Source: Fistulifera solaris (lineage: Eukaryota). From it: a stretch of 64,000 nucleotides of DNA. The stretch spans positions 558,001-622,000 of the forward strand of contig AP026126.1 of the NCBI GenBank assembly GCA_030295235.1, written 5' to 3'. Below the pieces are notes generated by a model. That model made no database searches. It was not told where the DNA came from and was given only the letters and a program-made list of their open reading frames with translations. Below are positions 1 through 64,000 of the stretch, piece by piece. Position numbers and translations under genes: made by a program. Each line of letters opens with the position of its first letter. Position 1 is the first letter of the stretch.

Positions 1-26
1 TAGCTCAAGTGTTGACGGTTTATCGC

Positions 27-47
27 CACGACTGCATTTCAGTCATA
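27..47 (+). repeat. Dispersed palindrome copy CACGACTG-CATTT-CAGTCATA
   Basis: Matches the 56855 copy at 20 of 21 nt; lies about 165 bp upstream of the DXR ATG. Confidence 0.8.
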
Positions 48-210
48 AATCAATCTCATCAGAACCGGTGCGTCAGGAAGACACACGTTGAAGCAATCGT
101 CATCGCAAAATGGACGACGGATGAGAGAAGGAACAACATCAACATCAATAAGAGCCGACCTCCCTCCAAATATTTAATACAGAGTAGGTCTTCTTGCACT
201 CTCTTTTACC

Positions 211-1711
211 ATGAGAATACAATCAACTGCTATTTTAGCTCTCACTAGTGTCACTTCCGCGTATGTGGTGACGACCCCCAACGAGTTCCGTCGCTGTGCA
301 CGCCGCTCCGGGCTCGTTGGGGACGGGAGAAGGATGGATTGATCCTTCGGCACCCGTCGGAAGTGCCGCCTCTCTCAAATTAACGCTCCAAAAATCATTG
401 GAAGGATGTGAAAACTTTACCAAGCGTTTGAGTTTGCTCGGATCGACGGGATCGATTGGGACACAGACGCTCGAAATTGTCGACGCGTGTCCGGACAATT
501 TTGTGGTTGACGCACTCTCGGCGGGGACGAATGTGGAATTGTTTGCGAAGCAAGTTCTTAAGTATAAACCGAAAGTGGCGTCTTTGGCGACCGCGGAAGC
601 GGCGGCGGAGTTGAAAAGAGCGTTTGGTGGCGGCGGGATGTACCGAGATGCCCCAGATTGTATTTGGGGACGAAGGTATCTTGGAAGCGGCCACCGTCAG
701 TTCCGCGGATACGGTCGTCACCGGTATTGTCGGCGCGGCGGGTCTCAAGCCAACGATTGAAGCTATCAAACTCAAAAAAGACATTGCTCTCGCTAACAAA
801 GAAACATTGATTAGTGGTGGGCCCGTCATCAATCCTCTCGTCGAAAAATACGGAGTCGGAATGGTGCGTCTAACGCAATGATACTTTTCTTCTTTGCGTT
901 TGCTCATCTCTCACTCACATTTTTAACGACACAGCTCCCCGCGGATTCCGAGCACAGTGCTATCTTTCAGTGTTTGCAGGGTGTCCCGGAAGGAGCTCTG
1001 CGTCGCATCATTCTTACCGCATCGGGTGGGGCCTTTCGTGATTTCTCCAAAGAAGAACTGTTCCGCTTGTGCCAAGAAGATCCGCGCATGATTCAGGCCA
1101 AGGCCACTACTCATCCCAACTGGGATATGGGTGCCAAAATCACCCTCGATAGTGCCACCATGATGAATAAGGGATTGGAAGTCATTGAAGCGCATTACTT
1201 GTTTGGAGCCAGCTACGACGATATCGATATTGTGATCCATCCTCAATCGATTGTGCATTCCATGATTGAAACACAAGACACGTCTTGTTTAGCTCAATTG
1301 GGATGGGCCGATATGCGTTTGCCGTTGGTGTACAGTGTTTCATGGCCGCACCGACTCCGTATGCCCTACAAGCCACTCAATTTGGCGGAACTGGGAACGC
1401 TCACGTTCAAAGCACCGGATACGGAAAAGTATCCGTGCATCAAATTAGCCTACGAAGCTGGAAAGATGGGTGGAACCATGACCGCCGTGTTGAATGCCGC
1501 CAATGAAGCGGCCAACGAAATGTTCCGGGCGGATGTCGGTCTCGGATTTCTCGACATTCCTCGATTAATTGAAGGTGCCATGGAAGCACACAAGGAAGAG
1601 TTAAAGACAAAGGACATTGTTTTGGACGATATTCTGAATTACGATCAATGGGCACGCCAACATGTTCGTATTGCGAGTCAAAAATTGGACAAGAACCAAC
1701 TTTTCGTATGA
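211..1711 (+). CDS. DXR: 1-deoxy-D-xylulose 5-phosphate reductoisomerase (MEP pathway), plastid-targeted; intron 864..934; apparent frameshifts near 265-270 and 613-617
   Basis: Motifs [64 protein letters not shown]. Leader [18 protein letters not shown] resembles a diatom bipartite presequence. The GT..AG intron joins GM to LPADSEH. Confidence 0.95.
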
Positions 1712-1869
1712 AAGCAAGGTCAAAGTTGGATATGCAGGACATTATAACTCTTTGATAATAAAGCTTCCTTTTTATCCATCCTTACGGCTCCATCATTTGT
1801 CACTAAGTCTAGCCAAACATCAAATAATGACGACGAAGATCGACGCAATAATAACGTATTAGTATTCAT

Positions 1870-3084
1870 TCAATCCGATTTCGACTGACTTTTCGTATTG
1901 AGAGGCCTGGCAATTCCGTCCTCACCAAGTTGCAAGCAACGGTTCGAATGAATGACTTCATCCGTCACAAATTTTGACTGCCCAGGAGAAATCACGCAAA
2001 AATCGATGCCATATTTCTCTAGAAACATGAGATCGGCCTTCGCCGGTGCCTCGGCAATCACTTGATCCACACATGACACGGAGCACGCATTTAAAATCTT
2101 GTCCGTCATGCTTTCTCCTGGAACTCCAACGTATAGCTTCGAACCCATGGCTTTTGCCTGAATCCAAAGTCGGATCGTTTTGTGATCGAACGAAGTGACA
2201 TCGCCACTCACATAGACTACCCGACTGATAACTTTACGACGCACGGACTCATAGGCCAAGGGAACTGCCAAAAATAATACAAGGACTCCGAGGTAGCGCG
2301 TAAGGGGTATGATGAAAAGAGCTGTGCCCATCATTTCAAATGTTTGTTTGGCTTTTCCGACGTGATCGGCGGTGACAGCACTCGAGGAAAAATCAAATCC
2401 TTCCACCTTGGGTGCGGGTAATCCCCCGGACGTGAAATAAGCACGAAATCGAATACATCCACTAGCTGTTTCCGCCAAAATGAGCGAAAATAGCGTAAAG
2501 TACTGCAGCAACTTGATATAAGTCGAACCGGGGACAGTATTTAGCAGCAAAAATCCAGCAGGGGATGACGAAGGCTTTGTCACAGACTGCATCGACGAAT
2601 CCTCCATAGGAGCGTTGACGATGAATAGTGACCCACGAATCCAAGCAATGCGGCGATCCAGTGACGACCACTTCAAACGAGTCCTTATCCGAGTTGGTGG
2701 GCGAGGAAGCCCGTTTTTCCACTTTGTCATCTGTCGATGATGATTCCTTTTCTTTGGCCTTGTCATTCCAAAATCGCGCCACAACTCCATCGAGAAAATC
2801 ACCCAAATCCACCAACACCACCAAGAGAGAAGGCACCAGAGTGTGTCCCCACGCGAGCAACAGTAGCGTCGGTACGACGAGAATCGTTCGGGCGTACGTG
2901 ATGAAATTCGCGGTACACCAAACCGGAATGACATGATCGTCCAAAATTTGCCGCAAAACTTGATTGATGGCTCCGTAAAACTTTTCGTGAATCGCAACGA
3001 ACGGACGAATGAATGACCCGAGATAAAGTTCGACTAAAACGTCGACGAAATCCAAAAGAGGAGAGAAAACTTCTTTTGAGCCAT
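1870..3084 (-). CDS. CDP-alcohol phosphatidyltransferase fused to a C-terminal cytidylyltransferase-like domain; apparent frameshifts near 3065-3077 and 2549-2553
   Basis: N-terminal ANFITYAR and DLGDFLDGVVAR...GGFVDAVCDK match the CDP-AP signature. C-terminal VVYVSGD...QAKAMGSKLYVGV...VDQVIAEAP...FLEKYGIDF resembles the choline/ethanolamine-phosphate cytidylyltransferase fold. Confidence 0.8.
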
Positions 3085-3619
3085 TGCAATAATGCCAGAG
3101 AATGAATAGGTTTCAATGTCAAAGCAATGGCTGATTACAGCAGTTGAGAAAGCAGTGGGAAGAAGTAGGAGAAGGAGAAGAGTATTTGTTGAAATAAAAA
3201 AACACTTCTCGCTTGTTGATGTGTGTTTGAAAGCGGAGAGCACAACAACAAGAAAGTGAATAATAACGCGGAGATCGTGTGTTATTATTTATTTGACGGA
3301 GTTCTGGTCCGTTCGGTGCGCCGCAGCGGAGGGAGAATTTCGTTCGCATTGAAGAAAAGCGTTGCGACATGCAACGGTACTCAACTTCTCCTTGTGCACC
3401 CAACCAGTACTCTATAGTCGATATAGTCAAAAAGAATGAATCTCTCCACATCGACAAGAAGAGATCATTCAACCACATCACATGGATGCAGCCATCCATC
3501 ACAAGAATTTGCTTCCCCCGCAAGGCGTGAATTTTGATTTGCAACAGAATTTCATTGTCAACTTGGCACAAACTTTCATATTTTCAAGAAAGAAAAAGAA
3601 GAAAAGAATAGTAGAGACT

Positions 3620-5834
3620 ATGAAAGCACTCACCAATCTCATTGCGGGTACTCACAAAAGAGACAAACACGGGGATTCGTCTCCCGATGAGCTCGATATT
3701 CATATCAAGCGCAATACGGTAACGATATCATCTACAGTTATTGCTGCCGATGAACCATCTGATTCCTGCATAAGTTGGGACTGGCGTGCCAATACGAGTC
3801 GATCGCCCCCTGTGCAAGAAGAAGCGCGAACGACTTTGGAGTCACCACCCCTTTCCACCAAGAAGAAAGATTATTACGCTGGTTCGGCAGAAATTGCGAC
3901 AGAAACATCCTTGACAGTCACAAGGTTGGAGCCGGTAAGTGTTCTGTTGCATCAAGAACATGTTCGGGTGTCGTTTATCTCACACAATCTGACACGTTCA
4001 CCGCTTACTGTAGAGGAGAAAACTCACGAAAGATTCGACCCGCCTCGTGATTGCCTTGGTCGGCCTTCCCGCACGAGGAAAGTCCTTTGTTGCCCGGAAA
4101 CTAGAAGCCCATTTGCAGTGGAGTGGGGCGCAGTGTAAGATCTTTAATGTAGGAAAGTACCGTCGCAAGGCATACGGGGAAACCATTCAAAAAGAACAGC
4201 GGGAAGAGATTACGGAGCGAGACCAGAAAGGGGCCTGCAACGCCGATTTTTTCGATCCCAGCAACAAGAAGGCGGCGGATTTGCGACAGAAAGTAGCGGA
4301 AATGGCACTTCGAGATATGCTGCGGTGGTTGGATTGTGAGGACGAAACCGACTACGACGATGACGCCTCGTATCAGGGAGAGTATCATCGACAAAATACC
4401 GCTAGTTCCTACGGAACCACCCGTGCGTACGTCGAACACGGCAGGATTGCTATTTTCGATGCCACAAATTCCACCGATAAACGAAGACAGTGGATTCTGG
4501 AAGAGTGTACATCTCCGGAAAAGAGAGTAGGGAAGCAGACGGGAGTTGTATTTGTGGAGTCGGTGTGTGATGATCAGGAGTTGTTGGATGAGAATTTCAG
4601 GTACAAAGTTGCCAACAGTCCGGATTTTGAGGGTATGTCGGCGGAGGAAGCGCTGGCAGATTTGAAAAATCGTGTGGCAAAGTACGAGTCAAGTTACGAA
4701 ACAATCCAGGACGATTCGCTCTCGTATATCAAAGTGTTTAATCTTTCGACAAAACTTTTGGTGAATCATATTTATGGGCGTATGGCGAAAGACTTGGTCC
4801 CTGCCTTGATGGCTTGGCACATTGGTACAAGACCTGTGTATCTTTGCCGTCCCGGACAGACCATGTCTGGCATTGTGACCGACGGGGAAGACTATGTAGC
4901 AATGAATTCAATCGACCCATCCGATCCCCGTTTTCTTGACATGTCAACCAAAACTCGACGAAGAAGTATGCGCGGGGATAGTCTCGGGCCGAATGGGACC
5001 AAGTTTCGAGAGAGGCTTTTCGATTTTTGTTATCAAGAAGTCCGTGAGTTTGTTGCAAAACGCGCCAGCGTCCGAGATAATGTCTTTACGGGCACCTCTA
5101 TCTCAGGTTTGGCAATTTCTTCCGCACCGAGCGCGGATGGGACGTACTCCAGAAATGATCCATTCCCATTGAAACTCATTACAAGTACGATGCCTCGAGC
5201 AGTCGATACAGTCCGATGGGATGACAACGAGTTCAGCATCACTCAAATGTCGAACTTGAATCCACTCGACAAGGGTGATTTCGTTGGGAAAGAGATTGAC
5301 GAGTGGAAGAGCTTCGATCCTGCGTGGTTTGCCAAGCTTGAAAGAGATCCTTTCGGAACACGGTGCGTATCTGACCTTGTATTGGTTTTCTTTACTCATC
5401 TCTTGGCTCACATTATATCAACTCTTAGATTTCCTGGGGGCGAAAGCTACCATGACTTGATACGCCGGTTAACTCCTGTTATAATTGATGTTGAGCAGCA
5501 AGTTGTCCCGACCCTTGTCGTTAGCCACGTCAGTATCTTGCAATGTCTTATGGCGTATTTTCGCAACTCTCCCGTTGATAAATGCATGTCAATTGAGGTT
5601 CCACTTCACGCGGTGATAAAGTACACACCCGTTCGTGGTGGCGGATGGAGCGAGACCATCATTTCATTACACGACAATACTGAAACGATGCCTCTCGTAC
5701 CTGTGCTGTCGACAGGGGAGTTAAGCGCGATGAGTGGTTCGGAGCACGGTCCTATCTGGAGCGACCATTTGACGGCGAATCCGTGTGCATCCCCGTCTCC
5801 GAAACCTACAAAACCAATACGTTTTGTCACGTAG
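3620..5834 (+). CDS. 6-phosphofructo-2-kinase/fructose-2,6-bisphosphatase family protein; introns 3935..4013 and 5363..5428
   Basis: P-loop VGLPARGKS, FNVGKYRR, IAIFDATNST, VFVESVCDD, RFPGGESY. Removing the introns restores the frame and the RFPGGES motif. Confidence 0.92.
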
Positions 5835-5991
5835 TATGAATGGGTGTTCTAGCGAAGCTGAACAGTATAATTTGTAATCAACATTTACTATGTATTTCTT
5901 GAAGAACCCTTCACATTTGGGCCCAACAACGATGTCAATAATCTCGTGGGTAAGGTGACATTATCACCATATACCTTTACAAGCTGCTAAA

Positions 5992-6934
5992 TCAAATGGA
6001 CACAATGTTATCTTCTTCTATGGCCTTTGCTTCTTTACTTTCCATGTCGGACTCGTGCTTTGTTTTAGAAGCATCTTCGTGTAGACTCTGGTCAAGGTGC
6101 GAGGCTGACGTCTGGCTATCACCTCCCACGGAGCTCTGTATTGTTGATAAAAAGACAAGCACGATGAGGTACGGATACAAGTGGAGACGAAAATGCAATA
6201 CCATGACACAATCAACTTACCTTATCGCCGTCTTTCTTCTGGCGTGCGTTCGCGGCGCGCTCTCGGCGTTTGCGATTCTTGATCTCAAGCTCGGCGGGGC
6301 TGAGTTTCTGATAACGTTCCCTTTCAAGTTTCGCGCGCCTGGCGTTTCGCTCTTTGGCATCGTCCGAGGTGAGAGAGTGATAGCGGTTACGTTCGCGCTC
6401 GCGGCGCTTCTGGCGACTGTTTTCGGACTGGCGATGATACTGTTCGCGTCTCTTCGAGTTATACGCACGACGCTGCTCGGGGGTCATGGTGGCATATCGC
6501 TGACGGTCTTTCAATCTTCGAGCGGCAAGCTGCTCTTCGTGTGATAGAGATCCTTTCTTTTTGGGTGGGCCGGGCTTCACTTCGTCCTCAACAGACTTCT
6601 CGCGGTAGCGTTTCCTGCGCTGCTCATTTTTCTTCTGTTGAGCTGCTTCTTCGGCGGCGGCAACCGCCTTATCGGAGTCTTCCACAGCCTCAACGGCTAA
6701 CGCAGCGGCGAGAGCAGCAGCGTCATCGACCGCAGATGCTGCTTCCACAGCAGCTGCTGCCGCTTGCGCGATCAACATAGAAGTCGTGTCATCGGCTTTC
6801 GATTTCTCGTCCTCCAAATCCTTGACATCGTCAATATGGTCAACCTTGACATCATCGTGATGCTCTTCGTTCGTAACCGGTAACCCGTCTTCCGCATCTG
6901 CGCTGTTCGTGTGAGAATGGTTTTCGTCGACCAT
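5992..6934 (-). CDS. Hypothetical basic helical-repeat protein, possibly nucleic-acid binding; intron 6136..6220
   Basis: 240-aa ORF with an acidic/Ala-rich N-terminus and Arg/Lys-rich repeats. A GTAAGT donor and CAG acceptor join in frame to SSVGGDSQ...NIVSI*. Confidence 0.7.
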
Positions 6935-7653
6935 GATGGCGATGGATGTTGGTCTTGACGTCTGTTCTTTGATGTGGATGATGGGTCTGTCGAGGTCAGC
7001 CGTCTGTTAGCTTGTCTCGTTCGCTTGTTGTCGTTATGATGTTGCGATGCAAGACCGCAAGACGGTCGGTTTTTGGTTGGTCGGTCTGTTGTGTGCATGG
7101 TGCGTGGTGGCTTCGTTCGTTCGTTTGGTTTTTGAAATTTTCTTCTGCTGCAACTTTCTCTGTAGGTTTCGTACGGAAGGCTACGGGCATCACAGCAAGA
7201 TAGATTTATTTAGCTACTCCACTGAACACAATTACCGATAGTTACTTTTTCAAAGTAGAAAGATTACTGGGCCTACGTATTGCATAATATCTACGTACAT
7301 TAGCTACAGGAATGCAGAATGATTACTTATACTGGTACCTTGTACTTTGTACTTTGTCCTTTACTTATAATAATGAGTCCAATCTATGCGGATACAGTTT
7401 GAGGCAGACGTATGCTGTTGATCTGTACAAAACCACCTCACCGCATACCGGTACCGTATGGTAAGCTGGGTCAACTTGGATGCCCCTTAACTTTTAGTGT
7501 AAGGCGCTTTTCTGCAGGTTTGAATTTATTCCATTCACATTCCAACGAGATCACTTTGTTTTTCCAGAACCGACACAATATCACTCTTCGCGAAGCATAT
7601 AGAGTGAAATCATCCAAGTAGCTGACATTACCCAAATTCGTGACATGCCATCG

Positions 7654-8205
7654 TTATAAGCTTTTGTGACGGTACCGTGCCTCTTTTAGTTGCTCAACGG
7701 ATCTTTGTACTGAAAACGAGTCATTTCGAAGCCACAAAGCAGCCAATGTGGTTAAAAAGTTTCCCACGAATAGTCCTTGATGGTACATTACTGTCATTGA
7801 GGAGGAGTCTTCCCCTTGAATACTTCGAGCATGAAATAAAATCGACGAGCCCAACAATAAACTTATAATCCACGGAATAACGAGTATCCATCGCAGTTGA
7901 GTTGTGGGAGTCGACGGCAGTGCCACACCAGGAGTCAACACATGGAGAGTTGCCGTCATTAGAACGTGAATCCAACGGAAGAGTCTTCGCGATGGAACCA
8001 AAGCTTCACGCACTTCCAAGAAAAGAAGCGAAAGAATAGAAAGAATAGCCGCTCCAATACAAATACCACGAAAAACTAGATTGATCTCTCGTTGTTGCTT
8101 GTCCATTTCTTGCGCGAAGCGATGGATTATCTGGTCTTGATCGTCTGTGTCTAATATTTCCACTGTCTTGCTCGGTTTCAAATCTTGATTTTTTCGTCTT
8201 CTCAT
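7654..8205 (-). CDS. Hypothetical membrane protein (about 4 hydrophobic segments)
   Basis: 183-aa ATG-initiated ORF with four hydrophobic stretches and a basic C-terminus. Confidence 0.65.
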   Translation of the reverse strand: MRRRKNQDLKPSKTVEILDTDDQDQIIHRFAQEMDKQQREINLVFRGICIGAAILSILSLLFLEVREALVPSRRLFRWIHVLMTATLHVLTPGVALPSTPTTQLRWILVIPWIISLLLGSSILFHARSIQGEDSSSMTVMYHQGLFVGNFLTTLAALWLRNDSFSVQRSVEQLKEARYRHKSL

Positions 8206-8505
8206 ATTCTTATTCCATATAGTGAATTGCCCATTGATTAATGTTCTTTGTCAATTGCATAAAAGGATAGTCTAATTCAATACACGCCGCCGTTTTGCGT
8301 TTGCGTCGTCGCCAGTTTTTTACCCATTGTCGTTAATCGCGTTTCCTTTCAACTGAGTAACGGTCCGACACACCGGAAGTATGCCGCGGTTCGTCGTCTT
8401 TCACAACATTTCTCATGATGTGACCTATTACACGCTACAGTATTTGTTGCCCTTTTGCCATTCGTTTTCAAACAATAGCTTGGAGAGTCAATTAAGTAAA
8501 TAAAA

Positions 8506-9886
8506 ATGACATCGATGAAGCCACCGAATCGTTGGGACGTTACGGGGTTTCCTGTTTTCGCTCTTTCGTGGTTTGGCGACCCGGATGACGGCACGTCGAT
8601 TGTGGCCTGCAGTGGCGGTGGAGGAAGCGCCAAGACGGGTGTCAAGAATTACATTTCGGTAACGATCAATGCCGATCCGGAAGCGCGTCAAATTAGTACA
8701 GGAACTAATGTGAGTGGAAAAAACGTGTATTTGTGAAACTGAAGCGAAATTCTGACCTTGATATGCCTTCTAGCTCGGCACGAAATTGCACATTTACAAA
8801 AGTCAACAGACACAAAAACTATGGCTCCTTGCTGGAGTGGCACTGGAGAAAAGCGACATGGGAGGCGAAATTCATCGCTACAGTCTCCCCGATTGTAACC
8901 TGGATTGCTTTATGAAGCTAGAGACCCCTGTGAGTGCTTTGGCTGTGAATCCGATGACGGATTTGATAGCGGTTGGTTGTGAAAATGGCACCGTGGCGGC
9001 CTTTGCATTGTCCGATGATGGGTTTGGTGAACAGTTGTATACGTGTCAAAAACATACAGAGGAAATTTGTTGCCTCACATTCACTGTTCGAGGATCCAAG
9101 CTGCTTTCCAGTGCGAAAGATGGAACCTGTCTTGTCTGGGATGACAAAGATGGATCTTTGTTAAGCGAGGTCACATGCGAAATTCCAGCGGAAGATCCTG
9201 CTTTGAATAAAAACAACAACAAGAACAAGAGAAAGCCGAGGGCAAAAGGCAACGTGATTGTAAGAGGCTGCGCATTTGGAGATCTCGAAGGAAATATCTT
9301 TTATTCTGTTGCATCCTATCGAATGGGAAGCTCGTATCTTTACCGATGGTTTGCGGATCGAAACAACCCATCACAGTATCAACTGCATGATCGAGTTGCT
9401 TGTACACAGTCACCAGTTTCGGCCATGTCTTTGTCACAGGATGGTGGATTGCTTGTGATGGGAACAACAGAAAGCTCGGTGACTCTTTGGGGAACGGCCG
9501 AGTGGCGGCCGCTCAAAGTCTTCCGCGAAGTCCACGGATTTCTCCCTACCTGTGCGGCTGCCCGACCTTTTCCCGTCGCTCTACAAGGAGAGGAAGATGG
9601 AGTTCAAGTTCATGCCCGAACCGGATCAGGAGATGGCACCATTGCATGTATGACTCTACAAAAGTCAGCTCCAGGCGCGATACCTAAAGGTTCGTCAGGG
9701 GGTTATGCATTCATGTTACTATTGCACCGGCTACTTGTGGCCATGATACTTGGCTGTATCTTTTCGCCAGTCTTGAAAGAAGCTCATACCAGATGCCGTG
9801 CCTCTGAGACCACGGCAACATGTTTATTGCAAGAAGGATTCTATATCCCGAGTTCAAGGCTTACCCTAGAGTCAAAACCTTATTAA
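8506..9886 (+). CDS. SEC12: SEC12/PREB-like WD40 guanine nucleotide exchange factor for Sar1; intron 8710..8773
   Basis: Sec12 K-loop signature GGGGSAKTGVKN, WD40 repeats (LLSSAKDGTCLVWD) and a C-terminal transmembrane segment. Confidence 0.8.
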
Positions 9887-10053
9887 GTAGACGCTCTTAC
9901 GTGAAGATTATAATGAAAACGCTAAAAGGCTTACAATGGTATTATCATTACAGTAGCTTTGCCCGGCCTAACTACGGAAGAAAGGTGTTTTCTCGTATTA
10001 GCTGTACAGTGTGGGTGGACCAAGAAATCTGCCATACTTCGTCGCATGAACTT

Positions 10054-11420
10054 TTAAGATTCTTGCCCTGATGCCGCAAAGGCTCGAACGGTCCTTATAA
10101 ATCCAACCAAGGCCTCAGCATCTTCTGCAGTTCGCAGGCGCTTATCGGCTGGCTCGGTATCTGATCCGCTCGTCGCCGTGGCCTGATCGTCTGATTGGTC
10201 GGTAAGTACGCCTAGGCCGGCTGTCTTCTCGTGTATTTCAGGGCCTTCGTGAATGAGCCGTTGAACTTCTTTCATTTGGTTCTCCAGGCTCTTCGATGCT
10301 TCGTCGCTAGAGGCGGGCCCGCTGGATGGGTCTTCAAGCAGCGACTTTGCTCTATCTAGCCAGGCTGCAGTTTGAACAACTGTAGTCTTCTTTGAATATA
10401 TATGACCGTCTTGTGGTTGTGCTCCGGCGACAGCTGCAGTTGTCGCGGCTAACTTCTTGGCAGAATCACGTTGTTGTGATTCGAGTCGTCTATGCCATCG
10501 TTTCTCGAGATGTAATAGTTCAGACTGTTGGTCAAGATCAGTGAGGCTCAGTGTACAAGCGATATCAGTGCAGAGAAAACCGCTATACTTACTTGAGCTT
10601 TGTCGATGGAAGACGCATTGTTTGGACTTCGGACTGCAGGATGGAAAACGCGCTTGCCAATACAAGCATCACCAGTAAATTTCTTAGTTATCCTCATAGG
10701 GTCACACTGAAGCTTTTCGGAGAGATAAGTGCGCAAAGTTGTGCCAGCGGGTGCATCAAGGTATCCTGAGTTGAAGTCTTGTATTACCCTTGCTACATAA
10801 GCTTCCTCTTCAGCGGTCCATTTACCGCGCCTTAACCGCCCATTCCTCTCTGAACCCAACAACTTTGATGCGTCATTATCAGAGATTGCAGTCACAACAA
10901 TCTGCGATGGAATGAGGGCCGTAGCACTGTCGTCGGAACCATGCGATCTTGGCGACTTATCTTCTTCGGCTTTCTTCGCTCTCAGTTTTTCCTCGTGAAA
11001 CTCGTTAACTTTTGAGGGTTCTAAGATCTTGATATGCTGTTCTGGGGGCTCTATTTTTCCTGGAAAACTTGCAGCCTCCTTTTCTAGTTTCGTATCGGCA
11101 TCCTCATTTTTCAAAGCAGTAACTTCAACCAGATCCGACCGTAATGTCGATGCTTCTTTGCTAGGCACCTCATCCTTGTAACTGCTATTCGTAACAACAT
11201 TATCAGCATCTGATACTGAGCGCTGAGCTTTCGCGTCGGGACTTTCATTGTCGTTTTCCTGCTCAGTGGAGGGAACGCCTTCCAGCTTGGACCGCCCTTT
11301 TTCTGTCATTTTTAGCATCCCCGACGGAGAAGACTGCACCACTCTCCTGCACTGTTTGGAGTCGATTTCCAACAAAACTTGACACTCCGTAGGCTCCACG
11401 GTATCCAAGGCCCTTTTCAA
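10054..11420 (-). CDS. Hypothetical protein with a Myb/SANT-like 'RRGKWT..EE' domain; intron 10525..10592; start codon uncertain
   Basis: LRRGKWTAEEEAYVARVIQDFNSGYL...TLRTYLSEKLQCDPMRITKKF. GTAAGT..CAG intron joins KAQ to SELLHLE in frame. Confidence 0.7.
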
Positions 11421-12502
11421 ATTACTCCATTGACTTCAGAAAGATACTTTGTGCTGCAAGTTCATTGAAAAGAGTGGAGCAGATGGCAGGCCAGGATCAA
11501 GGAGATGATGGGAACTTTTTTCCAATGGAGATTCGAGATACCGACTTCAACCTCCCAAACCTTCAAGCTGTCCAATTGGCCAGTGTATTATCCCAAGAGT
11601 ACTAACCGCGAACAGGTTGAATCGTGAACTTGATTACCGGTAAGATTCGATGCACTGTAGAAAAGACACACGCTTCAATAAAGACAACCAATGAGAATTC
11701 ACCGCCAATTGCCCAGGCTTGCAACTGTGAACGAAACTGTAAAACGGCAACTTTCGCTTTTCGCGGTAATTTTTTCTTTGGTTGCTACTCCGGAGTAGTT
11801 GCGATGAAAGACGAAGCGGAAGGGGGAAGAAAACGAGCGGAACAAATAGGAAAGTATCAGATCAGCTCCTATTTTACTGCTGAAATTCACTTACAAAAAC
11901 GTCTACAACAACTGAAATGATAATGCTGCGACCCCCAGAATTTTTATTGGCCTTGAATAAAGACGGACGATACAGGGTGGCACGATCGATTGACATTCCC
12001 CTCGCGCCATTTTTATGAAATTTTTTCGAACGCCTCGATTAATCACGAATGACTGTGCAATCACGAGTTCGATGACTCTCCAGTCTCCAGCTTTCCAGCA
12101 TTGATCGTCGGGTAATACAAAACATGTTCGATGTTTCGAGCTCAATTCATCATGGCTGTGTCCTACATAATAAATTATAGTTGTTGAATTATGTGGATAA
12201 TTTTGGTACCGTTTGAAGTGAGCACACGCTTTGATAACGGTTCCGTGATTGATTATAACGGTAATCGCTAATTGACTTTCGTGATGCAAACGTCTCACAA
12301 GGTTATTTGCAGGGACAACGTCATTGGGGCACTGTTTGTTCCGAAGTGCTCGCTACTTGCTTTGGCCGTGTTGTCCGTTGCACGAGGCTCGAGCGAGGCA
12401 TGGCAACGAAACCACAAACCACCATGTTGTGTGCTGCAACTTGCTGTTGATAAACGATTGAAAGGCAGCACATCATTTGTTTCTACCAAATTTATTTGAA
12501 AT

Positions 12503-13160
12503 ATGGATAATCCATCAGCGTTTGACACCTGTCCAACCATTGCGCCCTTCCTGGGTTATGCGGGTGTGGCTTTGTCGATTATTCTCGCGAGTGAGTGACC
12601 TACAATGTCCACAAGAACGAATAATAGATTGGTTGGCTGACTGTGTTCTCTTTTCTATCATAGACACTGGGGCTGCAATGGGAACAGCTAGAGCAGGTGT
12701 GGGTATTATGCAGAGCGGAATAAAAAGCCCTGACCTTGTTTGGAGAAACTTAATTCCAATTGTCATGGCCGGTGTGAATGGTATTTATGGTTTGATCACC
12801 AGCATCGTTGTTCTTGGGTCAATCGCCATGCCGAGTATGGGAGGAAATAACCGCTATTCACTGTATACTGGTTGTGCGCATCTCGCTGCTGGGCTTTGTT
12901 GCGGTTTAAGTGGCCTCGGTTCCGGCGCCTGCATCGGTATTGCTGGTGATGCCGCCATTATGGCTTGCGGATCGTACGATGTCGAATCAAAAAGATCGAT
13001 TGGAAGACGCCGAGGCGACGGAAAGAAGAAATCTGGCGGCGGAGAAAAATTATTTGTTGCCATGGTGTTGGTACAAGTTTTTGCTGGGAATATCGCTCTG
13101 TACGGCTTGATTGCATCGATCATCCTTAGTCAACAAATATTTTATTGCGGGGGTGAATAA
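12503..13160 (+). CDS. V-type ATPase proteolipid subunit c-like protein, atypical (no conserved Glu); intron 12591..12663
   Basis: APFLGYAGVA, GAAMGTARAGVGI, LIPIVMAGVNGIYGLI, HLAAGLCCGLSGLGSGACIGIAGDA, ALYGLIASIIL. Four-TM proteolipid layout. Confidence 0.9.
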
Positions 13161-13432
13161 ACAAAACCGTAGGCACACTACGCGTCGGTATCAGAATATA
13201 CAGGCAAACTAATTGCAACTTTGTCAATCATACAAGAATAAGTAAGTTACCATAAACTTCATGAACACACTTCATTCTTGAGGCACTGTCAAAACTTTAT
13301 TTCTCGCTAGATTTCATTTCGCTGGATCACTATCAACAAGTGAAGCCAAATATTTTTTTGATTACAGGCCGTTCGGCTGGCAAATAGCTAATTTCAAAAG
13401 TCCCAGATGATTGGCGTCGTCGACACGACTTG

Positions 13433-13676
13433 AACGACTTGATTGCAGTCGTGACCAGAACGAATACGAATGATATGGCAAACAATAGGTTAACCAATGA
13501 AAGAAGGATATTTGAAAGATGTGATTGCGATCAACGCGTGGTGACTAGTCTAGCTTAGCATAGTCATTTGCGTCGTGCGACTACGATTATCTGTGTCGAA
13601 AGGCTCGTTCTTTGGAAAAACTGCACTATAGACACCAAGTGTAGTCTCAACTTTAACGTGACTGGATTCAGTCATG
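13433..13676. repeat. Pair of dispersed palindrome copies (13433..13453, reverse orientation; 13657..13676)
   Basis: AACGACTT-GATTG-CAGTCGTG and CGTGACTG-GATT-CAGTCATG. Confidence 0.6.
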
Positions 13677-14205
13677 ATCACAACAAACATGGACGATTGG
13701 AAGGGGAACAACTAGTTTCACAAAGGAAACAGATATGCTACAGATTATCTAACAATTGAAAATAAAGGTAACAACATTATCATTGATTTGACTTTTCAAT
13801 TGTTCGCATCGGAATTCTTCCGGATCTATATTCGCAGCTACGTTTTGCTCGGTACTTGTACCTGACTCACCGGTACCCGATGATGTTCACAGTTGTTTTA
13901 CTCGCCTCGTTGAATTTTTTTTGAATGGTGCCCCGTCGCTTCATGCTTCTTTTAAATCATTAAGATCGTTTCGATTAAAAAGAGGCAACAACTTAGTAAT
14001 CATCAAGCACAGGAGAGCAGAAAGGTGACAAGGGACAGGCACGCCGTTTGCGAAACTTCTGTTGCTGTGTGTTCCTTATTTTGTCGGCAATTACTTTAGA
14101 AATTGATGTCAGACCAAGCCAGCATACTAAGCGTGCAAGGACGTGGTATCTTTTCGTAAAGCCAATCTGTGAGTACCTGGCTGGAAATTTTAGCGTTTTT
14201 TCACG

Positions 14206-16376
14206 ATGGATCGTACGCCAGGACCTGCGAGATCGCAAGGAAGATCAAATAATGGCACTGGAAGAGGTCCACCGCAACCTATCTTTGATAGACGAGAACC
14301 GCGGAGGGGATTGCCCGGCAACCACCTTGGGATGCATGGCAATTCCGGATGGCGAGGTTATCCAGGACCAGGCCGTTTTCGCCAGCATCGTCCTCCCGGA
14401 CCTATCCACGGGAGAGGATTACCTATACCCCGCCCAGGACCCCCACCACCTCCTCCTCGTCAATCACTGCCACCACCTCCGCCGCCCATGTTTGCCCATG
14501 CTGCACCGCGGGGATCTTCTTTACATCTCGGTCGCGGACGAGGGGGTGGTCCGCCTGTGATAAGGCCACCAATACACCAAGGCACAAGGCACGGGCCTGG
14601 TTTTTCACTTCATCCCCTAGACCTCCTCTCATTCCCCCTCCCCCTCCGCTACCCCAGGCGTATCCGATTCCTCCGCAAAGCAACCATATCTTTCCAACGA
14701 TCCCACCACCGCTAACCGGCTATATTCCTCAATCAGGCATACCGCCTGTACACCCACCTGTTCATACAACTACCAATACTGTCAATAACAACCACAACTC
14801 CGTTTGGTCCGAATTCACATCTCCTGCTGGTGTGAAATACTATTACAATTCAGTCACGAAACAAAGCACCTACGAGAAACCAGCTGGGTTTGTGTCTCCT
14901 CAGCTAACTTCTACCACTCCGCAACAAGCTACGACAAATGCTTCTGAATGGAAAGAGTACACCGACAATGCTACCGGCAGGAAGTATTACTCGGATGGCG
15001 TCACAACCACTTGGGAAAGGCCAGCAAGTTTGTCTAAGCCTACGTTTCCTTTGTCAACCGATAAAGCAGGTTCTTCATCGAGTTCTAGCGATCCACCAAA
15101 CAAACGGCTGAAATTTACCACTAGGCCGAAAAACGAGTTTGGAAGCAAAGAGGAGGCAATAGCTGCTTTCAAGGGATTTCTGATTGCAAAAGATGTGTCC
15201 CCGACAATAAAATGGAGTGAGCTTACAAAATTGTATTCCTCAGATCCTCGTTGGATGATTTGCGAAGACGCCTTGGCAACTGGAGAAAGGAAGCAGGCCC
15301 TTGCTGAATATCAGACCAAACGAGCGAACGAGCTCCGCCAGATGGAGCGCCAAGAAAAGATCCGTGCACGGGAAGCTTTCATGGAACTTCTGACAGATTT
15401 CTTACCAAAATTGAAAGCCTTATCATCATGGAAAACATCCTTCACCGACATTCGTGATTCTTTATCACGAGACGACCGATTTCACGCCGTAGCCGACGAA
15501 TCGACACGAGAGAGTCTTTTCCTAGATTTTTGTGAGGAAATAAGGAAAAGAGAAGAAAGAAAGAAGCTCGACCGGCGTCGACAAGCTAAGGAAAATTTCA
15601 TTGCTTTTCTGTCTGAAAAACAAGAGGGCGGTTATCTTAGCTTTGCTTCGACATGGAACTCTTTCGTGGCATCCCTTGATGAGAACGATAAGAACGATGA
15701 ACGATTTGGCGAATCAATTCACATGTCGGATTCTGACAGAGAAACGTACTTTGCCGATTTTGTACATGACCTTCTGGTATCTGAGGAGGACAAACGTTGG
15801 CGTCTTCGCGATATGAAACGGATGTCGGTAGATGTGGAGCGGGATGCTTACGAAAACTTTCTTTGTCGACTCGCCCGTGACGACGAAAAGCTTTTCCCAT
15901 GGTCTGGGTGGAGAGACATTGAAGACGCAATAACCGTCGACTCGAGCTACTTATTACTTTATGAGCTTGATTCAGACGCTCCAAAAGTGGTATTCGAAGA
16001 ATTTCTTTCCGAATGGAACCACCGATACCGAAAAGATCAAGAAATCTTGGCGGAACTGCTAAGACCATCCTCACATATAAAACTTGTCGTTGACCGTGAA
16101 ACGTCATTCAATACTTTTAAAGAAGCCATCTTAGAAGCGGCACAAAGGTCCCCTGGTCTACTGGACGAGGTACATGATATTTTCAATCAAGCCGAACCTG
16201 TATCTAGTGCCAAAGTCTTTTTGAGAGAGATGCAATTAAAAAACGGGATCGGAAGACCCGTTATCCGTCGCGCCGGAGCTTTGCGCATAGGTCATTACGA
16301 TTCTAGCGAAGACGAAGGAGAGATAACCGAAGACGCTGAGATGGAAAGTAAGGGGCGCACAACACACAACGAGTAG
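14206..16376 (+). CDS. PRP40: PRP40-like WW/FF-domain pre-mRNA processing protein; apparent frameshift near 14614-14617
   Basis: Pro-rich N-terminus, two WW domains (WSEFTSPAGVKYYYNSVTKQSTYEKP; WKEYTDNATGRKYYSDGVTTTWERP) and FF repeats (EEAIAAFKGFL...ERKQALAEY). Confidence 0.85.
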
Positions 16377-16483
16377 AACCACTAAGTTAGAATGTTGCAT
16401 GCGGCATAAGAGGGAATATGATTTGAAATCGCCGTCAATGGGGAATTCTAAAGCGGTTGTAACCCTCAGCAGCATGCGTAAGA

Positions 16484-18046
16484 TCAAAGATGTACTGCAA
16501 GAAGCGAAACAGCATGCAATGATCGCTGTCTGAGTTTTTCTTCTGCATCTGGTCGTACGCCACAACAGGCCAAACTTTCGACCAGTCCGAACTGTTTGGC
16601 CAATCGCGGATGTGCGCTTGTTAGAACGGTGAACGCTAACAAGAGCTCAATCGTCTCACTGTTAACTGCACTTTGCTGAATTTCAGCTGTGGCATGATTT
16701 ACTACAGCTTCCATTAGGTCTGGATTGTAAATCAAGAGTTTCATGCTTGATGAATTGGACGCTATACGGAGCATTGTTTGCATCGCAAGAATTCGCGTGC
16801 CTTTTTCCGAATCATTGGCTAATGTAACGAGTGCTTTGATAGCGAAGGGTATTCTGGCGAGAGTGAAAGCGCTGAACTGATTCTTTGAGTGCTCCGAAAG
16901 GGCCAATGCTGCCCAAAGGCGGATGCTTGCATTAAAAGAGCTGGACAAGCATAACAAGACCTTCATCATCTTGTAGTAAGCGTTGTGACCGACTGCAATG
17001 TATCTCGCAAGTCGCATCAAGGAATACGCAGCGACTGTAGCTACTTCATCTTCCGTCGACGTATCTGATGCAATACGAATAAGACGAGGCACAATTTCTG
17101 CACATCGATTTATCAGCGCACCAGCAGTTCTTCTCTGTATAAGACGAAAAATGACTCTTGCCGAATCGACTCTGACGTCGAGTGATTTCAGATTGGACAC
17201 CATCAACTTCGCAATCGCTCCTTTGTTGTGATTGCAGATCAGTGATTTGAATTTATTGTCCGATACCACTATCTCTACCGTTTTAATGGCAAGTAATTTT
17301 GTAGGGGTATGACTGACGCCAAGGAACAGTTCAAGTGAATCTAGAAACCGGCCTGTCTGCACCAGCTTTCTTCGATTCCGTTTTTCTGTTGCCAAGTTAT
17401 GAAGAATCTGAGCAACATAGAAGCGGACTACGTAATCTTTTGTGACCAGTGCGCAATCCAGTAGGTTTCCTGCGGTTTTTGGTAGTTTAGCAACGTACAT
17501 TCCATTTTCTCGATCGCGGGTCCATGCACTCAGAATCATAGCAGCAAGTTCCGCCTGATCGTCGTTCGATCGCATGAGATAGAGAAGCAAACCAATGAGG
17601 ACGTGTCCGTCCTTGATGAAAAGGAATGATACTTTGATCTCTCGTAGATCATGAAGCAACGCCAACAACGCTCTTTGCGACAGCATCCCCTTTTGTTTGT
17701 GCAACAGAACCGCAAGGAGTAACAATAGTTCGGCGCCTTGATCGCAGAAAAAGGGGCTGGTTACATTAGCTGCGTTGAAGAGAAGGCTTCGAAGCAAATT
17801 GCATGTCAGAACAGTTGAGCGATCATCACTCGATTTTCGGCACCGATTAAGACATTTCAGAACAAGCGTGGCGGCACCGTTGTCACAGAGAAAGCAGCAA
17901 TCAGTCGGGCTGAGGTTTGTGAAGAAAGTATTCGCTACCTTTAGAAGTTCAATCTCGGTTTCCAGGTCCGGAGCTTCGACAATTAATTCTAACAGTCGCA
18001 CGCTTTCGCATATTCTCGTCGAGCTGCACGTCGAGTCTCTCATCAT
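16484..18046 (-). CDS. Armadillo/HEAT-like helical repeat protein
   Basis: Long (over 500 aa) Leu/Ala-rich ORF with ARM-like periodic helices (e.g. IRLWAALALSEHS, AQILHNLATEKRNR). Confidence 0.65.
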   Translation of the reverse strand: MMRDSTCSSTRICESVRLLELIVEAPDLETEIELLKVANTFFTNLSPTDCCFLCDNGAATLVLKCLNRCRKSSDDRSTVLTCNLLRSLLFNAANVTSPFFCDQGAELLLLLAVLLHKQKGMLSQRALLALLHDLREIKVSFLFIKDGHVLIGLLLYLMRSNDDQAELAAMILSAWTRDRENGMYVAKLPKTAGNLLDCALVTKDYVVRFYVAQILHNLATEKRNRRKLVQTGRFLDSLELFLGVSHTPTKLLAIKTVEIVVSDNKFKSLICNHNKGAIAKLMVSNLKSLDVRVDSARVIFRLIQRRTAGALINRCAEIVPRLIRIASDTSTEDEVATVAAYSLMRLARYIAVGHNAYYKMMKVLLCLSSSFNASIRLWAALALSEHSKNQFSAFTLARIPFAIKALVTLANDSEKGTRILAMQTMLRIASNSSSMKLLIYNPDLMEAVVNHATAEIQQSAVNSETIELLLAFTVLTSAHPRLAKQFGLVESLACCGVRPDAEEKLRQRSLHAVSLLAVHL

Positions 18047-18866
18047 GGCATGGTTTTTGATACTTGAGGACAAGCTTCGACCGATTTGTTTTTTGCAAAT
18101 GATTATTCTACGATTATGACTTTGTATGTGCCTAACGGAAATCTTGTCTAATACAGCACCCACATGAAAGCTCTAAGTACTGAAATGCTATACCACGTTT
18201 GTTTTTCGCCTGAATATGTCGTTTTTTATCGAATTAGGTGTTTCTTATTTACTGAAATAAAAACTTCACAAAAGTGGCTTGGCAACGCCTTCTTTATATA
18301 AAGCCTTTCGGAGTCTATCTTCCATTAGGCGTTTTGCCCATAGCGCCGATCCCAATTTTAGCGTCACTAACCCTCCTAGCGCTCAACGACTTTGATGAAG
18401 CGGTAAGGTTAAGTGTTACCTGGTACGGACGTAACGAAGCAAAGCTTAATCTCCGGGTCCCGTTGAATACCGGTCAGCGACGACCTTGCGAAGAATTTAG
18501 ATGGCCGGTGCTATTTCAACTGTCCCGCAAACAGTACATTGCATCTTGCATCGGCTCTTCGCTGTCGCACCTCGCGGCTTGCGGAGCCACAAGCCACAGA
18601 GTCGGCCCGATTGTGTTGCAGACCGCACGACGCACGACTTCGTCGATGGTTGGGTGGTACGTTATTTTCCTCTACAAGAATCTTGGTTATTGAATAAACT
18701 CAGACGTTCGCTAATCAGCAATTGAATAGGACGACTGGGTTTATCTCTTGAGTGGAAAGGTTATAACACTTATTGGGTACTCCTTTTGTTTCAGCAAGAA
18801 GGAGAGAAGAAACGGAGAAAAATTTGTTGGAACGTTTTGTGCGGCAAACAGGTTGCCAGCTGACAA

Positions 18867-21800
18867 ATGAGTGTGGAGAAGCAGAACGGGGCAAAAGAAA
18901 TTTCTGTGAAGCAAATAGAAATTCAAAAATCGTCGAGCATGCATAATCAATCTTCAGTGAATCCGGAAACCATGGAAAGATTGCCTCCATCGACATCGGA
19001 CCCACATGTTCTCAAGACTGCCAGCATTACTGAAAACGAGTCTTTTCGAAACGGGGAAAACGAGGTGCGAGACTGGATCGAAGCCCTCGACGCTCGGGAG
19101 CGTAGTTGTGCCCTCGCTTTCGTGGATGAATCGTTTTTGACGGCGCTTTTATCCTTTGCATCATGGTCCCTTTCGCCTTCAACCGCCAAAGGGGGTCCGA
19201 GTAAGTACAATAGCGTTTTGAGTACAATCCTACGTCGTCCCGGCGTCTGTTCGTCGGTCAGCGATTCCCGTCACGTTGAATGATGAAGATTCCATTCGAC
19301 TAGGGCGAAGAGCAATCGACAACTTTGATGTTGAGCGGTCGGGTATACATTGTGTGAAAAATCAATTCAGATTACTTATGCATTCTCAAACCTTTCTTTC
19401 TTATTATTCAGGCAACCAAATCGACTGGACTGCGACGGTGGATGTGGACGCTTTCTCGGAGTCCATGCTTGGGCGTCCGCATGAAATATTATTATCGGTA
19501 TCTAGCGCAGAAGATGGCAATGTTGAAGCAAAAGACGAATTCGACAAAAGCACGAAGGCGACACATGCGACTATCGAAGAAACAGGGCGTGAACTTATTG
19601 ATTCTAATGCGTTAAGGATACCAAGGAACAAAAATGCTCGAGAACTTGCACTTAGCGATTTCAACCTGATATCACGTGTTATCAACAAGGCATACCTTGT
19701 CTTTCCGGCTGTTTTTCGCCATTTTGATGCAGAATTTGGGGATGAGAAGAGCCCCGCAATCGTTGTGACTCATGACGATAAGAGCGAGTGGCAACAAGCG
19801 CTGAATGCATTCGACGAAGTTTTTACACACTTCTTTGGTTCAGGTTTTCTGATTAATGTCGATTTGTCTCAAACATCGATTGAAACGCTCTTGTTTTTAC
19901 GGTTGGAGCACTTGAAGAAAGTGAACAATTTTGTTCCTTTGGCACTTATCTTTCTCGTTCGTCTCGAGGTCGCCGCTATATTGTCCTTTAAAGATGAATT
20001 TCATTCAAGCCATGATCCTACTACGAGATTACGGAAGCCTTTATCTCGATTATTGTTCACCACCACAATGCTTGCGTCGAATACTCAGATTAATTGTAGC
20101 TTGGCTTCTTTTCTGTCGGCGTTCTGCATACCCAGTGATTCATCTATCGACATTACCTCTCTTTGGCTCACTCCTCTCAGCTATCTTTCATACGTTGAAC
20201 GCAACAACATGAAGTACGACTGGGTCGCTTTAGACAACGCCATCGGTCTGTCATTGAATCAGGTAGAGGCCCCGAATCCCGCCGACGATGAAGTTTGCAT
20301 TCGTAGCGAAGGTACCGGCACCGAATCGAAAGAAGCTCAAATAATAGACGTACAGAATGCCACTAGCGAGAGCCACGACAATTTGTCCATTCATCTAAAG
20401 AAGAAGAGGAAATCGAGAAAGCGAAAGGTGCGTATTTTTGGCGAACTTCCTTTTTTTCTTTCGTTGTAGCAGTCTTACATTTACATGTTTTCTTACATTT
20501 TTCAGGGAGGAAAGAAAAGTTCTCACAGCGAAAAGCATAGTATTGAGACGATAGACGTGGAGGTAGAGCGTGGAATCAAGGAAGTTGTCGTAACAATGGC
20601 GGGGACGCCTCCGATAGATTCCGAAAGTCTGGTGATAAAGCCAATTTTTTCTCCCCATATTGTCTCAGATGAAGTGCTGCCACATCTTAATCAGTCTATT
20701 TCAATATCAAGTGAAGACACAGATCAATCTCTGAGTGCTAAAGACGACGCGGGTAACAAAGACACGTCAGCAGCAGTTGGAGTACCGGTACCGGCACCGA
20801 TTGCTGCGCCCGAGTCGCATCCTTCACAAACGGCTCGAAACGCGGAGATTGAAGAGGACGATGAAGATGCGTGGGAAAGGGTCGAAGTTCGTGGAAGAGG
20901 CAACCGCAGAAAGGGTAGTGATCAGCAGATTCCAGTGAAGAATCGTCCTCACAGTGGCGGACCCGAAACGAGTGGATTAAAAAAAGGCGAAAGGGCCGAG
21001 ATCCGTAGCATCGAGAAAGAAGGTTGCGAACCGTAAAGTTGCAAAAGACATTCTTTCTTCCGTTTTGGACAAGGTAGCGGACGAAGTGCAAGTCAAGAAA
21101 GCTACTAGTTCAAAGCAAGCAGACAACCCCTGGAAAGTTACAAGCAATGTCCTGTCCAACCGATCAGAACCAAAAGTACTTTCTCACGTTCAGTCGAGAA
21201 AAATGACTCCCCCGCGCGAAAAGACCATGCGAGATGTTCTGCTAGGGGCTCAAGAGAGAACTATTTGTGAAAAGCAGCCGTCTGGTGTGCAGAACAATAG
21301 CTCTCCCAACAAGGATCAAGTTGGTCGAACGAAACTCGCCTCATCTAAAGTGGACAAGGACATTTCAGCCGCTACTCTAGCGGATCAAAATACTGCTCCT
21401 ACGTACCAGGAAACGGTCTCCGCCGTTTCAACACCGTCAAATGTCGCCACAAAACAAAACCAAAATTCATCTGAGGAAAGAATTTCGAAGAGTGACTCCT
21501 CCAGCGTGGACGAAACAAGCGAAACGGCTCTAAGCAATGGCCGGCAGTCCACACAACCGAAACCTGGTACAAGCAGTGACAATCCACCGCTCCCGACCTT
21601 GTTGAACCCGGATAATGCCAACAGTACAACTTCTTCCGTAGCGTCGAGCCTTGAAATTCCCAGCGGTTGTCACCGACACCACGCAGGCACCGGAGACGTC
21701 AATGACGTTGGTTATCACCTTTTGGACGTCTGTGACCAGTTAAGCCGAGACATGTGCTTGTTCATGAGCAGACGAGCGTTAGCTCTCGGTGCGCGTCGTC

Positions 21801-23935
21801 GCGAAAGAGGGGCCATCCTCTATGCATTGCAAGATGTGCTTTCAAAGATTTGGCCTAACAGTTGTCATGTAGAGATGTATGGTAGTTGCGCGACTCAGTT
21901 AGATCTTCCTTCATCAGATCTTGACGTCGTTATCATGGGACTGGATAGAACCCAGAACATGATCATACACGCGGCACCTCCTATTCCCGAAATACCTTCG
22001 AGTCCCTTAGTTCACAAGGTTAGACCTGTGAAAGCCTCTATGAACGCGACGTCAGGCACAAGCAATTTGAAACCCCAAGCCCTGGTGAAACAACATCAGG
22101 TACCCTCATATCCTTCATTCATTCCTTTGCCTTTACAATCAAACGCCGATCGAGTTCTTCGACTAGCTGCAGAGTTAGAACTACAACCATGGGCTGTACA
22201 AGTAAATGCTATACCAACCGCATCGGTTCCGGTTGTAAAGGTGCTCTGTGATCCTTCTCGTCTTGTTGGAGGTACAATCAGCGGTGATTGGATGACACAT
22301 CATCAACATCTAGCTACAGACGCGGCTGCAGCAGCCGGGCAATCCCTCAAAGATGTTAATAAAGATAAAGATTCTAGGAGTAAGCAGCAACTGCATTCGC
22401 CGCCGCAGCCAATGCTATCTTGGCGTGGATCAGACGTAATGAACGGGTTGTTGAAGCTTGATATTACTTTCGAAGGCCCCGAACATGGTGGTATTGGATC
22501 AACTCAATTTTCTGCCAGAGTAGTTAACGATGCGTGCCTACAAGCCAACGTAGCCCCAGATGCGACTCCCCTGGTTCAGGTTGTGATGGTGCTGAAAGAG
22601 CTCCTTGTCCAGCGCAAGTTAAACGAACCATACTCTGGAGGCTTGAGTAGTTACGCGCTATTGCTATTGGTAGTTGCACTACTAAGGGAAAGGGAAGTGA
22701 TTCGAAAGGAAATCGAGAGAGTTGAACTCCAACGAAAAGCAATGGCCCAAGGCGACGCAACGGTTGCATTCGCCAACACAGGAGCAGTAGGACGAAGCGA
22801 AGGTGTGATGCCTGGTGCTTCAAAAGCCGAATGTTGGACTCACATGGAGGTTGGGCAGCAAGTCATGAAAAGTGCTGAAAGCAGGTCAGGGAAGGTTAAG
22901 ACCGACGCTTCACTTGGAAGCCAAGTACCGAAGCTCTCGGCAAACTATGTGAAAAGCAAGACCGAGACCATCGGCACTACCACGACGGTATTGTCGTCGT
23001 GGGCATCAGTTGCCAAAAAAGTTCCACGGCAATCGTCGTCGCGGCAACTAGAATCAGCTGGAAAGATAGCAGGGGACACTGCTGCGGCTATTCGAGAAGC
23101 GCCTTTCAAAGAAAAGACGATAGCAACGTTTGCAGATGCTGTTTCAAAAACAGTAGCACCAACAGTGACGGCGAAGATCAATGGGGTTGATTTAAAAAGC
23201 AAGCGGAATGGTTCTCATCCCGTGTCTGATGTTGCACAGCCTGCACAACAAGATGATAAACGCACGCGCACTTTAGCTCCAGCGAATGGAGCAGATTCCT
23301 CGGTGCGATCCAATTCTAAAGACGAAGAGTCCAAGTCTAAGAAACATCCCAAATCAGAAGTGGTGTCTGTCGACCCTTCCATTATCCAGGGCTCCTATTT
23401 CGCCCAGGGCTTCAACGACATCGTTGAGGTTTTATGTTCGGGTGAAACCACTGCTGGCAAGCTACTGATGCATTTCCTTCTGTATTATGGTCAACACTTC
23501 GATGCACAATCCACGGCTATTGACATTTCTGGAAAGCATGAACGACCCTTTTCCAATCACGTGTTTCCATATGCACACATCTCACCATACATACAAAGAC
23601 GAGCACATGGCACCATTGATCCTGTTACAGGGATGCTCACGGTTGATCCGATTGTTATATTTGATCCTCTTGAGGGCGCGGAAAATACTAACGTGGCTCG
23701 TCGCTGTTTTGCCTGGCTTAGCGTTCGATGGATTTTTGCCCAATCTTACAACACCCTGTCGAGCGCGGTTGAAAGAAGCGCTTCACCTTCTACCCCGGGC
23801 GCAAAGCATACAGCAGAGACAAGAGGCGATACTAACGACACAAAACCTCGAGCTTCGTCTACCGTCACCAGCGATGTTTCAAATGATACTACGGATCCTC
23901 AGTCTCCCCTTTTGAGATGCTTGCTTTCATTCTAA
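18867..23935 (+). CDS. Large TRF4/PAPD5-like non-canonical poly(A) polymerase (nucleotidyltransferase); introns 19201..19261, probably 19343..19411, and 20428..20505; apparent frameshift in A7 at 20979-20985
   Basis: Catalytic motif MYGSCATQLDLPSSDLDVVI, plus TASVPVVK, LDITF, LNEPYSGGLSSY, GKLLMHFLLYYG, IFDPLE..NTNVAR. Splice sites link the upstream ORFs in frame. Confidence 0.85.
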
Positions 23936-24010
23936 ACAACTATAAAGATCTTATATAGAAAATATGTGTTTACTGCGATGCTGAATAACTTAATGCAGTG
24001 CTCCATATTT

Positions 24011-25873
24011 TCAAGAGGGCGTCGGATCTCCAAGATCGCATAGTTCGTCTTCCGTGAACAATTTCGGTAGCAGGTACGACCGAATCACCATCAGAAGGCC
24101 GATCATGCTTGGAAAAAGATTGCAGTCGCGCTGTTTTGTTTGAAGAACCACAGCCCAAGTAGGCACGCAATCTGGGTGACAGTGAAAATTGCCGTTTTGG
24201 TCCTTCCAATGTACCTGATCGGATGATCCTTCGGCAGACGGCTAGTTTCGACAAAGCTATCTCTAACGCGCTGCAGAAACGAATTGCCCGACATCAGCTT
24301 TCGCCCCAAGAAGATGAAGGTTCCAGCAACAACTGGAATCGGAACGAACCGCAGTAATGGCAATAGGAATACAGTGGCGGCAAGTAACGCATGTACAGTG
24401 AAACCTGTGACACGAGTTTCCGTTACGTTGACGATTTCTGGTTCGCCCGTTTTCTCGTTAAATCTGGTCTCCGTCATCGCTCGAACATGGCTCAATGATT
24501 GTACGGTTGCGCCACACATCCAAGGCAGCCCGACCAGCGACAAGGCACCTGTAATGATACCAAGGGCGACCATATCAAGGTTGTAGGCCGCACCTTTACT
24601 CAATTTGTTATCAGGATTATTTACAACCCTGACACTGATATTTTGGTCCATGAAAAACAGACTGGATAGAAGCATGGCTGGGAATGCACAGAGAAGCTTC
24701 ACTCGCATAGGGACTGCATGGAGATCAATGAAAAGGTTCCTGTTTCCGGCCAGCTGAAAAGTGCTGGGTACAACAAGAGTGGGAACTGCGAATTTCTTGA
24801 CCCATTGTTGTTGGTTTACAAGTGACATCAAAACAAAGATTGTGACAGGGCCGAAATCCTTGACGAATGTTCGTGCTTTCTGATTAAAGAATTTGCTTGT
24901 TTCGAAAGCGGCTACTTGCATGGTTGACCAGAATGTTGTCAACGCCATAGCCAGCGCAACGAAAGGCATAGTAAGATTCATCGGGTCAGCTGTCTCGAAG
25001 TTTCGTTTGAGTGAAGCTATTGCTTCGTAGAGAAAATTCATACTGAGTAACGCATTGAAAATTTCGTCGGTGAAGCGGGTGCAAAAGCGAATTAATTGAC
25101 TGGAACCTTTTAGTCCCAAAACGACAAAGAAAAAAGCTGGTCCACAGACCAACCCAACTGTAAACCGGAAAGAAAGGCAAGCCTCTCAGGGTACAAAAGC
25201 GAAAGAGTCCTGATATAAATGCCAGCGTCAATCCAGTGGGTGCAATGAAGGCCATGGGCTGCCCGCATAAAATTGAATACGCCACGCCACTAAGACCAGC
25301 ACTGAGAAGAAACTCGACAATCCCCATCGCTCCATTGGTTATTTCGGTGGCTATTGTACCGAAACTAACCGCGGGGGATAGGCACGCAAAGTACAGGAAC
25401 AAAATAGCCGGAACTACTGTCTTCAAATTCGAGAAAGCATCCGTCCAATCCGAAAGGTATACCCCGCGTCGTAACTCGAAATCCTCTTTCATTTCTGGTG
25501 AAATAATATGACCAAAGAGACCCTTATTCTGAGAAGATGCGGTGGCGTTATAAAGCTTGCGCAGAAAGATTCTACGACGATAGCCTCGGTATTTGTCGAT
25601 TTGTTCGAGATACGAAGGTGAAAAGTCGTAAAACGGACCCTCACCGTCTGTCTCGTCGTCTTCCAAAGTCCAAAGTGGTAACGAGGCGCGATAATTTCTC
25701 GCTAAATTTCTGCCATTCCGCAAAGTTGCCCGGACTTCTCGCAATGTTCTCGCTTTCGATATAGTGGCTGTTATACTAGGCGGTGTTGGCTGCTGCAATA
25801 TCGGGAACGATAATACACAAAGAGCAATATTAGCCCACATGCTGAGTTTTAGAAATGTCTTTAGAAAGCTCAT
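24011..25873 (-). CDS. SLC4: SLC4-family bicarbonate/anion transporter with an N-terminal signal-like leader; apparent frameshifts near 25131-25136 and 24110-24117
   Basis: YLSDWTDA, FLYFACLSPAVSFG, GQPMAFIAPTG, TRFTDEIF, FFMDQNIS, KGAAYNLD, GLPWMCGATVQSLSHVRA, ETRVTG. Confidence 0.93.
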
Positions 25874-26367
25874 CGTTTTTGTTCTCTAAAATGCGAGTTC
25901 GCTGTTGATTGACGGTGAATGATTTGGTCGATCGGAGAGATATCTGTCCTTGCAGATTGTGTTGCACGTATATGTCTTTCAATTGTCCACGTCGACTGAT
26001 ACTCGATAATAGATGAAGTACTGACAGAACTTTATTGTAAGGTATGGAATAGAAAACGCGTCTTCTGCTACAGCTGTCAGCCTCCGCATCATCCGATCGC
26101 TCATCGAATAAGTCATTCATTCTCATCTGATCCGAGAAAGGACGGATGCCAAGAGAAATAATTTTCAAAATCTTTTTTTTTTTTCTCGTGCCAGCACACA
26201 CGTGCGTACATGGTGTGCTCGGTCGTCTTACAGACATTGCGACACAAAATGACGTGGCCACACGGGACACGTTTCTTTCACGTCGCGTGGAAAATCGTTC
26301 GGGGCTTCTAAACACGGTAACGCGACTGCATTGGATAGTACAAAGTATTGAATAAAATTTTATTTAA

Positions 26368-27285
26368 ATGAAAAGTATTCCGTTGAGCGCTTTTAAATTT
26401 TATGTTGGAGGGAGACTCCACAAAAATGAGTGGACCCGACGCGGCACGCGGAGTATCGTTTCCTGTGTCACGGGTCACGGGCGGCGTTTTCGACAAAAGA
26501 AGTGGAACTTGTTTCTTGTATTTGCATCCTTTCGAGGTCAAGGTCGACCGTTTCACAACGAAACTGGAACAAAACTTGAACAGAATCTCTCGAGCCCCGT
26601 GAGAAAAGGAATAGGCGAAGAGGATATTTGCGTGCAAGGAACAATTTGTACTTTTGCCGAAAACATGCTGCCCCTTTCGCCGGTAGATAATCGTCCATGC
26701 AAGCTCCGTTTCGGTAAGCGTGGGCGGCCCAGACTCCTCACCGAACATATACAGAAAGAATCGGGTTTTCCCCGTCTCGACTCGTCAACAGATTCGGAGT
26801 CTGACTCGGATGAGTCGTCTTCTGAAAACGCGGAGCTCTGCAATGACCAGACCCTTTTTTGTGCGACATTGCTTCCATTGCAGCAAGAAGAAGAAGAAGA
26901 AGAGTTGCCATCCATGATGGGTCGTTTTCATGTCAGCGCCAGCAACAGCGTGTTGTCAAGCACATCTTTCGAAAACGATCGAATGGATTACATCGTCACT
27001 GAAACGCATAGTTACGAATACTCTAGCGTTCAAGATACTCGTCGAGTCCAATTTGCTCTCGAGTTGGAGCAGGTAATAGAGATTCCCAGTCACCACAGCT
27101 TGGATCCGGACGTGAAAAACGACTTGTACACGAGTATACACATAATCCACGCTGAAGCAAATCGCAATCGGAAAGAATGGGATTTTGAACAACGAAGAAT
27201 AGAGAACGTGATTGAAGAATGTAATTTCATCCCGGACTGCAATGGAAAGTTATGGCATCCAGCACATTGGAATCCTGTCATTTGA
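26368..27285 (+). CDS. Hypothetical protein (acidic low-complexity middle, C-terminal RRVQF motif); true start uncertain
   Basis: 305-aa ORF. The C-terminal half (RRVQFALELEQVIEIPSH...WHPAHW) looks protein-like; the N-terminal third is less convincing. Confidence 0.55.
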   Translation: MKSIPLSAFKFYVGGRLHKNEWTRRGTRSIVSCVTGHGRRFRQKKWNLFLVFASFRGQGRPFHNETGTKLEQNLSSPVRKGIGEEDICVQGTICTFAENMLPLSPVDNRPCKLRFGKRGRPRLLTEHIQKESGFPRLDSSTDSESDSDESSSENAELCNDQTLFCATLLPLQQEEEEEELPSMMGRFHVSASNSVLSSTSFENDRMDYIVTETHSYEYSSVQDTRRVQFALELEQVIEIPSHHSLDPDVKNDLYTSIHIIHAEANRNRKEWDFEQRRIENVIEECNFIPDCNGKLWHPAHWNPVI

Positions 27286-27682
27286 GAAACATTCTTGGGC
27301 AACTACTGCTCTATGCATCCCCTATGGATGAAACTGAAACATTGTGTATTCTGTAGCATGGCCTCAACTTCTAGCTAACGAAAAGGCTTCAAGACAAGCA
27401 AGTAGCGTTGCATCCTTGCAATCGCTCGATGTTGCCGTTTATCATTTACAGACTATTTGCTCGGTTTGCTTTAAATTTCCCAAATTAGCACTATATCTTT
27501 CGTTTTTATGGAACTCATTGTCATTGTGTATCAAATGATTTGGCTTACAAATAGATGTTTTTCGCTCACAAGGCCTCGAATCTTACCGACAATGATATGA
27601 ATCAAGAAAGTAGTTTGCTATTGCTGGTAAAAGCTTATGATTGAATCCCTAGTAACGTCTTGATCTGTTGATTTGATGCCGC

Positions 27683-27934
27683 AACGACTGGATTTCAGTC
27701 ATGAACAGATTTCGGAAAGCGTTCACAACTGCAACGACAAAATATGCATGTATATTCAAATAAATTGCCATTCACAATATCGTTACTAGTCACTAGCGAT
27801 CAGTTTCATTCGATGTGCAGGACCTCGATGATATGCTGCATGCTGTATGGCAAAGCCTCCGAGTCGATGACTGACAGGTTCACTATCGTCTTGAAGTGTA
27901 GGTTATCGGCCCCCGCGACTGGATTTCAATCATG
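27683..27934 (+). repeat. Pair of dispersed palindrome copies (27683..27703; 27914..27934)
   Basis: AACGACTG-GATTT-CAGTCATGAAC and CGCGACTG-GATTT-CAATCATGAAC. Confidence 0.75.
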
Positions 27935-28309
27935 AACAAGATGAGGGAAACAATTTATGAAGCAAAGATGCCAGCCAATGCACCACCTGTATATTCAAAT
28001 AAAATGGCGCTGGCGGTACCTGGTATTGTTACCTTCTATGAACTTCATCCGAATTTGAAAAGGCGAAAATACGTTAGCGTTCATGGGAACGAAAACTTGG
28101 CCGATTGGCGTCTGACCATCGCTCGCTTACCAGCAAGGTGAGGGAAAAAGTGTACACTCACGTAGGCCCCCCGTAGAGAAATGTACCAAGCAGAGGTGCG
28201 TTCCCGTGTCTCCCCTAGCGCGATGTTGCCGTATTCAATATCGCTCTCATCCTAATTGCTAACTTATCGTCTTTGCTTCTTTAAGATCAGACAAATTATA
28301 AAATTTACC

Positions 28310-30311
28310 ATGTTCACACCGCGGCAACTCCCTGTACACAGACAGCACTTTGCAATTCTCCAATGGCGCTTATTCTCTTCAGTCCGAGTCTATCCGGCAG
28401 TTGAGGCGGCTCTGAAAGAAGGCCGACCCGTTGTAGCGTTGGAATCTACTATTGTAGCGCATGGCATGCCCTTCCCGCAAAATCTGGAACTCAGCCAAAG
28501 ACTAGCATTCATATTACGCGAGAAAGGCGTAGAGCCTGCCACCATAGCACTGCACAAGGGGGATATCAAAATTGGTTTACATCCTGACGAATTGCACGAG
28601 CTGGCCGAATCGGGCGATGCAATTAAATGCACGACGCGACAGCTCGGACTGTTTCTAGCGAACCAAAAGAGTCCTTTCTGGGGAGCAACGACGGTAGCTT
28701 CAACTATGTTGTTAGCGCATCAAGCAGGAATACAAACATTCGTGACGGGAGGAATTGGGGGAGTGCAGCGGTACGGACAAGACACACTGGATATTTCGGC
28801 CGACCTACTCGAGCTATCACGGACACCTGTGGTAGTTGTATCGGCAGGCATCAAATCAATCCTCGATATTTCCAGAACTCTAGAAGTTCTGGAAACCTAC
28901 CTCAGTCCCTGTGGTGACGTATCAGAGCGATGAATTCCCTGCCTTTTTCTCTCCTCATTCCGGTGTTGCCACTCCCGCTCGTTGTGATACTGCTGCAGAA
29001 ATTGCCGCAGCTTTTTCACTCAACCAGGAAACATTTGGATTGAGGAGCGGGATGCTGGTCGCTGTTCCCAATTCTAGTCCGGCTGGAGAAGTGGTTGAAG
29101 CGGCTATACAAAATGCGTTGACAGAAGCAGCCGATCAATGTATTACGGGACCGGCCGTCACTCCTTTTATCTTGAAACGCGTAGCTCAAATGACAGCAGG
29201 TGAAAGTTTACGAAGTAATATGGCACTAGTGGAAAACAATGCAGCGGTAGGTGCCGATATAGCGATTGAGCTTGCTCAGCAGAAAAGGGGGAAAGTAAAA
29301 GGCCCATCGATATGTTCCGGGAAACCACGATCACGAGTTGTTGTTATGGGTGGATCGGTACTGGACTACATAGCAAAGCCCACAAATGATCTTATTATCG
29401 GAACGTCCAATGCTACGCTTACTACGGAATCGGATGGAGGGGTGGCGCGAAATATTGCAGAAACCTTGGGGCGATTAGGATCGCGACCGACTCTCTACAC
29501 GGCTGTTGGTGCTGATGCAAGGGGCAGTGCAATGCTTTCTCGTCTCAGAGAGAATAACTGCGATGTTGTTGTTGCTCCAGCGAAGACAGACCAGCGAACA
29601 CCGACATATCTTGCTGTTCTGAATCGTGATGGAGATTTGCACGTGGCTTGTGCCGATATGGACGCTATGAAAAATATTGAGCCTCTGGATCAATCAGCAA
29701 TGGAGGGAGTCGACATTTTGATTCTAGACTCAAACCCGCCACTGAATGTACTACAAAAGACTGCGCGACTGGCATATGAGTCGGGGGTCAAGGTGCTTTG
29801 GGAACCGACGAGCGTCCCCAAGGCCAGCATTCTATCGAAGGATGACAAATTTCTGTCCTACCTATCGTATGCTACACCCAATTTTGACGAGCTTCTTGCA
29901 ATGGATACAAGCAATACAGATCTGGAAAAAAGTAGAGTTTGTGAGATGTTTTCAAAGAAACTTACGTCGGAAGAAGTACTTGCATTCTTGTCGGAAATAA
30001 TGTTTCGTGTTGTAAACCGGATGGATGATGGGGCATGTCTTGTTGTAACACTTGGCAGAAATGGTATTGCAATGGTAAAACGGTCGAGACACGACAAAAA
30101 TCCCGAATGCTCTCATTTCTTGACTGATGAAATAGTTGTGGCCAACGCCACAGGCGCTGGTGATTCGTTGACTGGTGCCTTTGTTCATGCAATCCTCCTT
30201 GGGAAAACACCAGAAGAAGCTGTCAGGCTTGGAGCGCAAGCTGCCAGACTGAGTTTGGAATGTTCAGGCGCTGCAGTGTCTCCGGAAGTCAGCCAGCTAA
30301 TCATTCGGTGA
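28310..30311 (+). CDS. Bifunctional pseudouridine-5'-phosphate glycosidase (PsuG/IndA) / PfkB-family pseudouridine kinase; apparent frameshift near 28899-28901
   Basis: VVALESTIVAHGMPFPQN, ATTVASTM, FVTGGIGGV, DISADLLEL, VTPFILKRV; PfkB motifs GGVARNIAE and ANATGAGDSL. The Arg-rich N-terminus resembles a mitochondrial presequence. Confidence 0.92.
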
Positions 30312-31015
30312 TTCTAAAGCTTACTAAATTTTGTAACAAGTAGGTGGCACTGTTTTATGCTCGTAAGCTTAAGAGCTTCGGTCTCGAGTCCCGAATCCCG
30401 AATCCCGAATCAATCCCGGGCCGGTCTTGTAAATTGTGAATGCCCAAATTCTGATGACTGATGAGTTATGAGAGCGGCCGATGACCATGACACGTGACAT
30501 GTGACATTATTATTCTGTACTGTAGTTTGTACACTGTAGAGGCAGCTTTTATCTTTTATTTTTTATTGTCCTCCGTCCTCTTGTCCTTCAAACTATGAAG
30601 TACTTTGCACTTTGCACTTTGCAAACAAGGTGCTACGGTAGTTGTGATTTGGATCACTATCCATCGTAAATGTACTGGTCATTCAAATATGACAGCGGAA
30701 TTAGACGAAAAGGACTGATGTGCAAATGAGGTGCGCGCTGGGAAGCTGCGATACAAATGAGTATTAGGTACCGGTACTGAGTACTGAGTATGAGTTAAAA
30801 ATACTCCGTACTTGACATGAACTTATTTTCTGTTTCCTGGCTCGTCCGTTCTAAGCGAAAATGTCCGACTAACCGACGAAAATCTAAGCCCTCACGTTTT
30901 GTAAACAAGTTGGTTGGCGCACCTCAACGAACGGCAGCGTTCAGTCGATTGCCACCGGAAATTCAACGCATTCTCACATTATTTTGCAAGAGACGGACTG
31001 AACGGCAACAACGCA

Positions 31016-31834
31016 ATGAACATTAGTTATCTGTCGAATGTATGTTATAGGGAGATAAATGGCATGCATTCGATCGAAATGAGACAACACGACGGTGTCA
31101 TGGAGTCTAACAACAAACACGTGAACGGCCTCATCGATGATCGCGCAAGTTCCGATGAATCATCGGATGCCTCAAGTTCAAGTGAATTGGTTGAATCCAG
31201 GAATGATGGCCCCGTTAAAGCTAGTTTTGTCCATACGTACAAGAAACCCTGCATGCCTAGCCGCACGTCCTACGTTGCTATGGATTGCGAGATGGTCTCC
31301 ACCACTTGTGGATTGGAGGTTGCTCGCGTTGTGCTCGTCGACTGGAAAGGACGTACGATCTTGGACACCTTTGTGAAGACAACTTATCCTGTTACAGACT
31401 ATTTGACCTTTATCTCTGGGATCGTGGAAGCTGACCTTAAAGAAGCCCCTGGCTTTGCGGAAGTTCGAAACCATGTAAAAAATGCCATTTATGGCAAGAT
31501 ATTGGTGGGACACGGCTTAGAAAACGACCTTGCGGCTCTACAGCTGCAGCATCCGTGGTGGTTGACTCGAGATACCGCCTACTACCAGCCATTTATGCAA
31601 CGACGTGAGTGCAATGGCGAGTGCATCTTCGTTCCCCGCAGGCTAAAAGATTTGTGCAAAGAAAAATTGAACAAAGATATTCAGCATGTGGGAAAAGCTC
31701 ACTGTCCTGCGGAAGATGCTCAGTCAGCCTTGGATTTATATAAAACACATCGACCGAGATGGGAAAGGTGTGTCACCGTCACAATTCGAAGTCAGCGGAG
31801 ATTTGCACGTCAACAAGATCAATATGCTTATTGA
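31016..31834 (+). CDS. REX4: REX4-like DEDDh 3'-5' RNA exonuclease
   Basis: YVAMDCEMV, ARVVLVD, VTDYLTFISGI, ILVGHGLENDL, RDTA, HCPAEDAQSALDLY. Start codon approximate. Confidence 0.85.
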   Translation: MNISYLSNVCYREINGMHSIEMRQHDGVMESNNKHVNGLIDDRASSDESSDASSSSELVESRNDGPVKASFVHTYKKPCMPSRTSYVAMDCEMVSTTCGLEVARVVLVDWKGRTILDTFVKTTYPVTDYLTFISGIVEADLKEAPGFAEVRNHVKNAIYGKILVGHGLENDLAALQLQHPWWLTRDTAYYQPFMQRRECNGECIFVPRRLKDLCKEKLNKDIQHVGKAHCPAEDAQSALDLYKTHRPRWERCVTVTIRSQRRFARQQDQYAY

Positions 31835-31983
31835 AAGTAGCTCCGGTGAAAGCTAACATATATATTACTCACTAATGAGAAATTTCACTATTGAAATACT
31901 TTTCTTTCATCACAGTGTCTACTTGTTATCACTATCCAAAAAGGAAAGACCCGGCAAAAATGTTTCATCGGGAAAATTGGAAG

Positions 31984-32706
31984 CTACTTTCCATCCATCT
32001 CTCTTGCTAATTCCTTCGGCTCGATATCTGATAACGAGCAGTCGAAAAGCTTTTGCAGGTTGGACCATTTTGGTGCTGTAGCATCGTCAGCGTTCTGTTC
32101 CACTGGCTGTCCCCCGAATTCAACCTTCCAGACATCACAATTCCCAAACTTGAAATCCAGATGCAGCAGCGCTTTGAAAAACTGGGAATGTCCTACTAGA
32201 ACAATTTTGGATTCGGGTTGTTGCTCTAACCACGTTTCAAAGTCGAACAATCGTTGTACGAACGACGAATATCGAATGGTCCATTCCGCCGGTGTTTTCT
32301 CTAATAATAAGTCAAGTTCAAGAACTCTTTGTACGGGAGCGACCCGAGTATCCGGTGCGGCACAGCTCAGCATTCCCATGGAGGTTTCCTTGGCGCGCAG
32401 CAAAGGAGAATGTACGACCATTTCGATTTGTTCGGTTTCCAGGAAGTTGGCGGCCTTTAACGCATCCGCCATTTCGTTGATTTGCGATTTGCCGACAGGA
32501 GACACGTTCGAGTCGATTTGTGCGGGGATATTGATAAGTTCCATGCCCGCATAGATATCCGATGACTTGGGTAAAGAAAATTTAAATAAGTCTTTGATAG
32601 CGGTCTTGACGGAGGCGAGTCTGCGGTTTTCTTCGGATTGGGCGTGACGGATTAAATAGATCGTCTTGGGTTGTTGTTGTTGTGTTGTAGAAGAAGTCAT
32701 AGTCAT
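31984..32706 (-). CDS. Histidine phosphatase (phosphoglycerate mutase-like) superfamily protein
   Basis: IYLIRHAQSEEN, VVHSPLLRAKET, IVLVGHS, FGNCDV. Confidence 0.85.
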   Translation of the reverse strand: MTMTSSTTQQQQPKTIYLIRHAQSEENRRLASVKTAIKDLFKFSLPKSSDIYAGMELINIPAQIDSNVSPVGKSQINEMADALKAANFLETEQIEMVVHSPLLRAKETSMGMLSCAAPDTRVAPVQRVLELDLLLEKTPAEWTIRYSSFVQRLFDFETWLEQQPESKIVLVGHSQFFKALLHLDFKFGNCDVWKVEFGGQPVEQNADDATAPKWSNLQKLFDCSLSDIEPKELAREMDGK

Positions 32707-33116
32707 AGTCGAGGGATGATTATTAGACAATAAAGATGCAAACGGTTATTTCTCAAGTCACTTTACATTGATTGACTTCTGCAAGTTGTTGCAAGCGACC
32801 ATTGTTATTATCATGGCTTTTCGCGATAGGAAAAATTTATGTCCGCAGAAAAAGTCGACCAATGACAAGTGACGTATTATTATTGACTGCACATGTTCGG
32901 AAACACACGCCGACGTTCTCCGACTCCGGCTTGCGTCGAGGATGGACGGACGGCGGGGGCCCTCGTTCACGAAACTGCAAAATCTCCACCCCCGTTTGGC
33001 CTCCATCGAACCATCGAATTTCGACGTCAAGGAACACGATGTAAAATGTGGCTTGTGGCTACTCATTCGATGATTTACTCACTTATAACTCTCATGCAAC
33101 CGTATCTTTTCACGTC

Positions 33117-34666
33117 ATGGACAGATCACCTGGAGCTTCTACGACATTAGAAAGTGTTAGCTCGTCACACACGAGTTCACGTGTACCTGTTATGTACAGT
33201 GCCATAGGATCATTAGAAGATCCTGCGTCACGGTCTCTTCCGAAACAAAGAAATCACGCAAACAACAAAAAAATGATCCTTCGTTTCAGCTCCCGTCCGA
33301 TGTCATGCTGCCGCCTCTTAATTTAGTATATCACCATTCCTTGAAGGAAGGAGATACTTTGCAGCAGATCAGCGAACAACAGCCTTTGGTGGGCGTGCTC
33401 ACCAGTACCAAACAATCCAGCTTGTCGGCGAAAATGACAGCTCTGGAAAATGAATCGCTTACTCGCCGGTCGCTGACCAACCATGAGGATCCAAATCAAA
33501 CGTTGTCATCGAATGTCGGAGGAGGTGATTCCATTTCCACAATCGATACATCCACAACTTCACAAAACGGTGTTCTCCGGTCCAGCTTGCGGCCCGTTGC
33601 CAATCCTCGTAAGGAAGATACAGAACAGTGGAACCGTAAGAAAGTTACCATTGCCGACGGTCCTCAAAATACGGCAGCAAAAAGAAAAAGAAACAACGCC
33701 CAGTGGAGATGTTTCGGCCTTCTTCCGATGCTTATACACCCCGGATGGGAAAGAAAGATTTGAAATACAAACCGGCGGAGATGAGGACACCGGTACAGAA
33801 AATAGCTTCTCCCATGGGCACGTTAAGCCGGCCTAATTTTCGTGATGCACTTCGAAGAGTAGCTATGATCATTCATCAGCATATTGTCAAGATTGAGCGA
33901 CGCTTCGAAGAGAAGCAAGAGAATGGATACCACCGAAACCACCCGCGAGACGATAGTCTCTTTCTGACATCCATGCGCGATGCGTTCTCAGAGGATTGCT
34001 TCATATCTCCCAAGTATAAATTGACCATGGTCCGCGTACCCATGGCAATACCGAGTACGGTATTTGGATTGAAGCGCATTCGTCCACGATACGAGATTCC
34101 CTCGGAGAAGGAAATATTTGATTTTGCTCACCAGTTGTTTGACTCGGTTCATCTTTCTTCAGAATGCTCGATTGTTTGTCTCATTTATATGGAACGGTTG
34201 ATGGAACATGCCAAGGTGCCATTGTTGGCGTGCTCGTGGCGGCCTATATTCATGTGCGGACTACTACTGGCGTCAAAAGTGTGGCAGGATCTTAGTTCCT
34301 GGAATATTGAATTTGCGAGCGTGTATCCCCAATATCCGCTAGATGCGATCAATCGGTTGGAGGTGAGTTCAAATTGCTAATGTTCTTCAGTGAGATTAAA
34401 TCCCTTTGGCGATTCACTCATCGTGAACTGCTTTCCAGCTCCAGTTCCTTCGAATGGTCAAGTGGGATTTGTACATTTCTAGCAGCCTATACGCGAAGTA
34501 CTATTTCGCCCTGCGATCTGTCGTGGAAAAACCCGGCTTTCGTAATCGATACAACCGCATGGTGGCTGGAGTAGACAATGTTCAAGCTTCGGAAGCTCGC
34601 AAAATTGAAGAAAGAAGTACACAGGTGAAAGAAGAGGCACTTTTGCAGTTGAGTCGATCCATGTAG
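33117..34666 (+). CDS. Cyclin Y-like protein; intron 34363..34438; apparent frameshifts near 33267-33273 and 33679-33683
   Basis: Cyclin box LSSECSIVCLIYMERL...WRPIFMCGLLLASKVWQD...INRLELQFL...LYISSSLYAKYYFALRS. Confidence 0.85.
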
Positions 34667-35208
34667 TTGTTAAAATAGAAGATATGTTCTCCGAAAGGGG
34701 GGGAGAGCGACATTTCTTTAACAATGAACTTAACACGTGCCAAGTGGTAAACATAGATTTTAGTTTTGAAGGAACTCACGTAGTTAATGGCTGGGGGCAC
34801 TACCTGGTTCAGTATCAGGTACCGGTACGGTACCGGTAAGTCCTTTTCCAATCTGCGGCAGAGGCTGTCTGTCGTTAACCGTAATGGCGTCAGATTGTCT
34901 GTTTTCCGTTGACCGATGCGAAATACCGAGTGTTCTGCGGAACAAGAATCCTCTATAGGATCGACTGTACTTTTGTGAAAGCATATAGGACAATATAGAA
35001 ACGATTTTTCAAAACTACATTTTAGTAGATATAAAGATCTAGAAACATAGAATTAAGGTTCTGACACTCTACTCGGATAGAAATGAGCACGCAAAACGCA
35101 AAACGACAACAGCACGAACCATAAACCGAACTTTTACACAGAACAGCAACAACAAACAACATCTTCCATTTAATTTGAAGTAATACCAGTACGCTTTTGA
35201 ACGAAACA

Positions 35209-36786
35209 ATGGTGCTTCACGAAGAATTTCCTTCCTGTTCAGACCCTTCTTGCGAAGTGGATGAATCAGAGAAACAAAATTATGCTTCCAAGCCCAGTTG
35301 CGAGCTTACAGAAAAATGCGTGAATGCTTGCGCTGTCTACGGCCGCGTTTGCCCTTGTGCGGCGCGGATTGCATCTCATGCCGCATGCGATGCCATGCAA
35401 AAATTAATTGATGGAAGCCATTTCTTTCCAAAAGAAAAACCAAGTTTTCCTTATTTGAACGCTGATGATGTTGTGATCAAAGAGAAGCTTGGAGAAGGCG
35501 GATATAGCGTTGTTCATAGCTGCGTTGTGACTGCCGGGGAAGAAGCAGGTCAGGAGTTTGCAATCAAGTATCTGAAGCGTAAAGCTATGGTAGATCTTCA
35601 TCAGTTCAAACACGGAGCTGCTGATATTGCTGTCGAAGCGTTGTAAGTGTGCACTGCTTTCCATTCTGTCGTTCGCCATTTTGTGCCGGTCACACTGACT
35701 CCTTTTGCGCTTTACTATCGATCAGTTTCTTGCACAATTTGAATCACCCGCATATCGTTAAACTACACGGAGTAACAACAGGATCTATTGAAACGAATGT
35801 TGCCACGGGCAAAGAATGCGGATTTTTCATCGTCGTGGATAAGCTTGTTGAGACTCTAGAACATCGAATCGAAGCTTGGCATAAAGAAAAGGAAGAGCAC
35901 CAGAAAGATGGTTTCATGACTCGAATCTCACATGAACGTCGAATGATGAAACGTACGGAACTGATGCAAAAAATTCGAATAGCGTACGAAATTGCTGATG
36001 CGATGGAGTATCTTCATGCTGCAAATATCATTTATCGCGACTTGAAGCCGGGTACGTACTCATTCCGTTGATTGTCGCTGCGCATATTTACTGGTACTTA
36101 CGGAAGTCTTCGATGCAAAAGATAATCTCGGGTTTGACCAAGATGGAGTTTTGAAAGCATTTGACTTCGGACTAGCAAAAGAACTACGCCCAGAAGATGT
36201 CAAGGAAGATGGGCGCTACGAATTAACAGGAAATACGGGTAGTAGACGATACATGGCCCCCGAAGTAGCGAAAGAATGCCATTACGATAAATCGGTGGAT
36301 GTATATTCTTTCGGAATTCTTCTCTGGGAGCTTTGTTCAACGGAAAAGCCGTTTTATGGATACTCTAGCAACAAGCACATGCAAAAAGTAGTTCTCGGAG
36401 GTGAACGACCCAAGATGGACGGCCAGCACACTTCAGAGTGGCCGACGAATTTGAAATGGTTGATGAGTCGCTGCTGGTCCGCCTTTCCGGCCGCTCGACC
36501 CAGTTTTACTGACATTAAAGATGTTTTGAGGGATATTCTTCATGAGAAGGATGCTATTCCTCCTAACTTGGCGATTCTAGACGAGGCAGAGCACTCCGAG
36601 GAACTCGTCGAAGAGCCAGTGAAAGAGGTAGGTGGACTTTTTGGCGGTCTTTTCCGCTCCCCGCGCCTTCGAGGAAAGAGTGAAGGTAAACACGAGCCCG
36701 ATAGCGGGCCTTCTTTTTCAAACATTTCACCTGTGGAACCAAAAAGCAGTAGGTCTAAGTCGTGGGGCTTCGTCCATAGAAGATAA
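35209..36786 (+). CDS. Protein kinase (TKL-like); introns 35643..35725 and 36052..36121
   Basis: LGEGGYSVV, FAIK, HPHIVKLHG, IIYRDLKPDN (after splicing), DFGLAKE, TGSRRYMAPE, DVYSFGILLWE. Confidence 0.92.
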
Positions 36787-37346
36787 GTGAGTTCAAGAAA
36801 GCTGTTTTTTATACGGAGTATTGGTTGTTCGTTATAGCTACTTGCTTACCGAACTTTTGTTCGCCCAAAGGATACACGTGACTGGACGTCGGTCAAGAGT
36901 ACACTTCATCTGATAGTTAACACTGGTTGGATTTCTCCAAGCGCCTGCATGCCGAACGTACTTTAAGTCCAAGAAAAGCATCAACAGCAATACATTGCGT
37001 AATTGCGTGGTTTTAGACATGCATGTGTTCAATACGGCGCCGGCGGCAAATTGCTTTTGAAATAAAACAACGACGGAACCGGGACTGGATTTAACAAGTC
37101 GAGTCGTGTCTCAAATACACTTTAAGTGGTAGTAATTGCCATACCACGTCACCACGGTACGACAGGAGCAACCGGTACAAGTTGTTGGAGTGAGAAAGAC
37201 GATGAACGTCATGTTTCATGTTTGCCATGCAGCCATGCATCAATGCATTCGATCGAGGACTCTTTACGTTTCCATTGCATACTAATAGACCGAGATCGCT
37301 TTCGAACATCACGGTAATTTAATTCATTAGCCCGTTCTGATCCATC

Positions 37347-38467
37347 ATGATCTATTCTTCGCTCATTGCCTTGCTGCTTCTTTTACCACAAAGTTCTGCT
37401 TTTGTTCCCAATTCCATCCGACGTACTTTTCTTTCGCAAACCATCACATCCCTTGCCATGTCGGAGGAACGCTACACCATTGCCGATCAGCCGGCCCGCT
37501 TTGCCCGCGCGAAACGCGAAAACAACCAACGTTACTTAGATATTACGACCGTCTATGATCCTTCTCTCCTAAAGGACAAACGTGTTGCCGTCACCGGAGC
37601 GAACCGAGGGATCGGATTGGCGTTGGCCAAAGAGTTGGCGGCGGCCGGTGCGAAAGTGATCGGGATTGTCCGATCATCGTCTCCCCGAACTCGAAGCTCT
37701 CAATCCGGAAGAAGTGATTACCGGGATTGATGTCACCGACGACGCCAAGTGTGCGGCACTGAGCAGTCAAATCAAAGGCGGTGCCATTGATGTGGTAAGT
37801 GTCATACATGCCGAGTCTTGAACGTGTTTTCGATGTTTTTCTAGTAAGGTTTCTGACGACATGATCATCATTATGCCTTTTTGGTGGCTGTTAGCTAATT
37901 AATAACGCTGGTTATTTCAAAGAAGAGGTGGAACGATTGGACACTCTTGACTTTCCGGATCAGCTCAAGACCATCGATATCTGCGCTTGTGGTCCTCTTC
38001 GTGTAGCCTCTTCTCTCATCAATGGAGGTCTTTTGAAGGAGGGATCCAAGATTGTGATGATCACGTCCCAAGGAGGTTCTGTCGGGTGGCGAGAGGTCCA
38101 ATGCCCCACGGGCGGTGATTACGGTCACCATGTAAGTCGTATCGTGCAGTCAATTGTGTAGGTTTCGACGCGATCCATAGTTCTTTCTCATATGCCTTCT
38201 TTTTGTCAGATGTCGAAAGCTGCCGCCAACATGATGTCGGTTCTTTTGGCCAATGAAGTAAGGAGCAAGGGCATCGCCGTTGGTGTTTTCCATCCTGGTT
38301 TCAACAAGACCGAAATGACGGCAAAATACAAGGAAATCTGGGAAATTGAAGGAGCTGTGGATCCATCCGTGGGCGCTAAACGAGTTCTTCACGAAACCAA
38401 CCAGCTGTCGATGGAGACATCGGGCAAGTTCATCAACTGTGAAGATGGACTCGAAATCCCTTGGTAA
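37347..38467 (+). CDS. Short-chain dehydrogenase/reductase (CsgA/C-factor-like), plastid-targeted; introns 37795..37894 and 38132..38209; apparent frameshift near 37684-37687
   Basis: Leader ...PQSSA-FVP; VTGANRGIGLAL; LINNAG after splicing; MSKAAANM; HPGFNKTEMT; C-terminal EIPW. Confidence 0.9.
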
Positions 38468-38915
38468 TTGTAATTTTACAAAGTAATCCATAGCAAGTCT
38501 TTCAGTTTGATAAAACTGTGGTTCTCTAGAGCCCTAATGAGGTTTTCCAGTCTAGTTTTATCATTTCAATCGACGAGACCTCGTAATCATAGTCTAGATG
38601 ATGCGGTGATGTCAGAGAACACGTGAAACACTCGTGAATTGGTTCCTCAATCATGAGTCAGTTGCAGTGACGCCGGTTTCCTGCGTCTTGGATTTGAAGT
38701 ATTGGTACTATTTCGCTGTAGATTCAATTTCTGCTCCAGAACGACGCGTGGTTGCATTTTTGACTTTCGAGATCTGACTCGAAGACAAAAACGACCATCT
38801 GGCTCAATCGAATTCGACTTCATTCCTCCCGTTCTCCCTATTATACTTGATATCTATTGAGCTACACAATCGGATCACAAATTAACACAAATGCGCTGCA
38901 GGAGAAGTTAAAAGT

Positions 38916-41900
38916 ATGTTTCCATCACCCGATAAGAAGAAAAGAAGCCTGTTTTGGCTTCTGGCAGTGGCTCATTTATTCGCATTACCGTTCGCATCTC
39001 CTTTTGCGAATGCTGGTCAGCAAACACTTCCGCAACGAGAACCCAGAGAATCGTTTCAACACACTGGTCACGTGAAATCGAATCGCAATCAATTCACGAG
39101 GCTCTTTCAAGCTCTCGATGGCACCCAACCTACATCGAAAACGTCAAGCTGGAAAAAGCTAGGTCGATTCATTTTTAGTTCCAAAGAAAGCTCGAATAGT
39201 CCTTTAAAAGAAGGAGAGGGCGCATCAAAAGTTTCGCTTCTTTCGCGGTTATTTTTCAATCATGTAACGCCATTGGTGCAAAAGGCGTCGACTCATAGAC
39301 TTGACCAAACCGACGCTTATCATGTCACTGCTGAGGGAAAAATGGGGTCTGCCGTTACCAGCTTTAGTCGAGTTCATGAATTAACGAAACTATCAACTAC
39401 ACAAAAGCTTCGTGGCAAAGGAAAAGACCCGACAACAGTCGATTCTCAGGCCCTCATGTTGGGAAAAGCGCTACTACTTTTTACACGTCGCAATTTGTTT
39501 TTGACGGGGACGTTGCGTTTTCTCAATACGGCCGTACAAGCATTCCCTGCCATTCTCGTCTCCCGGCTGTTGCGTTTGGTGGAAGCCGGCACGGCTTCTC
39601 CTCCTCAAAAAAGCATTTGTGGCGGTCGCGTCGCTCATTTTTGTCTTGACAGTAAAAACAGTGCTGGAAAATGCGTACTTTGATCTCGTCGTGCGGACGG
39701 CCATGCAGGTGAGAGGCATTTTGGCGGGAATGATCTTTGATAAAAGTATGCGCCTTTCCAGCACCGGAGTTATAGTGCCGGCTAAGGGTGCAAATTCCAC
39801 GGTGGGAACGGGTGAAGTCATAAATCTCATGCAGAGTGATACGAGTCTCGTGGAATCGTTTGCCACGCAAATTCATACAACGTGGGAGTAAGTTTTTTCT
39901 TATTGTTGCAAGGCATGCTTGGAAAAGTTAGTTTATCTCACAGTATGTGATTGTCATTTAAGTGGCCCACTTCAGATTGCACTCTACACGGCCTTACTTT
40001 ATAAATATTTGGGCTCATCTGTATTTTGGGGTATGGGCGTTCTTTTGGTTTCGATCCCCATCAACAGTATTGGATTGAGAGTATTGAATCGATTAACGCG
40101 AAGCGAAATAGCGGCAAGAGATGCCAGAACGAAACGGACGGCCGAGTCCATTACTAATATGAAACTTCTCAAACTGCAAGGATGGGACGAACGATTTGCT
40201 CAAGGTATCAGGGAACATCGTAAGGAAGAATTAGGGCGTATGGTGAAAAAGGGTGTGATTAGAGCCCTTTTGACGGCTTACAGCTCAGGAGTACCGTCTC
40301 TTGTCCTGGTGGTGACTTTGTTAGCATACGTCCGACAATCACCGAACTTGGTCGCGAGCACCATTTTTACGGCCATCTCTTTGTTCAACCAGCTTCGATA
40401 TCCTCTTTTCTTTTTTCCAATGTATATTGATAGTGCAGCCAACGCCAGGCAGGCTCTACACCGCATTGCGAGCTATTTGGCCTCGGAAGAAAACGTCCGA
40501 TACGTCAGCCATCAACCACCTATTTCCGTTTCGCCGGGTTGTCCAATGGGTGGGTCGATTGAAATTTCTGATGGAAACTTTCTGTGGTCCAGCGAATCAA
40601 CACACGATGAAAAACATGGGGCACCGGCTCTGGCTGGCGTTAATTTCAAAGCGAACCCAGGGGAGATTGTTGCGGTCGTTGGAACTGTAGGCAGTGGCAA
40701 AAGTGCGATCATCAAAGCCTTACTTGGTGAATTAAAGCCTGTTCCGAGTATCGTCCTAGAGCAAGCAATAACAAACGAAAACGAAAAAGACAAATTTTCG
40801 AAGAACCCCAGTGCATCGGACAGACCTAGAGTTGTCATGCACGGGAATGTGGCCTATTGCTCGCAGGAGGCATGGCTTCCGAAAGGATCGATACGTGACG
40901 CCATTGTTTTTGGAAGAGAATTTGACGAGGAACGATACAATGCAGCGATTAGAGAAGCTGGGCTAGACAGAGATTTATCGTTTCCTTCGAATAATCAATC
41001 ATCACAGTCAACCAGTGTTCTTAGTCACGACACTGATGTCGGTGAAGGAGGCTCGTCTCTTTCTGGTGGACAACGTGCAAGAGTTGCTCTTGCACGTGCA
41101 CTCTACAGTGCAGATGATACAAAGGTATTTCTTTTAGATGATTGCCTTGCTGCTTTAGATGCAAGCGTGGGATCTATGGTGTTCGAGCGGCTTAGCGCGA
41201 GGCTGAGAAGAACGAACTCAGTTGCAATATTAGTCACAAACGACCCGTCCATACCTCGCCGCTGTGATCGTACAATCTTAATGGGCAAAGTGGCAGCATC
41301 CTCTTCCTGTTCAACGATTATTGACATTGGAACCTACGATCAATTAGAGGCCAGAGGACACAATCTTCGGAGTGTAACGACGACTGATCTGAAGGAGATT
41401 GGCGATGGTTCTGATGAAGAACTCTTGAACGCAGAACAAGATACGCTCGTTTTTACTTCAAGTCATAACGAAATTGCCTCAAGTACGGATCCCATCGAAC
41501 TTCGTTGTCTCGGCGAAAACATCGTTTCGAACGCCACTGATGATTGTCACCCGGATCCTGAACGCTTTCAACTAATGGCGAATTGTCCTGACTACATGAA
41601 CGATGAATCGGCAATCGTTCATCAGGATCTGAGCAAATGGGATGGTATTAAGGTTGAGCTTTACGCTTCTAACGAAACGCAGGGGGAATCAACTGCATAC
41701 TCCGTCCCATCGACATCAGAAAAAGGTGCAACATCACTGACAAGTACAATCAAATCAGCCGATGACTCAATGTCTGTCGGTGCAGTCCCGCTCTCAGTTT
41801 ACGTGTCCTATTTTAAAGCAGTGAGAAAGCCTATTCTTTTACTTTTCATGATCGCCTCCTTCTTTATGTCTAATGGGGCTTCTTTCTACCAGCAATATAC

Positions 41901-43672
41901 GGTTGCAAAGTGGACGGAAATACCGAACTTGAGCAATGCAATTTCTCTAAAATATATGCAGAAAATGGTGAAGGCGGCATGGGCTGTGTCCGGCTTTCTC
42001 TTTCTTCGAAGTTTTCTTTCAATGCAAATGGGAATTCGTGCTTCAGAACACCTTCACTCTCAGATGCTATCTTCCGTTTTTGCCGCAACAACCTCATTCT
42101 TCGACAGCACGCCGAGTGGTCAGCTATTAGCTCGCTTTGGAAAGGAAATGGAAACTGTTGATCGTGGGGTGCCTGAGAGTATCAGCTCCGTACTATTCTG
42201 CTTTCTCAACATTTTCATGTCTGTGGCCGCGCTTGCTGGCGTAATCACACCTGGGATGCTTGTTCCACTCGGTGCTGTGACTTTCCTCTACATAAAAGCT
42301 ATGGCATTGTATCGGCCAGCTGCTCGTGATTTGAAACGGGCTGAAACTAAGACACGATCTCCCGTTTATACGCACTTCGCCGAATCTCTTCGCGGAAAGG
42401 ATATCATTAGATCTATTCCTGGTGCTCGACAGCGCTGGGCGGAATACCACAGGACTCTCATTGATAAAAACCTCGAGGTGTTCGCCACTGTAAAAATATT
42501 GGATCGATGGTTATCTACCCGCCTGGAGACTCTTGGCAATTCGGTTGTATTGACAGCTGCCGTAGCTGCCGTGTTGTTAACGAGGGCTGGGAGACTTCAG
42601 GCTGGTTTGGCCGGTTGGGGCCTTACTCAGTCCCTAGCCATTACCGGACTAATGACTTGGGCAGTCAGGGTTCTGACCGACATGGAAGGTAATTTTCTGA
42701 GTGTTTTGCGAGTTAAAGAGTTGACACAAATAGGTAGTGAAGTAGATGCTGGTTCCTCAGCGACGATGCTCAGAGAATTATCAAATCCGGGAGAAGCACT
42801 GCGTCCATTACTTCCACCAATGACCTCCCAGAAGAACCTCGCCCCCTTAATTCTACAAGCTTGATACACAGTGGATGGCCATGGCGCGGCAACGTACAAT
42901 TTACAAATGTCTCTATGAAGTATAATGCCTTTTCAAAGCTGGTTTTAAAAGGAGTCACACTGACTGTTCCTGCGGGGTCCACTCTCGGAATTGTTGGTCG
43001 CACGGGCTCCGGTAAAAGTAGCCTGTTACTGACTTTATTCAGGCTCGTGGAAATCGAAGAAAACGGCAGTATAGAGATAGATGGAGTGGATATTCGTTCT
43101 GTTGGACTGAAAGAACTTCGTCAATCATTAGCTATCATTCCACAAGACCCTGTCTTATTTTCTGGCTCAATCGCTTACAATCTTGATGCGACTGGAACAT
43201 CGACAACAGAAGAAATGTGGACTGCTCTTGAAGCTGCGTCGCCAACGCTTGCTATCCAGTTCCGAAAAATGCAAGGACTTGCTACAGCAGTCACCGAAGG
43301 TGGTAAGAATCTTAGCCTTGGGCAGAGGCAACTTGTCTGCTTAGCCAGAGCTTTATTACGAAGGAGTCGTGTCCTCATTCTGGACGAGGCCACGAGCAGC
43401 GTCGACTCGACTACAGATCGAGAAGTACAAGAAACAATACGAAGGGAGTTTGTGAATAAAGGTGTAACTGTCATTACAGTTGCCCATCGTCTTGACACAG
43501 TTCTTGGATATGACAAGATAGCTGTTTTGGGCGACGGAGAATTGCTCGAGTATGGTGCCCCCAATAGTTTGTTGCTCAACCAAAAGGTGAGCTTCGTCGC
43601 TTAGTCGATGCTGACCGACAGAACAAACGCAAAGGCTCTAGAAGACCGATCGCTTCCGTTCCTGCGAACTAA
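38916..43672 (+). CDS. ABC transporter subfamily C (MRP-like), full length; intron 39888..39962; apparent frameshifts near 39608-39613, 42842-42846 and 43582-43585
   Basis: Two TMD-NBD halves: GTVGSGKS / LSGGQRARVALARA / LLDD and GRTGSGKSS / LSLGQRQLVCLARA / ILDEATSSVD; also FFDSTPSGQLLARF and IIPQDPVLFSG. Confidence 0.93.
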
Positions 43673-44012
43673 CAAGTCCAAGGTCAGGAACCGCTATGGT
43701 TCACCAACTTACTGCTACACAATTAAGTTAATACGGCATAATAGATTACACAATTGGTTGCGTCCTCTGTAGATGGAGCCGATTCGTTTTGGATCATCTC
43801 TGGTGTGAATACATACTTGAGCTTCATGGTATTGATTTAACCATCTTCAAGGTAAGATGAGTTTTTGGTACCAGTAGCTGCTAATGCTCGTTCTTAGTAG
43901 ACTTGGGACACCTCGCCATTTTCGGATTGTTACCCTCTCTACCTGGTAGCTCTAGCCAAGGCAATGATTGCCTTGGCTCTAGCTCGATGCATTTAATATT
44001 TACATTAAGAAG

Positions 44013-44194
44013 GATTCTTTCACAAACCAGCGCATTTCCCGGTGACTTTCACAAACTAGCCAGTAGGCCCTTTGACTTTGGTATTATCGCAAACAGATAG
44101 AGGAAGGCCCCTCAACCTAAACAGCCTACCAGGTAAGAACAAAAAGCTGCTTTGTGAAAAGTAATCCGGAATTGAGCTGGTTTGTGAAAGTATC
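44013..44194. mobile_element. Putative MITE-like element (about 180 bp) with imperfect terminal inverted repeats of about 45 bp
   Basis: 44017-44060 CTTTCACAAACCAGCgcatttcccggtgaCTTTCACAAACTAGC is the approximate reverse complement of 44146-44190, and the outer 15 nt match exactly. No ORF and no clear target-site duplication. Confidence 0.45.
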
Positions 44195-44491
44195 TCTCAC
44201 ATTAGGGCTAAGGTTCATATGTTTGGTCATTTTCCCGTGTCAAGTAACCTTAACAGTCTGAAATGATAAATGCTAATATGAAGGTGCGACACTTACATCC
44301 TACTTACTATATAAAAAAGTTGTTTACGGTCGTTAGTAAAATTCTTATATACAACATACAGACTCTAAAATATTCATATAAAATTTGAAAGCGACGGAAA
44401 ATTGTCTCGCATTTGCATCGATCTCACCTCCCCAGCCTCTTTTCTTTACTCCACCGCTTGACCACTTGGTTGCTTCATTTTTGCAGTGAAC

Positions 44492-47400
44492 ATGGACACC
44501 ATGGAAGAAACAACACCCGTTAAGGAGGTTTTCCAGTCTGCCGGAGAGATGGGGATTGAACCTCCTTCCCGTCTGATGATCACGAAAATCGTAGGTAGCC
44601 GCACCTTTCTGTTCGTCTGCTGTTGTCAAATGACTAACATTCTCATGTTCGGTCTCGTAGGAACTTGAAAATTTCAAAAGCTATGCTGGCGTGAGGGAAA
44701 TCGGACCTTTTCACAGCAACTTTTCGGCTGTCGTGGGCCCTAACGGGAGCGGCAAGTCAAACGTGATCGATGCCATGCTTTTTGTCTTTGGAAAGCGTGC
44801 CAAAAAGCTCCGTCTCAACAAGGTTTCCGAGCTTATTCACAACAGTGACGCAGTGAAAGACAATCCGCCTACATCTGCTAGAGTTTCTGTTTACTTCCAA
44901 GAAATTGTTGACACAGGACCAGATCAGTATCGCGTCATCCCGAACACCGATACTGTTGTGACCCGAATCGCGCGGAAAGACAACTCCTCGACGTACAAAA
45001 TCGACGGGAAAAACTGCCAGTTTAAGGAGGTTGCTACCTACTTGGAAACGAAGGGGATTGATTTAGATAACAACCGATTTCTGATTTTGCAAGGAGAGGT
45101 GGAGATGATTTCCATGATGCCGCCGAAGGGTAAAACGGAGCACGACGAAGGACTTTTGGAGTACCTCGAGGATATTATTGGAAGCAACAAGTTTGTCGAG
45201 GAGACGAATTTAGCAGCGGAAAAAGTAGAGGCTCTCACTGGACAGCGAAGCGAAAAGCTCAATCGCGTGAAAGCGGCTGAGAAGGAGAAGGACGCTCTGG
45301 AATCTGCTAAGGTGGAGGCGGAGCAACTGTTGGGCATCGAGCGAGAAATACGTCGTCAAAAAAATATTCTGTATCAAATCAATCAACTGCAAGTCGATCG
45401 AGAAGCGGCGAAGCTCAACGAAGAGAGAGAAAACGTTCAAAGCCAAATTCAGGCTCTTGGAGAAGACCTCCGAGCATCCAACGATCGTATCAAAGAAATC
45501 GAAAGCGGTCTCTCAGAACAAAGAAAGGAATACGAGCAAATCTATGACGAGCTTACAAAGACAAAGGAAGAGTTTGCCGCTTATGAACGTCGTGATATCA
45601 AGGTTAGGGAAGAGATCAAACACTTCAAGAAACAAAAGAAGTCTCTCCAAGCCAAGATATCAAGCGAAGCCGAGAAAGAGGCCACTGCCGTAGCCAAAGG
45701 CAAGGAAGCTGAGGAGACTATTCCCAAAATAGAGCAGGCAATCTTTGATATCAAAGAAAGTAAGGCAGTGGAAGACGAGAAGCTAGAGAAAATCTACGAC
45801 GAGATAAAGGGTATTACGCTGAATCTTCGTACCGACCTGGACCAAAAAACGCAGGAGCTTGCCCCAATTCTTCAAGAAAAGGCAACTCTTCAGGCTTCTC
45901 TTGAGACTGCTGAGACGGAAGCTAAACTCTTACAAGACTCTGCCAAGCGTGCAAAAGAGAGATTGGAAGCGTCCGAAGAGGAACTCGCATCCTTGGATGA
46001 AGTACAAGGACAAAAAAGTCGTCAAAAAGAGGAATGTGAGATGGCGTTGCAAGAAGCGAAAGACCGAATCGTTGCCGCTGAATCGGAACAAGCTACACTC
46101 AAGGGTCAAGAAGAGAAACTAGCAGCAAAGGTAAAACGCTCCATGGTAAGTCTAATTACTTTATGACTGATGTTGCTAAAAAATCAACATTTACTCACTG
46201 TGTTTTCCTCAGGCTCGTCTAGAAGAGACGAAGCATGCACTCCAATCAAAAGGCGGAAATCGCTCTCCCGTTGTGCGTGATATCTTGAAAGCGACAGCAA
46301 AAGGTGGAGAGCTTGAAAAATGCGGGGTTTTGGGCCGTCTCGGAGACTTGGCAACAATTCCGGAAAAGTATGACGTAGCAGTCTCAACTGCGTGCGGCAT
46401 GCTCGATCACATTGTTGTCCATACAACTTCCGGTGCTCAGAAATGTCTAGAATTTTTGAGAAAGCATAATCTTGGTCGTGCTAACTTCATTCCGTTAGAC
46501 AAGATGAAAAAGGGAGCCCACGATCAAGTAGTCAGCACGCCAGAAAATGCACCGCGTTTGATGGACTTGATTGCTCCAAGCAATTTCGCCGTCACCCCCG
46601 CTATTTACCTTGCTGTCGCAAACACGCTCGTTGCCCCGGATCTAGAAGTAGCCACTCGATGGGCATATGATTATGGAAAGCGTTGGCGGGTAGTCACCGT
46701 AGATGGTAAGCTCATCGACACTGCCGGTACCATGTCTGGAGGCGGAAAGAGCGTCCGCAAAGGTGGAATGAAGATATCGGTACGTACGCTTTCTACGTTC
46801 ATCGTCACTATGCATATTGAAGTCGCTCGTCTTATTTCAGTACTATCCAGAATGCCCGAGCGAGTGTTAACGACGAGGAAGAGGACGACATTGACACCAC
46901 TGACATCAAGAAGCTTGAAGAGGATGTTGACAAGGCAAAACACTATCTTAGCGAGTGCCGCTCGTCGATGAAGAAACTAGTCGATGAAATCAGAACTCTG
47001 CAAAAGCGAATCAAGGAGCTTGAAGTCAAGATTCCGAAGTTGGCGATGGAAGTTGAAGGATGCAACACCACTAGGTCGGAACTAACTAAGCTCATCCCGC
47101 ATCTTCGTCAAGAGTGTGAGCTGAGCGACGCTGATAAGGACAAATTAAAGAAGTTTCTTCATAAGGTTGACGCGTGCAGATCAGATGTTGACGGATGTGC
47201 CAAGATGGCTTCCAAATTAGAAAAAGAAGTCGCGCGCCTTCAGAGGGCGATTCTCGACGCTGGTGGACCTGCTTTGAAATCCCAAAAGGCGACATGCGAA
47301 AACCTTTTGGAAGAACTAGAGGCACTCGAGAAATCTCTGAAGTCAGCTCAAGTAGCAATCGGTGCATCCTCAAAAGCAGCTGAGAAGGCTCGGAAAGCAA

Positions 47401-48754
47401 GAGAGAGTGCCGAAGCCCAAATGGAAGAGTGTCTTAAAAGTGCCGAAGAAAAACAGCAGGAATACGAGTTGCTCGAGAAAGATGCATTTGAAGTGATGCA
47501 GGCCTACGAAAAAGTGAAGGTGATTGAAGAAGAGAAACGTATTAAGCTTGAGGAAGCATCCCAAGAGTGTGAAGAATTGAAAAAAGCGTTATCGTCAGCC
47601 AAATGCGCCGAAGTGGACTTGGCTGGGCAAATGGATGCTCTTAAAAAGCAGATTCGCGAGTGTGCTTCCAAGAAACAGCACTGGGAGCAGGAGCTAGCGA
47701 AGCTCCAGAAAGCGGCTGACGAAGACGACTACTTTTTACCTGAGGACCAGATTGACAAAGACGAAGAACATGATGAAGGTACTTCTGACGAAGAGATGCC
47801 TGACTGCAATGAAGCCAAGGACGACGATGCTGGTACTAGCACCCAGACCTCCCTTCCTCAGTACGCCCCAGACATTCTTGATCGACACGGAAAAGAGAAA
47901 ATCAAGGAAAGAATTCAAGTTCTGGAAACCGAGCGGACCGACATCGCCAAAAATGCCAACATGGGCGCCATTGCAGAGTATCGAAAAAAAGAAGCTGACT
48001 ACTTGTCAAAGTAAGTGCGAGGCAAATGAGTCAAAAACATTGCATCACTAGCCCTCACAATTGCTATCACTTTCTATCCAGGGTGGCTGAGCTAGATGTT
48101 GTTACGGAAGAAAGAATTGAAGCACGTCGGCACCATGAAGACCTTCGACGCCAGCGCATGGAAATGTTCATGGACGGTTTTGGAAAGATTACTTTGAAGC
48201 TCAAAGAGATGTACCAGATGATCACGCTTGGTGGTGATGCCGAATTAGAGTTGGTGGACTCACTTGATCCGTTTTCTGAAGGAATTGTGTTCTCAGTCAG
48301 ACCACCGAAAAAATCTTGGAAAAATATTTCGAATCTGTCCGGTGGCGAGAAGACTTTGTCGTCTTTAGCGCTTGTTTTCGCACTGCATCACTTTAAGCCC
48401 ACCCCCTTGTACGTCATGGACGAAATTGACGCTGCTCTTGACTTCAAGAACGTCTCCATTGTTGCAAATTATGTCAAAGAAAGAACAAAGAATGCTCAGT
48501 TCATTATAATTTCGCTGCGTAACAACATGTTCGAGCTGGCTGACCGTTTGGTCGGTATTTACAAAACGAACAACTGCACAAAGTCAGTTACCATCAATCC
48601 CCGCTCTTTTGGTGTCCAAGGACAGCAAAATGGATATGTTCCAGCCACGCCAGCCTTGAAGGACCGCAGCAATAAATCTACAATCGGGTCCTCAGTTGTC
48701 AAGACCATCGAGCGCACAACGACGATCAATGCTAGCTTGGAGACCGCTGCTTAA
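44492..48754 (+). CDS. SMC4: Condensin subunit SMC4; introns 44591..44660, 46146..46212, 46780..46850 and 48011..48081
   Basis: LENFKSYAG, VVGPNGSGKSNVIDAMLFVFGKRAKKLR, hinge GRLGDL..GTMSGGG, LSGGEKTLSSLAL, YVMDEIDAALD. All four introns are GT-AG and preserve the frame. Confidence 0.97.
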
Positions 48755-49677
48755 GCTCGTCTAAGTCTTTATCTATTTAGTGAGAAGTTTGTTTTTATAA
48801 CGTAATTTATTACAGTAATCAGTGTTTTTTGAGGAGTGACGACTCACGATCCTAATTACTCCGTACTCCGTAATTTTATTCCCTAATTTCCTAGAGTCAG
48901 AATGCAATTTGACATTCGGACTGATTTTTTCGTTGTCCATTTTCATTTTCTCACAAATAGTTCAAGCTGGCCCCGTGCTGAGTAACTGAGTAAGCTCTCT
49001 AGAGCTACTAGAGAGCTAGTACTGGTAATGGGCGAGTCCTGTTTACTTGTTGAAACCAAGATTCGTCTGAGAGTTCTGCGTTACTCGATTTTTCATCTTT
49101 CAAGATTCAAGAATGAAGAACAACAAAGATCAAAGATCGCTTTCGGCGTCAAATAGTGATAGGGACGAGTGAATCTGTATTCCTCATCGAATCATTCACG
49201 ATGAGCAGGTAGTAGCGATGGGTGTATTAGAACATACCGTAGGTGAAGAGCTGATCAATGTTTTGTCTTTCATGGATTCCAACAATGGAAACGGCCAATC
49301 ATGAAGCTCGTGAGGCACTTGTCGCTTTTTGCACTGTAATTGATTGCGGTATAACTCTTCTCTGGCATTGCGGTCGAGATATCATTCTGCTCTGTTGAAC
49401 GCAAATCTTCAATGCAAAGGCAGTAACATCGAAGCAACCGTAGAGTGGCAAAAGTATGTCAATGCGGTCCTACAAACACCTTTTTGTTTGCAGTTGGGCA
49501 GAGGGGATAGTTACTATTCAACGTTCCGAAACGATATTGAGTAGATGCTCTCACTATATATTATCGAGTGAAAAGAACGCATAAGCGAAGAAATATCATT
49601 CATCACCGAATCCTTTGATAAAAAAATCGTGGTCTTCCAGATGCACCGTAAGCCCCAAGGCGCAGGCGGCCTGTCTC

Positions 49678-50022
49678 CACCACAGCATTCCAGTCATGAA
49701 TCAGGGTCGTTCCGAGCTATCAAACTGATATTAAAGCGCCGTTCGGTCTGCTGAAAGTGGTGAGCCATAATTAACTTAATCACATACTCCTTAGCATTTA
49801 TCTATAGCAACCTTTGCAATACATGCCTCGATTGTTTCCGTCGGGATCATATCTCTGGAAAACCGTTACTGTCTGTCGTGTGAACTATACTCTCAAAGTG
49901 TAAGCGACCTTTCTCCACGACTGCATTTCTGTCACGAATGAACGATCATTAATTTCTTTCTTTTTATGAACTATACTCTCAAAGTGAAGGCGACCTTTCT
50001 CCACGACTGCATTCCTGTCATG
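49678..50022 (+). repeat. Three dispersed palindrome copies (49678..49698; 49916..49936; 50002..50022)
   Basis: CACCACAG-CATTC-CAGTCATGAAT, CACGACTG-CATTT-CTGTCACGAAT and CACGACTG-CATTC-CTGTCATGAAT. Confidence 0.75.
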
Positions 50023-50036
50023 AATGAACGATCATT
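49881..50036 (+). repeat. Tandem duplication of a 70-bp unit (49881..49950 and 49967..50036)
   Basis: The copies differ at 4 of 70 positions, and each contains the CACGACTG-N5-CWGTCAYG palindrome. Confidence 0.9.
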
Positions 50037-50246
50037 GATCATAGATCGCAATCGCAATCGCAGAGACTAATTTTCATTGAAGGATAATAAGCTTCTATTC
50101 GTTTCGTCGCCAGCTTTTTGTTTGATAAACTCAGTGGCTGCATCTTATTCGCTGAACTGGATGAAGCACCTAGTATTGACGTGCTATTCGTTGTATTGTA
50201 CCCGACGCGCTTCGTCCTTCTTTTGCCGTCCAATCCAGACACTAGA

Positions 50247-51060
50247 ATGAAGAAACGAGTGCTTTCGACTAGAGCAACGGCGGAAACTGGGCTCACAAAG
50301 ATATCGGCTACTGTGACGGCTGCTAATGGTAACGATGGCAAAACAAGAAAGAAATCAAGACAAGCAGTGGAGGAGAGTATCACGGACGAAACCAGTGCCG
50401 GTGATTTCGTGTCGAACCCTTGGTACACTTTTTTCACAAAAGACGATGTCGAATACAACGAGTACATGGCAACCGAGTGGGGCTTTGAGCGCCGGGGAGA
50501 TGCTGCTCTCTTCGAAAAGATTTCTTTGGAGGGGGGCGCAAAGTGGGCTTTCATGGTTGACGGTACTTCGAAAGCGTCCGGCTTATCGAAAGGCGTTCTA
50601 CAATTTTGATCCGGCGAAAGTGGCGCTCATGACAGAGAATAATATACGAAAGCTCATTGATTTTCAGAGTGAGAATCCACGTGACCAGCTGGTTCGACAC
50701 CGAGAAAAAATTGAGTCGGTAATTAACAACGCGAAATGCATCGTTCAGTTGCGGGAGGAATTGTCGACGAAAGAGACGTCGTTCGGTGTGTTTGACGACC
50801 TACTCTGGTCGTTTGTGGACCACAAGCCCATTTTAAATCGTTGTAGCCTGTCACAGCTGCCATCGAAAAGCCCAGAGAGCGAAGCAATGAGCAAGGCACT
50901 CAAAAAGAGGGGTTTCAAGTTTGTCGGTCCGACGACCTGCTACTCGATGATGCAAGCGATCGGAATGGTGATCGATCATCCAATGGATAGTCCCGAATGG
51001 TTGGCGGCTCACGAACGATTGAAACAGAGGCCCGGTGGGTTTCAGGAGAGATCGCCTTGA
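50247..51060 (+). CDS. tag: DNA-3-methyladenine glycosylase I (TAG family); apparent frameshift in G6 near 50531-50536
   Basis: EWG, LFEKISLEGAQSGLSWLTVLRKR, FYNFDP, VRHREKIESVINNA, MSKALKKRGFKFVGPTTCYSMMQAIGMVIDH. Confidence 0.92.
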
Positions 51061-51653
51061 GAACTCTACGTGTGCAGAGTTGCTAGATTTATACAAACCA
51101 GTGTGATAGCAAAGATATGATTTAGAACTAGATTATCATTTATTGAAATTATCTCAATGAGGTCTGACCACTAGCTAGCCAAAAAATTGGGACTTGTACT
51201 CAACGTCTGTCAAACATATTTTAACCACGCCACTGATAGACGCGCCATTCACCGGGCCCTAGCAAAGTAAAGCCCTATTTGACTGAGCTTCTTGCTTGTG
51301 AAAGTAGATAAGAGGAAAAGCAATAGCGTGAAGCGGAGGAACGCCAGAGTTGTCACTAGATAAGAGGACCTTTACGGTTGGCAGTGTTCATGACTGAAAA
51401 TAATTTTAAGTCGTCGTAATTAATTACGATGTATTACAAGACTTATGACAACTCGTCAGTCACGAAAGTACGTATCCTCTTATTCTTTCTCATTCCTCTT
51501 TGCAGCGCTTCGTGTCTTCACACCACATCATCGTCGTCATCATCATTTATTTCAAGGCTTAACGTGTTTTGACAGCCAATTCAACGGTAAACCTCGAAAC
51601 AGATTCAAGCACGTAATACATTTCAAAACTGAAACAGGCTGCAAGACTTCACA

Positions 51654-52769
51654 ATGAAATTCCAGTCGACAATTACCGCCTCCCTGTTGGCGACAGCCTT
51701 CGGTTTTCAGCCCCCACAACAACTCTCTGTGAGAACGACATCCACAGAACTTCACATGTCTTCTGTTCTACCGAAAGCCGCCGTAAAAGTTGCCACGATA
51801 GCTGCTGGAGCTGCCTTAGCAGGAACCGCCGGAGTGAAACTGATCCTTGACAAACCATCTCGTACGTATGCTGAGGGATCCGTCGGTGACGAGTATGATG
51901 CATGGACATCCGAGGGGATTTTGGAGTATTACTGGGGCGAACACATTCATCTGGGTTACTATACCCCTGAAGAAATGAAAGCCGGTTACAAAAAGAAAGA
52001 TTTTATTCAAGCAAAATACGATTTTATTGACAAAATGATGGAGTTTGGTGACATTAACCCCGCTCAGTTCAAGAATGCCAATGTTCTCGATGTTGGCTGT
52101 GGATTTGGTGGAACTTCTCGGTATCTCGCTAAAGCACTCGGGCCCAGTTCTCATGTAACGGGTATCACTCTGAGTCCGAATCAGGTGAAACGTGGTACAG
52201 AGCTGGCGGTAGAGCAAGGTGTTGCCGACAACACCAAGTTCATGGTGATGGATGCCCTCAAAATGGATTTTCCAGACAACTCGTTCGACATTGTTTGGGC
52301 GTGCGAAAGTGGAGAACACATGCCTGACAAAAAGGCATACATTGAGCAAATGATGCGTGTTCTCAAACCTGGAGGCAAATTTGTCATGGCATGTTGGTCG
52401 CAACGTGAGGAAGGGGACCAACCCTTTACCAAGCGTGACAAGCGTGACCTACAATATTTGTACGAAGAATGGTCACATCCTTACTTTGTTTCTATTAATT
52501 ATTTCAAAAAGCTCATTGATGATACTGGTGTGATGGGCGAGGTTAAAACCGCCAACTGGGTCGACGAAACGATTGCGTCGTGGCGCCACTCGGTTTGGGT
52601 CGGTATCTTTGATCCTCGTGGCTGGATTTTCAAACCAAAGCAATATTACAAGTGCGTCCGAGACGCCTACTGCCTCGAACGAATGCACCGCGCTTTCAAG
52701 CGTGGTCTCATGGAGTACGGAATGTGGGCGGCAACCAAAAAGTACCGCCCCAGCCGCCGCCGAGTCTAG
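51654..52769 (+). CDS. Cyanobacterial-type MPBQ/MSBQ methyltransferase (tocopherol/plastoquinone synthesis; gamma-TMT-related family), plastid-targeted
   Basis: SVGDEYDAWTSEGILEYYWGEHIHLGYY, SAM motif VLDVGCGFGGTSR, WACESGEHMPDK; leader MKFQSTITASLLATAFG-F. Confidence 0.85.
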   Translation: MKFQSTITASLLATAFGFQPPQQLSVRTTSTELHMSSVLPKAAVKVATIAAGAALAGTAGVKLILDKPSRTYAEGSVGDEYDAWTSEGILEYYWGEHIHLGYYTPEEMKAGYKKKDFIQAKYDFIDKMMEFGDINPAQFKNANVLDVGCGFGGTSRYLAKALGPSSHVTGITLSPNQVKRGTELAVEQGVADNTKFMVMDALKMDFPDNSFDIVWACESGEHMPDKKAYIEQMMRVLKPGGKFVMACWSQREEGDQPFTKRDKRDLQYLYEEWSHPYFVSINYFKKLIDDTGVMGEVKTANWVDETIASWRHSVWVGIFDPRGWIFKPKQYYKCVRDAYCLERMHRAFKRGLMEYGMWAATKKYRPSRRRV

Positions 52770-52865
52770 AGAAGAAAGCTCAGCGTCTAGTTAAATTACT
52801 AAGAGAATTTCTCATTAGTTCTTAAAAAGGATGTAAAGAAATCATTACAAGCACCAGTCATTTAC

Positions 52866-54005
52866 TTAGTCATTCTTTTTCGTAGCGTCCTCCATTGTTC
52901 GGCCTTGTACTATGTCCATAAACCGGGATGACATGGTTGGGATAGCAGACTTTTTGTCCGTGTCGACAGTATCTGAATTGGACTCAGTCACCAGGCACTG
53001 ATCTTCACCTGACGAATCGGCAGAACTTTGCTCGGGGGAATGGGAAAGAGCCGCCTTCACAAAGCCTTTCATTGCATCCCAATAGGGCTGGCCGCCGTGC
53101 ATGTGAGTATCATTATGTGTACCTTCAGGTACTACGTGCATCCGCACAAGCCGTGATGGCTTGGTTGACTGCAATTGGAACAATTCCAACATTTGCTCGT
53201 GTGGTACGAGTTCATCTTTGCCGCCCGCCATGTACAGCGTAGGTGTCTCCAAGTATGGGGCAATCTTGGTCGAATCCCACCCAATTCTTAATACCAGAGC
53301 CTTGATCGGTGTAAGAAATGGCATGAGCTGATCTACCATGGCGGATATGGATGTAAAAGTGTTTTCCACAATAACACCCGCCAATGGAATATCTTTTCGC
53401 TGCGCAAAATCTGCTAAATGGAACGCCACGGCTCCTCCCAGCGAACGGCCAAACAAAAATACTTGTTTCAGATCGATCCGCGGGTGCGACTGGCAAAATT
53501 GTAAAGCTGCTTCCGCATCCAAACGCAATCCTTTCTCACTGGGCCCGACATGCGACTCGCTGTCTCCGTAGCCACGATACTCCACCAACAACACATTTGC
53601 TCGCAGCTGCTTTGACATTTTAATAGCATTCGGTAATCTTAAGCCAATGTTACCAGCATTCCCGTGAAAGAAGATGACAGTAGGGACTTGTTTGTTCACA
53701 TTGTTGTCGTGAAAAATCAACCATGAGTGTATTTTGACTCCGTCTGGACACGGCATCATGATCGATTCAAAGGGAAGGTCTTCGTATTCGCTCGGGGATC
53801 GGTAGCCTCTCGGATTTCGTCTGGGTGATTTCGGCAAGCCTCCAATGGTCGGAAAGTATAGTAGATTGTCTTGTTTCATATAAAGAATAGCCGCCACAAC
53901 AATCGCCACACCTCCGGTGAAATAACCCAGCCGACAGGCAAAGGTCACCAGTGTCGAAGAGAGAAAGCTACTTTGAGTAGCCAGATTGCTAGAATCTTCG
54001 GTCAT
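52866..54005 (-). CDS. ABHD13: ABHD13/BEM46-like alpha/beta hydrolase
   Basis: N-terminal TM followed by QDNLLYFP, FFHGNAGNIGLR, EYRGYGDS, GRSLGGAVA, VENTFTSI, DELVP, GTHNDT. Confidence 0.9.
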   Translation of the reverse strand: MTEDSSNLATQSSFLSSTLVTFACRLGYFTGGVAIVVAAILYMKQDNLLYFPTIGGLPKSPRRNPRGYRSPSEYEDLPFESIMMPCPDGVKIHSWLIFHDNNVNKQVPTVIFFHGNAGNIGLRLPNAIKMSKQLRANVLLVEYRGYGDSESHVGPSEKGLRLDAEAALQFCQSHPRIDLKQVFLFGRSLGGAVAFHLADFAQRKDIPLAGVIVENTFTSISAMVDQLMPFLTPIKALVLRIGWDSTKIAPYLETPTLYMAGGKDELVPHEQMLELFQLQSTKPSRLVRMHVVPEGTHNDTHMHGGQPYWDAMKGFVKAALSHSPEQSSADSSGEDQCLVTESNSDTVDTDKKSAIPTMSSRFMDIVQGRTMEDATKKND

Positions 54006-54714
54006 GATGGTTCGTTTTTGGAGTATATGAGGATTGTTGTTTTTCGAAGATCGTAATGTTGGTCCGTCGAACTGTGAGGTGCTAAAAATTCTTTTCGATC
54101 GATCGTCGCGTACGTTCTGTTCGTCAAGGAGCTGATCGTTCTACTAATCTCAAAAGAAGTGCACACACGCTTCTTTGATGAACCAGATAGCAAGATAGAC
54201 GACGATAAGACCCACAAAGACCTCGTCTTCATCATTGTCGTGTTGCTATTATTTGCTCTCTTTTCTTTTCGGTTTCCATCGACAAGAAAAAAGCCAAGCG
54301 CTCCTTTGAGTCACGGAGAGATGACTTCAAGTTTATTTTTTAGGACCGAGTCCGCAGTCTGTACGGCGCCTGGAGAAAGAAGTTAGTGAAGTAGAGTGAT
54401 GTCGGTCCCAGTACCGCATACGTCATTTTTGTCATTTTTGCTTGTCAGATCGGTCTCAGTCCTACTTTGGCAGTCACGGTCATTCCGGTATTCATCCACA
54501 CTCCGAGCGATAATTATTTGAAGAATTTATTCATTTGTCGTGTCCCGTGTGTCCGCTTTCCACCATGTTTTATTTTTATTGCTCTCGAAAGACTCCGCGC
54601 TCACACCAACAGCGCGGCCCCGTAGACGCAACTGTTCATTCATTCTTTTAACGACAAGAAGACTTGCTCTTGCGACATACTTTTTTTCTTAGCACTACTA
54701 CATCACGAAAAACA

Positions 54715-56362
54715 ATGAGTGACGACTGGGAACTAAAGATCTGCTGCATGGGCGCAGGATATGTGGGAGGACCGACGATGGCGGTAATTGCCAAACGATG
54801 CCCTAAGGTGCGTTGCGTTGTTGTTAAAACGTTTCTTTGTGTTCTCGATGAGGCTGTATCATGAATAAAGACAGACTTAATTGTCTCTGAGGCCTTACGG
54901 GTTGGGTGATTCTTATGTGTTTCATCATTTGTGCAGCCCGGAGATTTGCCGATGCATCGCACAACGTGCCTTCCCCTGCGTCAAACTCAGTCTTAGCTAC
55001 TTTTCCTAATTCCCTGCTCTACTTTAGATCCGTGTTTGCGTCGTGGACATCTCGCAAAAGCAAATCGATGCCTGGAAGACGGACGATCTTCCTATCTATG
55101 AACCAGGACTTCTAGAAGTCGTTCAGGAGTGTCGCGGTCGCAACCTTTTCTTCTCGACAGATATCGCTGCCGAAATTGAAGCTGCGGACATCATCTTTAT
55201 CTCGGTCAACACACCCACCAAGACACAAGGTATTGGTGCAGGCCGAGCCGCCAATATCAAGAACTGCGAGTTGTGTGCTCGTACGATCGCGGATGTTGCC
55301 ACTACCGGCAAGATTGTTGTCGAGAAGAGCACCGTGCCCGTGCGTACCGCCCAGGCCATTGCGCGGGTCCTCCAGTCCAACGAAAAGGGCCTCAAATTCC
55401 AGGTTCTCTCGAATCCGGAATTCTTGGCGGAAGGAACCGCCATTGCGGATTTGATGAAACCCGATCGCGTCTTGATTGGAGGACAGCAGAGCGAAGAAGG
55501 CTTGGCGGCGGCCGCCAAATTGGTATCGGTGTACGCACACTGGGTTCCCCGTGAACAGATCATTACCACGAATTTGTGGTCCTCCGAATTGAGTAAGTTG
55601 GTGGCAAATGCCTTTTTGGCACAGCGTGTGTCGTCGATCAACTCGATTTCGGCGCTTTGCGAGGCCACGGGTGCCGATGTCTTGGAGATTTCCCGAGCGG
55701 TCGGTATGGACGATCGCATCGGCAAGCGTTTCTTGCAGCCTTCCATTGGGTTCGGTGGTTCGTGTTTCCAAAAGGATATATTGAATCTCGTATACCTCTG
55801 TGAGACGTACGGTCTCAATGAGTGCGCAGCCTACTGGAACCAAGTCATCTTGATGAATGACTTTCAAAAGAAGCGATTCTCGGAAAAGATCGTGGCGAGC
55901 ATGTTCAACACGGTGACGGGCAAGAAGATTGCCATGTTGGGATACGCCTTCAAGAAGGACACGGGTGATGTTCGCGAGACTCCCTCTATGTTCGTCTTGC
56001 GTGACTTGGTGCACGAGCAGGCTCATGTTCATGTCTACGACCCGCAGGTGAAGCGCGAGGACATGTGGATCGAAATGGACTACACGTGCGGAATGAACAA
56101 GGATAATACTCCCCGACTTGAGGAGTCGGTCGTAACGGCCCCCGACGCCTACGCCGCTTGCGAAAAGGCTCACGCCCTTCTCATCCTGACGGAATGGGAT
56201 GAGTTCAAAACGTACGATTACAAGAAAATCTACGAATCCATGATGAAGCCTGCCTTTGTTTTTGACGGACGTAACTTGCTGGATCACGATGCCCTTCGCG
56301 CGATTGGTTTCGAAGTACATGCTCTCGGAAAGCCCGATCCGTTGAAATTCTCTGATCTTTAA
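54715..56362 (+). CDS. UGDH: UDP-glucose 6-dehydrogenase; intron 54808..55027
   Basis: [78 protein letters not shown]. Confidence 0.97.
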
Positions 56363-56854
56363 GAAATGAGTTTTACCAGTGTTCTGCAACAAATTGAAGT
56401 GAGCAATGAACAATGCACCTGTGGCTTGAGTTAAACATAATTAAGGGTTAATTATTAGTGTAAAAAGCCTCCTGCCGTATGTATTTTTAGTTCGATAACA
56501 ACGAAAGTGTCACCATGACGATGATTTTTTGGAGACTGATTTTTGACGACTTCTTTTATTTTCCAGGCTCTTTACAAAGATAGAATGTAAAGTATCTTCA
56601 CCTGTTTATGCTTAGATGGTAAAGCCAAGGACAAACAAAGCTTCACTATGATACTAGAGGACGCGTTTTTAGTTGTGAATTGAGCAAGCATAGAACCAAG
56701 CGATGTATAATCGTCATGGTTATTGCTTATTATGAATCAAGCGACGTTATAGCAAGCATACTTTTTTACTTGGGAGACTTCATACCTGAGCGGCGAAAAG
56801 TGCTGCACGGATCTCGTTGCTCTTAGTAGTAATGACAGAATTGATTTAACATAC

Positions 56855-57137
56855 CACGACTGCATTTCAGTCATGAAGAATGCTTAGAATTTACTATCCT
56901 TACGTCAGAACCGAATCCCTAATGCAAGCTTTATTGCTACAAGCTACCAGGTAGCTAACATGCGGTTGTTCATATTTGTTGACCAACATTTGGTTGTTAT
57001 CATTGTGTATCTATTTATACCAGCACTTACAATCCATGCATCTTCACGTTGAAAAACGTTTGAGTATCGGTATCTTCCCATTCGACAATAGGTATACAGG
57101 TGCGGACAATCTTTTTCACGACTGCTTTTCAGTCATG
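56855..57137 (+). repeat. Pair of dispersed palindrome copies (56855..56875; 57117..57137)
   Basis: CACGACTG-CATTT-CAGTCATGAA and CACGACTG-CTTTT-CAGTCATGAG. Confidence 0.8.
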
Positions 57138-57614
57138 AGTAAATATTTCATGAACCCGACAGCTATTCCTACTACAAGGTAACCTACTGATTCTCTGATT
57201 CTCGGTACGATAATCATATCAAAATACACTAATTTTCATCAGCCTTTTTAATCCACGCTTTGATGGTGACGATGTTGCGTTGACTCCCTCCCCCTGGTTC
57301 TTAGGAACTCGGGACTAAAGACCATGACTGACTTGTCCTGACCGCTATCCGAATGGCTGATCGGCAACATTTCTCGATAATGTGCATCGCGACTGTAGAT
57401 TTTACTGTAAAATTCATTTTTACAGGGTATTCTCTTTTGCTGAACACGAAAACGGCGGCGCCCTTTTCATCTTCGTCGTCAACGAGAAAACAATTCTTGT
57501 GCGCCTATTTGTGATCCTTTTCACCAAAACATTCCGGGGATCAAAGAGCTGAATCTTGAACGTAATGGAGTGGAAAGACGAGGTTGTGCTGCGCTGCTAA
57601 TAACGAGATCGACA

Positions 57615-59738
57615 ATGAGAATACTTTTCTTTTATGTTTTTGCCGGGTCGACCATCGTAGTCTCCAGCTTGTCCCTTTTTCCGCGAATGTTCTGTCGAAT
57701 GAAAGGAGCAGCAACACTTCGGGAGCACTCTCAAGCATTATCTTTCGCTGATAAATCTTCCCTGATGATTTCTTCTTCTTTTGATGACAAAGATAACATG
57801 AATCTCACAAACTCGTCGATATCTGCATCCGAGTACATGGAAATGGCGGCCCGTTACAAGAAAAGAGCAAAGGAGATTATGGACGAGGCAATTGCACTAG
57901 AAGCACAACAACAAGCAAAAAAAGCAATAAAGATACAACAGCAAGATCAAGTGAATCAAGAAGCTATCCGACGTTTCTTTTCGTCGACCAAGAACGTTTC
58001 ATCACAAAGTGTGTCGGAGCTACTGGAAAAGGAGCGATGGACTGTTGATCAGCTTATTCCTATTGTACATACGCTCTATGAGCGAGAAAAATCCGCCATC
58101 GCTGCGAACAATACTGAGCAGCTGGAAGTGGCTAGATCTCTGTTACAAACAATTTTGGATGGCGCAGCTATCACGGACGGGAGAAAGGGACTCGAAAAGT
58201 TGAGCGATAAATCTTCACGATGGTCAGGGAAGGGTTTATCGACTCTCACAGCGCAGTTAAAAGAATGGCGTCGCAAAGACGAGGACAGTTTTCAACGTCG
58301 TTTAGCATCGGACCTATATGATGCGATCAAAAGCAATACCACCATTGAAAAGTACATCAAAAAGTCATTAGGTCTGGCTATTGAAAACGAAGAAGAAACG
58401 GATGTGAAACCGACGGCAGGCAACCAGACGTCAGTTACAGTCCTCCCTTACTGGATTCCTTTATCTCTCTTGCCGTACATTGTTGCGGCTAAGACCTTGT
58501 TGGACCGGAAGGACGTTGAGGATATAAAGGAGAAAGTACTATCGACAAGTCGCTTTTACTGCACGTCGTCAGAATCCGTCCCGGTAGCAGCTTTGTTTAG
58601 AGGAAATATTCGTTCGAAAGGGGCAGTTACAGAGAAGAATAACTCAGAACTGGTGGCAAACGTATTCGACGAAATCCAGCACCTAATGAGGGAAAAATCA
58701 ATTTCATCGCGAGTGCAGTTATTCGTGATGCCTGATCCTGAGTGGGCACCCGACAGAGATAAGCAAGAACCAAAACCGAAACCAGTGATCCTAGCGCTTC
58801 CACGAGCCGTTGTACCGGACGATACATTAGCTGGTCGATCCAAAATTCGAAAGTTGGTGCGAAACGTGGTGTCTTTCACGGCGTTTGCTAGCATATGCAA
58901 TTTTGCGCTCAGGTGCTACTCTTTGAACTGGAGCTTCTACTCATCCATTATCCAGGCGAACAACTTCGCTCATGCCTTGTCTTGCTGTCCCATTGTCGCT
59001 GGTATAATAGCGGTCCAAGCAGCACACGAAGTAGCTCATCTACTTGTTGCACGGAGAAACGGTATCCGAACTGGAAAGCCCGTACCGATTCCCTCTCCTT
59101 ATTTACATGCAGGGCTGTTTGGTTGCATAACCCCGCTACGGAGTTTTCCTCGAAACCGGTGCTCGCTCTTTGATTGGGCGCTGAGCGGACCACTGACGGG
59201 GATCATAGTATCCTTGGTTCTTATGATTTTTGGTTTGCACCACACAGTGAATGCTTCCCATACAGCTCTGTCACGTTTCCCAGTAATCTCTATCGCCGAA
59301 CTGAAATGCAGTTTTCTTGTTGGATCACTTACTTCGCTCATCGCCCCCAAGGTTATGATGCTACCGAATTCGCAACCGATCCCAATGCATCCACTATTCA
59401 TGGTCGGCTTTACAGGAATTCTGTCGTCTGCTCTGAACATGCTGCCGGTATTCCGCTTGGACGGAGGTAGGGCTTGTACGGCAGTATTGGGAACCCGTAC
59501 AAGTGCCCTGGCGTCGTCGTGGACTTTGTTGATGTTGCTTTCGGCAGCCATATCAGGAAGCAGTATTTTTGGCTATTGGGCAGCTATTATTATCTTTTTT
59601 CAACGGCGACAAGATATTCCCGTCCGAGACAGTGTCACCCAAGTCAACGATATGCGCGTGGCTGCATGGATCGCTTCTCTTGCGACCAGCCTTCTCGCTT
59701 TACTACCTTTTCCAGGGGGTCCATTTCCCTTGCTATGA
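57615..59738 (+). CDS. EGY-like site-2 protease (peptidase M50), probably plastid-targeted
   Basis: HEVAH (HExxH), ALSGPLTG, HPLFMVG, NMLPVFRLDGGR (NxxPxxxLDG), multiple TM segments and a signal-like N-terminus. Confidence 0.88.
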   Translation: MRILFFYVFAGSTIVVSSLSLFPRMFCRMKGAATLREHSQALSFADKSSLMISSSFDDKDNMNLTNSSISASEYMEMAARYKKRAKEIMDEAIALEAQQQAKKAIKIQQQDQVNQEAIRRFFSSTKNVSSQSVSELLEKERWTVDQLIPIVHTLYEREKSAIAANNTEQLEVARSLLQTILDGAAITDGRKGLEKLSDKSSRWSGKGLSTLTAQLKEWRRKDEDSFQRRLASDLYDAIKSNTTIEKYIKKSLGLAIENEEETDVKPTAGNQTSVTVLPYWIPLSLLPYIVAAKTLLDRKDVEDIKEKVLSTSRFYCTSSESVPVAALFRGNIRSKGAVTEKNNSELVANVFDEIQHLMREKSISSRVQLFVMPDPEWAPDRDKQEPKPKPVILALPRAVVPDDTLAGRSKIRKLVRNVVSFTAFASICNFALRCYSLNWSFYSSIIQANNFAHALSCCPIVAGIIAVQAAHEVAHLLVARRNGIRTGKPVPIPSPYLHAGLFGCITPLRSFPRNRCSLFDWALSGPLTGIIVSLVLMIFGLHHTVNASHTALSRFPVISIAELKCSFLVGSLTSLIAPKVMMLPNSQPIPMHPLFMVGFTGILSSALNMLPVFRLDGGRACTAVLGTRTSALASSWTLLMLLSAAISGSSIFGYWAAIIIFFQRRQDIPVRDSVTQVNDMRVAAWIASLATSLLALLPFPGGPFPLL

Positions 59739-59876
59739 ATCTTACCACCTACGTTCGGCGTAGAGACAAAGCTTTACAAAAGATATATAAAGTTATAGGA
59801 ATTGTAATTAGACATCTGAGCCCGTTATGCAAAAGTTCGTGTGATCAGCACTATTACGCTGGCTCGAAAAGGCTGC

Positions 59877-61249
59877 CTATTCTAGCATGGGTGCAGATTG
59901 CAATCGATCGCGGTGATAGCTAATATTGTGGCTACCACATTGAAAACTAGTCACAGCTGCCGGCTGATCAACCATTCCGTAGCTATTGAAAAGGCGCCTT
60001 GGGCTTCCATCACCAATCGGAGAAAGGATAAGGTCTTCACCGAAGGAGTCGGAGTTATCCTCCATGTTCCCTTGACGGTAGGACTTTTCAACATCCATAG
60101 CCATGTTTGTATCGGAGTTGCGGCGAACATGCATGATTCTCTGTTGACGATGTGGGGACGGAGATAGATCAAATCCATCAAAGAACATGTCTGGAGCTGA
60201 ATTGTTCATTTTCTGGAAGACCTCGGCTTGCTTGTCCGCCTCGTAGGACCATCCGCCCAAGTTAGGACAAGAATTGTTGAAGATCGCTGATGAAACAACT
60301 TGAGGAGGTCGCACATGCTGAGACTGTTGCTGTAGTTGTTGCCCGATGTGGTAGGGCAATTGCATCATCTGTGATGGTTGTGATCGCAACCCGTTCAATT
60401 CCACTACCGAACGTGCCGACTGATGACCGACAATGTCAATTGTTGCCTTGGGGCCGCCAAATCCTGCAGTGAGCTCTGCATCTAAAGCCCCAAGAAGCGA
60501 GTCCTGAAGTGGTTCATAATTTCGAGAATGCACCATGGATGGCTTCCCCATGTGAAGTACTGTAGGATCGAAGCTCAACGAACTGGAAGAACCTTGTAGA
60601 ACAGAGCTATGAGAACTGTGATTTAGAGAGCTTTGCGAGCTGTGATCCAGATAGCCGTGATCAAGATAGCCCTTTTCACCGTGTTCGGCTTGACGGCGCT
60701 TCTTTTTGGCTGTGTTACTAGACTTGTACTGGTCGTGAAGTGCATCTCGGAAAGCCTGCGAGGTCTTCTCACGGGCGAGGAAATCGCCAACCTCATACCA
60801 GCGACCGCTGGATGAGTCTCGTTTCACAAACCCTCCTTGAGGACTTCGCTGACGAACCTCACAAACGATATCCGAGAGTATATAGGATTTTTCTAGCTTA
60901 GCGGTTGCGTTTGAGTATTCCTCGAGACGGCTCTCAACCAACTTACGGAAACGTTCGTTTCCTACATGGTTAAATGCTTTACGGCCACCTGTGAAAAAGA
61001 CGGAAAGGTAAGTCACTGTGGAAATACAATTTTCAACAAGGGCAATCTTAACGTACGGCCGCCTGCGGGAAAGCGATCAAAGGTAAGGGAAGTTCAAAAC
61101 AAACAAAAAGGACACGAGTCATAAACAGCAACTAACTTACAAATAACATCCCATTCTCCCGGAATATAATGTCGTGGCAATGCCGTCATGTTCTGTCCGG
61201 CAACTCCCTGCACTTCGCTTTCACTTTCCGAATCATTTGAGTCGTTCAT
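59877..61249 (-). CDS. DUF6824-like domain protein; exons 61141..61249, 61057..61062 (micro-exon) and 59877..60988
   Basis: After splicing reads WDVICGRGRKAFNHVGNERFR...GGFVK...WYEVGDFLAREKTSQAFRD; low-complexity S/Q-rich C-terminus. Confidence 0.85.
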
Positions 61250-62119
61250 TGTAATTGATTGCGTATTGTTGTGACCTCGACAAAACGTTTACGTTGTTGC
61301 GTGTTCGTGATCCTGGACTAGCTGACGTTCCGTTTCGTGATTGTTTTTGAGCGTATTTATTTATCAATAATCGTTCCCAAAGCTCCTTGCTTTGATGATT
61401 CAGCTGAGTGGGTCTATTGAAACAACTATCCTATTGCAAGACGATAATGTAACATCATAATGGTGTGGCTTAACACCGCGATGAAGGCTATTCGTAATTA
61501 CAAGGTGGCCAAATTCAAGGGGCTAATTTACTCCATGTGCCCATGCGAATATCTCGACGTGGAAGTATAGATCTAAAATGTAAAGTCATCAGTCAGTCGT
61601 GCTGCTGAATGTCCTATAGTGAAACAGTGGCGCATGGGTAAATGACAGTCATTCTAGTCACGAAGTTAGTTTAGTGCCCATTTCATTTTTATGTTGTAGA
61701 CATGCGACATTAAGCATTGAGACATTGAGAAACGAGGAAAAATCATGAAGAATGCAGTCTTATGAGATTGGGCCAACGTTTTTTAGCGTTTCAATATGTA
61801 TATTATCATATTATTGTTCCATAAATATGGTTTTTGATAATTTACAAGCAGACTGTTCTTATTTTTATTAGTTATTATACATATTTTTCGAAAAACGAAC
61901 AAATCTCGTTAAGCTTGCGTCGCGCTGAGACAGAAGGCTGACAAAAAGCGATTTACAATTGGTTCATTCCTTTCTGCAAAAATGAAGGTCAATTGCAAAC
62001 ACTCCACGATAGTTTCGAGAAAAGTGGATGATGATTCTTTAACAACAATCTGCCCTACACCTCGCATCGTTTGTTCCAAGGACCGTGGCTTTTGATGCAA
62101 GGGCCGACCTTTTCGAAAC

Positions 62120-62132
62120 AGAGAGAGAGAGG

Positions 62133-62169
<37 letters not shown>
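62120..62169. repeat. (GA)n microsatellite, slightly interrupted
   Basis: About 50 nt of AG repeats between the two DUF6824-like genes. Confidence 0.95.
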
Positions 62170-62171
<2 letters not shown>

Positions 62172-62269
62172 GCCACAAAATGGACATATGCCAAGAACGA
62201 AGCATGCTATGGTGCGTCAAACTTCCGTGCAGACAAACGATTCTCGCTTTACTTTCTATAATAAAAGTA

Positions 62270-63595
62270 CTATGATGAACTTTGTTTGCCACCTCCGAGT
62301 GGCACGGGCTCGTAAGGATCGTCGGAAAGTTTGTATTCAGTGAGTTTGTCCAGGCACTGAAGAAGCTCCTGATCGTCAGGGGACGTCTTTTTCAATTTGC
62401 GAGAACTTACTCGCTTGATGAGCTGGCTTGCTACTTCTGATGGTTGAGCATTCAGCAAAGCCGTCCCTGAGTTTACCTGTGGTGGCTGACTGCCAAACTC
62501 GGGTTCGAATTCCAATGCAAAAGCTTGATTTAATTGCTGCTGACCAGGATGTCGCTCAAGAGGAGCCTGATTCAAAGTCGAATTTCGAATCACTCGGAGT
62601 TGCATGTCATACTGCGTCGGAGCCCCAAAGATGTTTTGGTTAGCTTCCGGATTGTAATTGAAATGCATATTTGGAAGAGAGTGATGCATTTGATCGCGAA
62701 AAGGTGTCGTTGATGCGTTCATATCGTAGCGCATATCAGGAAGGGAGTTGAAATTCGACGAGCTGTCACCTTCAAACATTAGCTGGAATGGACGTTGGTT
62801 ACCCACAAAAGAAGAGGCGTCAGCTAAAAGTTGGTCAGAAACACTGAAGCTTCGGTTGCCAAAAGCATTCAATGTGTGTAATTCAGCAGGTGAAGGACCC
62901 AAAGGCGGTAATGCGGAGTTCGAATGAAAGCTTCCGGGAACAGTGAATGCTGGTGTTATGCTTGAATTCGACTGATTCGTCAACTGCAGTGATCGTGGAA
63001 AGGGAAGCAAACTCTGTTGTGAATCCATTGCATAGTTCTGCGAGAAAATTCCCGTGGAGAGCTCTATTCGTGGACGCCTGTCGTTTTCAGAAAAAGCGTA
63101 CATCATTTGGGATCTGTCGGAGAATTTCATTACTTCTTTTCTGCGTTTTTTCTTGGAAACATTACTCGATTTATATCTCTCATGTAGCGCATCACGAAAC
63201 GCTTGCGATGTCTTTTCTCTCGCTAAAAAGTCGCCTACTTCGTACCATCTTCCAGAATCATCTTGCTTCACAAAGCCTCCACCGGGGCTTGCGCGGCGTA
63301 CGTCGGCAACAACTCGATTAAGAACGGCGGACTTGTCGAGCTTAGTCTTGGCCCTCGAATATTCGTCGAGGACCTTTTCAACCCTGGTTTTAAATAGCTC
63401 ATTCCCTGCATGACTGTAACATTTCTTGCCCCGACCACAAACAACATCTTGAATGCTTGGTTGAAATTCCTCCGCTAGAAAGTTCAAAGTTGATCCTGAT
63501 CGCTGTTTCATTGATACGAGAGAGTTCCGGCTTTGCCCATCGTGACTTCCTGCCTCACTCGCAACTGACGAATCTCCTGGCTCCGATCGCTGCAT
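62270..63595 (-). CDS. DUF6824-like domain protein, intronless tandem paralog
   Basis: DVVCGRGKKCYSHAGNELFK...GGGFVKQ..GRWYEVGDFLAREKTSQAFRDALH. The domain core is nearly identical to the neighbouring gene. Confidence 0.88.
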   Translation of the reverse strand: MQRSEPGDSSVASEAGSHDGQSRNSLVSMKQRSGSTLNFLAEEFQPSIQDVVCGRGKKCYSHAGNELFKTRVEKVLDEYSRAKTKLDKSAVLNRVVADVRRASPGGGFVKQDDSGRWYEVGDFLAREKTSQAFRDALHERYKSSNVSKKKRRKEVMKFSDRSQMMYAFSENDRRPRIELSTGIFSQNYAMDSQQSLLPFPRSLQLTNQSNSSITPAFTVPGSFHSNSALPPLGPSPAELHTLNAFGNRSFSVSDQLLADASSFVGNQRPFQLMFEGDSSSNFNSLPDMRYDMNASTTPFRDQMHHSLPNMHFNYNPEANQNIFGAPTQYDMQLRVIRNSTLNQAPLERHPGQQQLNQAFALEFEPEFGSQPPQVNSGTALLNAQPSEVASQLIKRVSSRKLKKTSPDDQELLQCLDKLTEYKLSDDPYEPVPLGGGKQSSS

Positions 63596-64000
63596 GTTTT
63601 CAAAACTATTTGTGGGTGTTTGGTATGAAATTATTATTTGTGAGATTACTTGTTGGTAAGTTAATGAATTGATGTGTGATGAGAGAAATATCAGTGCGAA
63701 GATGTAATCGAATGCAGTTTGTCGTTCACCACAAGGCGTCCGCCACCTTTTTCTAGAGTTTCTGAAAGTCGGCTGTCGGGTCCCAAATTTACTGGGATAG
63801 GCAGTCCCGGTCCCATCCCAGTAAGTACAGTCTATAACTTTCTCTTACGACTTTCCCAATAATTTCTGGCCTAAATCTGTGAATGACGACGGTACGGAGT
63901 ATCGAATCAACATAGAGAAAAATAACCAGTCAACCGTCGGTACTCGACTAGATCAAGGGGCATATGTATAGGTTGCCTTACGCCTCCCTACTTTTTTGGG

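Follow-up and report, generated by a model that had tools for sequence, protein, structure and literature searches.

The intergenic DNA of the hybrid diatom Fistulifera solaris carries a dispersed imperfect palindrome, here called the dyad, with the consensus CRYGACTG-N5-CAGTCRYGA, and its occurrence in the window (the whole 64,000-nucleotide stretch analyzed) is confirmed. From sequence comparison, the family is estimated to comprise about 3,000-7,000 dyads, thousands of copies lying between the genes of this genome. The explanation that we favor, and to which we would give an even chance, is that an old, lineage-restricted repeat was spread by an element and that its dyad is a protein-binding site now under host selection. 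Put more narrowly, a putative protein probably docks on the dyad, which a mobile element is likely to have spread. A sequence-only reading of the window had offered three interpretations: a site for a dimeric protein, a hairpin signal, or a conserved core belonging to a hitherto undescribed interspersed repeat. The first and third hold jointly and the second is not supported. No description of the dyad appeared in listings of the literature, and no exact match was present in metagenome contigs, viral contigs or plasmids, collections from which close genomes are possibly missing.

Nine of the ten copies originally listed fit CACGACTG-N5-CAGTCATG with 0-3 mismatches and begin where that reading had placed them. 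In the window there are 15 strand-matches at 9 sites, compared with 0.39 expected; the largest number in a shuffled sequence was 4, and 0 of 100 shuffles reached 15. Genome-wide, 961 copies have exact arms (control, 0) and a separate exact-match count gave 400 (control, 0). The first copy, on the plus strand, consists of an AAGTGT box (7-12) and a dyad (27-49), has an orthologue on contig C5, and is the last of a two-copy array, with the first dyad 239 bp upstream and beyond the window; it lies about 160 bp before the probable start of DXR (ATG at 211). A degenerate dyad on the minus strand (13431-13453) has a decayed orthologue on C5. It is followed on the plus strand (13565-13678) by a unit-body remnant, ACTATAG (13625), an AAGTGT box and the tenth listed copy (13657), which is genuine but has a spacer of 4 nt, a true deletion and a homopolymer error being indistinguishable here; the C5 orthologue has a 5-nt spacer. 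At 27683-27705 (plus) is the first dyad of a pair 231 bp apart, where the homoeologous gap carries a different satellite instead, and at 27882-27936 (plus) is a complete module of two boxes with the dyad at 27914. A full unit occupies 49678-49938 (plus), with dyads at 49678 and 49916, a body at 49710-49911 and boxes from 49884; it is recognized by a held-out body HMM (E 4e-14) and is missing from the homoeologous gap. An 86-bp local duplicate of the module (49970-50024, plus, dyad at 50002; family D4, 93% identity) follows. A second full unit (56855-57139, plus) has dyads at 56855 and 57117 and a body at 56949-57111, and C5 keeps both dyads in flanks that are 72% identical; a body remnant with a left arm, representing a third eroded unit, is weakly detected at 57224-57330 (plus, E 0.03). 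Weaker or half copies had also been suspected. The one near 51387 is a half copy, consisting of spacer and right arm only (51389-51403, minus), and those near 61641 and 61742 are eroded remains of a box and dyad in both orientations within 61564-61764, under the PWM threshold and read by eye.

The dyad is not a free-standing motif; it forms the 3' end of a module of about 55 bp, which in turn is part of a unit of about 220 bp present in short tandem arrays with a period of mostly 203-271 bp. Upstream of the dyad are two boxes, ACTATA at -31 (at -30 to -32 in 65 of 112 copies) and AAGTGT at -20 (at -19/-20 in 63 of 112). Of 100 listed copies, 94 have a spacer of 5 nt, in keeping with the near-constant spacing first reported; the arms are near reverse complements as claimed, but not exact ones, since the consensus contains a fixed C/A mismatch, found in 81 of 112 copies. 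That the dyad is the core of an interspersed repeat is supported by homology of the units across loci: an HMM built from 25 unit bodies on other contigs recovers the units of C5 and C6, with 0 matches in the reversed control. Between loci, identity is 0.89 in the arms and 0.49 in the unit bodies. The two boxes, the tandem unit and a 5' head described below had been overlooked in the sequence-only reading.

Comparison of the two subgenomes provides information on whether the dyad is maintained. In 14 orthologous pairs, the only ones alignable (51 of 73 dyads lie outside BLAST-aligned blocks), 220 of 235 arm positions (94%) and 56 of 67 spacer positions (84%) are identical, so that within a single 21-bp stretch the arms and spacer differ with p 0.02; the adjacent linker is 75% identical. 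The comparators for these pairs were the flanks (2040/2642) and fourfold sites (8604/10741, 80%), and an all-noncoding comparator of 0.856 narrows the gap to the arms. In a neutral simulation with an equal detection threshold, the conservation of the arms was not reached in 20,000 draws, and the arms are more constrained than the spacer and flanks, with the spacing fixed. The spacer sequence varies among members of one array as well as from orthologue to orthologue. The dyad thus behaves like a double-stranded site, with a fixed 5-nt spacing and arms that diverge more slowly than neutral DNA, as the dimeric-protein interpretation predicts, and this slow divergence points to a probable protein docking site. 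Of the clusters that could be anchored, 23/34 are common to both subgenomes and 10/34 are missing from the homoeologue without sign of compensation; another 3, of 37 clusters in all, could not be anchored and were left out.

The main competitor is a purely selfish element, in which the dyad is needed for mobilization, is kept uniform by recent spread and gene conversion, and lies beside promoters because chromatin there is open and insertions are tolerated, with no role for the host. We consider this a real possibility, well short of probable. The signal of selection on the dyad could also arise from gene conversion between copies, and there are young homogeneous arrays (94-99% matches), subgenome-specific gains, a 5' head and arrays nested among other repeats that share their large gaps. 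Further, a parallel satellite restricted to C5 has a similar dyad with a 5-nt spacer and a period of 204-219 bp. Against this, copies that predate the split of the subgenomes show the excess of arm over spacer and linker identity given above, which speaks against conversion because conversion tracts should not skip the spacer. In addition, intermediate-scoring, decayed dyads are few: 54 dyads score above 25 bits, and lowering the cut-off to 10 bits brings the number to 73, of which chance would account for 3.7.

The ends of the arrays bear on how the repeat was dispersed. A 5' head was found in 12 matches, 9 of them just upstream of same-strand dyads and none downstream (control, 0), and 5 of 18 additional loci also have it; a PWM scan for the head gave no additional dyad-linked matches. 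Of 87 clusters, 73 have arrays that end no more than 14 nt from a dyad, compared with 3 of 11 internal controls (2 of 89 clusters had no flanks and were left out), and in 40 of the 87 there is less than 15 nt of upstream homology. Several arrays start and finish in mid-unit, and some end inside the dyad. The sharp 5' head of some arrays, together with the arrays that stop just after the dyad, suggests that the origin was mobile and rolling-circle-like. Among the homoeologous gaps examined, none was a clean empty site whose junctions could be defined, and joints between dyads that might have marked circles matched 22-26 letters on one side and were explained by other copies. Searches of the genome itself with PF00589, PF21859, PF14214 and PF01797 gave no candidate, a weak result with two controls silent: the control for PF14214 (RepHel) matched nowhere and that for PF21859 (Replitron transposase) was uninformative.

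Known classes of mobile element resemble the family in part. Judged against the published features of canonical Helitrons, with Helraiser as the comparison system (PMC4778049), the family head may often start with TC (T precedes its CAG in 9 of 17 head-like matches near dyads, and head-to-tail unit junctions are TC in 43 of 97, but this end is confirmed by no empty site) and a palindrome is at the 3' end of the unit. In contrast, the units end in YGAR rather than CTRR, the palindrome abuts the end, and RepHel was not found here. A hairpin with a CTAG tail is not enriched after arrays (12/87, compared with 12/87 controls); at an equal cut-off it is present in 6 of 17 head-like cases, which is suggestive only. 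Non-autonomous Helentrons (HINE, DINE-1 and the oyster Cg_HINE) carry short satellite-like arrays (PMC4067079, PMC7492417). As far as those accounts describe them, the family is similar in that it is non-coding and dispersed and has short tandem arrays at its center, in the apparently fixed orientation of its units relative to a conserved 5' flank, and in that no target duplication was seen. Unlike them, it has no matching 3' subterminal inverted repeat, common right flank or microsatellite, its palindrome is in every unit and not once at the 3' end, and its head is detected in a minority of arrays. The reverse complement of the head, expected for subterminal inverted repeats of the HINE type (11-15 bp), is absent downstream in 9 of 9 head-bearing elements; a right flank is shared by only 3 elements, and a second flank type by 3. 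Replitrons are described as multiplying by copy and paste, with short direct repeats at their termini and a terminal hairpin; they are present in stramenopiles, with none found in diatoms in that survey (PMC10288648). The family may resemble them in this general design, but lacks fixed termini. A cut-and-paste MITE, which would have terminal inverted repeats and a target duplication at array ends, was rejected, as the array ends do not coincide with the arms. A SINE or LINE tail was also rejected: there is no tRNA or Rfam match and reverse-transcriptase loci have no shared end. In a search that gives a lower bound for such loci, 25 of 26 lacked a dyad at a distance of up to 1.5 kb, and LTR-type elements with no dyad at their termini are among the 11 loci that were extended. 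Bacterial REP/BIME sequences are intergenic imperfect palindromes, present in thousands of copies and in short arrays, which were spread by a mobile system and retained, and they stand here for regulatory sites dispersed by elements more generally. The family is alike in these respects, but it shows no Y1 transposase match and no evidence of hairpin selection, and it lies on the promoter side rather than downstream of genes.

These results may be combined in the following scheme, in which the site-for-a-host-protein reading is retained. Old, lineage-restricted, non-coding units of about 220 bp would have spread as a non-autonomous mobile element accompanied by local tandem duplication; the spread is seen in homology across loci, one-subgenome gains and the sharp 5' head of a subfamily, and its route was perhaps rolling-circle and Helitron-like. 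To judge from the spacing and conservation of the dyad at the 3' end of the unit, a dimeric, sequence-specific protein would recognize it in double-stranded form, and the two helper boxes, at a fixed distance, would give direction. In many promoter-side gaps the body appears to have eroded while the dyad, by its slow divergence, has been held by purifying selection, which implies that the site may now serve the host, most likely by organizing chromatin or transcription upstream of the gene to which it points. A bolder version, which we put forward only tentatively and consider clearly less likely than not, is that a mobile element seeded the 3,000-7,000 dyads upstream of about 1/10 to 1/6 of intergenic gaps, that both subgenomes keep them under selection, that a dimeric chromatin factor uses them in steps of about 220 bp (nucleosome plus factor) as a general promoter organizer, and that younger satellites of the same design can replace the dyad gap by gap. 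Hardly any general cis-elements have been described for diatoms. A dyad in thousands of promoter-side gaps, conserved between subgenomes in an editable and industrially studied alga, would offer a handle for finding its binding protein and a way to ask how regulatory networks in compact genomes are assembled from mobile DNA. If the selfish alternative is true, this is an unclassified repeat family of modest importance.

The location of the dyads is informative about their possible role. As first noted, none lies in coding sequence: 0 of 64 sites fall in called coding DNA (in 414 kb, 58-60% coding according to a Markov gene caller that skips some exons, for instance in the ATP-synthase c gene at 12462-13160), and in a second count 0 of 41 do. 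The claimed restriction to gaps between head-to-tail genes was not borne out, for among 28 dyad-bearing gaps 15 are divergent, 12 tandem and 1 convergent, and an insulator between such genes is disfavored because divergent gaps are the commonest location. Convergent gaps gave 0/24 (p 0.014). The next gene is on the same strand as the dyad in 26 of 33 cases (background 62%, p 0.03) and 7 of 33 point away; in tandem gaps the bias is only 11:5 (p 0.11) and 10:3 (p 0.05). The convergent-gap and next-gene counts left out L131, which has an 8-nt spacer and no PWM match. In two RNA-like runs the gaps with dyads were scarcely covered or not covered at all, which has no bearing on expression. The polarity, the lack of convergent gaps and the position of ACTATA would fit a host core-promoter module. 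In that case ACTATA would act like a TATA box, some 31 bp ahead of a start site located at the dyad, and modules in series would be duplicated "spacer promoters". We regard this as unlikely. The distance from the last dyad to the next coding segment is variable (97-884 bp), a minority of dyads point the wrong way, and orthologues share no more than 84% identity in the boxes. Moreover, upstream homology is short in many clusters, as noted above, and body homology across loci requires dispersal.

Less probable still is a chromosome-maintenance site every 10-30 kb, such as a replication origin, a centromere-like unit or a cohesin/condensin anchor. Dyads are intergenic and spread evenly along contigs, and their period is of nucleosome scale. 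Motifs of F. solaris published as "centromere/ARS" are likewise described as intergenic and dispersed at intervals (10.1101/2021.11.10.468027), and one has the 11 letters CGACTGAATTT in common with the dyad (CGACTG-AATTT). Judged from the motifs 1-3 given in that report, the dyad has no full-length match to any of them, and this one, with a copy in the window near 48874, has no second (right) arm and is surrounded by unrelated flanks belonging to a different family; it looks here like a separate young repeat of near-identical sequence, with 103 exact copies that are patchy among contigs. ORC sites in Phaeodactylum are reported to have no common motif (10.1101/2024.07.07.602421). A chromosome-scale strand polarity was also considered, as C5 and C6 have 64 plus and 9 minus sites, but concordance on C1-C4 is 0.44-0.53 (p 0.3-0.9).

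Typical tyrosine-recombinase sites have arms of 11-13 bp and a spacer of 6-8 bp. The arm-spacer-arm design, the directional spacer and the same-orientation arrays, some ending inside a dyad, recall a target at which an enzyme binds the arms, crosses over in a polar 5-nt spacer and integrates unit circles at existing sites to build arrays. We think this very improbable: 8-bp arms and a 5-nt spacer are shorter than in such sites, most arrays stop after the dyad and not within it, and the spacers vary in the manner described above. Least likely of all is an RNA or single-strand DNA hairpin (a terminator, SINE tail or structured RNA gene). In its favor, on the strand opposite the next gene the dyad reaches a folding energy of -10.8 kcal/mol, with the two common variants forming G-U pairs, and a duplicated 7-nt tail is present after 18 of 112 dyads. 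Against it, perfect palindromes are rare (37 + 71 sites, compared with 961 asymmetric), pair 1:19 does not covary (14/50 and 24/100, p 0.69), the unit has no conserved fold (mean z about -0.3, SCI 0.06-0.19), and the Rfam, tRNA and reverse-transcriptase comparisons reported above give no support.

The arm variants had been described as often CpG/TpG changes. C/T variants are indeed present, with 11 C>T and 8 C>A at position 2, but there is no signature of CpG decay, the units having a CpG o/e of 1.30.

The dyad, an imperfect palindrome (CRYGACTG-N5-CAGTCRYGA) of two arms and a 5-nt spacer, defines a repeat family that is real, abundant and undescribed. At the positions where a sequence-only reading had seen it, we recovered 9 sites with 15 strand-matches in all, where chance would give 0.39; the copy at window 13657 has a 4-nt spacer, that at 51389 is a half copy and those at 61564-61764 are eroded. 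The window is G000:C6:558001-622000, and the excess extends to the whole 51.7-Mb genome around it, where exact dyad patterns gave 400 and 961 matches and reversed controls gave 0. By hand count, the spacer is 5 nt in 94 of the first 100 exact-pattern matches listed. A PWM scan of 414 kb found 65 sites where 0.8 were expected, and by extrapolation there are about 3,000 to 7,000 copies per genome. Neither a literature search for a description of the dyad nor an exact-match search of public metagenome, viral and plasmid contigs gave a result, and no tRNA or Rfam match was found in the window, the genes of which are ordinary housekeeping genes. Two adjacent DUF6824 genes (59880-63844, minus strand) lie on either side of the eroded dyad remains.

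The dyad ends a module of about 55 bp, which in turn ends a unit of about 220 bp. Of 112 non-redundant copies, selected without the exact pattern, 65 have ACTATA at positions -30 to -32 and 63 have AAGTGT at -19/-20. Adjacent dyads are co-oriented, mostly 203-271 bp apart, in arrays of 1 to 11. An HMM of the unit body only, trained on 25 units from contigs other than the homoeologous pair C5 and C6, recovers the units of that pair and has 0 matches in reversed sequence; the dyad is usually at the place predicted from the body match, sometimes with its spacer changed by 1 nt. Mean identity between loci is 89% for the arms and 49% for the unit bodies. Past the last dyad, homology ends within 14 nt for 73 of 87 clusters and for 3 of the 11 internal controls (p 0.0002); its upstream extent varies between clusters and peaks at the ACTATA box.

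C5 and C6 are collinear at about 80-91% identity, and the genome is therefore allopolyploid. In 14 alignable orthologous pairs, identity was 93.6% in the arms, 83.6% in the spacer, 84.4% in the boxes, 75.4% in the linker and 77.2% in the flanks; it was 80.1% at fourfold sites and 85.6% in all aligned non-coding DNA, uncalled exons and UTRs included. Neutral draws simulated with an identical detection threshold gave 80-82%, and 0 of 20,000 reached 93.6%. Scored one way, the other subgenome's arms deviate from the consensus at 22 of 371 positions, a narrower margin against the 9-10% or so that we estimate for neutrality. Judged from these alignments, the dyad is evidently under constraint. Turnover is real, because 51 of 73 dyads lie outside aligned blocks, mostly within subgenome-specific arrays; among 34 anchored clusters compared at the level of gaps, 23 are common to both subgenomes, 10 absent and 1 opposite.

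With genes called by our own Markov model, which misses some exons, the reported absence of the dyad from coding DNA was confirmed (0 of 64 sites, and 0 of 41 in a second set). The same reading had placed the copies in long head-to-tail gaps or upstream of DXR. The gaps are indeed long (median 1276 versus 669 bp), but they are not specifically head-to-tail, since a dyad is present in 15 of the 60 divergent gaps, 12 of the 80 tandem ones and 1 of the 28 convergent ones. Among independent loci, 26 of 33 have their next gene on the dyad's strand, for which the background is 62% (p 0.03), and 0 of 24 lie in a convergent gap (p 0.014); 97-884 bp separate dyad and coding sequence. A chromosome-wide strand polarity was rejected, as the plus-strand excess on C5 and C6 is only local and C1-C4 have none. 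The most likely reading, in which we place about even confidence, is that the dyad is a protein-binding site that was spread by an element and that the host now retains at the promoter side of its genes. The main alternative, a purely selfish element, we consider rather unlikely.

A hairpin, another suggestion of the earlier reading, fares worst: a C/A mismatch in the consensus is present in 81 of 112 copies, arm pairing equals the independence expectation at almost every position, pair 1:19, which at first seemed to covary slightly (73 versus 65.8), did not do so genome-wide (14/50 versus 24/100, p 0.69), perfect palindromes are few (37 and 71 sites), and the units have neither a conserved fold nor CpG loss, all of which speaks for its being read as duplex DNA; with G-U pairs, however, the opposite strand could fold.

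One subfamily has a sharp 5' head, CAGAATTTCCGTCTGC, at the start of its arrays; it usually lies 65-73 bp upstream of the first dyad. Of 12 head matches, 9 lie upstream of a same-strand dyad and 0 downstream of one; the head is present in 5 of 18 loci fetched after its definition and was not found in the window. By eye, it resembles the opening letters of the unit body, into which it continues directly at one locus. Each of two candidate right flanks is shared by three elements, a number that does not suffice to fix the 3' end. In its working, the family is most like non-autonomous rolling-circle elements with short arrays, as the available parts of PMC4067079, PMC7492417 and PMC4778049 describe them; it has neither the CTRR end nor the subterminal inverted repeats of these elements, and is therefore not filed with them. 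Family searches of the genome, of weak sensitivity, gave no Helitron, Replitron, Y1 or tyrosine-recombinase candidates; Replitrons were not found in diatoms according to the available part of PMC10288648. Reverse-transcriptase loci, among them LTR-type elements, have no dyad at their ends. At L148, L149, L155 and L151-L153, 5-kb reverse-transcriptase elements, 98-99% identical and with 220-300-bp terminal direct repeats, are young LTR-type retrotransposons. In one wetland metagenome run (X5), a small share of contigs contain matches to the module, flanked by many unrelated sequences, and have C5-type variants in common; thus the family is present in a wild close relative.

The family was also set apart, on the preprint without its supplements, from the published F. 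solaris centromere/ARS motif (10.1101/2021.11.10.468027), of which the genome has 103 exact copies; for Phaeodactylum ORC sites, the part of 10.1101/2024.07.07.602421 consulted gives no common motif. Motif 1 has a copy at window 48874-48924 (plus strand). In 20 fetched loci it starts a young, near-identical dispersed element and follows A/T-rich DNA, and the exact copies listed include 0 on C1, C3, C5 and C7; this fits a mobile element better than a centromere signal.

Other repeats neighbour the family. A second satellite, equal in design, has a GGTCCAG-N5-CTGGAC dyad, a spacer that is mostly AATTT and a 204-219-bp period (G000:C5:515329-516101, 569098-569722, 619378-621122 and 730905-731998); TCCAG-N5-CTGGA sites number 48 in 270 kb of C5 and 1 in 274 kb of C6, and this satellite replaces the dyads in the gap homoeologous to window 27683. 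A satellite of about 34 bp built on CCCACATTTTCTGG (G000:C5:678480-679140, also at L121) occupies the homoeologous gap of the C6:642628 dyad. A MITE-like element of about 75 bp, with GACGTTAAAATTCTGCC as its long terminal inverted repeats, is found repeatedly next to arrays (L003, L011, L138, L158, L076; G000:C5 near 525700, 644540 and 672400). A 6.5-kb C5-specific insertion carries an 11-copy array and two inverted copies, 68-71% identical, of a neighbouring gene segment (G000:C5:534954-537501 versus C6:505053-505827). Finally, 941 bp with three dyads (window 49155-50097) are missing from contigs of runs X1 and X5, as in the C5-type allele, and the left part of this stretch recurs on C6 near 694189 at 92% identity.

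Follow-up and report, generated by a model that had tools for sequence, protein, structure and literature searches.

A probable 6-nt micro-exon in a DUF6824 gene of the diatom Fistulifera solaris, missed by the deposited gene model

Background

Plants and animals are known to have micro-exons of only a few bases, and it is well documented there that these are conserved and misannotated, as excerpts of PMC8831610 and PMC8378409 relate. In land plants, ultra-short coding micro-exons (<=15 nt) are described as pervasively misannotated (Yu et al. 2022, PMC8831610, in excerpt). The animal micro-exons, neuronal or dependent on PRP-40/PRPF40A, appear in the excerpted text of PMC8378409 as cassette exons under regulation, with dedicated regulators and in many cases with long introns on both sides. 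A constitutive exon of 1 nt is reported for Arabidopsis, and the same paper gives 6 nt as the previous minimum for such an exon (PMC4674806, in excerpt). Our literature search found no paper on diatom micro-exons and none on DUF6824, and for the intron lengths of F. solaris it returned only papers on organelles or on unrelated subjects.

How does the present locus compare with these systems? The window, by which we mean the whole stretch of 64,000 nt analysed, holds a three-exon DUF6824 gene of Fistulifera solaris, or of an organism with identical sequence, in which the hexamer GCGGCC is very probably a real, included exon. Like the land-plant micro-exons in the excerpt of PMC8831610, it is internal, coding and only a few bases long, forms part of a conserved domain motif between canonical introns, is mis-modelled in the reference annotation with a wrong protein as the outcome, and is conserved across related genomes; unlike them, it belongs to a diatom (a stramenopile) and to a lineage-restricted domain of unknown function, and its introns are very short (78 and 68 nt). 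It shares with the animal micro-exons of PMC8378409, as excerpted, that it is too small for exon definition and would be recognised via its flanking introns, but it bears no sign of regulation and these introns are short enough for default intron definition. As with the 1-nt Arabidopsis exon, its size is far below the usual limit and its use is probably constitutive, although 6 nt is no record beside that exon (PMC4674806, in excerpt). Within the family, putative 18-nt exons of metagenome DUF6824 loci resemble it in lying in the same N-terminal motif region, as a tiny exon between two GT-AG introns; they are read from DNA alone and differ in that their introns stand after GRGKK and between the G and the N of HxGN. 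The finding is an annotation correction and not a new kind of biology.

Results and discussion

Structure of the gene

The gene lies at 61249..59877 on the minus strand and has three exons, all coordinates having been confirmed from the sequence and by a script check. Its features are as follows.

61250..61450, minus strand: 5' untranslated leader, at least this long (record 13 of run X2, a contig, covers 61450..61140 unbroken)
61141..61249, minus strand: exon 1, coding part, 109 nt (sequence and script)
61140..61063, minus strand: intron 1, 78 nt, phase 1, GTAAGT...CCGCAG (sequence and script; absent in the X2 contig)
61062..61057, minus strand: proposed micro-exon GCGGCC, 6 nt (sequence and script; letters present within the joint of the X2 contig)
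61056..60989, minus strand: intron 2, 68 nt, phase 1, GTACGT...TCACAG (sequence and script; absent in the X2 contig)
59877..60988, minus strand: exon 3, remainder of the DUF6824 domain with a long tail of low complexity (Pfam PF20710 match)

Exon 1 starts with the ATG at 61249, carries 36 codons and the first base (T) of a Cys codon, and ends at 61141 with ...GATGTTATTT; exon 3 begins at 60988 with GTGGCCGTAAA and closes with the stop codon at 59879..59877. Because exon 1 has 109 nt, both introns are in phase 1. Each is GT-AG with a strong, consensus-like donor, a pyrimidine tract and CAG, i.e. a canonical spliceosomal intron stands on either side of the hexamer, and a branch-point-like CTTAC lies about 21 nt (intron 1) and about 20 nt (intron 2) upstream of the acceptor. 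The hexamer contributes the GC of Cys, the GGC of Gly and the C of an Arg codon CGT, the spliced letters being T-GC GGC C-GT. At 6 nt, this internal coding exon falls within the size class of micro-exons in the sense of PMC8831610 (<=15 nt). By script, its inclusion gives an open frame of 408 aa with ...DVICGRGRK..., while skipping gives 406 aa with ...DVICGRK..., the frame being intact and the Cys codon still formed; retention of intron 1 or of intron 2 leads to an early stop in the frame of exon 1.

An initial annotation of this DNA, made from the letters, had placed a 6-nt micro-exon GCGGCC at 61057..61062 and had it complete the CGRG motif, and every coordinate was reproduced by script. 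It was also right that both flanking introns have canonical ends (GT-AG), but its remark that their length is typical of the window is weaker, the other homology-supported intron checked being 220 nt long. That intron belongs to the following gene.

54716-56362, plus strand: UDP-glucose 6-dehydrogenase-like (UGDH) gene, ATG at 54716, first coding exon split from the main ORF by an intron

The putative name of this gene is taken from its GAGYVGG N-terminus. Because its GT-AG intron (54808..55027) has 220 nt, not all introns of the window are of about 70 nt.

The domain and the tandem paralogue

Exon 3 alone matches PF20710 with 80.1 bits (curated gathering cut-off 27), covering profile positions 7-84 only. 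A second DUF6824 gene adjoins upstream, and the window has no further DUF6824 ORF.

62270..63595, minus strand: tandem paralogue, 441 aa, no intron at the motif, DVVCGRGKK (ORF; PF20710 87.7 bits, positions 1-84)

This paralogue is 91% identical to P0118, and its motif agrees with the initial annotation, which had read DVVCGRGKK in an intronless neighbour. Its domain (63161-63493, minus strand) was modelled by AlphaFold with a pLDDT of 90.6, and the model consists of a short strand, the GRG turn, helices and a small hairpin, with GRG between strand 17-19 and helix 23-26. Foldseek with the modelled domain against the PDB gave no match at E <= 0.001. In a wide fold comparison by VIA the best Z was 5.7, for a GT-1 DNA-binding domain, with homeodomains at about 4, all below the noise level that the tool states; with matches at that level, no fold or function is claimed for DUF6824. 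In both paralogues the domain is followed by a basic KKKRR stretch, and the DNA between them has a long (CT)n/(GA)n microsatellite at 62112-62180, a repeat that was passed over in the comparison with contigs, which seem to be cut there.

Comparison with homologues

Which of the two proteins does the family possess? A search with the exon 3 protein gave 234 matches at E <= 1e-5 among 1,766 candidates, and the counts given here refer to the 120 matches listed. All eleven full-length orthologues (P0002-P0012, 42-89% identity) read CGRGRK, in the form ...D[VID]ICGRGRK..., and the ...VAGQNMTALP... stretch of exon 1 is common to the orthologues P0002-P0005. The spacing pattern D-x3-G-[RKS]-x7-x-G-N fits 108 of the 120 listed homologues. 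The other 12 comprise four with the same spacing and variant residues, and eight that are cut or read through at the N-terminus. The spacing obtained by inclusion is therefore found in 112/112 listed homologues with an intact domain start, and that obtained by skipping in none. With the hexamer included, Cys-Gly-Arg is complete and the invariant distance of the family from GRG to HxGN is restored. With a family HMM built from 97 non-orthologue domains (P0013 onward; direct orthologues were left out), the inclusion protein scores 186.6 bits against 173.9 bits for the skipping protein, which shows a two-column gap at the G after GR. By all three measures inclusion restores the conserved protein.

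Every one of the 61 sequences aligned has the R and the G of GRG. The initial annotation had called this motif the most conserved one of the domain; that it is conserved stands, but the superlative goes too far, as 16 further positions are likewise invariant.

Is the hexamer then always included, or is it an alternative cassette exon, with CGRGRK and CGRK both made in meaningful amounts, as a frame-neutral switch that loses the invariant Gly and the next residue? A length of 6 nt would suit such a switch, since skipping preserves both the frame and the Cys codon. The start of exon 3 also repeats AG-GYGGCC-GT, so that look-alike acceptors could compete, and both skipping of micro-exons and detention of the introns beside them occur in plants according to the excerpt of PMC8831610. 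We nevertheless regard the cassette exon as improbable: the shorter spacing is missing from every listed homologue with an intact start, the two residues R and G never vary in the alignment and are placed by the model in a tight turn between strand and helix, and the sole joint reported, that of the X2 contig below, carries the hexamer. Judging from the model, a deletion of two residues in the GRG turn would probably damage the fold, and the comparison within the family suggests that the shorter product would be defective. A frame-neutral switch had been offered as a possibility by the initial annotation, and no support for it emerged. It is similarly doubtful that the cell chooses between two look-alike acceptors, each with a similar branch point and pyrimidine tract before it, that regulated skipping deletes Gly-Arg from the GRG turn and that the N-terminal motif is a micro-exon hot spot. 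If this were true, regulated skipping would yield an inactive or altered DUF6824 protein with the frame unchanged, and annotations would systematically miss the many micro-exons in this diatom family's N-terminal motif (6 nt in the present gene, 18 nt in two other lineages). Constitutive inclusion is the probable use of the micro-exon, because the two residues that it supplies are invariant.

A joined contig from a second gene copy

Four coded runs of one study were compared with positions 59500..64000; their type was guessed as "RNA?", and none is recorded as RNA. Record 13 of run X2, a contig of 335 letters at depth 31.8, covers 61450..61140, continues with GGCCG and resumes at 60988. Note that the aligner placed the C of the hexamer at 61140, and this C together with GGCCG makes up the plus-strand form of the hexamer in the contig. 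Exon 1 hence runs into the micro-exon and on into 19 bases of exon 3, neither intron being left, in one contig from one of four runs of guessed type and from a variant copy. The exon 1-hexamer-exon 3 junction that the initial annotation had proposed to look for is present in this one contig, from a variant copy in a run of guessed type; together with the inclusion spacing in every homologue with an intact N-terminus, it bears out the proposal that the micro-exon is real. A skipping joint (61141 to 60988) is not among the joints listed for the four runs, whose contigs drop rare variants. Protein searches with exon 1 gave no transcript-derived ORF of either isoform: the one near its length found only P0134, a genomic read-through, and the longer one found nothing.

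Against the window, exon 1 of the contig shows five differences, all of them synonymous, and contigs of run X1 carry 14 variants in exon 3, 13 of them synonymous. Taken together 18 of 19 variants are synonymous, and the exception, Q157H, is the residue of the related copies P0001 and P0124. Because its five exon-1 differences are all synonymous, the joined X2 contig comes from a second working copy of the gene and not from the window's own allele. F. solaris has been characterised as an allopolyploid whose genes occur in homoeologous pairs (PMC5935921, in excerpt), and the natural reading of the source is the partner (homoeologous) copy. The pattern of variants fits two expressed partner copies under purifying selection.

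With a run type that is a guess and a contig that departs from the window at five places, one might also think of DNA from an intronless (retroposed) copy elsewhere, rather than RNA of this locus or its partner. Such a source is very hard to credit. Synonymous differences, five of five, are what a working partner copy in an allopolyploid would lead one to expect (PMC5935921, in excerpt), and the related genomic read-through copies all contain both introns. What is more, a retroposed copy would itself record an mRNA spliced with the hexamer.

As to coverage of the region, runs X2-X4 have zero cover over the intergenic stretch 61463..62368, and X1 covers all bins.

The deposited gene model

The database match P0121 is GAX09936.1, "hypothetical protein FisN_11Lu091 [Fistulifera solaris]", of 399 aa. 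It was rebuilt exactly by script, 399/399 residues, from positions 61154..61141 and 61062..59877 of the window, and its start is as follows.

61152..61154, minus strand: out-of-frame ATG, start of GAX09936.1 (exact rebuild)

The model removes intron 1 correctly, reads the hexamer and intron 2 as coding and begins with MGCYL...; neither the motif nor the 36 conserved residues of the N-terminus are in it. Its PF20710 score is 81.9 bits, where two orthologues reach 96.7 and 94.8 bits (positions 1-84). GAX09936.1 misses the micro-exon, as the initial annotation had foreseen for gene predictors, and the deposited model is wrong. The present structure corrects it, replacing a protein with a false start and an intron translated as protein by one with the true N-terminus and the invariant GRG turn.

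Could the deposited model be right after all, with intron 2 coding from the ATG at 61154, or could the hexamer lie within a single 152-nt intron? The deposition of a model that reads through intron 2 speaks for such a reading, as does intron 2 being open in the frame of exon 3, in the window and in three relatives. Against it, both introns are removed and the six letters kept in the X2 contig, GAX09936.1 drops the N-terminal stretch that orthologues share with exon 1, and its PF20710 score is some 13-15 bits below theirs. The related genomic copies also bear on this question. The cluster of the best match includes ORFs from related genomic contigs in which the introns are read as coding; note that these relatives (P0001/P0123, P0124 and P0134) are known here as translated ORFs and not as DNA. 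Their intron-2 "residues" diverge with indels, while exon 3 is free of gaps and 95.9% (354/369) and 97.0% (358/369) identical. That the hexamer is no exon is accordingly a reading to which we give hardly any credence.

In the frame of exon 3, the window reads ...RRRPYVK..., P0124 reads ...HRRPYVK... and P0001/P0123 read ...RRWPYVK.... All three genomic versions retain the acceptor AG, the hexamer and the donor GTACGT, and the change from R to W in P0001/P0123 implies GCGGCC to GTGGCC, that is TGC to TGT and Cys to Cys in the true frame. In P0134, which lies on the same contig as P0123, 34 of the 36 residues of exon 1 are identical, followed by read-through of the donor and then by divergence; the GTAAG donor of exon 1 is kept. 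A metagenome scan gave no genomic DNA of a close orthologue, the best match being 47% identical over the full length.

Chance occurrence of the hexamer

Might such a hexamer stand between two splice sites by chance? The required pattern consists of AG, a hexamer GYGGNC, which completes Cys-Gly-Arg in the right phase, and GT, and both strands of the 64-kb window were covered. It occurs twice against 0.61 expected, and at least two occurrences were seen in 11 of 100 shuffles. Both lie inside the DUF6824 gene, one being the micro-exon and the other the first six bases of exon 3, and the two matches reflect a coding repeat of Gly-Arg-Gly-Arg. By our own arithmetic a random 152-nt gap would hold such a hexamer in less than 1 in 1,000 cases (about 7 in 10,000), and the match is beyond chance.

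The unit AG-GYGGCC-GT stands at 60981-60990 and 61055-61064 (minus strand), the sole two copies in the window, each downstream of an alike CTTACCTTT...CAG acceptor region. When the last part of intron 1 with the hexamer is aligned to the last part of intron 2 with the beginning of exon 3, the score is 27, against 14.65 +/- 2.28 in shuffles, of which 0 of 500 reach that score. The introns by themselves align with a score of 18 against 14.3 +/- 2.5, a value reached in 53 of 500 shuffles. Because the introns alone score so near the shuffles, the alignment was rejected as evidence for an origin of the hexamer by tandem duplication, the signal being the coding GR-GR repeat plus generic acceptor features. 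The two copies of the unit may go back to duplication or to convergence.

Splicing of the micro-exon

How would so small an exon be spliced? By analogy with other organisms, the two short introns, of 78 and 68 nt, would each be recognised as a unit by intron definition and removed singly, one after the other. Sequential removal is suggested because the factors that bind donor and acceptor hardly fit together on six bases. Intron definition, steric limits and sequential removal are argued for animal micro-exons in the excerpt of PMC8378409 and for plant micro-exons in that of PMC8831610. The joining of T-GC GGC C-GT would then complete the Cys-Gly-Arg codons and bring back the spacing from GRG to HxGN. 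The 78- and 68-nt introns offer a compact natural case for the splicing of an exon too small for both splice-site complexes. The blind spot for micro-exons known from plant annotations is found in a diatom too, and comparative or functional work on the large diatom DUF6824 family would inherit truncated domains wherever micro-exons are missed.

Introns around the motif in other family members

The metagenome scan yielded 47 DUF6824 loci. The motif is uninterrupted in 27 of the 47, some of which may be transcript assemblies. In others, introns or putative tiny exons lie at the start of the domain.

L024:2856-2873 (also L026, L028, L029): 18-nt putative micro-exon, introns of 197 and 126 nt (DNA only)
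L043:2850-2867 (also L044, L045, L046): 18-nt putative micro-exon, introns of 243 and 132 nt (DNA only)
L033:1194-1288 (also L034): phase-2 intron splitting the motif's Cys codon, one base off intron 1 of the window
L039:394-731: intron in a Val codon, two codons upstream of the Cys codon

The putative 18-nt exons, found in eight loci of two sequence groups, encode the residues just after GRGKK and are flanked by canonical GT-AG introns. With them included, the family HMM gives 178.8 instead of 151.2 bits and 115.8 instead of 88.6 bits, about 27 bits more in each case. The positions of introns around the motif appear to vary among family members. As predicted from these loci, the start of the domain is often split by introns, and tiny exons there would not be unique to the F. 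solaris gene. The N-terminus of P0072, a protein from the search with exon 3, resembles an intron read-through that ends right before GNERF, at the position of the second intron of the L024 group, and suggests that this intron is shared more widely.
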